Shown in pieces: positions 1 through 64,000 of a DNA stretch of 64,000 bases; position 1 is the first letter of the stretch, and each line of letters starts with the position of its first letter. The stretch is taken from contig CM119269.1 in the NCBI GenBank assembly GCA_051294375.1, forward strand, positions 21,313,665 through 21,377,664, written 5' to 3'. Source of the stretch: Paraspadella gotoi (Eukaryota > Animalia > Chaetognatha). A program made the translations under genes and the position numbers. The notes below the pieces were generated by a model, which saw nothing but the letters and a program-made list of their open reading frames with translations, had not been told where the DNA came from and did no database searches.

Positions 1-507
1 CGTAGAATGATCTCTTTAAATCACGATATGTTAGCTACGTAGTGAACCGAATAAAAAGAAGGAAAAGAAAGAAAAAATGAAAAAAGAATCGGAACAGAGA
101 AAAAAAAAAGGAAACTGGGAGCTAATTCTATGGAATCCTCGACTTTGGGGCGAAAATCCGATTTGATAACAAATGGGATTCTCTTTTAACGAGTTGGCGC
201 ACGATCGTCACGTGATTCGCGCGCACGTGACCTTTTTTTTATCTTCAGTCTGCACTCTATTCACGACGACGTCTCTTCTCGAGTTGCCATTCTTGTCTCG
301 TTGCCATTTCACCATGTCCTTGTACCCTCTATTCAACGTATTCTTCTCTCTTTACTATATTTTTCACAATGTAAACAGCGCTCTTTTTCTCTTGGTAGAA
401 GTTATTGCTTTAGAGTCATCGAATATTTGATGCGAAGACATAATGTTGAAGAGTAACATCGCTTTATGAGATTAACACATATATTTTTTTAAAAAGAGCA
501 AAATATT

Positions 508-625
508 TCGGTTAATATTGCTTAACCATAATTAATTTGCAGTATGAGAGTGAAATGAGAAAAGAAACTCACTAAGAAATTTTTGGCAAAACGCGAGATG
601 AGAGAAAGAGAGAGAGGAGAGAGAG

Positions 626-704
<79 letters not shown>

Positions 705-979
705 AAGAGAGAGAGAGAGAAAGGAAACTCGAATTCGACCTACACGTCCGTGAAAGTCTTAAAATACGTCGTCAAGGAACAGAACCTGGAAAAGGACATA
801 ACGATTACCTCTCAGAATATGCTAAAACTCACGCGAGGAATCTGCTACTTCAGAAGCTTAAAGACGACTAAAGAGGGGGTTCTTTTTTTTTTCTTTTCTT
901 GAAATTCTGGTCTCCTTACTTGACATTTAAATTTTTCCCTCATTGGCTCTCTTTGACTCTTTCTCTCTCTCCTCTCTCT

Positions 980-1078
<99 letters not shown>

Positions 1079-1187
1079 CTCTCTCCTCTCCATTCTCTCT
1101 CTCTCTCTCTCTCTCCGTTTGCCAAAATTTCTTTTCTCATTTCGCTCCCTTACAGCAAATGAATTATGGTTAAGCAACATTAGCCGA
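508..1187. mobile_element. Fold-back/MITE-like element whose inverted arms extend into (AG)n/(CT)n tracts
   Basis: TCGGTTAATATTGCTTAACCATAATT..TTTTGGCAAAAC+(AG)n is mirrored by (CT)n+GTTTGCCAAAA..AATTATGGTTAAGCAACATTAGCCGA. Confidence 0.65.
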
Positions 1188-1769
1188 GGTGGTCGAGACC
1201 AGAGGACCTCTCTTAAAGATCCACCGAGTAACGACTGAGACGAGAAACCTTTATAGCACGTTGAACCTGACCTATGCCAATTTATAATTCAACAATCGTA
1301 AATTAAAAAAAAAAGTTAACATTAACCTGTCACGACGCTGTTCACGATGACTGTACATCCCGTACTCCCACTTTCGTCAATTAGTTTCTCGTTTCTTTTA
1401 ATTTGATTTCTACGTATCTAATCGTATCTATGTATCCGTAATCTATAATTCCATATAGTATATAGTATTATAGTATATATAAATTTTTCTACGCCCCCAG
1501 TCCCCTGCATCCCTTCACGGTTTATATTGAGGCGGCGTTCTCCTTCACCCCAGCCGAAGAGAGAGAGAAGGCAAAGGGAATAAGCCCGTCGGTTCCCAAC
1601 TAATCTTCCTCGCAACCCTTTCAAACTAAAATCCCTTCTTTTCATCCCCGAGCATTAGTAGATTACTATTTTTACTTTTTGTCTCTCATACTTTTTTTTT
1701 TACATTTTTTAAAAATATTTTCTCTTACGAGCTTGCTTTTTTTCATTCTTAGTTTGTTTTTAACTTTTT

Positions 1770-1853
<84 letters not shown>

Positions 1854-2174
1854 TTTTTCTTTCTTTCTTTCTTTCTTTCTTGTTTTTTCTTTGATCTTTT
1901 TTTAATTTTATTCTTCTTATTTTTTTCTTTAATCTTTTATTTTTTCTAATGAGAGAACTTGTAGAAGATGAAGAATGAGTCAACAATGCAAGCATCTCAG
2001 TCGTTAGTCCATCACAGCAGCGCAAAGATCAACTACCGGACTCAAGGTCGACTACAGAAGGTCGACTACAGAAGGTCGACTACAGAACCTGCTCAGCGCA
2101 ATAGTCGAGTGCTGACTAAAGGAGGAAGGAAGGAAGGAAAAGATTTCGTGGAGAGTCGGCTTGGCCCAAAGACA

Positions 2175-2234
<60 letters not shown>

Positions 2235-5200
2235 GCGTCCCCTGGAGGTGCCAACATTAATTAACTAATTGTTCTTTTGTTGAGGCATAATCATTGCTGA
2301 CGTCGACGACGACGACGACGACAGCGACGACGAGCGCAGGTGCGCAGCTTGTGAAAAACGAGTTTCGTTCTCGCCCTCTTCGGACTTGTCGACATTCGCT
2401 CAGTTTCGTCGCGGTCAATTAATTGACAGATTTCGACTTGACTGAGTCGACAGTGAGTCGTACTGTCATTTTTTGTTGATTCATTCGTTCTATCAGGATT
2501 TTACACTACTAATCTTAAAAATAATAATTCATCCGGTTTAGGCTTTTATAGATTTATAAACGAAACAATAACGAATTCTATCGACCTCGTTTTCGTTTTA
2601 AAAACAATCTAATAAAGTATTAAGGTTAAGATTCTACAATCGTTTCCGTTCGGCAACATAATCGTGAAACCAAGAGAAAAAGCGATTTCTATCGCCAAAC
2701 AAAACTAAAACGTGGAAAATGAGAAGAGAGAGAAAAAAAAAGCGTGGATGCAAACAGAAGGCTAAAGCCCAGGATGTAAGCAGAAGGCAAAAATCCTCCC
2801 TCCCCGTATGTAATCCGTGTCGAGGGTCAATCTTATTTGGTTAAAGATTAGAGAGGAAGAGAGAAAAAGAACCAAGGAAGGAAAATGGGATAAGAGGGAG
2901 ATTCGTGGGTGGATTCCAAGGGAGGGGGGGCGAGAATGGGGGCGGATTGAGTAGGAAAAGGGGGAAAGAGGTGGTCTGGAGAGTGGCATAGAGTGAGGGT
3001 GAGGTGGAGAAAGAAAGGTGCAGAGAAATAAGAAGTGAGAGAGGCAAAACAGCGATAGGGGAAAGAGATGTAAGGAAATAGAAGAAATGGGGTAGAGAGG
3101 AAGAGCGAGAGAGACTAGGGAGAGAAGGGGAAAGGGGTAGAAGATAAGAAAAAGATGTGGAAAAGGGAGGGTGGGAGGTATTAAGATGTGGAAGAGGGAG
3201 GATTGGAGGTATGGGAGGTATTAAGTAAAAAGTATATATATATATATAGTATGGAAAGTAAAACCACATTGCAGAGCCGGAGTGATTTTAGTGAGAGAGC
3301 GACTCGATTGAGTATGAGCGGATACGAGGAGGGGTGGGTGCTGGGTAAGTCAGCACAAGTTTGATGAATAAAACACAACATAGTGGGTGTGGCCGATCCA
3401 ATCGCTGGATAAAAAAAAAGTTTTCGAGGAACCAAAAAAAAAAAAAGAAAAAAAAAGGAAAAGAGATACGGGAAGAAAGGAGAGCCGAAGAAAATGGGCA
3501 ATTCGAATGCGCAGGCGCCCACAAATAATCAGGAAAAACAACCCCTCGTTTCCCAAAAACCGGCGCCGTTCGTTACAAATGGATTTAGACCTGACGACGA
3601 CGACTTTCGACTACGACGAAACAACGAAAAAGGCGGCGACGACGACGAAGACGACGGCGAAGAAGGCAGGAATTTCAACTAATTTTTTTTTTCTGTACAA
3701 CTTTGGGTTGTTATTTTCTCAACGTATTTTTTTTCGTCGTTGATTTTGTCGTTGTTCAGCCGGCGGGTCTCTCAGCTTGGCGATCGATCCCCAATCTCGC
3801 AACTTTGGGGAGGGGGGTTTGTTGATGTTGCAGGCGCAGCCGTCGTCGTCGTAGTCGTCGTCTTCGTTTCCTAAACCAGGTGGACTTGGATGCCCATTTG
3901 TTTTCCTACGATGTTAAGGACAATCAGTCAAGAGACGTCGTTGTCGTCCTCGTCGTCGTCGTCGTAGCCTCGTTTTCGTCGTCATCATCACGTCGTGCAA
4001 TGTCGTCGTTGTTGCGGTCGACATAATCGTTGCTGTCGGCTACAAAAAGATAAATTTATCAACAAATGAGTTATCCAACAAAAACAAAAATGAAAAAAAG
4101 CTTTATAATGGGGTTTCCTTCGTGCGCTGCCAGGCAACCAAATATGGTAAACAAAGCATGCGTCTTGCTCGTCTGGTCATTTGTTCATTTCTTCGTTTTG
4201 ATTTTTTTTTCCCGTTTAGTAGTAAATTAACTCATCAAAGTCATAGGTTAGTAACCGAAGATTCGTTCTTTCCTTTCTTTTCCCTACCTTTTTCGTGCTT
4301 TCCTTTCCATCACGATTATTCCACGCGTTCATTCATTCCGTTTATTCATCCTTTCGTTCACACGTTCCCCGCTCTCTCCCTTCGGGTCAAATCTCATCAA
4401 AATTCCGCGCCAACGAATCGGACAAAGATTGAGACGTTTTCCTCCGACGCCACTTGTGGATCCTCCATCGGAAGAGGATGAGGAGGCGGAGGAGCAGGAG
4501 GCGGAGGAGGAGGCGGAAGGGAGAAAAGCCAAAGAAATGAGGTTGATTACTTAAAAAATAAATGAGAGGAGATCGACTGGCAATTTACAGGTACTGGTCG
4601 AAGACGAATTTAAACCTTTTTATATGTATATCGTAAAGTTTTCTTTTGTATGGGAAAGAAAATAAAAGAGAAGTTGGATCCCTCCGCCCCCCAAAAAAAA
4701 AGATCCAAAAAGAAAGAAAGAGGGGGAGGGGCGTTGAAAAAAAAAAAAAAAACAGAAAAAGAAAAAGAGGATGAAATGGAGAGGAGCTCAGGAACAACCG
4801 AAGCGCGAAATAGGGCAGCGGGGAAAACTGATGCGATTTTAATTGGGGAGAATGAGGAGAAGTAGAAGAGGGGATTGGGAGAGGGTCGTCCCCCCCCCCC
4901 CAAAAAAAAAGACAGGAGAGTCGAAGGAAGAAATCTAAGCGCGTCTCGGCATCGGATTAAGGATCCACCATCGCAGAATCGTGGCACCGGAAGGCGGGAA
5001 AAATGGAAGGCGGCGGTCGGAGGTCGCCTTCGAACCGAAAGATCGGATGACGTCGCCGACCCGAGTCCTGATTGGCTCCACGTCGCTTAGCGGAATTCGT
5101 CTTGCTGATTATAAGTCATTGATAAATGATTATAAATGATAAATGATAAATAAATTATAAATATATTATAAATGATTTGAAGTAATATAACGCACAATTT

Positions 5201-6199
5201 TCGTTCTGTTAGGAATATGATAATCAAAAAATATGATAAACAAAAAAAAAACTTGAGATTTGTACAATCGGGTTAGCATCCGAACTTATCCAAACATTGC
5301 ATAATGGCATTCGCATTTTTCCAAATAGATTTTTTCAAAAAGAAAATAACTTCGCAAAAACGGCATGGCTGTTAATAATAAAATTTTTACGATGTAGTTT
5401 TTTACTTAAATAGCGCAAAATTTAAAATTACGTATTATTTGTTTTTAAATTTAACGTAACAAGTGATAAAATAGTCGTTAATAAAAGTATTAGTATTACG
5501 AAAAGGAAAAAAAAAGAGAAAACCCATTACTACCCGAAGTACCCATTAATAGATATGCCTTCATAACACAACATCCTTAACAATATTGAATTATCGATTT
5601 ATTGATAGGAAATACTTTTTTACCACATTCGTCGAGATAAAGAACAAATTTTTGCGAGGTAAGTGCTCCAGAAGAAAAAGTAAAAAAATATATATAAAAA
5701 ATATATAAATATATATTTTATATAAAATATAAAAATGAACATTTTGAAATTCTCTCTGTCTCTCTCTCTCTTTCTCTGTCTCTCTCTCTTTCTCTTTTTC
5801 TCTCGGAATGATCCTCTTGAGCTCGATTTCATTGCGGAGGCAATAAAGTTGAAATGGTATTCACCGCGGCGACGAAAACCCCGGAGTCGAAGAAGCGACA
5901 GAAGAAACGAAAAACAAAACGGGAATTCCTCAAAACAAACAACCGAGATGTAAAATTTAAACGAAAGAACAACGAAAAAAAACAAAAAACCACCGCGGCC
6001 AACGAAAAAACTGACAACAGTTACGACAAAAACAACAACAATGACGACGACGACGACGACGACGACGAAGACGAAAGGACGAAACGCGATAAACTCGAAT
6101 TGGATGCGACGTAAGCGATTCCCCAGTCGGCTTCTTTTCTCTCCTTCGAAAACAAGAAGAAAACCTCCGCTTTATCTTAAACTTGTTTTCGACTCGGAG

Positions 6200-6307
<108 letters not shown>

Positions 6308-8329
6308 CCGGTTATCACGAGTCAGAGGGCGAGAAATAAAAGGAAAACAGGAGAAGGCAATAAAACGCTTGAGAACAAAATGAAACTTCTCTCAGTTTAT
6401 CTTTTTGTGCGTGAGACAGACCGGAGGGGGTGTAGTGTGAGAGGGTAAGTTAAGCCAGAGGCCTTGATTAATGACGACGGGATAAGTCTCCTTCTTCTTT
6501 CGCTATCTGTCCTTCGCTCCTAAAGATATCTCTTCCTCCCATCCTCTTTGTTAATATTCCGAAAAAAGTAAAAAAAAGTCTCTCATTTTTGAAACTCACT
6601 ATACTTAGATTTAAACTCTTTATCTAACTTCCAAAAAGTTTTGAAAAGTCTTAAATAAAATAGTATCAATATTACTATCTTCTGAAAGTTCTTGCAAATA
6701 TAAAGAGAATGAATTACTTACGAATACTGTTGTATTAAATAAATCATTATTGATATTTTTTTTCGAGCGGCGGGTTTCAAATTGTCACCCTGTATATGAT
6801 TGGCCAATATTAAAAGAGGGACTCGGGGTCGGTGGATGAGGATCCGGGCTTGAAAAGGGGGGGGGGTTGTGTCATGGCCCCGCGGACCACAAATCATTCT
6901 CGGTTTAATATCGATGGGAGATGTGAGATGCGAGGCGATGGAGATGGAGGGGTGAGATGATAGATGATAGCGGGAAATGAGAGGGCGTTATGAGCGACGA
7001 TGATAGGCGATGGGATCAGATGGGAGGAGAAGCGAGACTGAGTAGAGGTTTCGCTAAATTGGATTTATAATGTTAAAATAGTAGAACAAATTATAAATCC
7101 TCTCCAAATAATTCACATCATTTTTTTTTTTCAAACAACACCCTTTCGTATTTACAATTACATAGTCACACTGCGTATCAATTTATGCTCTGTCGGATAT
7201 GCTCTGCTGATCTCGACTATCCCGTTACCAAACAGCACTCCCATGCCGTCTCTCGCTAAGCCATGCCGCGCCACGCTCTGCCACGCCGATCAAAGCCGTC
7301 TCATTCCAAAATCCCCTTTTTTTTCCGCCTGCTCGATTTCTGCGCCCGACGCGCAAATCCTCGGCGAAAATTGACGTTTACTGTTTGCATAAAACGCAAA
7401 GTTTTTTTCTTTTCGCGTCGAGTGACAAACAATGAAAGGCGGGGAAAAATATCAAAACTCAAAGTTTGGGATTGGGGATTGCTTCATGCGTCGTCGTCGT
7501 TGTCGTTGTTGTCGTCGAAACATGACAACGTCTCCGCTCTATGTAACATCCTCTCAGTCGCCTTGAGAGTCGAGATAGCGCCATTATCTTTTTGATTCCG
7601 TCATTAGCATTTTGGCTCCCATCGCGGTTCTGACGATTGGAGTTTCTGCCTTCTTAATTAACGGAGAATCAAGAAACACTGGTTTTAACGCGTCACTGTC
7701 TCATTGAAATACGTATTACATAACACCTGGGGCGTCTCGACTGTAGAGAGAGACACCCTTCACAATGGCGAGGGGCCTGAGCTTTTAGGGGAAAAGCCTC
7801 TTTAAATGAAAAAATATGAGAGAAAAAATAGCTTTTATTTTTGTAAAATATTTTTTGCACTAGTAGGAAATATTGAAATACAAACATAATATAACAATGT
7901 TTGGTTTTTAAAAGGACCCAAACCTTATTCATCCTAAGTTGTTTGGTTAATTCTACGGGGGTCGGATGAGCTTAGCTTTCAGGGAGACCCAGGGCCTGCA
8001 AAAAAATTAGTTGATGGGCCCGCAATTTCTCTATATGCAACTGCATAACACACGCCCTCACACACTTATGCACACCCACACAGATACACAAACAAATCCA
8101 CAAGCACACCCACACTCACACCCTCTCTCTTTCTGTCTCTATCTTTCTCTCTCCATCTTTCTCTCTTTTTTCTCACACAGATTCCAAAAAAGCAATACTT
8201 CTTTATAGTCCCGAACGAATTCAGAAAATGAACGGATTTACTCAGTTTCACGACTTCTTCGGCAGAATGAAAAGAAAAAGAGAGACAGAGAGAAAAAGCT
8301 AGAGATGGAGACAGACCTATACAGAGAAA

Positions 8330-9107
8330 TAGGAAAGAAAAGAAAAAGAAAAAGGGAGGAAAGGGAGAGGAAGGAGACTTTAGAAAAAAAAAGAAAAAGG
8401 AAAAGGGAAGAAAGCGAGAGGAAGGAGGATTTGGAAAAAGAAAAAGGAAAAGGGAGGAAAGCGAGAGAAAGGAGGATTTAGAAAGAGAAAAATAAAAATA
8501 AAAAGAGAGGAAAGCGGGAAGAAAGAGGATTTAGAAAAAGAAAAATAAAAAGAGAGGAAAGCGGGAAGAAAGAGGATTTAGAAAAAGAAAAATAAAAAGA
8601 GAGGAGAGCGGGAAGAAAGAGGATTTAGAAAAAGAAAAAGAAAAAGGGAGGAAAGCGAGAGGAAGGAGGATTTAGAAAGAGAAAAAGGAAAAGGGAGGAA
8701 AGTGAGAGGAAGGAGGATTTAGAAAGAGAAAAATAAAAATAAAAAGAGAGGAAAGCGGGAAGAAAAAGGATTTAGAAAAAGAAAAATAAAAAGAGAGGAA
8801 AGCGGGAAGAAAGAGGATTTAGAAAAAGAAAAAGAAAAAGGGAGGAAAGCAAAAGGAAGGAGGATTTAGAAAAAGAAAAAGGAAAAGGGAGGAAAGCGAG
8901 AGGAAAGAGGATTTAGAAAAAGAAAAAGAAAAAGGAAAAGGGAGGAAAGCAAGAGGAAGAAGGATTTAAAAAAAGAAAAAGAAAAAGGGAGGAAAGCGAG
9001 AGGAAGGAGGATTTAGAAAAAGAAAAAGAAAAAGGAAAAGGGAGGAAAGCAAGAGGAAGGAGGAAAAAGAAAAAGAAAAAGGGAGGAAAGCGAGAGGAAG
9101 GAGGATT
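8330..9107 (+). repeat. Polypurine minisatellite
   Basis: Repeated GGATTTAGAAAAAGAAAAA..GGGAGGAAAGCGAGAGGAAGGA units of ~40-55 bp. Confidence 0.9.
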
Positions 9108-10761
9108 TAATGCTCTGCTGGTCGGATGTTCCTTTCGCGACGTTTGTCAGGCAACGAGCCTCTTAATGGCTTCGCGTCGCGTTCGCGTCGTCTTCGTCGA
9201 AAACGACGACGACGGCCGCCGCCGCCGCGCCGCGGCCGCGCCCGCCCCGCGGCCGCGCCGCCTCCGCCCGCCGCCCGCCGCCGCCTCCGCCGCCGCCGAC
9301 GCCGGAGACCCGCCGTCGCCGGAGACTTCCATCTTGGCTCGATCGGTAAGGAAGCCGGAAAAATAGCGGGAAGGTTCGCGTTCTCGTACTACGAATATTT
9401 TTTAATATTGTTTCTTCACATTATATTAAATTTTACTTAAACTTCAAAATGAACTTTTTGGCATCGATCGTCCCCTTTCCTCATTAGATTGAAATATTTA
9501 TTTTCGCTCCCTTTTAGTTTTAGCTCCTTCTGAAAAAGCGATGACAACGACGACGAATTTGAATGAGAATCCCGGATCCGGCCGTCGGGCGCCGACTGCG
9601 GCGTGCGATAAAGTGAACGACGACGACGCCGGCGACGAAAAACGACGACGATGACGTGGCGGCGTTTTGATCAAAAACAGGTACGATTGCTTCGACTCCC
9701 TCGAATGGGAGACTCACCCCCTTCGAGACAATTCGGAAATCAGATGGGGCATGCCGGCGCGGCGGGGAAGAGGAAAAAAAGAGATTAAAAAGAAAGATTG
9801 GGAGCAAAAGAAATTGAAGAGGAGGTGAAGGCGACCAAAAGAGGAGAATTGGAGGCGATAGAAAGAACGAATGAATTGCCCGGGGAGAGGCGCTGAAAAG
9901 TGATCACCGATCAGGAGCTATTTTTTGAAAGGGAGTCTCGGATGATCTAAGGGTCATTCCCCTTTTCTCGGCTTTTCTCTTTCATTCTCCGATCCCAACG
10001 GCTGCTACTGCTGATGCTTTGTCATCAGGAAGCAACAGCTGGTTGATCCATGTGATTCGTTTATAGTGACTTTATGACGTTTTCGTCGGTAGAATCACAA
10101 TGAACAAAAGACAGGACCGATTGTAAATATACTTACGAGTTATATAAACAAGGAAACAAAGAAATAAATAAAAATTCATAAAATGACATGGTATCTTTAA
10201 TATCGTTCTTCTCTTCCTCGATGTTGCCCGATGTCGATCGTCTCATCATCGCATTCGTTAACCTTCTTAGAAAATGTTCTTTGGTCTTGAGCCACGCCTA
10301 CAAGTCTAACCGCTTGCCAATCTGCTTCCACTCCATTCAACTCACTGGCTAGTCCATTTTTAGCTTCCATTTTTTTTGAAATTATAATTTTAAGAGTTCC
10401 ACGAACACGGCATTTAGCTAAATGACTAAGTGACTCAAAACTAACTAACTAACCAGTTTTTTTCTGTAATTATCTTGAAGCGAACCGGCTCCATGTTTCC
10501 CACAGGCGTCACCCAGAAATCGTGCAGAAAAGAAGAAAAAGTTGCTTTCTGCAACGCTATTCCTATTTGCTAAAAAAGAAAGAGGTAAAGAAGAAAATAT
10601 TCGCCGTTAGAGACTCTAGCGAGCTTACTTACCTTCCAACGCATCACAGTTCGTAATTGGAAAAAAAAAAAACTGTTTGGGTGTGTTCGATAATTTTACT
10701 GGCAAAATAATAAACGGTGTGTTCGAAAGACAATGAGGTATAATATCTATTCGCTATTCGC

Positions 10762-12543
10762 TCAAGAAGAGCCAGTCGCCCCGGCCGAAGCGGCCGCCGG
10801 CGCCGCCACTTTTGACGCGTTCGACGAGAGAGTCGGTGCAGCCACGCGACTGATGAGAGAGTAAAGCGTGGGATTTTTCCGCGTCTGCCAACTCGTGGAA
10901 GGTGAGTCTGAAAGGAGAAGTACAAATGAATTGTATTTTACGTCGCAATAAAAAAAACCTTACCCAAACGTCCTAAAACCCGACCGAAATCCTCACCCTC
11001 AGGTTTGAGCGGACTGAAAATCCTGGGGACTTTCTTGACGTCGACGACGACGTGGACGAAGGCGTCAGCGAGGACGACACGTTCCAGGGAAAACCCCGCC
11101 TCCATGATCGTGTTGAGACCCTCGTGACGATACCGATTCTTCGTCGTACGGATGAGTCGGAGTCTGACGGATTTAATATCATATTACGTATAACTACTAT
11201 GTTTAATTGTTTATGTTTTGTATATTCATTTTATTTTTAATATTAGATTATTTGAGATTAAAGACGAAATCTTTTACATCAACGATTTTTATTTTTAAAG
11301 GTGCATACAAGTTTCGGCTTTCATTCAAGCCTTCATCAGTGCTTCAAAAGCAAACCAACGAAAGAAAGTTTAATAACAATATAATATTAGATTGTAATCT
11401 AAGAAGAATAGTACTAAGAAATAATTCAGGGATGGAGAAAATCAGAACCAATCAGAGAAAATTAGAACCAATTCAGGGATGGAGAAAATCTCGACACAGT
11501 TATAAGTGACGGTGCAGCGATATCTCGCAACTTTGCCTCATTTGCGGAACAGCATGAACCACTTTTTCTGGCTCATCCAGCGTTCGATCGCCGGCCATAG
11601 TGGCGCTCTGGCATATCGTGACGCATCCGGTTTAAGCGTGTCAATAGCTGAGGAATTACGTTCAACAATTGCCATATATGGGCAGAAGGAAACTCTTCCT
11701 TATTAATGCACGATGGAATGAGACAATAAGCGAAAAAGTTGATCGTCATCATCATTTCTTGACAGATGAATTGTTTGCTGTCTTATTAGGCCAGTCTTTG
11801 AACGACCCTCACCCGAAGCTTACCTTTCGGGTCGATTGAGTTCGAGTTCTGCCCATCGCCGCTTGTGCGACAGCATCGTGTAGCGGAAGGTAGCCTTGTT
11901 GGCTTTGCTGAAGCGACGGATCAGGACATCTGGGTAAGTGAAGGTAAGTACCAAGTCTTAGTGGGATAAGGGAATAAAGATTTCGATGTCCTTTACATCG
12001 CAGAATAAATACAGAATTTATTTATTTTAAAATTGAAAAAAAAAAATTGTAATTAAAATGAAGATGTATAAAATGGAAAACGTTTAATGTTTTGAGACAA
12101 ATTCACAAAGAAAGTGATTTTTTTCAATCAAAATTTTTGTTGGGAAAAAAACTTTTTCATCTCAAGACAAATATAATTATACATATATTTTAAGTTTTGT
12201 TTTTAAGATTTGCGTCTAACTTGCGTGCTGCGCCCTCGTTCCAAAGTCATCGTCCTCTCCGCCCCAGCCCCAGTACAAGTTGGAGAAGCCATTGAGGGAG
12301 ACGTATTGATCTCGAGTCGCCGCCAACACACCTCCCACCATTGTGTAGTACATCGTTCTGAGGAACAATTTATTGAGAAAGAGAGAGAGAGAGAGAGAAT
12401 TTTGAATTTGAATTTATTCAATGGGGCTTTAGGCACAAAATAAAACAATAGGCCATAAAAAGCTACTTTATTACATTAAGTCTACGAATTTAGGCATTCA
12501 TCATGAAATCTTTCCAATTTACAATTTATGCATGTATTTTCCC

Positions 12544-12630
<87 letters not shown>

Positions 12631-15068
12631 ACGACAACGATAACAGACGGCAGTGAGGAATCGGAAACTCACGAGTAACCGATGGTGTCGACCAAGGTGG
12701 ACAGATGCCGCAGCCCGCTGTCGTCGCAGTGATACAGCATTCGCTCGTCCTCCGGCACGAGGTCGACGTCGTGGAAGATGAAGCAGCGGATGTCGGGGCG
12801 CACCTCGCGGACGAAACGGAACCCTACGTTGTAGAGTTTTCCTGAATTGATTGATATACTGATTTAAATTGAAGTTTAAATCGATTTTTATACTAAATTG
12901 TGATTAGTATGCTGGCCTCGACTCGACTCGAGCTATGGAACAAAAAATGAGATTCTTTTTCATGCTCTTTCTTTGCACACTGTGGTTGAGTAAAGAGTAA
13001 TATAAATATTTACATGAAGGCAACTGGAATTTATGTTCATCTAAAAGTTCCTTTCCTTTCGACTGATATCGTCCATTACCTTTGTTGAATAGCTTATGCT
13101 TTTCTCCCCCTTGCTCCACAACAAAGATTTGATAATCAAGCTTTTGTCTTTGAAGTAAAGGATGCAGTATTTTTAACAGATAAAAGAGGTGAAATTCTCG
13201 ATCCCTGAAAAAAAATGAAATAAAATTTAATTATACAACATTTTATTTATTGGATAGCAAAAATTATAATCGTGTGTCACCGCACTATAAAATTGTGTTT
13301 ATTTAAACTTTATGTTGCGACGGCATGAAAAAATAACCTGAAACTGATGATGATGGCGACGGATTGTTTGGCCAAGCAATCATCTGGCCTCCAAGCTCCG
13401 CCCTTGATTACTCCTTGCAAGCTCAAGCTAAAAGAAATAGTTGAAGATCATAATTCATCAATATAAACCCTTATTTTCATCTTGTTACAATGTTACATTA
13501 TTCACTTTTAAGATTTCTTTAGTGGGCGAAATACAATTTAGTATATACTACAATATTTATTAGTTGAATAAAATATTACTCACGTGATATTTTTATCGAA
13601 TTTCGTCGCATTTGATGAGCTTCTCTTGATGTGGTCTTGCCAGGCGGCGAAAGTAGGGAATCCATCACGTCGCCAAAGAAGACCTTCAAATATTTGGTTT
13701 TCATTTAAAACTTATTTTTTTGACGGCTGAACTTGTAGTCGGGCATTGCCTAGGTTCACCCCGCCTATAAACATGACACTTACAGTTGTGACCCCGTGGC
13801 TCATTGAGTAAAGCCATCAGCTCATGACCACTAGGTACCGGGTTTAATCCCAACCCGGTACCTACCCTGTGGGAAGAGTGAGGACGGCCGTAAGCCGCCT
13901 TGGGGGTGTGGCAAACCCTCAAGCCTGGTTCCAAGCCCAGAACCCGTTCCATGTCTGCTAGAGGGGGTTATAGAAGTTACGGATAGTCATCTTCTGCCCA
14001 CTTAGCGCCTTATCCACAAACTACATGAACTTGGAGAATCCAAGAGCAACTGCTGTAATTAAAGCTTTTTGCATAACATGTTATATTTTTACGCGCCATT
14101 CCTTCACAAAATGAGGATGAAGAATGATGACTTTTGACATTTGTCCCTACACTTTTTCTGACAGCAATCCCCTTGAATATACGTATTATTGTTTTTTCGA
14201 TTTTTTTTTTGCTCTTAATTCTGTCTGCCACAGAAGATAATATGAAAATATTGTGGAGAATATACTGCCACAATACACATCGAAATATTTCACAAATGTG
14301 GTTTTGCTTTTACACAGATGCCCTCATTAAGAGACATTGAATTGTTATTACACTAAGCGTGTAATGATGTTAAAACAACATTGTACTTATATTAAGGTTA
14401 AAATTTACTTTTAACTGTTTTAGCCAAATACTTTTTTCTCAGAAATACTTACCCAGATCTCCGTTCGGCGCGCAGGGCTCCAGTTTTGAGCCCCTGAAGA
14501 GAACGCGTTTAAAATGATCTCTGAGAGTTTCGTTGAACGAAAAGTCGAAGCCTTGGATCGAGAGGTCGATAAATGACGAGGAGTTTGATCCGGTGTGGTT
14601 GAAGCCAATGGGCGTGGCAGCGGAGAAAGATTTGGCGTCGACAACTACGGATATAAACCCATCTTTTGTTTTCATATTTGAAACGAATCCAAATCCCAAC
14701 TCTGATAATCACGATAATGAATCTTACCCGGAATTGAGAATTTGCCATTTATCTTTCCCTCGACGGAGGGCGTGACCTTGGCGGGTTTGGGAAGTTCGAA
14801 CTGACCCGAGAGAAACGAGTCGACAGACTGATAGGCGATCTGCGGGACTCTCATCCCGAGAGGCTTTGATTTCTTCCGTTTATCAGTGGTGAACGACAGT
14901 GGGCCTGCGTTTAAAAAGACCAAAAGCACAAGTTAATGAAAAAAAACTTTACCTACAGCAAAGATTTGAGAAAAATTACAAATTAAATTACAAATAATTC
15001 TTACCAGATATAAAAATTATAAAAACGATGACTGTGACACCTTTATAAAAAAAGGATCTGGCCAACAT
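10762..15068 (-). CDS. Glycosyltransferase family 7 (beta-1,4-galactosyltransferase / beta-1,4-N-acetylgalactosaminyltransferase-like), multi-exon type II membrane protein
   Basis: GT-AG exons in consistent phase: 15068-15005 (MLARSFFYKGVTVIVFIIFIS signal anchor), 14904-14728, 14644-14453 (LEPCAPNGDL), 13683-13584, 13427-13338 (GGAWRPDDCLAKQSVAIIISFR), 13204-13080 (DREFHL..LHPLLQRQKLDYQIFVVEQ..FNKG), 12841-12673 (LYNVGF..CFIFHDVDLVPED), 12357-12221 (VGGV..NGFSNLYWGWGGEDDDF), 11956-11824 (RYTMLSH), 11163-10964 (EGLN), 10907-10762 (low-complexity tail, TGA). DVD, WGWGGEDDD and MxxH are GT7 hallmarks. 5'-most and last exons are less certain. Confidence 0.93.
11301..11343 (-). ncRNA. Minimal type I hammerhead ribozyme (Penelope-like pLTR type)
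   Basis: Sense GCA-CTGATGA-AGGCTT-GAATGA-AAGCC-GAAAC-TT-GTA-TGC; in a GT7 intron, same strand as the gene. Confidence 0.75.
13734..14018 (+). mobile_element. Solo-LTR-like element, family C (tRNA-like head + permuted twister)
   Basis: AACT|TGTAG...TCCACA|AACT (4-bp TSD at 13730-33 and 14019-22); 5' hairpin; A-box-like TGGCTCATTGAG and B-box-like GGTTTAATCC; lies in a GT7 intron, antisense. Confidence 0.8.
13868..13953 (+). ncRNA. Twister ribozyme, circularly permuted (P5-type), family C
   Basis: GA-GGA(T1)-CGGCCG(P1)-U^AA-GCC-GC(T2)-C-TTGGGGGT/ACCCTCAA(P3)-G-CTGG(P4)-U-TCC(T1)-AA-GC(T2)-CCAG(P4'). Predicted cut 13891/13892. Confidence 0.78.
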
Positions 15069-15883
15069 TTTTGTAGGCACCGCACACTGAAAAATGAAGA
15101 AAAAATTATCTATTATGAGGCTAAATATTTTAAATAATCCGGATAAAACTTCGACTTTAAAAAAATTTATAAAAAAGTTGAATGAAAAAATCGTAAATCT
15201 ATTAAATGCACGTAAAAAAAAAGAAGAAAAATTACTGAGTTGGAATAATTAAGTCATGTTGGTTTTTGAGAAGTTAGGTTTGATTTGGAATGCACCGCGT
15301 TGGTAAGCTTTCGTTTTTGGTCGATGTTTGTGGACAAAGAGAAGCCAACAGGATTCGAGATGTAATTTCCGACGAGATGCAGAGACCGGCTTTTCTCGTC
15401 ATTCTTGCATGCGGAGAATAATAGGTAATAGATAATTACGAGATTCCAAGATCTGATTCATCGATTTCGGTCGATGGTTAAACCGCATTATGTTACAGGA
15501 CGCATATTTAAAAACAGTTTTGACTTTTCAATGTAATATTCAGAAATGAATTTTATAATTGAACACCGGCCTCGTTTTATTTTTCAACACGAAACGAGCA
15601 AAAATATTCAGTAAAAATAAAGGAGGAAATTTCTAAGGAGTCAAAGGTCGTGAAATAACACAAACGTTTGTTTTGACAAATGTGACTGAAATGAAAAGAC
15701 GACTGTGAAGAAGAAGATGAATAGAAACCTTGAAAACCGCAAAGACAAACGGAAAAATTACAACAATTCTCAGAATTTTATGAGGAAATTTGAAATTTTG
15801 AGGTTATTCATATTATAAAGTAATTTTGAAAACCCGACAATTTCAGAATAATCTGGATAGAATCTTTCTCTCTCTCTCTCTCT

Positions 15884-15923
<40 letters not shown>

Positions 15924-16539
15924 TCATAGAAAGAAAGTGAAAGAGAAAAAATTGAAGGACCAAAAGAACCAGAGGAAGAACGCCAGTACGATATGTTTCG
16001 AGCACGGAGCGACTCGGAGTAAACGACAACAACGACGACGAATAGGACAAAAGAACGGCGTTCGTCGTATAAATAGACGCGCGTCCATTTGGTTTTATTG
16101 TCGCCTTGCTCAAATGTGGACGCTTCGCCGACAAGTCGTCGACGTTCCCAAGTTGGCTCAAAGTGTAGAAAAAAGTGGAGAAAAAGTGGACAAAGAGTCG
16201 GTAGAAAAAAATGGGGAGTTATTTCGTTCAAACGGTAGAATTAAAAATGTTGGGGAAAAAAAGTTTAACTTTAGTAGAAATTGGTTGGAGTACGAAGTAA
16301 TTTTGAAGGCGACTTATGATTTTATTATGAATTACTGATTATTTAGCCGTTTAATCAGTATTTCAGAAGTAACAAAAACAGAGTAAAAAGTGAGTAAAGA
16401 AAAATTTTAAATCCGTCAGTGAAATTAAAAATTCATCTTATAGTCTGCGAAAACCGACAGAACCCTAGGAAAAAGGTCGAATATCTACTAAGAATCAGAG
16501 AAAAGTCGCCATTGACACGTAAAAGCTAAAATAGTCAAA

Positions 16540-17170
16540 CAAAAAATCGGCAAAGAGTGGGCAAATCGTCGGCAAAGAGTTGGTAATAGGTGGGCAAAGC
16601 GTAATCAAAGAGTCGGCAATAAGTGGGCAAAGCTTAATCAAAGAGTTGACAATAAATGGGCAAAGCGTTGGAAAAGAGTCGGCAAGGCATCGGCAAAGCA
16701 TTCACAAAAATATTGCAATAAGTAGTTAAAGAGTTGGAAATAAGTGAGCAAAGCGTTGGCAAAGCATAAGCAAAAAGTCAGCAATAATTGGGCAAAGCGT
16801 AGTCAAAGAATCGGCATTAAGTGGGAAAAGCATAAGAAAAGAGTTGACAATAAGTGGGCAAAGCATCGGTAATGCATCGGCAAAGCAAAGGCAAAGAGTT
16901 TGCAATAAGTGGGTAAAGCATAATCAAAGAGTCGACAATAAGTCGGCAAAGCATCGGCAAAGAGTCGGGAAGGCATCGGCACAGGGTAGGCAAAAAGTAG
17001 GCAATAAGGGGGAAAAGCGTAGGCAAAGAGTTGGCAAAGAATCAATTAAGAGCTAGCAATGCATAGAAAAAAGTCCGCTAAAAGCCGGCAAAGAGTCTTC
17101 AATGCGTCGGAAAAGAGTCGGCAAAGTTTCAGTAATAAGTCGGCAAAGCAAGACAACAACGAGTCGGAAA
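16540..17170 (+). repeat. Minisatellite of degenerate 11/33-bp units
   Basis: AAAGAGTCGGC / AATAAGTGGGC / AAAGCATCGGC variants. Confidence 0.85.
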
Positions 17171-19544
17171 AGCGCCGGTAAAATCGGCGTCGCAACGACG
17201 GTCACGAAACGACGCCGACCGACGCAAGTTTTGCTTCCAGCCGACGACTTTAACAACGACGACGACGACGACCACATTCGAAGTAATGAGGGAGACGTTA
17301 TCCTCGTTGATGTCCTCGGCGTCGATGACATTTTTTATTCCATCTTCCATCCGCTCGTTTTTGATGCCGCGTGGCGGCGTTTTCTGTTTCTTCTGGGGTA
17401 GTTTATGGGAATTTCCCACTGAGTAATAAATATATCTGGCTTACTGCGTTAAATACAAAATGTAGCTCGTAGAATGTTTTTGTGAATCGTAGTTTCATAT
17501 TTGTTTTAAGGTAGGAGGTCGCTGGTTAAACATTCGCAATGACTCGTACAATGGAGAACAGAAAAATTCCGGTTAAGTCTTTGAATTACCAAAAGCTCTC
17601 AGTTAATTAATTAAAAAAAGAATAATTTCTTAAGCCGAAATTAAGTTCTTTTTGTTAATACAATTTAATACAATTAATTTAATACAATTTGCTGCAATTT
17701 TTTGCGAGTCGGACGCGATAGCCAACTTATTGATTTTGACTGACGCTAGTGTTGCTTCGTCGGTGATACTCGAACGTTATTGCAACAGCTAATCTGTCGA
17801 TGGGCGGAGCTGTTGCACGGTTCCAGCCAAGCGAAACGAAAATACCCCGTTTTCTCCTCGAAGCGTCGTAACGAAATATAAAAGCGCGAGAAAGATATTT
17901 GTGTGAAAATGGTTTCGACTTTTCGCTTTATGAAAAGGGACGACGAGGACGACGACGAAGAGAACGACGACGACGACGACGACGACGATGATGAAACCGT
18001 CAATTCCCTGAACTGAGAAAAAAGGACAAGGAAAGACGACGAAGATATAAAGAAGAGGAGGAGGAGGAGGAGGAGGAGGAGGCGCGAATGAGGAGGACGA
18101 GGGGAAGTCGATGACGACCATCAAAAGCGTGAGGAAGAGGAAGGACTCTCTGTAAGAACGTCGAGTCCTCGACAAAAAGTCAAACTTGGACTAAGGCTGT
18201 TAAAAAAAAAAAACTTTTGGAAAATGAGAAAGAATCAAAGCATTTTTGAGGAAGTTAATGACAAAGACAAAGACAAAGACAAAGACAAAGACATTTAAAC
18301 GAGAAGTCACACAGTTGCTTCTTTTTACCGACCTTTCATTTTTTCTCTTTGTCTTTTTATTATCAAGCAAAAAGAGAAACGAAAACGTACAAGAAGAACG
18401 CGCCTAGTGGAGCGTGGTGGCGAACTAATGTTCAGATATTGTTCAGATTTTGCCATAAGCCTATCACTCCCCTAAAGATTCCTGTAAAAATTTTTTTTCT
18501 CATCGGCAATCTTTTATAATGTATACTGTATATTGTGCAGTGTACAGTACACAGTACACAGTGTACAGTTCTGTACACTATAAATATAAAGTGTAAAACG
18601 AAAGAAATGCCTCCGGACTTTAGAAATACGAAATGTGATAAGAAAAAAAATAGTCAATCTTCATATCATTCCAACAACAACTACAAACACAACAACAACA
18701 ACAACAAAAACAGTAACAACAACAAGGCCTTTGTTGTCTATTTTATCTCTGTGTTTCGTCAAAATCAAATCTGAAAATTTTAAAAAGTTAAAAAAGCGCG
18801 ACGCAATGTAATGAAAAAAACGGTTTTCTTGGCTTATGATCCGCGGTTGAATTGACACGATAAAGGAAGAAAGGAATAGAGAAAGAGAGGAAGAAAAAAA
18901 GGTAAGAAAAAAGGAAACTAGTGAAAAAATTGACAAAAATGTTGCATTGCATCGTCGATTTAGTCAGCGTACCAGTCACGATCCTTACGTGACTTAATGT
19001 GAATTAATAGACGGAGAGAGGAAATAAATATTAACGTGTCTACATTGAAAGGATCGTAAATATAGACGATGCTTAGTCGATTACAAGGAAGATGAAAAAG
19101 AAGAAAAAAAATGAAGAAAGGAAATAATTTTTTGAGAATAAAAAGGAGAAGAAGATAAGAAGAAGGAATGAGGGAAGGAAAGAAAAAGAAAAGAAGAGGA
19201 CGAAGAGTGGCAATAGACGCGAGCGATGATAAGAAAAGGAAAAGGAAGTGAGAGCTGGAATTCTTTATGTGATTGAAGGATTAAGAAGAGAAACGAGAGT
19301 GAGAGTTTGACGTATTCAGTCTTTACTTTCCTTTTTTTTCTTTCTTTTCCTTTCTTTTTTTTCTTTCTTTGTTCTTTTCTTTTATATTGTCTATATATAT
19401 TTGTTACTATATTCATTACTAAATTTATTTATACAATTTGTACAGCGACGAGGTTGCTTACCGCCACAGCTTCTTGATTATTTTTTTTTCTTTCTCTTTT
19501 CGTTTTTGGTCCTTTCTTTAAAAAAGGAAAATAAATCGTAATTA

Positions 19545-19581
<37 letters not shown>

Positions 19582-19674
19582 CTTCGGATAGAAACGGCGA
19601 GACGGAAATGAGGTATCAAGGTAACGATGTCGTTTTCCAGGAGGAGAGAAAACAGGACGGGAAAAGAGAAGGCG

Positions 19675-19900
19675 GGAAGAGTGAGGTGGGAAGTGGCAGT
19701 GGAGAGAGAGGCCGGGAGAAAGTGCGATGGGAAGTGGCAGAGTAGAGAGAGGCCGAAGCGAGTGAGATGGGAAGTGGCAGAGTAGAGAGAGGCGGAAGAG
19801 TGAGATGGGAAGTGGCAGAGTAGAGAGAGACCGGAAGAGAGTGAGATGGGAAGTGGCAGAGTAGAATAGGCCGGAAGAGAGTGAGATGGGAAGTGGCATA
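19675..19900 (+). repeat. ~38-40-bp tandem repeat
   Basis: GAGTGAGATGGGAAGTGGCAGAGTAGAGAGAGGCCGGAA, about 6 copies. Confidence 0.9.
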
Positions 19901-20711
19901 AGAGTAGAAAAAGGACGAAAACAAGGTTTAAAAGGGAATGAAAGAAAAAATCAACCAGACAAAGAATATAGGAGAGAATCGAATTCATTTTTCTATCTTA
20001 GTTATGTCTTTCATATTAAAACTTATATAAGTCTTGACTACAAGCTTACAGGGACTTGCTTTGTCAGAATAATGGAGGCCTTAAACTACCAAAGCCTGTC
20101 CAGGGTCAGGGGCAAGATAGCTTATTTATTGAATGAATGGATAATTATTATTAAAGCTTACTTTAAAAAAAAATTTATTAACGATATTGTTAGATAATTA
20201 AATTAATCATGTAAGATTTCTGAATGCATAATAAAATTGTCGAAAAGGTAAGAAATACATAAAGTATTTGACCATTTAAGCATATTCGTTATAATCTTCC
20301 TATAACTTTATTTTACTTACATGAAAAAAATTAAATAGGTTTAATTTGGATAGTGATGAAAAGTTTAAAATCTGGTGAATTGAAGATAAGACATAACACT
20401 CTCATGTTCAGAAACGACCACTAAAAATATTAACGTGTATGGATTTTATCGTATGCAATATGATGCGCGCGCATTAAAATGACTAAATGTTTTGAAAACA
20501 TCCACGACGCCTTATAGTTGCTTAAATTTTTTTTTTCATTGAATATAAAAGTAAAAAGCCAGAAAAAACTTTTGCCGCTCATTTTATTATTGTATCTCAA
20601 ATCGTTAAGACACGAAAGGACGTTAAGTTGTGTCTTGAAAAAGGGTCTTATATAGGACGAAAAGGACGGTAAAAGACTAAGGACCTGAGTGGATGTGAAA
20701 AGAATAAAAAG

Positions 20712-20778
<67 letters not shown>

Positions 20779-21656
20779 CACACCATCGAGGGTTCTTCCG
20801 TTTCTCCCTGGCTTTTCGATCTCAAACACTGGCTTCTTTACCTGCGCAGCATCCCTTGTCGAAAAACGGAGACTCGATCGGAATGTGACTTCACCCTGAA
20901 AACGACCTTGTCTTGGACGTTGATCGTTTACGAAGAAGGAGGAGGAGATGAGAGGAGATTAAATCGAACGAGGAAAGTAGGAAGATGAGAGAAGATGAAG
21001 AAAAAAGGGAGGAGGGAGGAAAGGAGGTCAATTGAGCTTTGGAAGAGGAAGCGGTGAAAGGCGAGGACAAGATCCTCGTTCCGTTTCGAACGGAGAGACG
21101 CGTACAATAAGATGAGAGAGATGATGGATAAAGATGGATCCATCCTTCGATCCGCAACCGACATCAGTCTTTATACATGGCTTGAAATTTAAGTTAAACG
21201 CCTGGTTCGTTGGGCGACGACAATGAAAAAGCCTTTTTCTATCAACTTGCTATCGTTCTGGAGAGTTACATTTATCGTATAAATTAGTATATAGCAATTA
21301 TCACTCAGTGAAGCTTTTAAAAAAGGACCAGAGCTTGGAGAGAAAAAAGATATCTGAGTGCGCGTAATGACAGCAAACATATAAATATCGCCATCAACAT
21401 CAACAACACATATATGATTCTAAAAGACGCACAAAATACAAAACTGCTCTTTTTTTTTCGCCCGGCAAATGAATCGTTCGAGACGGTTTTCTCTTTTTTT
21501 TTTCTGTTGCGAAGACGAATGAAAAAAGATTAAAGAGGCGCTTTAAAAGTTGCGCCGGAAGAAAGGAGAAAATAATGAGGGCCTCTCTCTTTTTTTTTCT
21601 TCTCTCTAATTTCCTTCTTTTTCCTCCACAATTCGTCGCCTCGTTGGAGCGAAAAC

Positions 21657-21744
<88 letters not shown>

Positions 21745-22379
21745 AAAGGGAGGAAAGGAAAAAAAGTTATAGAAAAAAAAATACAAATTTGAAAGAAAAA
21801 TGAGTTTTTGCGTCTTAATTCTTTATTTCTATGAGAGTTGATTGTCTCTTTCCTTTCTTTCATTCCCTCCATCTTTTCTGAAAGTATTTTCTGTAATTTA
21901 AAAAAAAAAAATAATTTGGCTTTCATAATATTTTCTTGCAAGTGCGTTTCTGTAATCGAGTCTCTATCAGTACATGTGATAATGTTCTTCTGCCTCTCTC
22001 TCTCGCTCGCACGGTCTCTTTCCCTCCCCCTGACTGCAACGTGAGTAAACGTATCTGTGAATAGAATCCTGGTCTTTTCGCGGCCATTCTGTAAACTGGA
22101 TGCACTACTATCCAATCCAAAACTGAGAGGATCACTTAGTTTTCACTCCCCGTTTTATTACAAAAAATTCTTCTTTACTTCCTTTTCCCTTCTTTTCCTC
22201 GACATCCCGTATCTCTTTTTGTCCTTTATTCCGCCACCCTTAACCTTCATTTCACCCTGCTCTCCATGTCTCTTCCTCCTCTTCCTCTTCCTCCTAGAAC
22301 TATTTTGACGCGCTTTTCCCAGTTTTGCCCCAAAGTGATCAACTTTTACTCTGCCCACTAAAGGCTTCTCGTCTCCAAA

Positions 22380-22661
22380 CCAATCGGTCCCCCCGCGAGA
22401 GAGAGAAAGAGAGAGATTCCTTCCTACTTTCCTGCGGTCCGGCTAATCGGATTGACGCTAGTAATTGGTTTCCACCAATCAGAAGAACTGCAGGACCCTT
22501 TTTCGTTTTAGAGGAAAGCTTTTTTTTTTTGGTTTTGGCCAATCGAACAACACTGGATAATTTTCGACCAATCATGGTATCGCCCTGGCCTGTCTCAGCC
22601 AATAGACGTCCGTGACGCTTCTTAAGACGACATGTATCTCTCTTTTTTAGTTGAGACCAAT
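22380..22661. promoter_or_regulatory. CCAAT-box cluster (candidate NF-Y promoter)
   Basis: CCAAT at 22380, 22475, 22539, 22568, 22599, 22657 and ATTGG at 22464. Confidence 0.45.
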
Positions 22662-22876
22662 GAGAATTAGGCTTCTTTTTTTAGGCCGCCCCATTCTTTC
22701 TTTTCTTACTTTTTTCCAGCAAGTGCGAAACAGTAACTCCATTAACAGAAAAGTGCTTTAGTTTATATTTAATTTTTTCTTTTTAAAATTGAAACGGAAA
22801 TTACTGTGAAGCAGTGTACGCATAGATAAAAAATATTCAGAAGATCGTAAGTAGTAAGAGGTGAATTAGACCTAAA

Positions 22877-23834
22877 TAGGGTAACGATAACCGTTAACAG
22901 TTAACGGTTATTAACGGTTAAAAATAATTTTAACCTAACCGTTAATATATTTATTTTAATGGTTAAATTTGGTTAATTTTTAAATATTATTTTTTTATTT
23001 TTTTGTATAAAATCTTTGATTTTTTAAAAGAAAAGTATTTTTTTCTTTTCCTCTCATATTCTTTTCTCCTTTTCTCTCTCTTTTCAATTTTTTCCTATTT
23101 TTTTCCTTTGTTATTTTCAACCCTTTTAATATTTTTTCTATACTAATCTCCTTTTGTACCTTTCTTTTTCTTTCTCTCTTTTCTTCACATTTTTTTCTCC
23201 CTTTTTTTTTACCTTTTTCATTTTTTTTCTTCCCGTCCAGTATATTTTCCCTTTTTCTTACTTATTTTCTCCCAATTTTTTTTTCGTTTTTCCTTTCAAT
23301 TAATTTTATGCATTTACATCAAAATAGTTTGCTCAAACCAATTTTTCATTTACTAACTAACTAAAATGTGTACCTATCTGAAATAGAAGATAAAAAAAGA
23401 TTCAGGAGCAAGGGTTAAAGATAAAATAACATTAAATACTTTAGTTTGATTTAAATAATAATATTTTAAATTTAAAGTTAAATTATATATTGTGTATAGA
23501 TTTCGTTGTGTTTCAAATTTAGAGAGGAAAACAATTTATTTGTTTTGTTTCAACAAATTTTTAGGACATTTTTTAGGACATGTTTCAACTTTACAGTTAG
23601 AGTCTTCATCAGTATTGCAGCATCATTGCAGCATTGCTGATGAAGACTCTAATTGTAGAGTCAAAACATATCCGAAAAAATGTCCTAAAAATTTGTTGAA
23701 ACAAAACAAATAAATTGTTTTCCTCTCTAAAAGTTAAATTATAAAATTAACCGATTTTAACAGTTAACAGTTAAAAATATTAGTTTTAACGGTTAAGCGA
23801 AATTTCTCAAAAATTAATGGTTATCAGAACCCTA
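22877..23834. mobile_element. Non-autonomous hAT-like DNA transposon
   Basis: 8-bp TSD GACCTAAA at 22869-76 and 23835-42; imperfect TIR TAGGGTAACGATAACCGTTAA; subterminal TTAACGGTTA repeats. Confidence 0.8.
23488..23729. mobile_element. Penelope-like fragment: inverted pair of hammerhead-bearing repeats nested in the hAT element
   Basis: ~100-bp inverted arms 23518-23615 / ~23634-23731; hammerhead cores at 23577-23612 (-) and 23637-23672 (+); 14-bp flanking duplication AAAGTTAAATTATA at 23474 and 23730. Confidence 0.72.
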
Positions 23835-26430
23835 GACCTAAACTAAAAGATTGAAGAGAACTAAAAAAAAATTATCTTGTAAGAGCGATGAAAACCACCA
23901 AAGCCTGTCTAAAGTCAGGGGCAAGATAGCTCGTTTATTAAATGAATGGATAATTTTTTTATATTGGTTGTACCAATTTCATAGGCTTGACAAAGTCACG
24001 CAGTGTAAAAAGCTTTGTAAAAGAGAAGAAGAAAAAGGCTAATAACGACATTAAAGATAATAAGAAGAAGGCAAAGACGAAGGAGAACAAGAGAGCGAAA
24101 GACGCGATGAAAGAAAAGAAGATGGAAGGGAGGAATGAAGAAAGAGGAGGAGCAGAAGGAGGAGGAGGTTTTGAAAAAAAGAAAAGAGGATTGAGGCCTC
24201 TCGAAGCTCGCGACTGCTTCATCTCCTTTTTTGCGGTTTTGCTTTTTTTCATTTGCATATGAAAAGAGTCTCGTCGCTTTGGTTCGAATGCTGAGGGTTG
24301 TTTCGAACTCGGCCACTTTCGCTATCGTCATCGTTATCCGCGTAGCTATCGGGATTGCTATCGGCATCGCTCTCGTTATGTGAGTGAGATCAATATAGCC
24401 AACACTAGTGATTGGCGAAGCAGTCTAGGTCGCCGGAAATGTCTGATGTGTGATTACAATTGGACCAACTCAAATATAGTATTCCAAAGAAACATTGAAA
24501 CGACTCGAGTGTTCTCCTGTCAAAATGTTATCGACGCTTTCGGTAATTATAAAATAGCCTATAATGAATTCGGTACAGTTTTTCCAAATATCTTTTTAGG
24601 GCAGTCAAAATAAAATCTTTCTTTCCTTTTCTAACAACTAATATATGAGAAATTTGAAGGTATAGAAATTCAAAAGTTTAGAATTTTTATCGAGAGATGC
24701 ACAGTTCTCTCTCTCTCTCTCTTTCTCTCTCTCCTTCCGCTTTCCTCAAACACAATCATTCCTGTCTTTATCCCCGTTCCGCCCAAACCTCATCACAGTT
24801 CAATTTTTATTCGCTCTTTTCATCACAAAAGGAAATAGGAAATGTAGGAATGGAGGAGGGAAGGATAAAACTGGGTGGAAGGATAAAAGTGGGTGGAAAG
24901 AGAGCGAGAGAGCGAGACGCTGGAACAAAAAGAGATGGAGAGAAAGCGTAAAGAAACCAGGGATGCGGATTTGAGACGCGATTCTAAAGATAGAGCCAAA
25001 CTTCGTCAATGGGGTGGGTCAGAAGTTTGATTTGGAAACTTTCCAAATGAAACTTTATACATTTCTGAGAAAACTTTCAATGGAGCAAAATTTTCTAAAA
25101 TGGCAAGAAGCATTAGTAATTAATTTTTTAATATTTATTTATAGATAGAAAAGGTCAAAAATTTTTTTGGGAATTTTTTATTTTTAAAAGCAGATTCAAA
25201 TAGCTTATAAAAAGTTATCTACACAAAGTATAATTCTTTTTTCAATATTTGGATGATAAGTGGGTTTAAATTGAGAAAAACCTTAAAATATCATCATCAT
25301 CATCCGATGATTTTAGCAGTTTTTACTTATTTTTAGTAATAAAACATCACAATTTTAAAAAGTTGTAATTATATTTTTTGCTTAACTTTTTAAGCTCTAT
25401 AGAATCAATTAAAAAAACTTAAAATATCCAAAAAAAATTTTTAACATTATATAAATTACTCATGGTTCGGAACATTTTTGCAAAAAAATATTTTAACACA
25501 ATAATTAATACCAATAATGGATTAGTTTAATGCTGTTCCCATTAAAATTTGAATTTGGTCGGCTACCGCTACTAAAGAGGCACACGCAAGAGTTGGAGGC
25601 GGCGAAAAACAAACGCAATAATTATCATTGGATTAGTATTTGATCTTTTGTTCTCGGTTGAGTAAAAACAAATAAATTAATTAAATTAAATTAATAAATT
25701 ATATTATTATTATTATATTATAATATTATAATTATTTATTTATTTATTTATAATTATTTATTATATTGGTTGTACCAATTTCATATATTATATTATCATT
25801 ATAGTATAATGTTTCAAAGTTAGATAATATGATGTATATTGACGTTGTACAGTTTTCTTTGTCTTAATTACTTTTCTTTAGTATAGGTTATTTCTTTCAA
25901 GTAAAGTAAAATATTAGATTTTCATAATATTATTCTATTCTATTGTATTGTATTCTATTCTATTGTAGGAAAATTAGTCAAAAATTTATTTCAGAAACAT
26001 GTAATTGTAAATAGCAAAAATTGCAAGAAACTGTTCTTTTTCCCTTTAAAACTACCAATTTGTTCTCTTTAAGACACGATGCGCGCCCTTTCGTCAGCAG
26101 AATCGAAGATACTCAAAGAAAAGTTCCAGGGCATATCTTAACTGATCAATATAAAATTTTAACACATAAATAGTTTTAGTATTTTCTACTCAACCCAATT
26201 TTAAAATCAATGAAATAACCACTGGTTTGCAAATGACAGCGTATTTCTACCGGCGCTTGTAAAATTGTCACCATGTACAAATAACCGAACGTCAGCCTTC
26301 GCCGAATTGTAAACAAATGCTTTTTGGTTTTCGATCGCTTGTAATTCTTCCGTCGTGATTTTGGCCGAGTAACAATTTGTAACTTTCTTCCGTTTTATTT
26401 CTTTTGTTTTACCTTATTTAATATAACTAT

Positions 26431-26667
26431 TGTAGTGGTAGTATTTCATACCCCACTACTCGTCCGAGAATAAGCAGCACCTATGGCGCCGGAGGTAGCA
26501 CAAGCTCCCCCCAACCCAAAGGACTCGGGTTCGCGCCCTGCTGATTCACACAAGTAAAAGCGGGACGGGGCGTCTAACCTACCTGTAGTGTCGGACTACA
26601 GCCCGATCCGAAGTTCGGGACCTTGTGTGCAACGGACGGTAAACTGCTCGCGGCATCGTCTTCCACA
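26431..26667 (+). mobile_element. Solo-LTR-like element, family B (tRNA-like head + permuted twister)
   Basis: CTAT|TGTAGTGG...TTCCACA|CTAT (4-bp TSD); 5' hairpin GTAGTGG/CCACTAC; A box TGGCGCCGGAGG at 26484; B box GGTTCGCGCCC at 26528. Confidence 0.8.
26547..26629 (+). ncRNA. Twister ribozyme, circularly permuted, family B
   Basis: CACACAAG(P5)..GG-GA-CGG(T1)-GGCGTC(P1)-U^AA-CCT-AC(T2)-C-TGTAGT/ACTACA(P3)-G-CCCGA(P4)-U-CCG-AA-GT(T2)-TCGGG..CTTGTGTG. Predicted cut 26575/26576. Confidence 0.8.
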
Positions 26668-29297
26668 CTATAGTGAATACTCAATCCTCTATTAATATAT
26701 TAGGCTAAATAGATTCGTCAGTTATTACAGGAGCTAGTAATAAAGACGACACTATTTTTCTCTTCTTCATTATGCAATGAGAAATGAGGAAACCAACCAC
26801 TGACCAAGCAAAATATGACAAAATTGTATTTGCATGTTGTAGTTTTAGAAACATATTCCTTTAAAATATATTTGTAAATATAAATATTTAAAAGCAAAAC
26901 AAGAAAAATTTCTTTAAAATATGTAAGTTTAAATGATATCAATTTTAATAATTATTATTAAAAGCAAAATAAAAACAATTTAGCATATTTTTTCGAGTCT
27001 AGAGTCTAGACTAATCACCAAATCGGTGGTGGGTGGGATGTTGGCGCGATTTAAAATCAGGCAGTGTGTAGGAGATAGGCGGACAGAGGAAGGAGCAGGG
27101 CGTTAACCTGGAGGTCTTTTTGAAAAATCAGGCAGTGTGTAGGATAAGGCGTAGTGAAAGTTACATACGAAAATTCTAAATGTCAATTATGAACAACATA
27201 CCATCAGTAAACATTAATTTGTAAAAAAAAAAAATTATGTTCTTCAATTTCGCAGTAGGCTATATTTATATATAGTACTATCCTTATAAAATCAAAAAAA
27301 TTAAAAATAAGCTTTTTTTAATTTTGATTGCATATTTGAATTCCTCGACAAAAGTTGAAAAAAGTAAATATAAGTCATTTTTAAAAATTCTTTCATTAAG
27401 TGAGTTAAAAATTTAAAAATTTAAAATTTAAAAAACTAAAGCAGATCCGACTAAAAACCTCAAAACAAAAAAACTTCTAGCGCTGCCTTTATAATTCATT
27501 TAGTCAGTCCGTCAGTACCACCCCAAAAGCTTGTCAGAATGACACTGAGATAATGTTAGAACATGTGTGAAATATTATGCCTCGCCTCGCCTCGCCAACG
27601 ACAACGATGAAGACAACGACGACGACGACGACGACTACAACGTCGTGATATCGTGACTCATACGCTTCTTATTTGGGAGACGCGTTGCGAGCGCTTTATA
27701 AATCTTTTTTGATTAGTCAGTCGGCCAGGGAATTTTTCTGTTTTTTTTCCCCTTTTTTTCTTTTTTTCCTTTTGGTTTTTTTTTTTTTTTGCTCTTTCTA
27801 TTTCTTTCTTTTTATCTTTTTATTCTCTCCTCTTATCTTCTTCTCTCTTATCCCTAACCATTAGGCCGGAACAGGTTAAAATTAAAAAAAAAAATTTTAA
27901 TAGATTCTGATAGAGCTTTAAAAGTTAGATAAAGGTTATTAATATAACTCTTTTTAAATTTTCATCAATACAATAAAAAAAATTTTAAAACCATAAATTT
28001 CAGTCAATGATGATGATGATTATTTTTTTTAAGGTTTAACCAATATACATTGTGACAATTTTACAAGCGCCGGTAAAAAAAAGCTGTCATTTGCAAACCA
28101 GTGGTTATTTCATTGATTTTAAAAATTAGTTGAGTAGAAAATGTTAAAGTGATTTATGTGTTCAAATTTTATATTGATCAGTTAAGATATGCCTTGACAG
28201 TAAGTGGAGAAAGTTGGCTTGAAAAAATCGGGTTTTATTTTCCAACTCACTTTTTTTAGATTCTATTCAATTTTTTCTCTTACTTTTCGACAGTAATAGT
28301 GTCGGTCATCAAAGTTAATAAATAAATTTAAATAAATAATATTATATATGCAATCTTCTTAAAGCAAAGAGGCTCGGTATGGCGGAAACATCGATTAGCC
28401 AATCCCGATGTCTCGAACACCAGAACTCAATAAAAGTCGGAGGAAAGAAGCGAAAACCAAGATATCCGGATTCAAGTGGAGTAAAAATCGGAAAATTACA
28501 TATTTAGTAACGTGAAAGACCAAAGCGGGAGATTCGGTTCTGATCGACGCAAATTGGTGGGGAAGATGACGTTTCACGTTTATGATTCTCAGAATCTCCC
28601 TCCCCCCCTGTACGATGTCTACGGGGGGGGGCGATTGTGAGGTTTTGTAGAGAAATATCCATGATCAGTATAATATTCAACGCATCTGATTTGTATTTGT
28701 TGATTTATTGCGAGATTTTTATTGAGCAGAGAGAGAGAGAGAAGAGGAGAGAGGAGAGAGATGGAGAGAGAGAGAGAGAGGAGTGAGAGATACGAGATAG
28801 AGTGAGATAGAGAGGAGAGAGAGATTTTATGCCATTCAAATTACTCAAATGTTCAACACAGTGATTTACATTCGAATGATCCTAGTAATTCTTCCCGATA
28901 TCCGCAGGCACGAAACTCCTATTGTCTTTTTTGTCGCCACAAAAAAGGAGGCGATAATAGTTATGAGGGTAAAGAAGAGGAAGAGTGTAGGTGAGAAGGA
29001 AGCGGAATGGAGTAAGGGAGGGAGTGGAAGCGCTGCAGAAAGACGTCATTTTTTTTCTAGCGGCAGGATCTCACACGCGTTCATCTTTTGCCTTCGTCTT
29101 ACTTGAGACACCCTGACACACAAAGAATTCAATTGAACAGGATTCAAGGTGGCTTTTCAACTCGTTTTTTTCCCGCATGGGGTTCATTTCGCTTCTAGGA
29201 AACTATCCCTGAGAGAAAAAAAGTGTTGTTATTGTTGTTGTTTAACCACATAAACAGGCTGGGTGGGCCGAATACTTTAAACTGCATGTCACTTGCG

Positions 29298-29335
29298 CTG
29301 ATGAAGGGTCGCGACATAAAGACTCGAAAACATGA
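29298..29335 (+). ncRNA. Degenerate minimal hammerhead
   Basis: CTGATGA-AGGGTC-GCGACATAAA-GACTC-GAAAA-CATG; stem III and cleavage triplet damaged. Confidence 0.5.
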
Positions 29336-32300
29336 AAGTTTTTATTATTTTTAATAAAACAAATCAAATTTTTTCATCGGAAAATAGTATCTAAAACGAT
29401 TATTTTATGACTTGCAAAATAATATAATGATATTACTTATTTTGTTTTTGAGGTGAGAAGATAGCTTAATAAACGTTATCTCAACTTTTAATAACTTATT
29501 TTTTTATTTAATTTTTTAATTTAAAGTAAGTTATCTGTAACTGTAGTAATCGAGTCAAAAATTTGGACTGCCGACTCCTCCTCTAGTTTTCATTGAAATA
29601 GAGTAATAAAATTGAGTGATCCATTTTCAGTTTTTAGATATTTTCTTTAAATATATCTATCTTCAATTAACAAAGCTGTATCCTATATCACTCTTTCTTA
29701 TCCTCTATTGACTATTATTTATATTTAAGGGCTTTCAGGACGAGATATTATAATATATTTTAAAGTTTAAAATATCAGCTATCGAGATGAGTATTTTATT
29801 TGTTCTCTAGACATAGAGTTTATAAAGAATGCTAAATAAATCGTGAATGTTCTGAGTATATTATAGTAAAAAATCTTTATCGGGTTCGAAAAAATAAAGA
29901 AAGAGAGAATGTCTCTTTTCTCACTGCTATTCCCTGAGAAAAACTCCCACTTGCCCTCTCCTACATCGCAGCACCACTGCAAGAAAGGTCTGATAGATTA
30001 AAAGAAATGTGTTCATGTACTTCTGACTTGAATAATGTCTCCAAAACTTTTATAGTTACGTACTTTTTTTTTTAAATTATTTAGCTTTAACTATCCTCAG
30101 CGAAAACCTTCTCTTAGTTTACTTCGGTTTTTTGTGTATTTCATGACTTTTATAATTAAAATTTGACGGGAAAGAAACTTCATAAAGAAAAGTTCGTCAT
30201 TTTTTGGCAGTGATGCTTTTTGACGGTGATCTTGTTTTCCTCGGAAACATCGTCTATACTAACCGACCGAGCGACCTTGATATAGGAATCCATGTTCATT
30301 TCCGGGCAAACCGGAACAAATATCTATAAATAACCACTACACGCGCGCAAATCCTGGATGTTGATGAAAAATGATGACCATTAAAGGCGTTTCCGCTGTC
30401 GGTTTAAAGCTCGTTGCCCCTCATACTCACGGACTGTAGTAAAGACGTAGGTGATAAGTTTGCTCTCCTGGCAATGAGGGGCATTAGCGTAGTCGCTGTT
30501 GAAATGCAGGCATTTGATGTGATATAAATGTTTTACTGCGGAGCTCATATTGTCATGTCTATTGGCATAGAACATTATAAAAAATTTATTCGCGGTCGAA
30601 TACAAATCAATAAAGCAAAATCAAAAAAATTGTTGCCATTTGAGAAAAACAAAAAATGACCATTTTGCAAAATTCGTATCTTCTTTCGGGTGTTTTTCAA
30701 TCTAATTTAGAAGGTCGTTTTTACGCCCGAGCTCTCATGATATTTGTGCGCTTACGAATTTTTAGCGCCTATTAATTTAATCGATGGCATAGTCAGCAGT
30801 GACTGCGAAGGCAGGTGGAGAGCGTGTGAGTTCTGTTTATACTTTCATAAGAGGGCGGACATCGGAAGAAGAAATGGGATTTTCGATGGACGGAACGAAT
30901 AAGCGGATATGGCGATTGTTGTGATAGCAAGAAGGATTGATTTTCGACTGTAATTTTATTCCGAGTAACAGTTTTCCATAACTTTAACAGACAGCTCTTA
31001 CTTCTCTATCATTCTTTTTCTTTTTCTCTTTCTTTCTATATTCTATCTCACATCTAATTATTATCGACCGGTTGCGGAAACTTGGTTGCAACAACTTTGT
31101 TTTTCTTAACTTACTTTGTTAGTTCAATCGATCAAACACATCTAAGGGGTCATTGTGCATACGCTTTAATATTAATTTAAGATAGTTTCGGCCAGTAAAA
31201 AGTACTCTTTTCATAGTTGATAAAAAAATAGAGAGATACCCTCTTCCGTATGATCTTTGAGGAAAACAATATGAAGCCAAAAATATATGAGCTGCGCAAT
31301 CTCCGGGATAAAAGAAAAAGAACAAAAGCTTTCGCCGTTAGAGTTATGGAATGATATTCGCCAAAATGTTATTCGGGATTAAATTTTTTTTTCCTCTCTC
31401 TTCCTATGACCAATATTTTTGTCGCATTGTTTGTGGAAATGGATAGTATCATTAAGACGACTCTGGTATACTTCGCCCTATTCTGCTTATCATTGGGAAA
31501 AAAAATGTATTTTAGGGTTAATACAATAGAGAAGAATCTTGCTCCGTACGCTGGTTGTGCTGTGTGTGAAAAAAATCCCGGTTTCTCTGTTTCCTCGCAT
31601 ATTGAACTCGAGGACGGACATTTCCTGCCTTAAGCTAACAAGGGTCAAACTCCCGTATCTGACATTCCTTCGACTTCGAGAACCAAAAAGAGAGAAGACA
31701 ATGAGGGGACTCGACCATTCGGCCCTCTTTTATAAGACCGTGATAACGAGAACGATCGTTAAACGCTTTTTGATTTAGGAGCGGGAATTCCCGGGAATGA
31801 ATTTTCCGATCGGGACTTTTCTTATTTTTTTCTCCCGGCGTAAGACCTAATAAGTCAGGGCGACTCAAAATTCGATTTCGTGTTGTTGTTTCTCACTTGG
31901 CTGACGAATTGGCCTTTCGGAAAACGAAATAAGGAACTTAATTATTATGAGTTGCGATTATGTAATTTTCAAGATAAATCTATGATTGATGTTATACACT
32001 TAACACGAAATGCAACTTAAATTAGCCAATATTAATATTTCTTATAAAGACTATATATCTTCCAGGTGACAAGTAAAGTTAACAGCCATTTATGCCTTTA
32101 GTCAATATAAATATAACGGACCCGCTCTATTTCGGGTCGTCGGGACTGATTTTTCTGCTTGCTCCGGCTTACAAGGAAATTCATTTCAAGCGGCACTCCC
32201 GAATCAAGTGATGAAATTATCGTCTTCATCTCGAATTAATAAACTACTGTTGATATATTAAAAAATTCTTAATATTATAATTTATTACTTTGAAAAATCA

Positions 32301-33399
32301 TTTTCTCTTAAATTATCTATATGCCCCTGGTCTCTTACTTTCAGAGGCAGAAGTTAGTAGTACTCGAACTTTAATTATAATTTATATCAATAATACATTG
32401 AAGCAAAGGCCTCGATGTGTCTATATATATCACTGATATCTCAGTGACACTTTTCTCTGCGTCCCCGCCGCTTCGCAGTACTTCAACTCAAACTCAGAGA
32501 CTTTTTCTTTTGTCTACTTCTAGAAGACAAAAAGTGGACAAGAAGTCAAGAAGCGCAGCCAGCAATGGCCGCATTTGAAGCAGGCGTATCTCGTGCCTTC
32601 CTTGATTGATCACATTTGCCCCTATTTTTTTTTTTTGCTTTTCGCTTCTTTACTTAGCCTTACCTCACAGCGATAAGTTTCGACGCTGTCCTGTCCTTCG
32701 TCGGTTTTTGCCTTTTTTTTTCAAACTAAATATCATGTTTTAAATTTTTGGCTATTCTTTTAACGGTCAGCTCGATTAAAATCTCAGCTGCGTCTTTTAG
32801 CAGTCTGAATCAGTCATATTTTTTGTTGTTTTTTTTATATACCTAGGCAAATCTCCGCCCCCTGCTGCATGAATGAGGGACATTTCTCTCCCTAAAAGAC
32901 AAATAAATTTAGCATTTATCATTAAATCGAAGACGTGCTGAATCGTTTGATATCTGAGTTTGGATCTTTTACTTGTCGACTCACGTCTACTCAAGGAGCT
33001 TATCGTCTTTGGTAATCTTCGTTCATTACATATCCTCACCATTACTCAGATTCTACCTCTTATAAGTTCATTAATGTGTTTTTTCTTATTGTGTTTCCTC
33101 GTTATCCATCTTCCCTGTTGACAACTCCAATAACTCGGAATATTATAGTAATGATATATTCGTTTTTTCTCTCTCTCTTCACTTAACGTAAAAAATTTCA
33201 CCCTTTTACCAATTTTTGCTTGTTTCTATTTATCAAAAATTTTTTTAATTTAGGTGTCGTCCAAAAATTTTTTTCTGTAATTATTTTAATTTATAATTTT
33301 CCACCTCTCGCTTTCTAGAGAAAAAAATTCTTTTGGCCTGAAAGCGCTATTAACTGTTCGCTCGTCAATTAACCTAGCCTGAAAACTAACTTATGCCCG

Positions 33400-34900
33400 T
33401 TAAACTATTGAGCTCTGGCAAGATTGAGCGACGTATCTCAACGGGCAGGGCCACTTTCTCCACCTCTGAACCGTCCGCGACAAAAAGCCACTCTAGCGAC
33501 GGGTAGCTATGGCCGCTGCTTCTCAAAAATTTTCACAAGCTTATAACGTCCGATTCACCACTACATTGCCCTACGTCAACGCGGCTCGCCCTCCTTCAGA
33601 AAGTACCCAAGTCCATAAGGATTCGTCTAAGAGCTGGCTAACTATCAATTCTTGGACAATGCCGTGTCCAACCCTTCTTTCCCACGAGGTTCGAGTCGCA
33701 CTTGGATATTATGCGGGTATTCTTCGCGTAGAGAAGACGGGCCATTCGGGCACCCTACGACCCCAAGTCCCACTGGCTGCCTCATCGTTTGCATCGAGAA
33801 GGCGACGCGGCTCGTCAAGTCACAGCACATGAGCGACCGGCAAAAGTACGTGGGTTATCGCCTCTCGCTTTCCAATCGGCGGATCTATACGCCGAGCTCG
33901 GAAAATAATCAGTGTAATACATGGCAACGGCGCCTTGGAACAGTGGCTTCACCGAGCGCATCATGCTCTTTCCAACGCCCGCCCCTGCATTGCCGCCGTT
34001 CTCAATAAAGTACTCAGTTGTCGGGTGGAAGAACCGGATCTTACGAGTGTCCAAGTTGCTCTGACAGGTTCGACTTGTAGGAGGTCGCTAACTAATGCTG
34101 GTTTACTTTCATGGATGCTCCAGCGACGGCCGGCGACCTACGTGAGGACATTGTGCGTGCACATGTAGCCGGTCTAGCGTCCTAGGCGTCGAACCATGGC
34201 ATCAATGTCAAGGAACTACTCCTGCCGTAGATCCGATTCCGGCAGTTCTCTCTGAAGCGGATAATCCTGCTGCCACCTTGACGATAGTCTTGGTACGCCC
34301 AGTGCTTTACGACAATCACAAAGATCGATGCTTTACCTTCGACGTACAGTTGATGTGAACTTCCCGCATGGAAGGTCGCTTTAACTGACCGGGGTCACAG
34401 AAGGATCAATCTCATTGAAGGACTCGGCGGTCAACGCCGTGCTGCGTACCGGCGCAAAGTCATGCTCCATGGACTGCTGCGGTGCGGAGGACGGGAATTC
34501 GAGAGCTCAACCGATAGAGGTACGGGTTAGTGACACGAAACAAGGCGAGGCCGATCTGGCTATATCGCCATGCGCCCTCATGACCACCTCCTGTAATCGC
34601 CACCTGCAGACCACGGCATCCGTTCGCAAGATTTCAAGCGTGCGTATTATGTGGAGGCGACCACCTTGCCCGTAGGGATCAATGGTGGCCTCGGGCTAAG
34701 GCCAACGAAGATGAAGAGAATTTGATTCAGAGAGGGCGAATCACTACGACTAAGTATTGGAAAGCCCACGCCATCGAACTCTACCCCCACGACTGGGAAA
34801 TAAGAAGCTCTATTTCTAAGCGAGTATTTCCATGGCCGGCCGGCCGCGTACTGATACCCGTCGAGGCGCGGTCGTCTTCTACGTCGAGCCCGCCCCGCGC
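33400..34900 (+). pseudogene. GC-rich decayed coding-like block, possibly a BEL/Pao gag-protease remnant
   Basis: Stop/frameshift-broken frames with weak motifs (NLIEGLGG, KYW..VFPW); the assignment is tentative. Confidence 0.22.
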
Positions 34901-37900
34901 CCTCGCCGCAGCCCGAGGAAGGAAAAAGGAAGAAATAAAAGGCGGAGGGCGAAGAGACTCAGGGGGTGCCGCCTTGACGGAGGAAGGAGATAAGTCCGGA
35001 AAAGGAAAAAGAGAAAAGAAAATGACGAAAGATTTCTGCGCTGCGCCAGAGTCGGCGGTGGGGAAGCGTGTCGACCGGGGGGAAGAGAAAAAGAAAAAGA
35101 AGCAAAAAAAAAGAAGACGGGTAAGAGGAGGAAGCGAAGCAGAGAAGACGGCCGAGCGAGGGAAGAAGAAAAAAACGGAGAAAAAGAAAACGTGAAAGTT
35201 GAGCTTTCGTAGTTAACTGATCTTGTCGGGAATTAAGCCGCAATTACATTAGCCGTTACGTAGAAATTAAACCGTTTGGACAAATTATTTTTTCTCGCTT
35301 TTGTTACTGTTACCTTCAAGTTGTATCGCACGATGTTCATGATTGAATCGCAGGGGTGAAGTTTTCTTCGGGTATTATTCCTTAAAACTATTATTAATCT
35401 TCCTTTTCGTTTAAAGTGTTTCTTGTTTCTTTTTTCAGGAATTGCTCTCAGTGTCGAAAAACTTTGATCTATGGACAATTGGCGACAAGAAAACGCGGAA
35501 TACAAAAAAAGGACGGCCCTCTTTGTTAACTGGCTCTAATAACACACTACTTTCGTTCACGCGTCTATTATTTTACGTTCTCGTTTCTCCGTTTTTCGTG
35601 TACATTTCTATGAAACACTACAATTTTTTTTTGTTCTAATTAGATCCATTTCTCAGCTGATCATCACTCTTCACCATAGAGTAAATCAATACAATGCGTC
35701 CGTTTGGTAGTATATTGGCAACGTATTTCGTGGGTCATCGGCCAACCGAATTCTAATTGGGACTGGAAATGCTTAGGCATACACCGAGAGCCATGAGCGT
35801 GATATACGAGAGCATGTTCGAACGTTACGACGCCAATGGATGGCCCCTCCGCAATTCTAGCTCGCTCGATTGCTCTGGAGATATGAAGAGAGCAGTCTCA
35901 ACCTCGGCTCTTGGATTTTCCTAATCTCGCCTTAGCTACAAAGGAATGCCGGAGAGGACGTCGTCTTGAACTCAGTAGCAACGCTATGATGCGTCATCTG
36001 CTCGTTCTCAACGTACGACCTGATGGGCCTGACCTCAGACGCTGAAAAAGACCGGCTTCGTACTATTGGCTGTCTTTGTAATTCTTGGGGTTTCTCTCTA
36101 AATAATTATTGCTAATTTTATTTAACCACAGATTTTATGTTGCGTATCATGTGGCCGAGCAAGGTGGGTCGGACTTCCGCACTAGAACTGGACGACAAAA
36201 GCTCTAGCTTACAGAAAATTACTGTTTTCGTTCAGGTTGGCGTACTTTACGCAAAAATTCTAAGACGCGCTTCCGAAAATACGCGGAAATATGTTGGTGT
36301 GACCGGCATGGAACCCTTCGAGAAGTTCCTTGGCGACAACCCGTGCGCGGCCGGCCAGAACTATCTCTTGGCGCGGTATTTCATTCTGTTTCGAATTATG
36401 TGTTATGGATCGCAGCAGTCGTGGCGTTCTTATAAAACCGAGAGATTTGTCTGGAATGACATGGAATCCCAATGCATTGCAAGGCCTTTCACCAGTGCAG
36501 GCTTTCGCAGAGTCTCCTAAAGAGTTAAGCGTTTATGGATGTCGCCCACAAGTTTTTCAATGGGAGCCGATGAACAACAATGGATAGTCAGAAAAATGGG
36601 GCGCAGATGAATCCCTATTTTCCAGCAGCTTCGCATTGAAACGAGCCAACTTGATATTTCGTGGATTACAATCGAATAGTCCGGTAAACACTGTGGTCAA
36701 AGTTCTAATTGGCATTAGGCGACTTCTACATAAGTGTAATACATATGACCATATATAAAACATATTTGTTTTCTTTGTTCTATTATATGAATCTATGTAT
36801 GTTTCTCATTAAGATTAGTTTTTCACCCACCGTATCAAGATAGAGTTTATGTTTATTGGCTCTTTGAGATTGTTTTTTATAGCATACATTCGTGACGTAT
36901 ATTATTATTATCCAAATGTCTTCCGATATTAGGCTTAGCTATTTGTGTGACATCCGAAGTTTCATCAACAATGGGAGTGAAAATGAAAAGAGTTGGTTAT
37001 AATTCTTCCTAATCATCGACTAATTGATTAAATTTGTTTATTTATTAGATTTTGCAAAGTCCCTGAGTTTATGTCTATTAAGGAAATTGATAATACATTA
37101 TATCATAGCAACTGGTGCGCTTGCCTTCCCAATTTTTTTTTTTTCCAATACCGTTTTTCCTTTATTAATACCATTCATTTTAATATCCTTTAAACATTGA
37201 TGAAAATATGTTGAGACAAATATTTAATTTCTTTTACATTCATTAGTTTAGGTATAGATTCCTGCTCGGAGCAATGCAAAAAATTTATTATTAATAATTT
37301 CAGAGTTTAAATAATAAATAGGCAAACCAGGCTCTTGCCAGATCATAGTTCTTTTCCGTGATTTGTGGTTATTGTAAGCTGCAGCGATTTTTATTTCTAT
37401 AAATCCCTTAATTTAGAAACCAATAAAAGTTGTGAAAACGTCTTTTTACATTCTGAGTTGCTCGCGACACATTACTGGCACAAAGTGAAACTAAGCATAT
37501 GCACAGAGATCTTGCGGTGAGGTTTGTGAGGGATGAACGAAAAATTTTTCGGAATTTCTTGTTTCTTTCGAGTAAAGATGGATCTGAATGTAAACAGTAT
37601 GAGGACCCAATTTGCCATTTCAAAGAAAAGTATATTGTAATAGCACAGTAACTAAAGAACTACTGACTAGGTAAAGTAAGGCCTGTTAAAATTAAAGAAA
37701 CGGTATGCCAGTCGTTTTTTCACTCCTGAGTTTTGTAGCTCAAAATCGTGATGCGCAGGTTGTCGTGTATAAGCCATAGAAATATTGGTGTGACGACAAG
37801 TATGTGATCTTTCGAGTTTCACGTCCCACATATGCGTAAAGAGAAGTCGCCGTGATGATAGTTCCTGAGCGGTTAATAAAGACGAGAAATGCATGCTTGA

Positions 37901-39320
37901 ATCGATGAGTTGTGTTTCCGTTAGGATTTATTGTTTACTTCTATTTCTCCTGTGCTTATCTTCTGTTCCGTAGTGACTATAAACATCGATTTGTATTTGG
38001 TCTGTCGCTCAGAAAACATACTTGATACGTTAGTTTGTTATTATATTCATTGTTCAGATGAATTGGGGTCTTTATATCTTTAATCGCTAATAGCATGTGA
38101 TGAATATTGTAGAATATAAATAATGCAGTTTTGCTTATATTTTTTTATTGCTTTCTTGGTTTTTACGCTATACCTGTTGCCGAGAATTTCTATACCAGGC
38201 GGTAGATAATAAAATGAGGATAACATATTTAATAGGGATGGAACTCGTATCAGTATATTCGTTCCTGGGGAAAGTATTCCATGTATTTCGCGGTCATTAC
38301 AAGACCGTACTGGGAGCGGACCAAGACTCACAACAAAACTTCCAACTTGCTGGTTAACAGCAATTGAAATGTACGTTCATTGACCTGGAAATCTTATCAT
38401 CAGATTTCTGAGATCTCTCGCCGGTATACTTCTTAGCGATTTTCTCCGATGGCCACAGCTCGATGCGTTTTGTTAAGATATTTATTTCTCGACACAATGA
38501 TACCAGGTCCTCGTGCTTCAGCAAGCTCTTACGGAGACTACTGGACCTCGTCATCCTACCCGTTGAGTTTCCTTACCGTTTGTCGGACGAAGTAAATCCG
38601 TGCTCTTATCGGTGGAGGTACGTTATCTGCCTGCCTGGCATGACCCTAACCGCAAGCTGATACACCGTCGGAATTAATCACTCAGGTGCAGGGCATATGG
38701 ACCGGTTTTTTATGAGTACACGTGGTCAAAAGTGGTTTTCAGACTCTTTTTTACCTCGAAATGTAAGCACCTGTTTATCTTGATNNNNNNNNNNNNNNNN
38801 NNNNNNNNNCAAATATAGTTTATTCTAATTTTTGACCCACTTAATAAAGAAATTTTTCAAAAATAGTTATATTTCTTTTTACCAGCTTTTTATGACGAAT
38901 CCAAATCTGCAAAAAAATCTTAGAAAAAACTGTTTTGAAATTTTAACATTTATTGGTTTAGTACTAGTATAAATATGGCCTACTGCGTAAATTGTAAAAT
39001 TTATTATAAATTTTTTTATTATATAAATGTTCATTAGTATAATGTTGTTCGTTCCTTACTTTTAGAATTTTAATTAAAGTTAAATTTAGTAATTTTATTA
39101 CGCCTTAGTATACAACGTTCAAATAATTTAGCATGAGCATAGATTATAGTATTAAAATACTTTTTTGTCAAAAATTATTTTTTCTGAGGGTACTCGCCGA
39201 ATTAAAATTATTATATTACTATATAAAGAAAAAAAAATTTGAAATCTTAAAAGTTAAACAAGAAATATAATTACAGCATTTTACACACAAAAAAAAATAT
39301 ATTTTCCAAGTTCACTAACG

Positions 39321-39356
39321 CTGATGAAGGCTTGAAATGAAGCCGAAACATGTCTG
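39321..39356 (+). ncRNA. Minimal type I hammerhead in a ~120-bp insert (39282-39403)
   Basis: CTGATGA-AGGCTT-GAAATG-AAGCC-GAAAC-AT-GTC with palindromic ACATGT stem III; insert flanked by the 14-bp duplication TAATTACAGCATTT at 39268 and 39404. Confidence 0.8.
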
Positions 39357-40270
39357 TTTTGAATTAAATAAAATCGTTGTCAAAACTAAACTCAAACTGT
39401 CTCTAATTACAGCATTTAAAAATTCTTACGNNNNNNNNNNTAATTTTAATAAGAGTAGTGCAATGTATGATTCTGCCCAAGCTCTAAGTTTTTAAAAACA
39501 AAGCAATTTTGAAAATACTGTTAACTTTTTTAACAAAGAATGGGGAATTTTTTTCCTAAAGCAACCCATTTCAATTCCTAATCCCTTAACCTTTTTATTT
39601 TGAGCCACAAAAATTTTTTCTTCGCATGGTAGGTCACTTTCAATCAAGTAGGATTTCTGCAAAGAAACAAGATAACATGTGTTATATATATATATATAAA
39701 TATAATCTAAATTTAAATAAAAATCTTAAAAGTATAGTGATCTCGCCAGACGTTACTATCAAAGAAAATTAAAAAATCCAGAAAAAAACGAATGATTGAT
39801 GCAATAACAAATAATTGATGAAATAGTAATTGATTGATGTAATAGTAATTGATTGATGTTATAGTAATTAATTATTGATGCAATGATAACCAAATATTGA
39901 TGCGATGATAACCAAAGATTGATGCGATGATAATCATTCATTGATCTGTTAATAGTCATTCATTAATGCGATGATAGTCATTCATTGACGCAATGAGTCA
40001 TTCATTGTTAATAAATCAAACAAATGTATATAACTAATTTGCATATTTCAGCAAGTACAATATTCTAATTTGCATATTGCAGTAAATCATAATAACTTTT
40101 TTTGTAAAGAAAGACAAAATGTTACTTTACAATTGGAAATTGTTATAATTTTTTCTATTATAAGTTATAAAATTGTATATTTTTATTTTTATTAAAATTT
40201 AGATATAGCTTCTCATCTTTAGAAAGTTAACAAAAAGATCGCTTGAACAACATTTTATCGTAATTGTTTT

Positions 40271-40307
40271 TACATGTTTCGACTCTTATGTTTCGAGTCT
40301 TCATCAG
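40271..40307 (-). ncRNA. Minimal type I hammerhead
   Basis: Sense CTGATGA-AGACTC-GAAACATAA-GAGTC-GAAAC-AT-GTA; upstream (TC)n and CTCAATTCTTTGTT block shared with the 58801 copy. Confidence 0.8.
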
Positions 40308-40361
40308 CAAGTGAAAATAACAAAGTCAAAATATCTCAAACATCAGTTTTGGAGAGTGAGA

Positions 40362-40395
<34 letters not shown>

Positions 40396-41010
40396 AAGAG
40401 AGAGGGAGAGAGAAAGAGAGAAAGAGAGAAAAAGAAAGAGTATCTAACAAAGAATTGAGTAAAGGATAGTGGTCAGATGTGAGGACAGGTGAAAGTAAGG
40501 ACAGGGAAGAAGAGAGTAAGTAAATGTGAATTTGAAAAATTGGTGAAAGGAGAGAAAGAGAGAAACAAATCAATACATTAGACAATGTACTGATATACTG
40601 CAATATGTAATTAGAATATAGTATTATATATATTAATTTGCATATTTTGCATATAGCAGTAAATCATAATGAGAAAGAAATTAAAATATGATAATTGCAA
40701 AGATAAAGATAAAGATTTTAAAGATAAGAAGCCATATTTAAATTTTAAACTTACTAAGACAGCATACTTTTATAAAAATCCATTGTAATTTTTAGTTATT
40801 TTTATTTAAGAAAAAAGCGTGACGCCAATGATGACGACGACGCCGACGCCAACGACGTCATAAAGAAGCTGAACCGAACCAAAATCTAGCCAAGACGGGC
40901 TTAAGCCCGTCTTGCGAGATAAAAATGGTATTTCTAGTAATTGGACCTTTTTTAAAACCGACACAGAGCATTCGATAAGGTAACAAGTCAAACCAAACTC
41001 TATACATTAA

Positions 41011-41590
41011 GGCGTAGTGAAAGTTACATACAAAAATTCTAAACGTCATTTATGAACAACATACCATCAATGAAAATTAATTTGGTAAAAAAAATAATTT
41101 TATGTTTCTTAATTTTTGCAGTAGGCTATATTTATATATAGTACTATCCTTATAAAATGGAAAAAATTCAAAATAGGCTTTTCTTTATTTTGATTGCAGA
41201 TTTGAATTCCTCGTCAAAAGTTGATAAAAGTAAATATAAATCATTTTTAAAAATTCTTTCATTAAGTGGGTTAAAAATTAAAAAAACTATATTTAATATA
41301 TAAAAAATTAATTTTCAGCCCTAAATATAGCTTTTTTTAATTTTTGACCCACTTAATGAAGGAAGTTTTCAAAAAGAGTTATATTTCTTTCTATCAACTT
41401 TTTATGACGAATCCAAATCTGCAAAAAAAAATCTTAGAAAAAACTGTTTTTAAATTTTAACATTTATTGGATTAGTACTAATATAAATATGGCCTACTGC
41501 GTAAATTGTAAAATTTGTTATAATTTTTTTTATTACATAAATGTTCATTAGTATAATGTTGTTCGTTTCTCACTTTTAGAATTTTACACC
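41011..41590. mobile_element. Non-autonomous DNA transposon, Kolobok-like (fragments also at 27148-27420, 38810-39105, 42875-43025)
   Basis: TTAA|GGCGTAGT start; other copies end ACTACGCC|TTAG; several dispersed homologous copies. Confidence 0.5.
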
Positions 41591-41603
41591 TTACTATACA
41601 TCC

Positions 41604-41868
41604 TTGATTTGATTTTGATTTTGATTTGATTTTGATTTGATTTTGATTTGATTTTGATTCAATTTTGATTTGATTTTGATTTGATTTTGATTTGATTTTG
41701 ATTTGATTTTGATTTGATTTTGATTTGATTTTGATTTGATTTTGATTTGGTTTTGATTTTGATTTGATTTTGATTTGATTTTGATTTTGATTTGATTTTG
41801 ATTTGATTTTGATTTGGTTTTGGTTTTGATTTTGATTTGATTTTGATTTTGATTCGATTTTGATTTTA
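41604..41868 (+). repeat. (GATTT/GATTTT)n simple repeat (mirror at 52757-53020)
   Basis: Seen directly in the sequence. Confidence 0.95.
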
Positions 41869-41880
41869 TGATTCATTCAT

Positions 41881-44800
41881 TCACTCCTCACCTGTTTTTT
41901 GACAAATGAACTTCTTTTCTATCTGACAATTGGCGTCATCCCACCAACCCCGAGTCATATAGTTCATCTGGATGCATTCCTGTTGGCCGTCGGCGTTGTT
42001 GGGTTCTCCGGGAGCCCAGTTGAAATTGGCCCATGTTTCGTTGACTTGAGCTCCGTTGACGTATTTCCAGGGATAGACTTCCGAATCGTGAGGCATCGTG
42101 CGATTAATGCCGATCCAAACTTGGTCGCTAATGGCTGTGAGATTTAAATATAAAACAAAAAGCCATAATCCTGACGGGGCTGACGCCTCACATGTAATAT
42201 CTACACGGATTTCAAATGGGAGTGAAATGAAATGATCAAATACTGTGGCTAACTTATTTGTTATAGCAACTTCAGATTTTGGACCCAGGTAAAAAAAATC
42301 GCTGACACTTTTTAGTCGGATCTGCTTATTGCAGATTCCGACTCTATCATTCACACCCCAAAATCTTGTCGGTAAATAATTTTTATCATATCAGAATATC
42401 GAATTATGATAAATTATGTCCGTCCGTCTGTCCAACCTTTTCATTAAACTCCAATTACTCGTGATTGGGTGGATAGATTGGAATAAAATTTTGTGTGTAG
42501 GTAGGAAAGTGTGTGATTGAGCTGGATAAAAAGTTTCGATGGAGTGGATAACAGTTTTTTTTTAAGTTTCCCTCTATCTTTCTCTCTCTGATCGATTGAT
42601 TGATTTATTGACTAAATTATGCAAGTTGACCAAATTTTGCCAGTTGACCAAATTATATCAGTTGACCAATTTATGCCAGTTGACCAAATTATGCCAGATG
42701 ACCAAATAATACATTATGCAAGTTGACTAAATTAGATACATCAATTGATTTATAGATTTTTAATAGTTTTATTAAGTCTTTTATGATTTGTTATGATCTG
42801 TTAAGATCACAAATTAAAAGTCAGAAAATATTACTGTGATTTATCATCGGATTAGCTTATTATTGCTTAAAAATTAATTTTATGTTTTTTAATTTTTGCA
42901 GTAGGCTATATTTATATATATATACTATATATATTAATTAATATATATTATATAATATATATATATTTATATATACTATCCTTATAAAATCAAAAAATTT
43001 CAATTTAGAAATTTTACTACGCCTTAGTGCTCATCAATGGCTTCGTCAAAATTTTAAAAAAAATATATTTGAAAAGGACCTTCCTGTTATAAGATATATT
43101 TTCACGACAAAAAAATTAAATGTTTGAAAACAATAGTTCATCTTAAAAATATAAATATTGGAGTATGTGTCTGAACAATCTGATTGTCAAAAACTTTTTC
43201 ACAACCACAATGACACCTATTTTAATTTTCTAATTTTTCTTGTTAAAACATAGAAAATAAAAATGTCAGCATTAAAAAAATTGCAAAAGGATGATATGGA
43301 AAAAGCCTGTTGCTTTTTTAATCCTTGAAATTGATTAATAATAAATGTTTGCATGCTCCCAAGAGCCAGGAAATTATACTAAATAATAAATGTAAAAGAA
43401 ATTAAATTATTTGTCTCAATTTTGTTCACAATGAGTATAAAATTGAATTATTAAATAAAAGGAAAAAATATTGAAAAAAAAAGTTGCTGGAAGGCAAGCG
43501 CACCAGTTGCTATGATATAATGTATTATCAATTTGCTTTATAGGAACATAAACGTCAGGGACTTTTCAAACTAATGAAATAAACAAATTTTAATCACATT
43601 CAGTCAGTTAAGAATTATAACAACTCTTGTTATTTCACTCCCATTTGAAATCCGTATGATTCTTGAATTGGAAAAAGATACTAATCCTAATGTCTAATAA
43701 ATTTGTACCAGGAAAATGCTCTTACTCCCTAACCTAATCCTTATTACTTAAACCTTGATGAGATGAGAAAAAGTCCTAACCTTAATTCCTAACATAATCC
43801 CACATTTCTTAATTAAAGCATAAAAAATGCGACAACTTTTATCCTTAATGTAATTTCTTTTCCCTAAAGGGCAACAGGGAGAAAGGCCCTTGTATTGACG
43901 TAATATCACTACCCGCTGGATACGACAGTGTCTTCTATCAGCGCTATCTTTGAACCGGGTCCCGGGCTCTACCCCCCTTGCAAAAGAGTGACCGGCCGGT
44001 AAAACCACTGGAAGCACGCCTACCGCCGATCAAGCGTAGAGTCACTTTACAATGAATACAGTGAATCAGTACATTATAAAAAATGCATTTACTGTACTCG
44101 TTAGATGCAAAGGTTCTTAAGGTTTTATATATATTTATTTTTTAAATCAAACTATTATTTTACATTTTATTAGCATTCAAAGCAGGGATGTGGAGCCGAC
44201 CTAATTTTGTCTCGGCTCCAGCTCTGGCTCCAGCTCCAGGCCAAATTTTTTTTAGCTCCAGCTCCTGCTCCGGCTCCAAGCAAAATTTTTTTTCGGCTCC
44301 AGCTCCGGCTCCAACAAAAATTTAAACTCGGCTCCGGCTCCAACTCCGGCTCCATTACTATATATATAATTAAAATTTTAGAAATTAAATATTTATAATA
44401 TATTCTTTGTGATATAAATCCTTTCTTTTCGTTGTTTGGGACGATTAGAAACAGTTTGAGTTTAATTTTGACAACGATTTTATTTTAATTAAAAATATAA
44501 TGAAAGGCGGTAGTTAAAGGAAAAGCTTGTGGCTGAAGTTAAGACATGGGGATAAATACATCACGTTGCTTATGATATAATGTATTACAATTTGCTTTAT
44601 AGGAACATAAACGTCAGGGACTTTTCAAACTAATGAAATAAACAAATTTTAATCACATTCAGTCAGTTAAGAATTATAACAACTCTTGTTATTTCACTCC
44701 CATTTGAAATCCGTATGATTCTTGAATTGGAAAAAGATACTAATCCTAATGTCTAATAAATTTGTACCAGGAAAATGCTCTTACTCCCTAACCTAATCCT

Positions 44801-47800
44801 TATTACTTAAACCTTGATGAGATGAGAAAAGTCCTAACCTTAATTCCTAACATAATCCCACATTTCTTAATTAAAGCATAAAAAATGCGACAACTTTTAT
44901 CCTTAATGTAATTTCTTTTCCCTAAAGGGCAACAGGGAGAAAGGCCCTTGTATTGACGTAATATCACTACCCGCTGGATACGACAGTGTCTTCTATCAGC
45001 GCTATCTTTGAACCGGGTCCCGGGCTCTACCCCCTTGCAAAAGAGTGACCGGCCGGTAAAACCACTGGAAGCACGCCTACCGCCGATCAAGCGTAGAGTC
45101 ACTTTACAATGAATACAGTGAATCAGTACATTATAAAAATGCATTTACTGTACTCGTTAGATGCAGAGGTTCTTAAGGTTTTATATATATTTATTTTTTA
45201 AATCAAACTATTATTTTACATTTTATTAGCATTCAAGCAGGGATGTGGAGCCGACCTAATTTTGTCTCGGCTCCAGCTCCGGCTCAGCTCCAGGCCAAAT
45301 TTTTTTCCGGCTCCAGCTCCGCTCGCGCTCCAAGCAAAATTTTTTTTTCGGCTCCAGCTCCGGCTCCAGCAAAAATTTCAACTCGGCTCCGGCTCCAACT
45401 CCGGCTCCATTACTATATATATAATTAAAATTTTAGAAATTAAATATTTAATAATATATTCTTTCTTTCTTTTGTTGTTTGGGACGCATTAGATAACAGT
45501 NNNNNNNNNNNNNNNNNNNNNNNNNTTGAGTTTAATTTTGACAACGATTTTATTTTAATGAAAAAAAAAATCTAAAAATATAATGAAAGGCGGGAGTTAA
45601 AGGAAAAGCTCGTGGCTGAAGTTAAGACATGGGGATAAATACATCACCTGCGGGATCTTCCCTCAAAACTAAAGGCTAACCCAAGTCTGCCGTACATCTC
45701 CATGCCTTTCCCCAACCCTAACCCAGGCCGAGGCCTCCCATACATTTCCATGCCTCAACCCTAACCACCTTTTATGCGCCAACTGTGAGCTTTCCTAACA
45801 TTAACCCTTACCCGGGCCTCTTTTTCAACTTCTTTCCTCTCCCTTAATCCTAACCCAAGCCCTGGCCTCCAGTACATCTCTGTGTCTCAACCCAACCCTA
45901 ACTGCCTTCGATGCATCAACCATGGGCTTTTCCCCTAACCCGAGCCTTCCTTTCAACTCTATACTTTTCTAACCCGGGCCCGAGCTTTCCATATATCTCT
46001 GTGCCTTAACCCTAACCCTAACCGCCTTTGATGCATCAAAAGTAAGCCTCTCCCCCTACCCTAACCCTGGCCTCCCATTCAACTCTATGCCTCTCGCCTG
46101 AAATAGAAACGAATAAATGAACAATCAATAATCATAATAATGAGAACGGAAACGTTTATTGATAAGAGTCTCTAATGAGTTCAAAAGAGTCTTTGGTGGA
46201 TCCGCGAAAGTCCTCGGTGATTCGCAACAGTTTCGCTCCTACATTTGTAAAGTTACATTACGCTTGAGAAACTCTGTACCTACCTACTGATCTACCTAAC
46301 ATTAAGCTTTCACCACAAACCCAAATTTTTGACCCAATCCATAACTAACTCCCCCTAAATCCAATTTAACCATAAACCTTGGTACAATTTTAAACCCTAA
46401 AGCAGAAATTGGGTGTTTTTGAAAAATACAGCCAAGCAATCTCACTGTGATTCCTTATAAAGTCCTCCACGTTGATTCTTGCTGCCGTACTGTCGATGAC
46501 GACCAATGTTGATCCAATCGAACGACAAATTGTGTAAGCGTCGATCCAGGGTTTCTCATCTTCATAATAAAAATATTCAACTGACAAGAGAGGGTAAGAT
46601 GATAAGGGAGCTAAATATAATGAATCTACTATACTGAAAGAAGAAATTAAAGACCGCGATTAAAAAAAAAAAAAAAATTTGTCAAAAAAATAAAATTACT
46701 ACTGAGACAGAACGTTAGGCGTTAGCAAAAAATTTGAATAAGTTGCTTGATAAAAAAAATATTTTTTTAATTAAATTGATTTTTTAACAAAATATCTGTT
46801 TTAGATCAGTACTACAAGTACAAGTTCAAAAGTTGTGGTATCAGATTTTTTTATTTTACCAAAATTAATTCTAAATCAAAATTAGGATGAAAAAAAAAAA
46901 GTTCACCTGAAAGATTTCCCCCATTGATGATAAATATGTCATTTACGGACGCAAAATTGTCAACATTGTTGTCGCTGTTCTCCATTAAAAAACCTGCCTG
47001 ACCTTCGTGAAGTTGTTGCATGGCATTCTTTATTATCTCTAAAAAATACAAATAAATAATACTTTTGGATTATAATAATAAGATTAATTTTAAAAATTAT
47101 TTTCAATTTTCATATTCTCTAACAGTCACTTAACCATTATTTATTTGAGAGAACTTCTAGTTTTCAACCTGTTCCGGCTAATGATTACCTCGGATATTAA
47201 AATTACTATTAAAAAAAAATTGTTATTTTCATAAAGAATAAAATACTGTAAAATTAATTAATTTTAACTTTTTGATTATTATCTATTCTCTACCGCTTAC
47301 CAATCTTTTTTCTATCTTCTAGAGATGTCTTGTTTTCTGGATTTTGCGTCAAACTTTCAGCTTCCAACATATTTTCAGCGTAAAATTCTTGTCTGAGCAA
47401 AAATGAAACAAAGTTTGTTTTTTTTTCAATCTACATCTTGTCATAAATTAAATAATGAAGAGACAGTAATTATAGAACCATTAAATATAAGCAGTCCCTG
47501 AGCTTCGGATCAGGCGGTAACACAATGTTACAGGCGGGTTAAGCGCCCCGTCCCTCTTAACTGCGAGGCGGCCACCTGGCTAGAACCCCGGACCTTTGGG
47601 TTGGGAGGCGAATGACTTGCCTCAGGCACCAATGGCCGATGAGGAACGCTTGGTGGATTTTAGTCCACCATAATATCATAAATATAACAATAAATAAACA
47701 ATTAAACATCTATGTTTGTACTCACAAATTTGAGTGGGACTGATTTTGAATAATTTGACTCAAGCGATCAGCCAACTCCAAGTTCTGTATAGAATGCAAT

Positions 47801-47819
47801 AGGGCTACCACGAGAGTAA
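41881..47819 (-). CDS. C-type lectin domain protein (EPN/WDD, mannose-type motif), 5' end cut off at the palindrome centre
   Basis: In-phase GT-AG exons 47819-47726 (..TLVVALLHS.. partial signal peptide), 47392-47301, 47038-46907, 46580-46446 (KPWIDAYTICRSIGSTLVVIDS), 42134-41892/41881 (VWIGIN..WAPGEPNNADGQQECIQM..WWDDANCQIEKKFICQ). Confidence 0.88.
43891..44073 (+). mobile_element. Short TG...CA element with tRNA-like segment and structured GC core (copies at ~44949-45130 and mirror ~50580-50763)
   Basis: Termini TGTATTGA/TCAGTACA form an 8-bp imperfect inverted repeat; CTTTGAACC..GGTCCCGGGCTCTACCCC resembles a tRNA anticodon/T arm; no matching TSD. Confidence 0.4.
44183..44353 (+). mobile_element. 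hAT-like terminus with GGCTCC subterminal repeats (copy at ~45238)
   Basis: CAGGGATGTGGAGCCG start followed by tandem GGCTCCA/GGCTCCG; only one end seen. Confidence 0.5.
47456..47672 (-). mobile_element. Solo-LTR-like element, family A copy (twister core 47491-47564)
   Basis: Sense TATGGTGGACTAAAATCCACCA...CTGTCTCTTCA; flanks ATAA/ATAT (1-mismatch TSD); in a lectin intron, same strand as the gene. Mirror copy at 48078-48294. Confidence 0.75.
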
Positions 47820-47929
47820 ACTTTAAAAGAAGAGAATGTTTTTGAGAGATGTAAATTACACATCAATTCGTTTGATTAAAGAAAGACACTTTCGTTCTAA
47901 TGTAATTTACATTACGCACATAGGTGGTG

Positions 47930-50900
47930 TTACTCTCGTGGTAGCCCTATTGCATTTCTATACAGAACTTGGAGTTGGCTGATCGCTTGAGTCAAATTAT
48001 TCAAAATCAGTCCCACTCAAATTTGTGAGTACAAACATAGATGTTTAATTGTTTATTTATTGTTATATTTATGATATTATGGTGGACTAAAATCCACCAA
48101 GCGTTCCTCCATCGGCCATTGGTCGCTGAGGCAAGTCATTCGCCTCCCAACCCAAAGGTCCGGGTTCTAGCCAGGTGGCCGCCTCGCAGTTAAGAGGGAC
48201 GGGGCGCTTAACCCGCCTGTAACATTGTGTTACCGCCTGATCCGAAGCTCAGGGACTTGCTATATTTAATGGTTCTATAATTACTGTCTCTTCATTATTT
48301 AATTTATGACAAAGATGTAGATTGAAAAAAAAAAAACTTGTTTCATTTTTGCTCAGACAAGAATTTTACGCTGAAAATATGTTGGAAGCTGAAAGTTTGA
48401 GCAAAATCCAGAAAACAAGACATCTCTAGAAGATAGAAAAAAGATTGGTAAGCGGTAGAGAATAGATAATAATCAAAAAAGTTAAAATTAATTAATTTTA
48501 CAGTATTTTATTCTTTATGAAAATAAACAATTTTTTTTTAATAGTAATTTTAAATCCGAGGTAATCATTAGCCGGAACAGGTTGAAAACTAGAAGTTCTC
48601 TCAAATAAATAATGGTTAAGTACTGTTAGAGAATATGAAAATGAAAATAATTTTTAAAATTAATCTTATTATTATAATCCAAAAGTATTATTTATTTGTA
48701 TTTTTTAGAGATAATAAAAGAATGCCATGCAAACAACTTCACGAAGGTCAGGCAGGTTTTTTAATGGAGAACAGCGACAAACAATGTTGACAATTTTGCG
48801 TCCGTAAATGACATATTTATCATCAATGGGGGAAATCTTTCAGGTGAACTTTTTTTTTTCATCCTAATTTTGATTTTAGATTTAAGTTTGTAAAATAAAA
48901 AAATCTGATACCACAACTTTTGACTTGTACTTGTAGTACTGATCTAAAACAGATATTTTGTTAAAAAATCAATTTAATTAAAAAAATATTTTTTTTATCA
49001 AGCAACTTATTCAAGTTTTTTGCTAAACGCCTAACGTTCTGTCTCAGTTAGTAATTTTTATTTTTTTGACAAATTTTTTTTTTTTTAATCGCGGTCTTTA
49101 ATTTCTTCTTTCAGTATAGTAGATTCATATAATTTAGCTCCCTTATCATCTTAACCTCTCTTGTCAGTTGAATATTTTTATTATGAAGATGAGAAACCCT
49201 GGATCGACGCTTACACAATTTGTCGTTCGATTGGATCAACATTGGTCGTCATCGACAGTACGCAGCAAGAATCAACGTGGAGGACTTTATAAGGAATCAC
49301 AGTGAGATTGCTTGGCTTGTATTTTTCAAAAACACCCAATTTCTGCTTTAGGGTTTAAAATTGTACCAAGGTTTATGCGTAAATTGGATTTAGGGGGAGT
49401 TAGTTATGGATTGGGTCAAAAATTTGGGTTTGTGGTGAAAGCTTAATGTTAGGTAGATCAGTAGGTAGGTACAGAGTTTCTCAAGCGTATGTAACTTTAC
49501 AAATGTAGGAGGAGAGCGAAACTGTTGCAGATCACCGAGGACTTTCGCGGATCCACAAAGACTCTTTTGAACTCATTAGAGACTTCTTATCAATAAACGT
49601 TTCCGTTCTCATTATTATGATTATTGATTGTTCATTTATTCGTTTCTATTTCAGGCGAGAGGCATAGAGTTGAATGGGAGGCCAGGGTTAGAGGTAGGGG
49701 GAGAGGCTTACTTTTTGATGCATCAAAGCGGTTAGGGTTAGGGTTAAGGCACAGAGATATATGGAAAGCTCGGGCCCAGTAAAGTTAGAGAAAAGAAGGC
49801 TCGGGTTAGGGAAAAGCCCATGGTTGATGCATCGAAGGCAGTTAGGGTTGGGTTGAGACACAGAGATGTTATGGAGCCAGGGCTTGGGTTAGGATTAAGG
49901 GAGAGGAAAGAAGTTGAAAAAGAGGCCCGGGTAAGGGTTAATGTTAGGAAAGCTACAGTTGGCGCATAAAAGGTGGTTAGGGTTTGAGGCATGGAAATGT
50001 ATGGGAGGCCCTCGGCCTGGGTTAGGTTGGGAAAGGCATGGAGATGTACGGCAGACTTGGGTAGCCTTTAGTTTTGAGGGAAGATCCCGCAGGTGATGTA
50101 TTTATCCCCATGTCTTAACTTCAGCCACGAGCTTTTCCTTTAACTCCCGCCTTTCATTATATTTTTGATTTTTTTTTTCATTAAAATAAAATCGTTGTCA
50201 AAATTAAACTCAAACTGTTTCTAATCGTCCCAAACAACGAAAAGAAAGAAAGAATATATTATTAATATTTTAATTTCTAAAATTTTAAATTATATTATAG
50301 TAATGGAGCCGGAGTTGGAGCCGGAGCCGAGTTGAAATTTTGCTGGAGCCGGAGCTGGAGCCGAAAAAAAATTTTGCTTGGAGCCGGAAAGCTGGAGCCG
50401 GAAAAAATTTGGCCTGGAGCTGGAAGCGGAGCTTGGAGCCGAGACAAAATTAGGTCGGCTCCACATCCCTGCTTGAATGCTAATAAAATGTAAAATAATA
50501 TAGTTGATTTAAAAAATAAATATATATAAAACCTTAAGAACCTTTGCATCTAACGAGTACAGTAAATGCATTTTTATAATGTACTGATTCACTGTATTCA
50601 TTGTAAAGTGACTCTACGCTTGATCGGCGGTAGGGCGTGCTTCCAGTGGTTTTACCGGCCGGTCACCTCTTTGCAAGGGGGGTAGGAGCCCGGGACCCGG
50701 TTCAAAGATAGCGCTGATAGAAGACACTGTCGTATCCAGCGGTAGTGATATTACGTCAATACAAGGGCCTTTCTCCCTGTTGCCCTTTAGGGAAAAGAAA
50801 TTACATAAGGATAAAAGTTGTCGCATTTTTTATGCTTTAATTAAGAAATGTGGGATTATGTTAGGAATTAAGGTTAGGACTTTTTTCTCATCTTCATCAG

Positions 50901-52742
50901 GTTTAAGTAATAAGGATTTAGGTTAGGGAGTAAGAGCATTTTCCTGGTACAAATTTATTAGACATTAGGATTAGTATCTTTTTTCAATTCAAGAATCATA
51001 CGGATTTCAAATGGGAGTGAAATAACAAGAGTTTGTTATAATTCTTAACTGACTGAATGTGATTAAAATTTGTTTATTTCATTAGTTTGAAAAGTCCCTG
51101 ACGTTTATGTTCCTATAAAGCAAATTGATAATACATTATATCATAGCAAACTGTGCGCTTGCCTTCCAGCAACTTTTTTTTTCAATATTTTTTTCCCTTT
51201 TATTTAATAATTCAATTTTTATACTCATTGTGAACAAAATTGAGACAAATAATTTTAATTTCCGGCTCTTGGGAGCATGCAAACATTTATTATTAATCAA
51301 TTTCAAGGATTAAAAAAGCAACAGGCTTTTTCCATATCATTCTTTTGCAATTTTTTTAATGCTGACATTTTTATTTTCTATGTTTTAACAGAAAAATTAG
51401 AAAATTAAAATAGTGTCATTGTGGTTGTGAAAAAGTTTTTGACAATCAGATTGTTCAGACACATACTCCAATATTTATATTTTTAAGATGAACTATTGTT
51501 TCAAACATTTAATTTTTTTGTCGTGAAAATATATCTTATAACAGAAGGTCCTTTCAAATATATTTTTTTTTAAAATTTTGACGAAGCCATTGATGAGCAC
51601 TAAGGCGTAGTAAAATTTCTAAATTGAATATTTTTGGATTTTATAAGGATAGTATATATAAATAATATTATATTATATATATATTAATTAATATATATAT
51701 ATATATATAAAATATAGCCTACTGCAAAAAATTAAAAAACATAAAAATTATTTTTAAGCAATAATAAGCTAATCCGATAAAATCACAGTAATATTTTCTG
51801 ACTTTTAATTTGTGATCTTAACAGATCATAACAAAATCATAAAAAGACTTAATAAATCTATTAAAAATCTATAAATCAATTGATGTATCTAATTTAGTCA
51901 ACTTGCATAATGTATTATTTGGTCATTCTGGCATAATTTGGTCAACTGGCATAAATTGGTCAACTGATATAATTTGTGTCAACTGGCAAAATTTGTCAAC
52001 TTGCATAATTTAGTCAATAAATCAATCAATCGATCAGAGAGAGAAAGATAGAGGGAAACTTAAAAAAAAACTGTTATCCACTCCATCGAAACTTTTTATC
52101 CAGCTCAATCACACACTTTCCTACCTACACACAAAATTTTATTCCAATCTATCCACCCAATCACGAGTAATTGGAGTTAATGAAAAGGTTGGAACAAGAC
52201 GACGGACATAATTTATCATAATTCGATATTCTGATATGATAAAAATTATTTTACCGACAAGATTTGGGGGCTGTGATGATAGAGTCGGGAATCTGCAATA
52301 AGCAGATCCGACTAAAAAAGTGTCAGCGATTTTTTTACCTGGGTCCAAAATCTGAAGTTGCTATAACAAATAAGTTAGCCACAGTATTTGATCATTTCAT
52401 TTCCACCCATTTGAAATCCGTGTAGATATTACATGTGAGGCGTCAGCCCCGTCAGGATTATGGCTTTTTGTTTATATTTTAAATCTCACAGCCATTAGCG
52501 ACCAAGTTTGGATCGGCATTAATCGCACGATGCCTCACGATTCGGAAGTCTATCCCTGGAAATACGTCAACGGAGCTCAAGTCAACGAAACATGGGCCAA
52601 TTCAACTGGGCTCCCGGAGAACCAACAACGCCGACGGCCAACAGGAATGCATCCAGATGAACTATATGACTCGGGGTTGGGGATGACGCCAATTGTCAGA
52701 TAGAAAAGAAGTTCATTTGTCAAAAAAACAGGTGAGGAGTGA
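47930..52742 (+). pseudogene. Mirror copy of the C-type lectin gene in the right palindrome arm, with many 1-bp indels (probably a sequencing artefact rather than a real pseudogene)
   Basis: Reverse complement of the 41881-47819 exons, with frameshifting single-base losses (e.g. ~49261, ~52600, ~52680). Confidence 0.6.
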
Positions 52743-55700
52743 ATGAATGAATCATTAAATCAAAATCGAATCAAAATCAAATCAAAATCAAAACCAAACC
52801 AAAATCAAAATCAAAAAAATCAAAATCAAATCAAAATCAAATCAAAATCAAATCAAAATCAAATCAAAATCAAAACCAAATCAAAATCAAATCAAAATCA
52901 AATCAAAATCAAATCAAAATCAAATCAAAATCAAATCAAAATCAAATCAAAATCAAATCAAAATTGATCAAAATCAAATCAAAATCAAATCAAAATCAAA
53001 TCAAAATCAAAATCAAATCAGGATGTATTAGTAAGGTGTAAAATTCTAAAAGTGAGAAACGAACAACATTATACTAATGAACATTTATGTAATAAAAAAA
53101 ATTTATAACAAATTTTACAATTTACGCAGTAGGCCATATTTATATTAGTACTATCCAATAAATGTTAAAATTTAAAAAACAGTTTTTCTAAGAATTTTTT
53201 TTTGCAGATTTGGATTCGTCATAAAAAGTTGATAGAAAGAAATATAACTCTTTTTGAAAACTTCCTTCATTAAGTGGGTCAAAAAATTAAAAAAAGCTAT
53301 ATTTAGGGCTGAAAATTAATTTTTAATATATTAAATATTAGTTTTTTGTAATTTTAACCCACTTAATGAAAGATTTTTAAAAATGATTTAATATTTACTT
53401 TTATCAACTTTGACGAGGAATTCAATCTGCAATCAAATAAAGAAAAGGCCCTATTTTGAATTTTCCATTTTATTTAAGGATAGTACTATATAAAATATAG
53501 CCATACTGCAAAAATTAAGAAAACATAAAAAAATTAATTTTTTTTTTACCAAATTAAAAAATTTTCATTTGATGGTAATGTTGTTCATAAAATGACCTTG
53601 CGTTTAGAATTTTGTATGTAACTCTTCACACGCCTAATGTATAGAAGTTTGGTTTGACTTGTGTTACCTTATCGAATCTCTGTGTCGTTTTTAAAAAAAG
53701 GTCCAATTACTAGAAATACCATTTTTTATCTCGCAAACTACCCGTCTTGGCTAGATTTTGGTTCGGTTCAGCTTCTTTTATGACGTCGTTGGCGTCGGCG
53801 TCGATCGATCATACTTGGCGTCACGCTTTTTTCTTAAATAAAAATAACTAAAAATTACAATGGATTTTTATAAAAGTTATGCTGTCTTAGTAAGTTTAAA
53901 ATTTAAAATATGGCTTCTTATCTTTAAAATCTTTATCTTTTATCTTTGCAATTATTCATATTTAATTTCTTTCTCATTATGATTTACTGCCTATATGCAA
54001 AATATGCAAATTAATATATATAATACTATATTCTAATTAACATTTGCAAATCAGTTGTATATTCAGTACATTGTCTAATGTATTTGATTTGTTTCTCTCT
54101 TTCTCTCCTTTCACCAATTTTTCAAAATTCACATTTACTACTCTCTTCTTTCCCTTGTCCTTACTTTCACCTTGTCCTCACATCCTGACCACTATCCTTT
54201 ACTCAAATTCTTTGATTAGATACTCTTTTCTTTTTCTCTTCTTTCTCTCTTTTCTCCTCCTCCTCTCTTCTCTTCTCTTCTCTCTCTCTTTCTCTCTCTC
54301 TCATCCCAAAGAACTGATTGTTTGAGAATATATTTTGACTTTGTTATTTTTCACTTGCTGAATGAAGACTGAAACATAAGAGTCCGAAATAAAACATAAT
54401 AAACAATTACGATAAAATGGTTGTTCAAGCGATCTTTTTGTTAACTTTCTAAAGATGAGAAAGCTATAGTCTAAATTTTAATAAAAATAAAAATATACAT
54501 ATTTTATTAACTTATATAGAAAAATTATAACAATTTCCAATTGTAAACATTGTTAACATTTTTTGTCTTTCTTTACAAAAAAAGTATTATGATTTTACTG
54601 CAATAATGCAAAAATTAGAATATTGTACTTGCTGAAATATGCCAAATTAAAGTTATATAACAATTGTTTGATAAATTATTACAATGATGAACTCATTGCG
54701 TCAATGAATACTATCATCGCATTAATGAAGTGACTTATTAAACAGATCAAGACATGATTATCATCGCATCAATCTTTGCGTTTATCATCGCATCAATTAT
54801 TTTGGTTATTCAATTGCAATCAACATAATTAATTTACTATAAATCAATCAATTAACTATTTACAATCAATCAATTAACTATTTCATCTTCAATTATTATG
54901 TTATTGCATCAATCATTTTTATTTTTCTGGATTTTTTAATTTCTTTTTGATAGTACTCACGTCTGGCGAAGATTCACTATACTTTTAAGATTTTTAATTA
55001 AATTTAGATTATATTTATAATATATATATATATACACATGTAATCTTGTTTCTTTGCAAGAAATCTACTTGATTGAAAAAGTGAACCTACCCAATGCGAA
55101 GGAAAAAAATTTTTTGTGCTCAAATAAAAAGGTTTAAGGATTAGGAATTGAAATGGGTTGCTTTATGAAAAAAATTCCCCATTTCTTTGTTAAAAAGTTA
55201 ACAGATTTTTCAAAATTGCTTTGTTTTTAAAAACTTAGAGCTTGGCAGAATCATACATTGCACTAACTCCTTATTAAAATTATTAAATTCAATATAATAT
55301 AAAACTGTTAAAATTATTGAAAGCCTGGTTTTTTTCTCGTTTTTTCTTTCTCTTTCTCGTCGGCCAAAGCAAAATTATGATTCGTTGTCACCTTTTAAAA
55401 AAAAAATACGGGAGGCAGAAGAAAAGATAGGGAGATGCTAGTTAAGGCGGGCCAAAATTGAGCACTTTTTATAACTTCTAGTTTCTCTATTAAAAAAATT
55501 TCAGTTTCCTAAGACTAGATTCAGCATAGCCATAAAAATATTTGTCTACACAAAGTATAATTCTTTTTTTAAATATTTTTATGATAAGTTGGTCAAATAG
55601 AAAATACCATAAAATTGTCATCATCATTTTTTTTTTGCGGATTTTTTTAAGTTTTTTTAAATTTACTAAGAAAACGTATAAGAATTTTAAATGCTGTAAT

Positions 55701-57624
55701 TAGAGGACAGTTTGAGTTTAGTTTTTTGCAACGATTTTATTTAATGAAAACAGTAACATGTTCGGCTTCAATTCTAAGCCTTCAATCTCTCTACTTTNNN
55801 NNNNNNNNNNNNNNNNNNNNNNCAAAAACACTTCTTCTTTTAAAGTTTAAATTATCGAAATAAGCATGCTTGGTAAATCAAAAAAGGCAAGCTAAATGTA
55901 GGAAGCCGCTATAGAAAAATAAGCCAGTGGCTTTTTTCTTATATTTTTATATCGATAGATGTGGAACGACGGGAATATTGTAAATCTCAAGTTTCGTTTT
56001 AATCGGACCTAACATTGTGGAGAAATCTTAGGAAACCCATCAAAATTCCACCCCTTTTTTCAACATTTTTGCCTTATAAGATTTTCGCCGATTCTGACTT
56101 CCTCTTACAAACTTATAATTACGCTAGTAAATTTTTTTTCCCTTTAACGAGCGAAAGGAATCCACAACTTTCTAATCTTTTATAATTTCTAGGTAAAAAA
56201 ATATAATACATTACATTAACATTGGGATATTGTCAAAGTTTAATGTCTTGTGAAGCCTGTGAAAGTTGAGTAATTAAAAAATTTGCCTATTTTATTATTA
56301 AAAACTGACATTAAAGTGAAGAAGTTGAACATCTTCTGGCTCCTTTCAGTAAACGTCCCTGTTCTCTAAAATAAGATAATGTTTATTTTTTGCTGGTGGA
56401 AAAGAAAGATAAATACTTAGACTGAGATGGGGTGAATAATATTTTGTAAAATTTTGTAAGCATGCTTGTAAAATCAGACAAGCAATTATTTAAGTGACAA
56501 AAAATTTACATTTTCTTTATTCAAAAAACTTTTAAGTTTTACTAGAGTAAAATTTAGCCTTTTTTCTTTCAGAATCATTAAAAAGAATTTAATTTTCTTT
56601 TATTCTTATGGGGTATCAATAGTTTTAAAATTCATTATAATTTTGACTTAGTTTGACACTCACTCTGTAAAGAGGTTTCAGCAAAAATAATTCTAAAATT
56701 GTATCTTGTATATGCCCTATGATTATGGCTTCATTTTGGTACATTTGCCATCCCTTTATCTTTGTTCCTTCAAAAGATATTAGGAAAAATCAGTTTTTTC
56801 TCTCAACCTTCCTTTTAATTTCTTTTTAAATAACAATTTCGCGATAAAAACTGGACCAATTCACTTTACAATGTTGGTTTAATATGAAAAAATTGTCAAT
56901 AATTAAAAAGAAAAATAGAACGAAGCTCTAGGACAACGCTTTGGAATCTCTTAATTTCAAGTGTCATTTAAATGCTAACATACCGTAATCCCGTTAATAA
57001 TTTAAAAAAGTGGAAATTTCCCTTTAATTTCTATAGTAAAAATGAGGTATAAAAATCCTCCAGAGACGAGTAGTCCATTTTCCCTGGCTTGTTTGATAGT
57101 AAAATCTTTATCAAAAGCCACAAGAAGAAAGGAACGAGCTCTTGAGATGCAAAGCTGTCGGAATCGTGTGTTTTTACAACTGTTTTCTACCGGAATTTCT
57201 TGCAGGCTCGTTTGTAAAGTTGGGCAGTCAGATTCGAACGGAAATCTCTATTAGAAAAATATTGAATTTTTTTTTAAGCAAGATTTTCGCCTAACTAGAT
57301 GAATCAAAATAGATACGCTAAGCGAATTAAAATAGTGTAGAAGACGAAAAATAGTAATAATAAAAGTAAGAAGAAGGTGGAGAATTGTGACGATGTAAGA
57401 GAAGTAGAAAAGAAGTGAGACGAGCTCTCTCCTGATCCACTTTTATCGTCGCTCGGACCAACTTGACCTTACGGTCGCCTCGGCCCTATTACTGTGTCCG
57501 GTCAATCTAAGGTCATTGCCAAAGCTAGGGCAAAGTGACCTTGTGGAATAGACCGGCTCGGAGGTAAGTGGTAAGTGGTAAGTGGTAAGTCGCCTCGATA
57601 GGCATGCTTGGTGAATCCAAAAAG

Positions 57625-60600
57625 TCATGCTTGGGGAAACAAATTATTCATGATTGGTGAAATGAAATCTACCAATTTATAAATAAATTTAAATTTAAAA
57701 TAAATTCTAATCTTCATAATAATATATATTCTGAGCTCACCTTCGTTTAGTGCGTCATGAAGTCCTGAATTAAAAAATAAAAACAAGTTTGTGCAAACAA
57801 TGTCGGATCTGCCACGATATTAAGCGGTAAATAGCTTAAATAAAAAATGAATTAAATAAAAAATAAAAAAAAAATAATAAGTACAAATAATTTTTTATCT
57901 ATTATTATTTTCCACTTGCATCATTTTTTAAACTTGCATAATTATTTCAACTCGCATGATTTTTTCAAATTGCATCATTTTTTCAACTTTCATATTTTTT
58001 TCAACTTGCATATTTTTTTAAACTTGCATACTTTTTTAAACTTGCATACTTTTTTAAACTTGCATAATTTTTTCAACTTACATACTTTTTTAACTTGCAT
58101 ACTTTTTTCAACTTGCATCATTTTGTAAAACTTCCATCTTTCTTTAACTTGCATCTTTTTTTTTATCTAGCTCCATTTTTACAACTTGCATAACTTTTCC
58201 AATTTGCATAATTTTTTTCAACTTGTGAAGAGACAGTAATTATTGTTATATGTTAATGATAGAACCGTTCAATATAAGCAGTCCCTGAGCTTCGGATCAG
58301 GCTGTAACACCGTGTTACAGGCGGGTTAAGCGCCCCGTCCCTCTTAACTGCTAGGCGGCCACCGGGTTAGAACCCCGGACCTTTGGGTTGGGAGGCGAAT
58401 GATTTGCCTTCGGCACCAATGGCCACTGATGAACGGTTGGTGGATTTTAGTCCACCATAAAATTAATATTGTTTTATACTATATAAGTTACAAAAATTTC
58501 ATACGGGTTCTTAAAAGAGTTGTAATATAATAATTGTTGTTTTAACGAATTCTCAAATACAATAGTTAACGTCTAATTCTAAAAAAAACCGTTTTAAACA
58601 GTTAGTCGGACGGGACGACCAAGAAAGATCCCAAGAAAGTCTTAACCTAGCCTTTTTTTTCAAGAGCGCCCCATTTTAATTAAATTAAATTAGTTTTTAG
58701 ATTAAAAACTTCATGGTAATTATCCTTTCTTGTTTCATTGTTTGAGAGATTAACAAAGTTTGATTTTATTTTTGCAACGAATTTTATTGTTACAAGAGCA
58801 GACATGTTTCGGCTCACAGTACGAGCCTTCATCAGCGCATATGAGTTGTCAAGTTGATACAAGTTTTTAGTTAAAGAAAGAGAGAGAGAGAGAGAGAGAG
58901 GTTAAAGGTTTCCAACAAAGAATTGAGTAAGGACAGTGATCAGTGGTGAGGACAGATATTTAGAAGTGGCTAGTATGAATAAGTTTTGGAAAGAAGTGAA
59001 AATTGGTGAGAGAGAGAGAGAGATTAAAAACTTAAGTTAAAGATTAAAATTTAAAAATTATGTTATAGAATAGGGTAAAGATTAGGGTTAGGGATTAGGC
59101 TTGTGATTAAGATTAAGGATAAGAGATTAGAATTTAGTTAGGAGTTAGGGTTAGATCTTAATGGTTAGGATTTAAGGTCAGGGATGGGAATTAGGTTAGA
59201 ATTAATTAAGGAATAAAGTTTAAGATCAGGTTCTGGGTTTAAAAATATATTACAGTTAAATATTAAAGTTTAAATTAAGTTTAGGTATAGAGGAACACAA
59301 ATTGGGCGCTTTCGAAAAAAAGAGCCTTTCACTCTCTTACTGTCATGTCTGCAGAGAATGCTCTTGCTGATTTCGCAATTAGCGTCGTCCCAAGTCCCTT
59401 CGTCGGTCTCCCCTTCAGTGAAGATCTGGACGCAATCCTGGACTTTGTCGTTGTTGGGTTCATTTGGACGCCACTGCGCCACTAGGGGTGACCAAACGGT
59501 TCCATCTGACCAGATCCATCGATCATCCTCGGTCATGTTTGCGTTTTCCGGATAGTCTGTAAATATAAATCCAAAAGAAAACAAAAAAGTTTGAGCAAAC
59601 AATGTCGGATCTGCCTATGATAATTAGGCGGTAATAAGCTAATCCGATGTCATTTGAAAGCCAGAAAAAATTACCGATGATAAATCACGATAATTTTTTC
59701 TGACTTTCAATTTAAGGTCATAACAAATGGTAAAATAACAAATCATAACAGACTCTTAATAAATATATAAAAATATCTATAATATCAATTAATTTATCAA
59801 TCATTACCAGTAGCTGCGCCAATACCAACTTGCATAATTTGGTCAACTGGCATAATTTGGTCAACTGGCATAATTTAGTCAACTTGTATAATTTGGTCAA
59901 CTTGATTAATTGGTCAACTGTCATACGTAATTTGGTCAACTGACATAATTTGGTCACCTGGTATAATTTGGTTCACTGGCATAATTTGGTCACGTCAAAA
60001 TTCCATCGAAACTTTATATCCAGCTTTATCACATACTTTCCTACCCACACACAAAATTTTATTCCAATCTATTCATCCAATCACGAGTACTTGGGGTTAA
60101 ATGCTAAAGGGGGATGGACGGATGGACGGACAGACGGACGGACATCGTTTTTTTGCTTAATTTATCATAATTCGATGTTCTGACATGATTTAAGAGAGTG
60201 CCCGACAACCTTTTGGGGTGGGACCGAGGGACCGACAAAGTGGATTATTATAAAGCAAACCCAATATNNNNNNNNNNTGGTCAACTGTCATACATAATTT
60301 GGTCAACTGACATAATTTAGTCACCTGGTATAATTTGGTTCACTGGCATAATTTGGTCACGTCAAGATTCCATCGAAACTTTATATCCAGCTTTATCACA
60401 TACTTTCCTACCCACACACAAAATTTTATTCCAATCTATTCTTCCAATCACGAGTACTTAAGAGAGTGCCCGACAACCTTTTGGGGTGGGACCGAGGNNN
60501 NNNNNNNNNNNNNNNNNNNNNNNNNNNNNNNNNNNNNNNNNNNNNNNNNNNNNNNNNNNNNNNNNNNNNNNNNNNNNNNNNNNNNNNNNNNNNNNNNNNN

Positions 60601-62703
60601 NNNNNNNNNNNNNNNNNNNNNNNNNNNNNNNNNNNNNNNNNNNNNNNNNNNNNNNNNNNNNNNNNNNNNNNNNNNNNNNNNNNNNNNNNNNNNNNNNNNN
60701 NNNNNNNNNNNNNNNNNNNNNNNNNNNNNNNNNNNNNNNNNNNNNNNNNNNNNNNNNNNNNNNNNNNNNNNNNNNNNNNNNCAATTAACTGTTTTACTAA
60801 ACAGTCTGATAATACTTAGATTGAACTGAGCTTCGGATCAGGCTGTAACACCGTGTTACAGGCGNNNNNNNNNNNNNNNNNNNNNNNNNTCTGGAATAAT
60901 AACTTACGATTGATACTAGCAGCTTCGCGATCAGGCGTGTAACACGTGCCTTACAGGCGGGTTAAGCGCGCCCCGTCCCTCTTAATCTGCTAGGCGACCA
61001 CCAGCGGCCTCAAAAACCTCGGGTACCTTTGGGTTGGGACGGCCGAATGACTTGCGCTCGCTGATGAGTATGCGTTGGCTGGATTTAGTGCGCACTCATA
61101 CTTGCTTTTTAAAATATTTTGACAATGATTTACTTGATTTTTAGCTTCATAGGTTTTTCCAGCGTTAACTTGTCCTTTTAATTTTATAGTTTGCGCCGCG
61201 TAGTTACTCGTCACGGAGCAACCTCTTATAAGTCACTTTTTGGTCAGTCGGTCTAGTCCATCCCACTTTACATATAACTCTGCCTATGAATTTGTTGTCA
61301 TTTGTTAAAAATCAGAATATAAGCATACCTACTAGTCGCGCGCCTTTTGCCTTTTTAAAAAAAAATCTTAGTAGAAAAAAAAGTATTTAGATGATTTTTT
61401 ACATAAAGGAAATTTGTTTTTTATTATTATTCGTTGATAACAATATAATTAAAACTACCTTTGTTTTTTTCTACTATCAAAACTAATCTAAAATAGAAAG
61501 GTTTAATACATCATGGGTCTACAAAAACAAATCTCATATAACTATAAAGAAATAAATGACATGATAAGAGCACAACAGCCTAGGAATAATCGTTCTGTTC
61601 CTTAAATTTTTAATCTTTTTTTTTTCTTTTTAGAACTTTTTGCAAATTTAAGCCCGATTGAAATTTCACTTAACCATATTGTTTACAAATTACCTGACAA
61701 ATTCCTCAGTTTTACTGGCGGTAAGTCCACATCAGGTTCCTATTAAAGAGAATTTTAACATAATCACTTTTTATGCTATTGTAGGGGTACATATTATATT
61801 ATATGCGATAAAATAAAATACAATGCTAGATAATTGAATATTGTGACTGAAATAAACCAAGAGAATGGGAAACCGGCCATAAAAAGGAGAGGGAGAGACG
61901 AAGAATCAGTACCCAGAGCCTTCCCTTGCGTACCATCCAAATTATAATGGGGGTCAACCTTTGTGGCGACAAAACACATTATTGCCACATCCCCACTCCT
62001 GCGAAAAGTACCAAAGGAGACTTTCTTCTTGTTTGTGGAAAGGGCGTGACTGTCTGGAGCTGGAGGCATGTGACATGGAGGCGCCTTCTGGCCCGAAGAA
62101 AAAAAGGCGGAGCCTGTCGCTGCGCAAACAGCGACATAATATCGTGGAGGCGGAGCTGACTTTGAAGACTCTGAAATGGAAGTCAGCTGGGCTGGCCGCG
62201 GAGGTGGGGGAACCCGCCAAGGAAGTCGTGGTGCCGGCCGCCTAGTTGCAGGGACTGGCCGGGATGGCGGAAACGGCCAAGATGGCGAGACCTGCCAAGA
62301 GGCTTTACTTAATGAGCCACCGGGTCACGACTGAAGGTGTCCTGTTTATAGGCGGGGTGAACTTATGCAATGCCCGACTACATGTATCCCATCGCTGATA
62401 AAACTAATGTATTTATTACTGGCAAAGCCTTTGACAATTCTTAGCAGACCAGTGAATAAGGCATTATCGTTTCCCACTTTGGTCATAAGAATGCCGTCGA
62501 CAAAGTGTACATTTGCCACAAAAAGTTCAGTCATTTTTTCCATTTTTGATTTGTTTCAGAAGGATTTCCACGTATTCTCGTCGGGCTCATCAGTTATGTA
62601 GGGGTACATAATTATATTTTATGGGCGATAAACAGATACAAGATGTGTACAAGTAGAAATCAAATATTGAGACTGAAACCAGAGAATGGGGCACCGGCTA
62701 ATA

Positions 62704-62746
<43 letters not shown>

Positions 62747-63405
62747 TCAGAAGCCTGTTTCCCTTGCGACCACCAAACATAGTGGCCACACCATTTATCA
62801 TAGGATAACATTTGATGATTTGTAAACTATTTAGCTATTTGTTTATAAACGTTATTTTCAATATACCATTTTCTTTCAAGAAACTCAACTAAAATCCGTT
62901 TGTAATTGTAATTGGCTTAAACTTTTAAAACTACGCACAAAATTTTTAATCGATCAATCGATAAATCAGATTCATAAATTTAAAAAAAGTTACTAGTGAA
63001 GAGACAGTAATTATTGTTATATGTTAGTGACAGAACCGTTCAATATAAGCAGTCCCTGAGCTTCGGATCAGGCGGTAATACCGTGTTACAGGCGGATTAA
63101 GCGCCCCGTCCCTCTTAACTGCTAGGCGGCCACCGGGCTAGAACCCCGGACATTTGGGTTAGGAGGCGAATGACTTGCTTCCAGCACCAATGGCCGCTAA
63201 TGAACGGTTGGTGGATTTTAGTCCACCATACTAGATATAAATCAATGAATCCTACAATCAATCAAATGTTGTTTTAGAAACAACATTATCGATATTAATT
63301 AGTTCATAGTTTAAATTTATAAATTACCAACAAAAGGCGGCACCTTTCCCTCTTCTAGAAATTGTTCATACTTTGACTTTTTGATCGCTCCAATCCATGT
63401 TCCAC
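57625..63405 (-). CDS. Second C-type lectin domain gene (partial; upstream exons lie beyond 63405)
   Basis: Exon 63405-63328 (GTWIGAIKK..PPFV) joins in phase 1 to exon 59556-59341 (DYPEN..WIWSDGT..WRPNEPNNDKVQDCVQI..WDDANCEISKSILC). A putative 24-nt micro-exon 57764-57741 and stop at 57627-57625 are less certain. Confidence 0.8.
57915..58225 (+). repeat. ~18-bp AACTTGCATACTTTTTT minisatellite
   Basis: Tandem copies seen directly. Confidence 0.85.
58226..58459 (-). mobile_element. Solo-LTR-like element, family A copy
   Basis: 234 bp with the same ends as the 62997 copy; A box TGGTGCCGAAGG, B box GGTTCTAACCC; flanking 4-mers do not match here. Confidence 0.75.
58278..58351 (-). ncRNA. Twister ribozyme, circularly permuted, family A
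   Basis: Sense GCAGT(P5)..GG-GA-CGG-GGCGCT(P1)-U^AA-CCC-GC-C-TGTAAC/GTTACA-G-CCTGA-U-CCG-AA-GC-TCAGG..ACTGC. Predicted cut 58328/58327. Confidence 0.8.
58801..58835 (-). ncRNA. Minimal type I hammerhead
   Basis: Sense CTGATGA-AGGCTC-GTACTGT-GAGCC-GAAAC-AT-GTC; in a lectin intron, same strand as the gene. Confidence 0.82.
59578..60250 (+). mobile_element. Helentron/DINE-1-like non-autonomous element (related pieces at 42310-42870, 57780-57840, 60278-60497)
   Basis: Subterminal GTCGGATCTGC repeat (hairpin form at ~42315), internal GCATAATTTGGTCAACT minisatellite and (GGAC)n tract. Confidence 0.55.
60800..61100 (-). mobile_element. Garbled or partial family A copies in low-quality sequence around N gaps
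   Basis: GAGCTTCGGATCAGGCTGTAACACCGTGTTACAGGCG at ~60829, and a noisy near-full copy at 60920-61100. Confidence 0.55.
61780..62793 (+). mobile_element. Degenerate small two-LTR (TRIM-like) element
   Basis: Diverged direct repeats starting TGTAGGGGTACATA at 61780 and 62597; PBS-like TGGCGAC at 61964; GC-rich internal remnant; no clear TSD or PPT. Confidence 0.45.
62997..63230 (-). mobile_element. Solo-LTR-like element, family A copy with perfect TSD (twister core 63049-63122)
   Basis: CTAG|TGAAGAGACAG...CCACCATA|CTAG; 234 bp; P3 has mismatches in this copy. Confidence 0.8.
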
Positions 63406-63691
63406 CTGAAAAATGCTCTCGATTTATAAATTTATATAATAAATATTTCCCCAACTTGACATTATAGAGTATGAATTCTGTACTAAAAAACAAAGTCGAT
63501 ATATATTTGTGATATATATTTGTGATATATAGAGCTGATGAGGTCCTGAGATGACGATCCTTAACTAATACAGAATGGGTCCAGCGCTTGGAACTAGGTT
63601 CCAAGGAGTCGCAAAGCACCCTGGCGGTCCCCATAGGGTGTGCCAAATAGCAAAACATACAAGGATTTCAATTTACATTTAGGATAATATA

Positions 63692-63836
63692 TAGGGGCTT
63701 AAAAAATGATGTTAGGAACAATCGCCATTCAAAGATGTTGATCACTGGCCGTGCTACCCTCTGTGTAGGGGCTTAAAAAATGATGTTAGGAACAATCGCC
63801 ATTCAAAGATGTTGATCACTGGCCGTGCTACCCTCT
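63692..63836 (+). repeat. 74-bp period tandem duplication
   Basis: TAGGGGCTTAAAAAATGATG..GCTACCCTCT at 63692 and 63766. Confidence 0.9.
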
Positions 63837-64000
63837 CTTGAAGGATTTTTGGCACACCTTTTACTTCATATTCTATTGTGTCCAAAGAGAAAATATTTTA
63901 GCGTCCACCCTATTCAAGGGGGGCCAGCTCATTTTGAGCTCTTTCTTACTCCTTNNNNNNNNNNNNNNNNNNNNNNNNNTCTCTCTCTCTCTCTCTTCTC

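Follow-up and report, generated by a model that had tools for sequence, protein, structure and literature searches.

The window, by which we mean the whole 64,000-nucleotide stretch of Paraspadella gotoi DNA that was analysed, contains repeats of 215-285 bases in three families, A, B and C; in each family, a twister fold comes after a tRNA-like promoter motif. All three families have the same layout of TG or TA start, hairpin, A box, B box, type-P5 twister core, tail and CA end, which is the order given in a preliminary description of this DNA. The termini are TG...CA in families B and C and TA...CA in family A. The places of the elements were also borne out, with C1 and B1 on the forward strand and A1, A2 and A3 on the reverse strand. 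Families A and B were found to be akin (68% identity across some 140 nt, with E values of 1e-7 to 1e-6) and, therefore, are not independent witnesses. Family C is more distant, and the little identity first described among the families needs correcting for A against B.

C1 (13734..14018, +), a putative solo LTR of family C, runs from TG to CA between two copies of AACT (13730-13733 and 14019-14022). Its tRNA-like internal promoter (13797..13851) has an A box from 13797 and a B box at 13841-13851. The twister core follows in type-P5 order at 13869..13947, with GA at 13880, a palindromic P1 at 13885-13890, the predicted cut between 13891 and 13892, and P4/L4 at 13924-13941. A hairpin is predicted in its 3' tail (13956..14008), with a stability no greater than that of shuffles (z -0.4). 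B1 (26431..26667, +) is a TG...CA copy of family B with a target-site duplication (TSD) of CTAT and a 5' hairpin at 26432-26459 (z -4.2 against shuffles). It has an A box from 26484, a B box at 26528-26538 and a twister core at 26547..26629 that is closed by an 8-bp P5, with GA at 26564, P1 at 26569-26574 and the predicted cut between 26575 and 26576.

Three copies of family A lie on the reverse strand. A1 (47456..47672, TA...CA) matches in three of four TSD bases and has its predicted cut between 47541 and 47540. A2 (58226..58459) has no TSD, an A box from 58418, a B box from 58374, a predicted cut between 58328 and 58327 and a 5' hairpin with z -3.7. A3 (62997..63230, TA...CA) is flanked by CTAG and would be cut between 63099 and 63098. 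Beyond the copies first described, we found A4 (48078..48294, +), an inverted duplicate of A1 that includes its flanks and is no independent insertion; D (60826..61055, -), one or more noisy copies of family A interrupted by an N gap; C2 (62301..62382, -), only the 5' 82 nt of family C with 90% identity to C1; and, at roughly 63521..63627 (-), a degraded 3' half resembling that of family C, with P4/L4, tail and CACA end, whose local score was 52 compared to a maximum of 41 in 500 shuffles. Penelope-type minimal hammerheads are present elsewhere in the window, and its exons match Glyco_transf_7N (one of six tested) and Lectin_C (two of six), in agreement with an animal host.

The exact 4-bp TSDs of the preliminary description, AACT (C1), CTAT (B1) and CTAG (A3), were each reconfirmed, and among lengths of 2-11 only a length of 4 fits. 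They are exact in three of the five independent full copies, with A2 matching in none of four bases. The chance of such a TSD is 0.0076 per copy, which gives a probability of 4e-6 for at least three of five. Ends were examined genome-wide for families A and C, in contigs of sequencing runs. Both families are very abundant in the organism's public contigs, on the order of 10^4 copies per family by a crude estimate. Both ends of each family are sharp, the flanks are heterogeneous and AT-rich, and 5' and 3' contig counts are comparable. In run X1, 100 contigs depart from C1 at 13734 and 86 at 14018 (flank agreement about 0.4), 176 and 121 depart at the ends of A3 (flank agreement 0.42), and the 5' end of C2 is sharp in 113. 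The majority strings of the flanks are mirrored across the element, with ATAT on both sides of A (X1, X2) and GAT on both sides of C (X1, X5), which is the pattern expected of a preferred 4-bp target.

These ends bear on what kind of element is present. The elements are likely solo LTRs, end-repeats that tiny retrotransposons have left behind, and their termini would quite probably be the integrase products of a two-LTR parent. The integrase-type ends, the 4-bp TSDs and the sharp boundaries uphold this part of the original solo-LTR proposal; the two-LTR parent is not among its supported parts, as neither a two-LTR copy nor a PBS was seen in the window or among the contig rows listed. A weak hint of a PPT is the purine run seen immediately 5' of where A starts in 38 contigs of X1 and 41 of X2, two runs of one sample; the corresponding group in X5 lacks it. 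Another weak hint, a G run ahead of a C start in one contig, could be a piece of C's own tail. The TA start of family A, rather than TG, and the lack of a TSD at A2 are points against this reading.

An alternative, which we consider improbable, is that the elements are retroposons, SINE-like or dependent on Penelope/Naiad, whose head derives from a tRNA and whose tail bears the twister, in which case TG...CA would be incidental and there would be no two-LTR parent. An internal region was not found, published eukaryotic twisters are tied to non-LTR elements (PMC8501958), and the minimal hammerheads in the window are of Penelope type, all of which would suit such retroposons. The frequent 5' truncation, variable TSDs and A-rich or repeat tails of SINEs and Penelope-dependent elements were not found here, however. 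The TSDs have a fixed length, the 5' and 3' ends are sharp with similar support, and the 40-60 nt upstream of the A box are kept in every full copy. Across the contigs, the A and C copies gave no sign of a shared tail or a lost 5' end, and no copy has an A-rich or simple-repeat tail, as had been claimed. Naiads, on the other hand, show heavy 5' truncation and occur in tandem or inverted arrangements (PMC8557442), and Perere-3 starts at its ribozyme cut site, whereas the cut is central in these elements. We regard it as very improbable that they are MITEs, DNA-transposon derivatives with a 4-bp target duplication. The high copy number, sharp ends and fixed TSD would suit MITEs, but the terminal inverted repeat is no longer than 3-4 bases and the layout is one-directional and conserved as RNA structure.

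The distance from A box to B box is 44 nt in all three families. The B boxes of A and B have one departure each from the tRNA B-box consensus; C1 departs at 13845, where 99% of family C depth has the canonical letter. The claim of a Pol III promoter is favoured by the constant spacing and weakened by the imperfect boxes of A and B. ARAGORN found no tRNA genes. TTTT is absent from the sense strand in all six full copies, which agrees with the preliminary description, and it is rather likely that Pol III would initiate upstream of the A box and, since the LTR lacks this signal, read through it.

A strict twister descriptor, composed after the elements had been seen, gave six matches on both strands of the window, and all six were within these elements. 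The same descriptor matched 0, 1 and 0 of 20,000 shuffles of C1, B1 and A2, respectively, and once in 20 shuffles of the whole window. P2, P4 and L4 and the conserved UAA, GA and YNNNAARY are present in six of six full copies, and P2 has just two uninterrupted pairs. In a covariation set of five sequences from three related families, with the structure derived from the same sequences, 97% of cells were paired and 11 of 21 pairs showed two-sided changes; none of 500 shuffles was as high. The pseudoknots T1 and T2 were 100% paired, with two-sided changes in two of three and one of two pairs, respectively. Within family C, no variant fell on the GA, T1, UAA, T2 or L4 positions among the 40 of 44 variant rows listed. 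The B-box, P4 and P5 breaks of C1 are its own, and the family majority in contigs retains the pairing. From sequence comparison, a real type-P5 permuted twister fold with covariation is, therefore, supported.

Rfam gave no family at gathering score for the whole window or the three elements. Its sole twister match was a weak one of Twister-P5 to C1 (13904-13940, 16.5 bits compared to 37.6 for gathering), and it had none on B1 and A2. Of the proposed twister, the type-P5 fold with covariation stood and the Rfam match stayed below gathering score. A hammerhead scan inside the elements found none. The fold z-scores of the twister cores are weak (0.13, -2.2 and -1.3). A second, P3-type twister in the C tail was rejected, since UAA is missing from it and the sequence forms an ordinary hairpin. 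A pattern scan of metagenome contigs gave nine loci, none of which had the P4 stem or the element layout by eye, and these were taken as chance.

Cleavage after the U of UAA is predicted, and we consider it probable. Another possible explanation, although an unlikely one, is that the twister fold is an inherited, now inactive passenger in solo LTRs whose parent was either a Helenus-like element or an autonomous Gypsy element. The Rfam score below threshold, the two-pair P2, the lack of a hairpin P1 and the competing monomer folds are what such a passenger might show: in the monomer minimum-energy folds of A and C, the P1/T1 strand pairs with the T2 region instead. Nevertheless, the catalytic and pseudoknot positions are kept within C and across three diverged families with compensatory changes, and about 94% of tested natural twister candidates were active, with P1 and P2 defects tolerated (PMC11662667).

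One departure from an ordinary twister is in P1, which the preliminary description overlooked. Only 6 nt lie between T1 and the cut site, so that no hairpin is possible and no intramolecular P1 stem was found. Instead, P1 is conserved as a palindrome: in each of families A, B and C its word is self-complementary over the full length, a property shared by 5.3% of hexamers. The P1 self-duplex was calculated at -6.3 to -10.7 kcal/mol, while a 1-bp hairpin costs +4.1 to +5.6. The central pair of P1, which is impossible within one strand, switches from C-G to G-C between A/B and C. Cofolds of ribozyme pairs, by a method blind to pseudoknots, contained the P1 duplex in B1 and A1 and not in C1 and A2, and the end pair of P1 is mismatched in one C subfamily majority string (X5). 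The presence of this 6-nt palindrome in all three families suggests, at the level of sequence, cleavage by paired LTRs. P1 is reportedly dispensable for twister cleavage in vitro and, thus, the palindrome need not mean obligate dimers. A literature search on this point showed no dimer-cleaving twister in print, and the palindromic P1 provides a cheap, sharp test of one.

On balance, we lean towards protein-less mini-retrotransposons of the Helenus type, mobilised by Gypsy, as the source of these solo LTRs; the twister would cut both LTRs and the circularised unit-length RNA would be reverse-transcribed. The palindrome of the 5' LTR could pair with that of the 3' LTR, in which case efficient cutting would be largely confined to two-LTR transcripts; we hold this step tentatively. 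Cutting in both LTRs would release unit-length RNA to be circularised and reverse-transcribed as in plant retrozymes. It would also remove the terminal repeat needed for strand transfer, for which reason we propose, with similar reserve, that a host ligase circularises the RNA and that Gypsy reverse transcriptase and integrase copy it. A less likely possibility is that the twister in Helenus-type solo LTRs does no more than trim a linear Pol III transcript at its 3' end, as a terminator substitute. The anatomy would be identical, the elements lack TTTT where most Helenus LTRs in the available part of the consensus file show a T run shortly downstream of the B box, and a paired-LTR ribozyme would have two hybrid active sites whose rates could differ. 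A cut biased to the 3' LTR would leave some 90-100 nt of repeat in place, enough for ordinary strand transfer without any circle. Against trimming, the same ribozyme is in both LTRs, so sequence favours neither cut, and unit-length circles arise from plant LTR ribozymes.

In its strongest form, cutting of both LTRs would make these the first animal LTR retrozymes, driven by Pol III, mobilised by Gypsy and replicated through circular RNA, with P1 formed solely between two LTRs. The ribozyme would then be a checkpoint for full-length RNA that largely ignores the transcripts of tens of thousands of solo LTRs; we consider this form doubtful. LTR ribozymes with circular RNA intermediates have been described from plants alone and with hammerheads alone, and animal retrozymes are described as non-LTR; a twister in a tRNA-promoter LTR would extend this cycle to animals. 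Twisters would also gain a second defined job, beyond processing the 5' ends of RTE elements, and it would become clear how Pol III LTR elements manage without a terminator. With about 10^4 copies per family (a crude figure), the repeats may supply much ribozyme RNA that is unannotated and escapes Rfam.

Among known elements, Helenus (TRIMp3; Kojima 2024, PMC10886601) is similar in its non-coding TG...CA-type LTRs with tRNA-derived A and B boxes (TRGCY/GGTTC), animal 4-bp TSDs, solo LTRs, Gypsy link and several families per genome, and its LTRs reach 323 bp. Its Pol III transcription is likewise without validation in that paper. Helenus differs in being defined by two LTRs with PBS and PPT, whereas the elements here were seen as single LTRs, and in the T run mentioned above. 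No ribozyme is described for it: "twister" occurs 0 times in the main text of PMC10886601, and twister loop motifs in a twister context were not seen in the available part of the consensus file. No published Helenus family matched A, B or C in the available consensus parts or in a short-motif search of the whole file. Short hairpin words shared by the tails of Helenus-2_SyUm and C, by eye only and from the available part, are not kept in a C subfamily. In that same part, the B box of two published Helenus LTRs from wasps is followed, by eye, by an apparent full type III hammerhead; both LTRs lack TTTT as well, and their families have PBS and PPT. This hammerhead appears to be in the same place as the twister here and to have gone previously unnoticed; if so, and if the strongest form above holds, a tRNA promoter followed by a ribozyme would be a recurrent LTR design with interchangeable ribozymes. 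Cassandra and Ajax TRIMs also carry a Pol III promoter within the LTR, but it is 5S-derived, no ribozyme is described for them, and Ajax TSDs are 5-bp (PMC10886601).

Plant LTR retrozymes (Cervera et al. 2016, PMC4918200; N. benthamiana, PMC9695139) share a ribozyme embedded in the LTR, 4-bp TSDs and solo LTRs, as well as the Gypsy-type mobilisation and the unit-length, circular RNA without an R repeat that are proposed here. They differ in their type III hammerheads in place of a twister, their plant hosts, their 300-400-bp LTRs and the absence of a described tRNA-type promoter. Animal retrozymes are described as without LTR, PBS and PPT (PMC7761336). The T-variant twisters of Perere-3 in Schistosoma mansoni (PMC8501958) are also animal retroelement twisters with a non-standard P1, but Perere-3 is an autonomous non-LTR RTE element with a P1-type ribozyme at its 5' end and a TSD adjoining the cut site. 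Penelope-like minimal hammerheads (PMC6765202, PMC7761336) have a palindromic short stem near the cut that is thought to pair between tandem repeats, and a palindromic stem III is known in dimer-cleaving hammerheads; both ribozyme class and retroelement order differ. With the type-P5 twister (Rfam RF02684, reviewed in PMC5408937), the elements share the strand order opening at P5, the UAA site, GA, P2, P4, L4, T1 and T2, with P3 and P5 optional; they differ in their loopless 6-nt palindromic P1, their Rfam score below gathering and an activity that is predicted. A twister together with a tRNA-promoter LTR was not found in literature searches, as first claimed, while promoter LTRs with 4-bp TSDs were known from Helenus and ribozyme LTRs from retrozymes. 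The elements are, thus, a new combination of two known designs and not a new kind of system.

Elements were found, by reading the sequence and by window comparison, at all five loci named in the preliminary description: C1 of family C (13734-14018) and B1 of family B (26431-26667) on the plus strand, and A1 (47456-47672), A2 (58226-58459) and A3 (62997-63230) of family A on the minus strand. The window comparison also gave A4 (48078-48294), which duplicates A1 and its flanks in inverted orientation; D (60826-61055), a noisy family A copy or copies; C2 (62301-62382), which holds only the 5' 82 nt of family C; and, near 63521-63627, the decayed remnant of a C-like element's 3' half. Together A1 and A4 form an inverted duplication of ~900 bp that includes flanks and carries indel noise (47415-48335), and it is either a fold-back or an assembly artefact. 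A 5.3-kb inverted duplication with a C-type lectin exon is also present (39441-44564 and 50093-55282, 92.7% identity). Further N-flanked duplicates suggest error-prone gap filling. The three families were said to share little identity, which holds for C, the more distant one on this comparison, but not for A and B, which align at 68% over ~140 nt and so are relatives.

The elements begin and end with TG...CA in families B and C and with TA...CA in family A. As had been reported, exact target-site duplications (TSDs), each of 4 bp, flank three copies, that is, three of the five independent full copies, and 4 is the only length that fits (chance 0.0076 per copy); at A1 three of the four bases match and at A2 none. 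The sense strand was also correctly described as free of TTTT, as seen in all six full copies. A reading of the elements as MITEs is considered very improbable. Separate AT-rich, MITE-like repeats of 260-300 bp, with halves that match inverted, lie at 27145-27439, 38811-39072, 41008-41586 and 53039-53638.

Contigs from public sequencing runs of the same organism were aligned to 62250-63300 (A3 and C2) and 13690-14060 (C1). In run X1, A3 had a summed depth of 1.0-2.1 million and C1 one of 0.3-1.4 million, with ~72-82 on single-locus contigs. Summed depth is no copy number and its order of magnitude alone was used, giving a crude copy number for A and C of the order of 10^4. In the same run, 176 contigs exit family A at 62997 and 121 at 63230; for family C, 100 exit at 13734 and 86 at 14018. 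Agreement among the flanks beyond these ends is ~0.4, as for unrelated flanks, and the pattern was repeated in X5, a run from another sample. It follows that, at either end, the majority of contigs enter unique DNA, as expected of solo elements. The majority flank strings are mirrored, with ATAT on both sides of A (X1 and X2, two runs of one sample) and GAT on both sides of C (X1 and X5), as expected if a 4-bp target is preferred, the A case being confounded by AT-richness. The lack of a tail described earlier was upheld for A and C in the contigs, where the ends are sharp and neither marked 5'-end loss nor a common tail was seen. Naiads are 5'-truncated and lack hammerheads (excerpts of PMC8557442). 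Set against these ends, a SINE- or Naiad-type retroposon is quite unlikely.

The distance from the A-box-like to the B-box-like motif is 44 nt in all three families, a spacing that is tRNA-like. The proposed pair of boxes is supported by this constancy and by family C, whose contigs carry the canonical B-box letter in 99% of depth where copy C1 departs from it, but the B boxes of A and B are each one position off the tRNA B-box consensus. No tRNA was found by ARAGORN. On this anatomy, the predicted promoter would be used by Pol III.

The permuted twister core that had been proposed did not reach the gathering score of Rfam, which gave no match at that score on the window or the three elements; its sole twister match was Twister-P5 on C1, at 16.5 bits against a gathering score of 37.6. 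A twister descriptor was built from the twister model after the elements had been seen, with a strand layout that follows excerpts of PMC8501958 (Table 1) and PMC5408937. Its six sites in the window all lie within these elements, and it matched 0, 1 and 0 of 20,000 shuffles per element, with one hit in 20 shuffled windows. The strands run in the order P5, P2 3' strand, GA and the partner of pseudoknot T1, 6 nt, the predicted cut site U|AA, P2 5' strand, the partner of pseudoknot T2, P3, P4 with loop L4, and P5, which is the order of a type P5 twister. Across five aligned copies, a small and related set from which the structure itself was derived, 97% of cells are paired and 11 of 21 pairs show two-sided changes, including two of the three T1 pairs and one of the two T2 pairs. 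None of 500 shuffles scored as high, and slid registers drop to 23-52%. The variation among family C contigs is independent support for the fold. The mismatches of C1 at P4 (13941) and P5 (13870) are minority states there, and the commonest variant near the cut site (13894; 6% of depth, 110 contigs) changes a G-U pair of P2 to A-U. None of 40 listed family C variants, out of 44, falls on GA, T1, UAA, T2 or L4; in family A, none of 40 listed out of 87 falls between 63097 and 63122. Since ~94% of natural twister candidates are active and defects in P1 and P2 are tolerated while pseudoknot defects are not (excerpts of PMC11662667), self-cleavage is likely, and an inactive passenger fold is improbable.

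T1 and the cut site are just 6 nt apart, a stretch too short for P1 to fold as a hairpin. The predicted ribozyme is a twister variant, with neither a hairpin P1 nor a match at the Rfam gathering score. The P1 word is fully self-complementary in each family (GGCGCT in A, GGCGTC in B, CGGCCG in C); such hexamers make up 5.3% of all. The P1 self-duplex has energies of -8.3 (A), -6.3 (B) and -10.7 (C) kcal/mol, a hairpin of 1 bp is disfavoured, and the central pair (C-G in A and B, G-C in C) is formable only between two strands. A subfamily of C has AGGCCT as its P1 string in X1 and AGGCCC in X5. The palindromic P1 suggests that two LTRs of one transcript may pair via P1 into hybrid active sites, parallel to dimer-cleaving hammerheads with a palindromic stem III (reviewed in PMC6765202 and PMC7761336). 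Two points count against such pairing: P1 is dispensable for twister cleavage in vitro (excerpts of PMC11662667 and PMC5408937), and the P1 duplex appeared in the cofolds of B1 and A1 but not in those of C1 and A2.

Paired copies enclosing a PBS and PPT, looked for on the solo-LTR reading, did not appear: the window holds no two-LTR copy, and no PBS was seen in it or among the contig ends listed. Two hints of a PPT are weak. In contigs that exit A at 63231 (38 from X1 and 41 from X2, both of one sample), the majority string reads as purines directly 5' of the element, a run that the corresponding X5 group (32 contigs) lacks. A single X1 contig passes from a C fragment through a G run to a new C start, but this may be part of the tail of C itself.

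Beyond this anatomy, we infer the following steps. Initiation by Pol III would most likely lie upstream of the A box within the 5' LTR, and the polymerase would read through the LTR because it has no T4. The predicted twister cut lies 132-158 nt into the LTR, and cutting in each LTR would give a unit RNA without terminal repeat. Ligated to a circle, this RNA could be used by a tRNA-primed Gypsy RT to rebuild two LTRs, as proposed for plant retrozymes; integrase would then produce the 4-bp TSD, and solo copies would come from LTR recombination or short cDNAs. The ribozyme might instead do no more than trim a linear RNA at its 3' end, which seems unlikely. The boldest reading, that these are animal LTR retrozymes with circular RNA and a dimer-cleaving twister as their gate, is held with well under even confidence.

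Other features were seen in the window. Direct repeats starting TGTAGGGG (61780-61898 and 62597-62717; 73% alike, 817 bp apart) flank a stretch of higher GC content in which C2 sits, and may represent a further LTR-like or tandem element. On the minus strand, 12672-12863, 41884-42390 and 59273-59614 hold exons from a glycosyl transferase group 7 gene and from C-type lectin genes. Several motifs resemble minimal type I hammerheads whose stem III is short and palindromic; they occur at 11339 (-), 23612 (-), 23637 (+), 29298 (+), 39321 (+), 40307 (-) and 58835 (-), one pair sitting back to back; partly from reviews, we take them to be the kind described for Penelope-like elements.

In six animal phyla, Helenus is already described with a tRNA promoter in its LTRs and with 4-bp TSDs, and excerpts of its paper leave twisters unmentioned (PMC10886601). 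The elements of A, B and C have its ends, boxes and TSD, and in working they would resemble a Helenus solo LTR; on its two-LTR structure with PBS and PPT, the window and the contig ends listed gave the two weak PPT hints. In the part of the supplement seen, two wasp LTRs, Helenus-2_SyJa-LTR and Helenus-2_SyUm-LTR, carry by eye a complete type III hammerhead directly after the B box, with a 7-bp stem I, a 4-bp stem II and 12-nt loop-loop complementarity (PMC10886601). These LTRs lack TTTT and the internal regions of their families have T4 runs. In the supplement sequences covered, twister loop motifs did not occur in a twister context, and motif searches of this file can miss words broken by line ends. 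Excerpts of the paper mention no hammerhead for them. Because of these two LTRs, the promoter-then-ribozyme design may already lie unrecognised within published data. A ribozyme in an LTR is the mark of plant retrozymes (excerpts of PMC4918200 and PMC9695139); our elements would work alike but are not LTR retrozymes in the strict sense, the hammerhead being absent from them. Animal retrozymes are described as non-LTR (excerpts of PMC7761336 and bioRxiv 10.64898/2026.07.22.740005), and the available text of the latter has 'twister' 0 times. Twisters in animal retroelements are described for Perere-3 (excerpts of PMC8501958). A pattern scan of metagenome contigs gave no relatives and nine chance-like loci. 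Full-text searches of a literature collection with few subscription journals showed no paper that describes a twister within an LTR or TRIM, or an LTR retrozyme from an animal. This agrees with the earlier remark that no described element was known to have this combination; of its parts, promoter LTRs are known from Helenus and ribozyme LTRs from plant retrozymes. The feature is real and is a new combination of known kinds.
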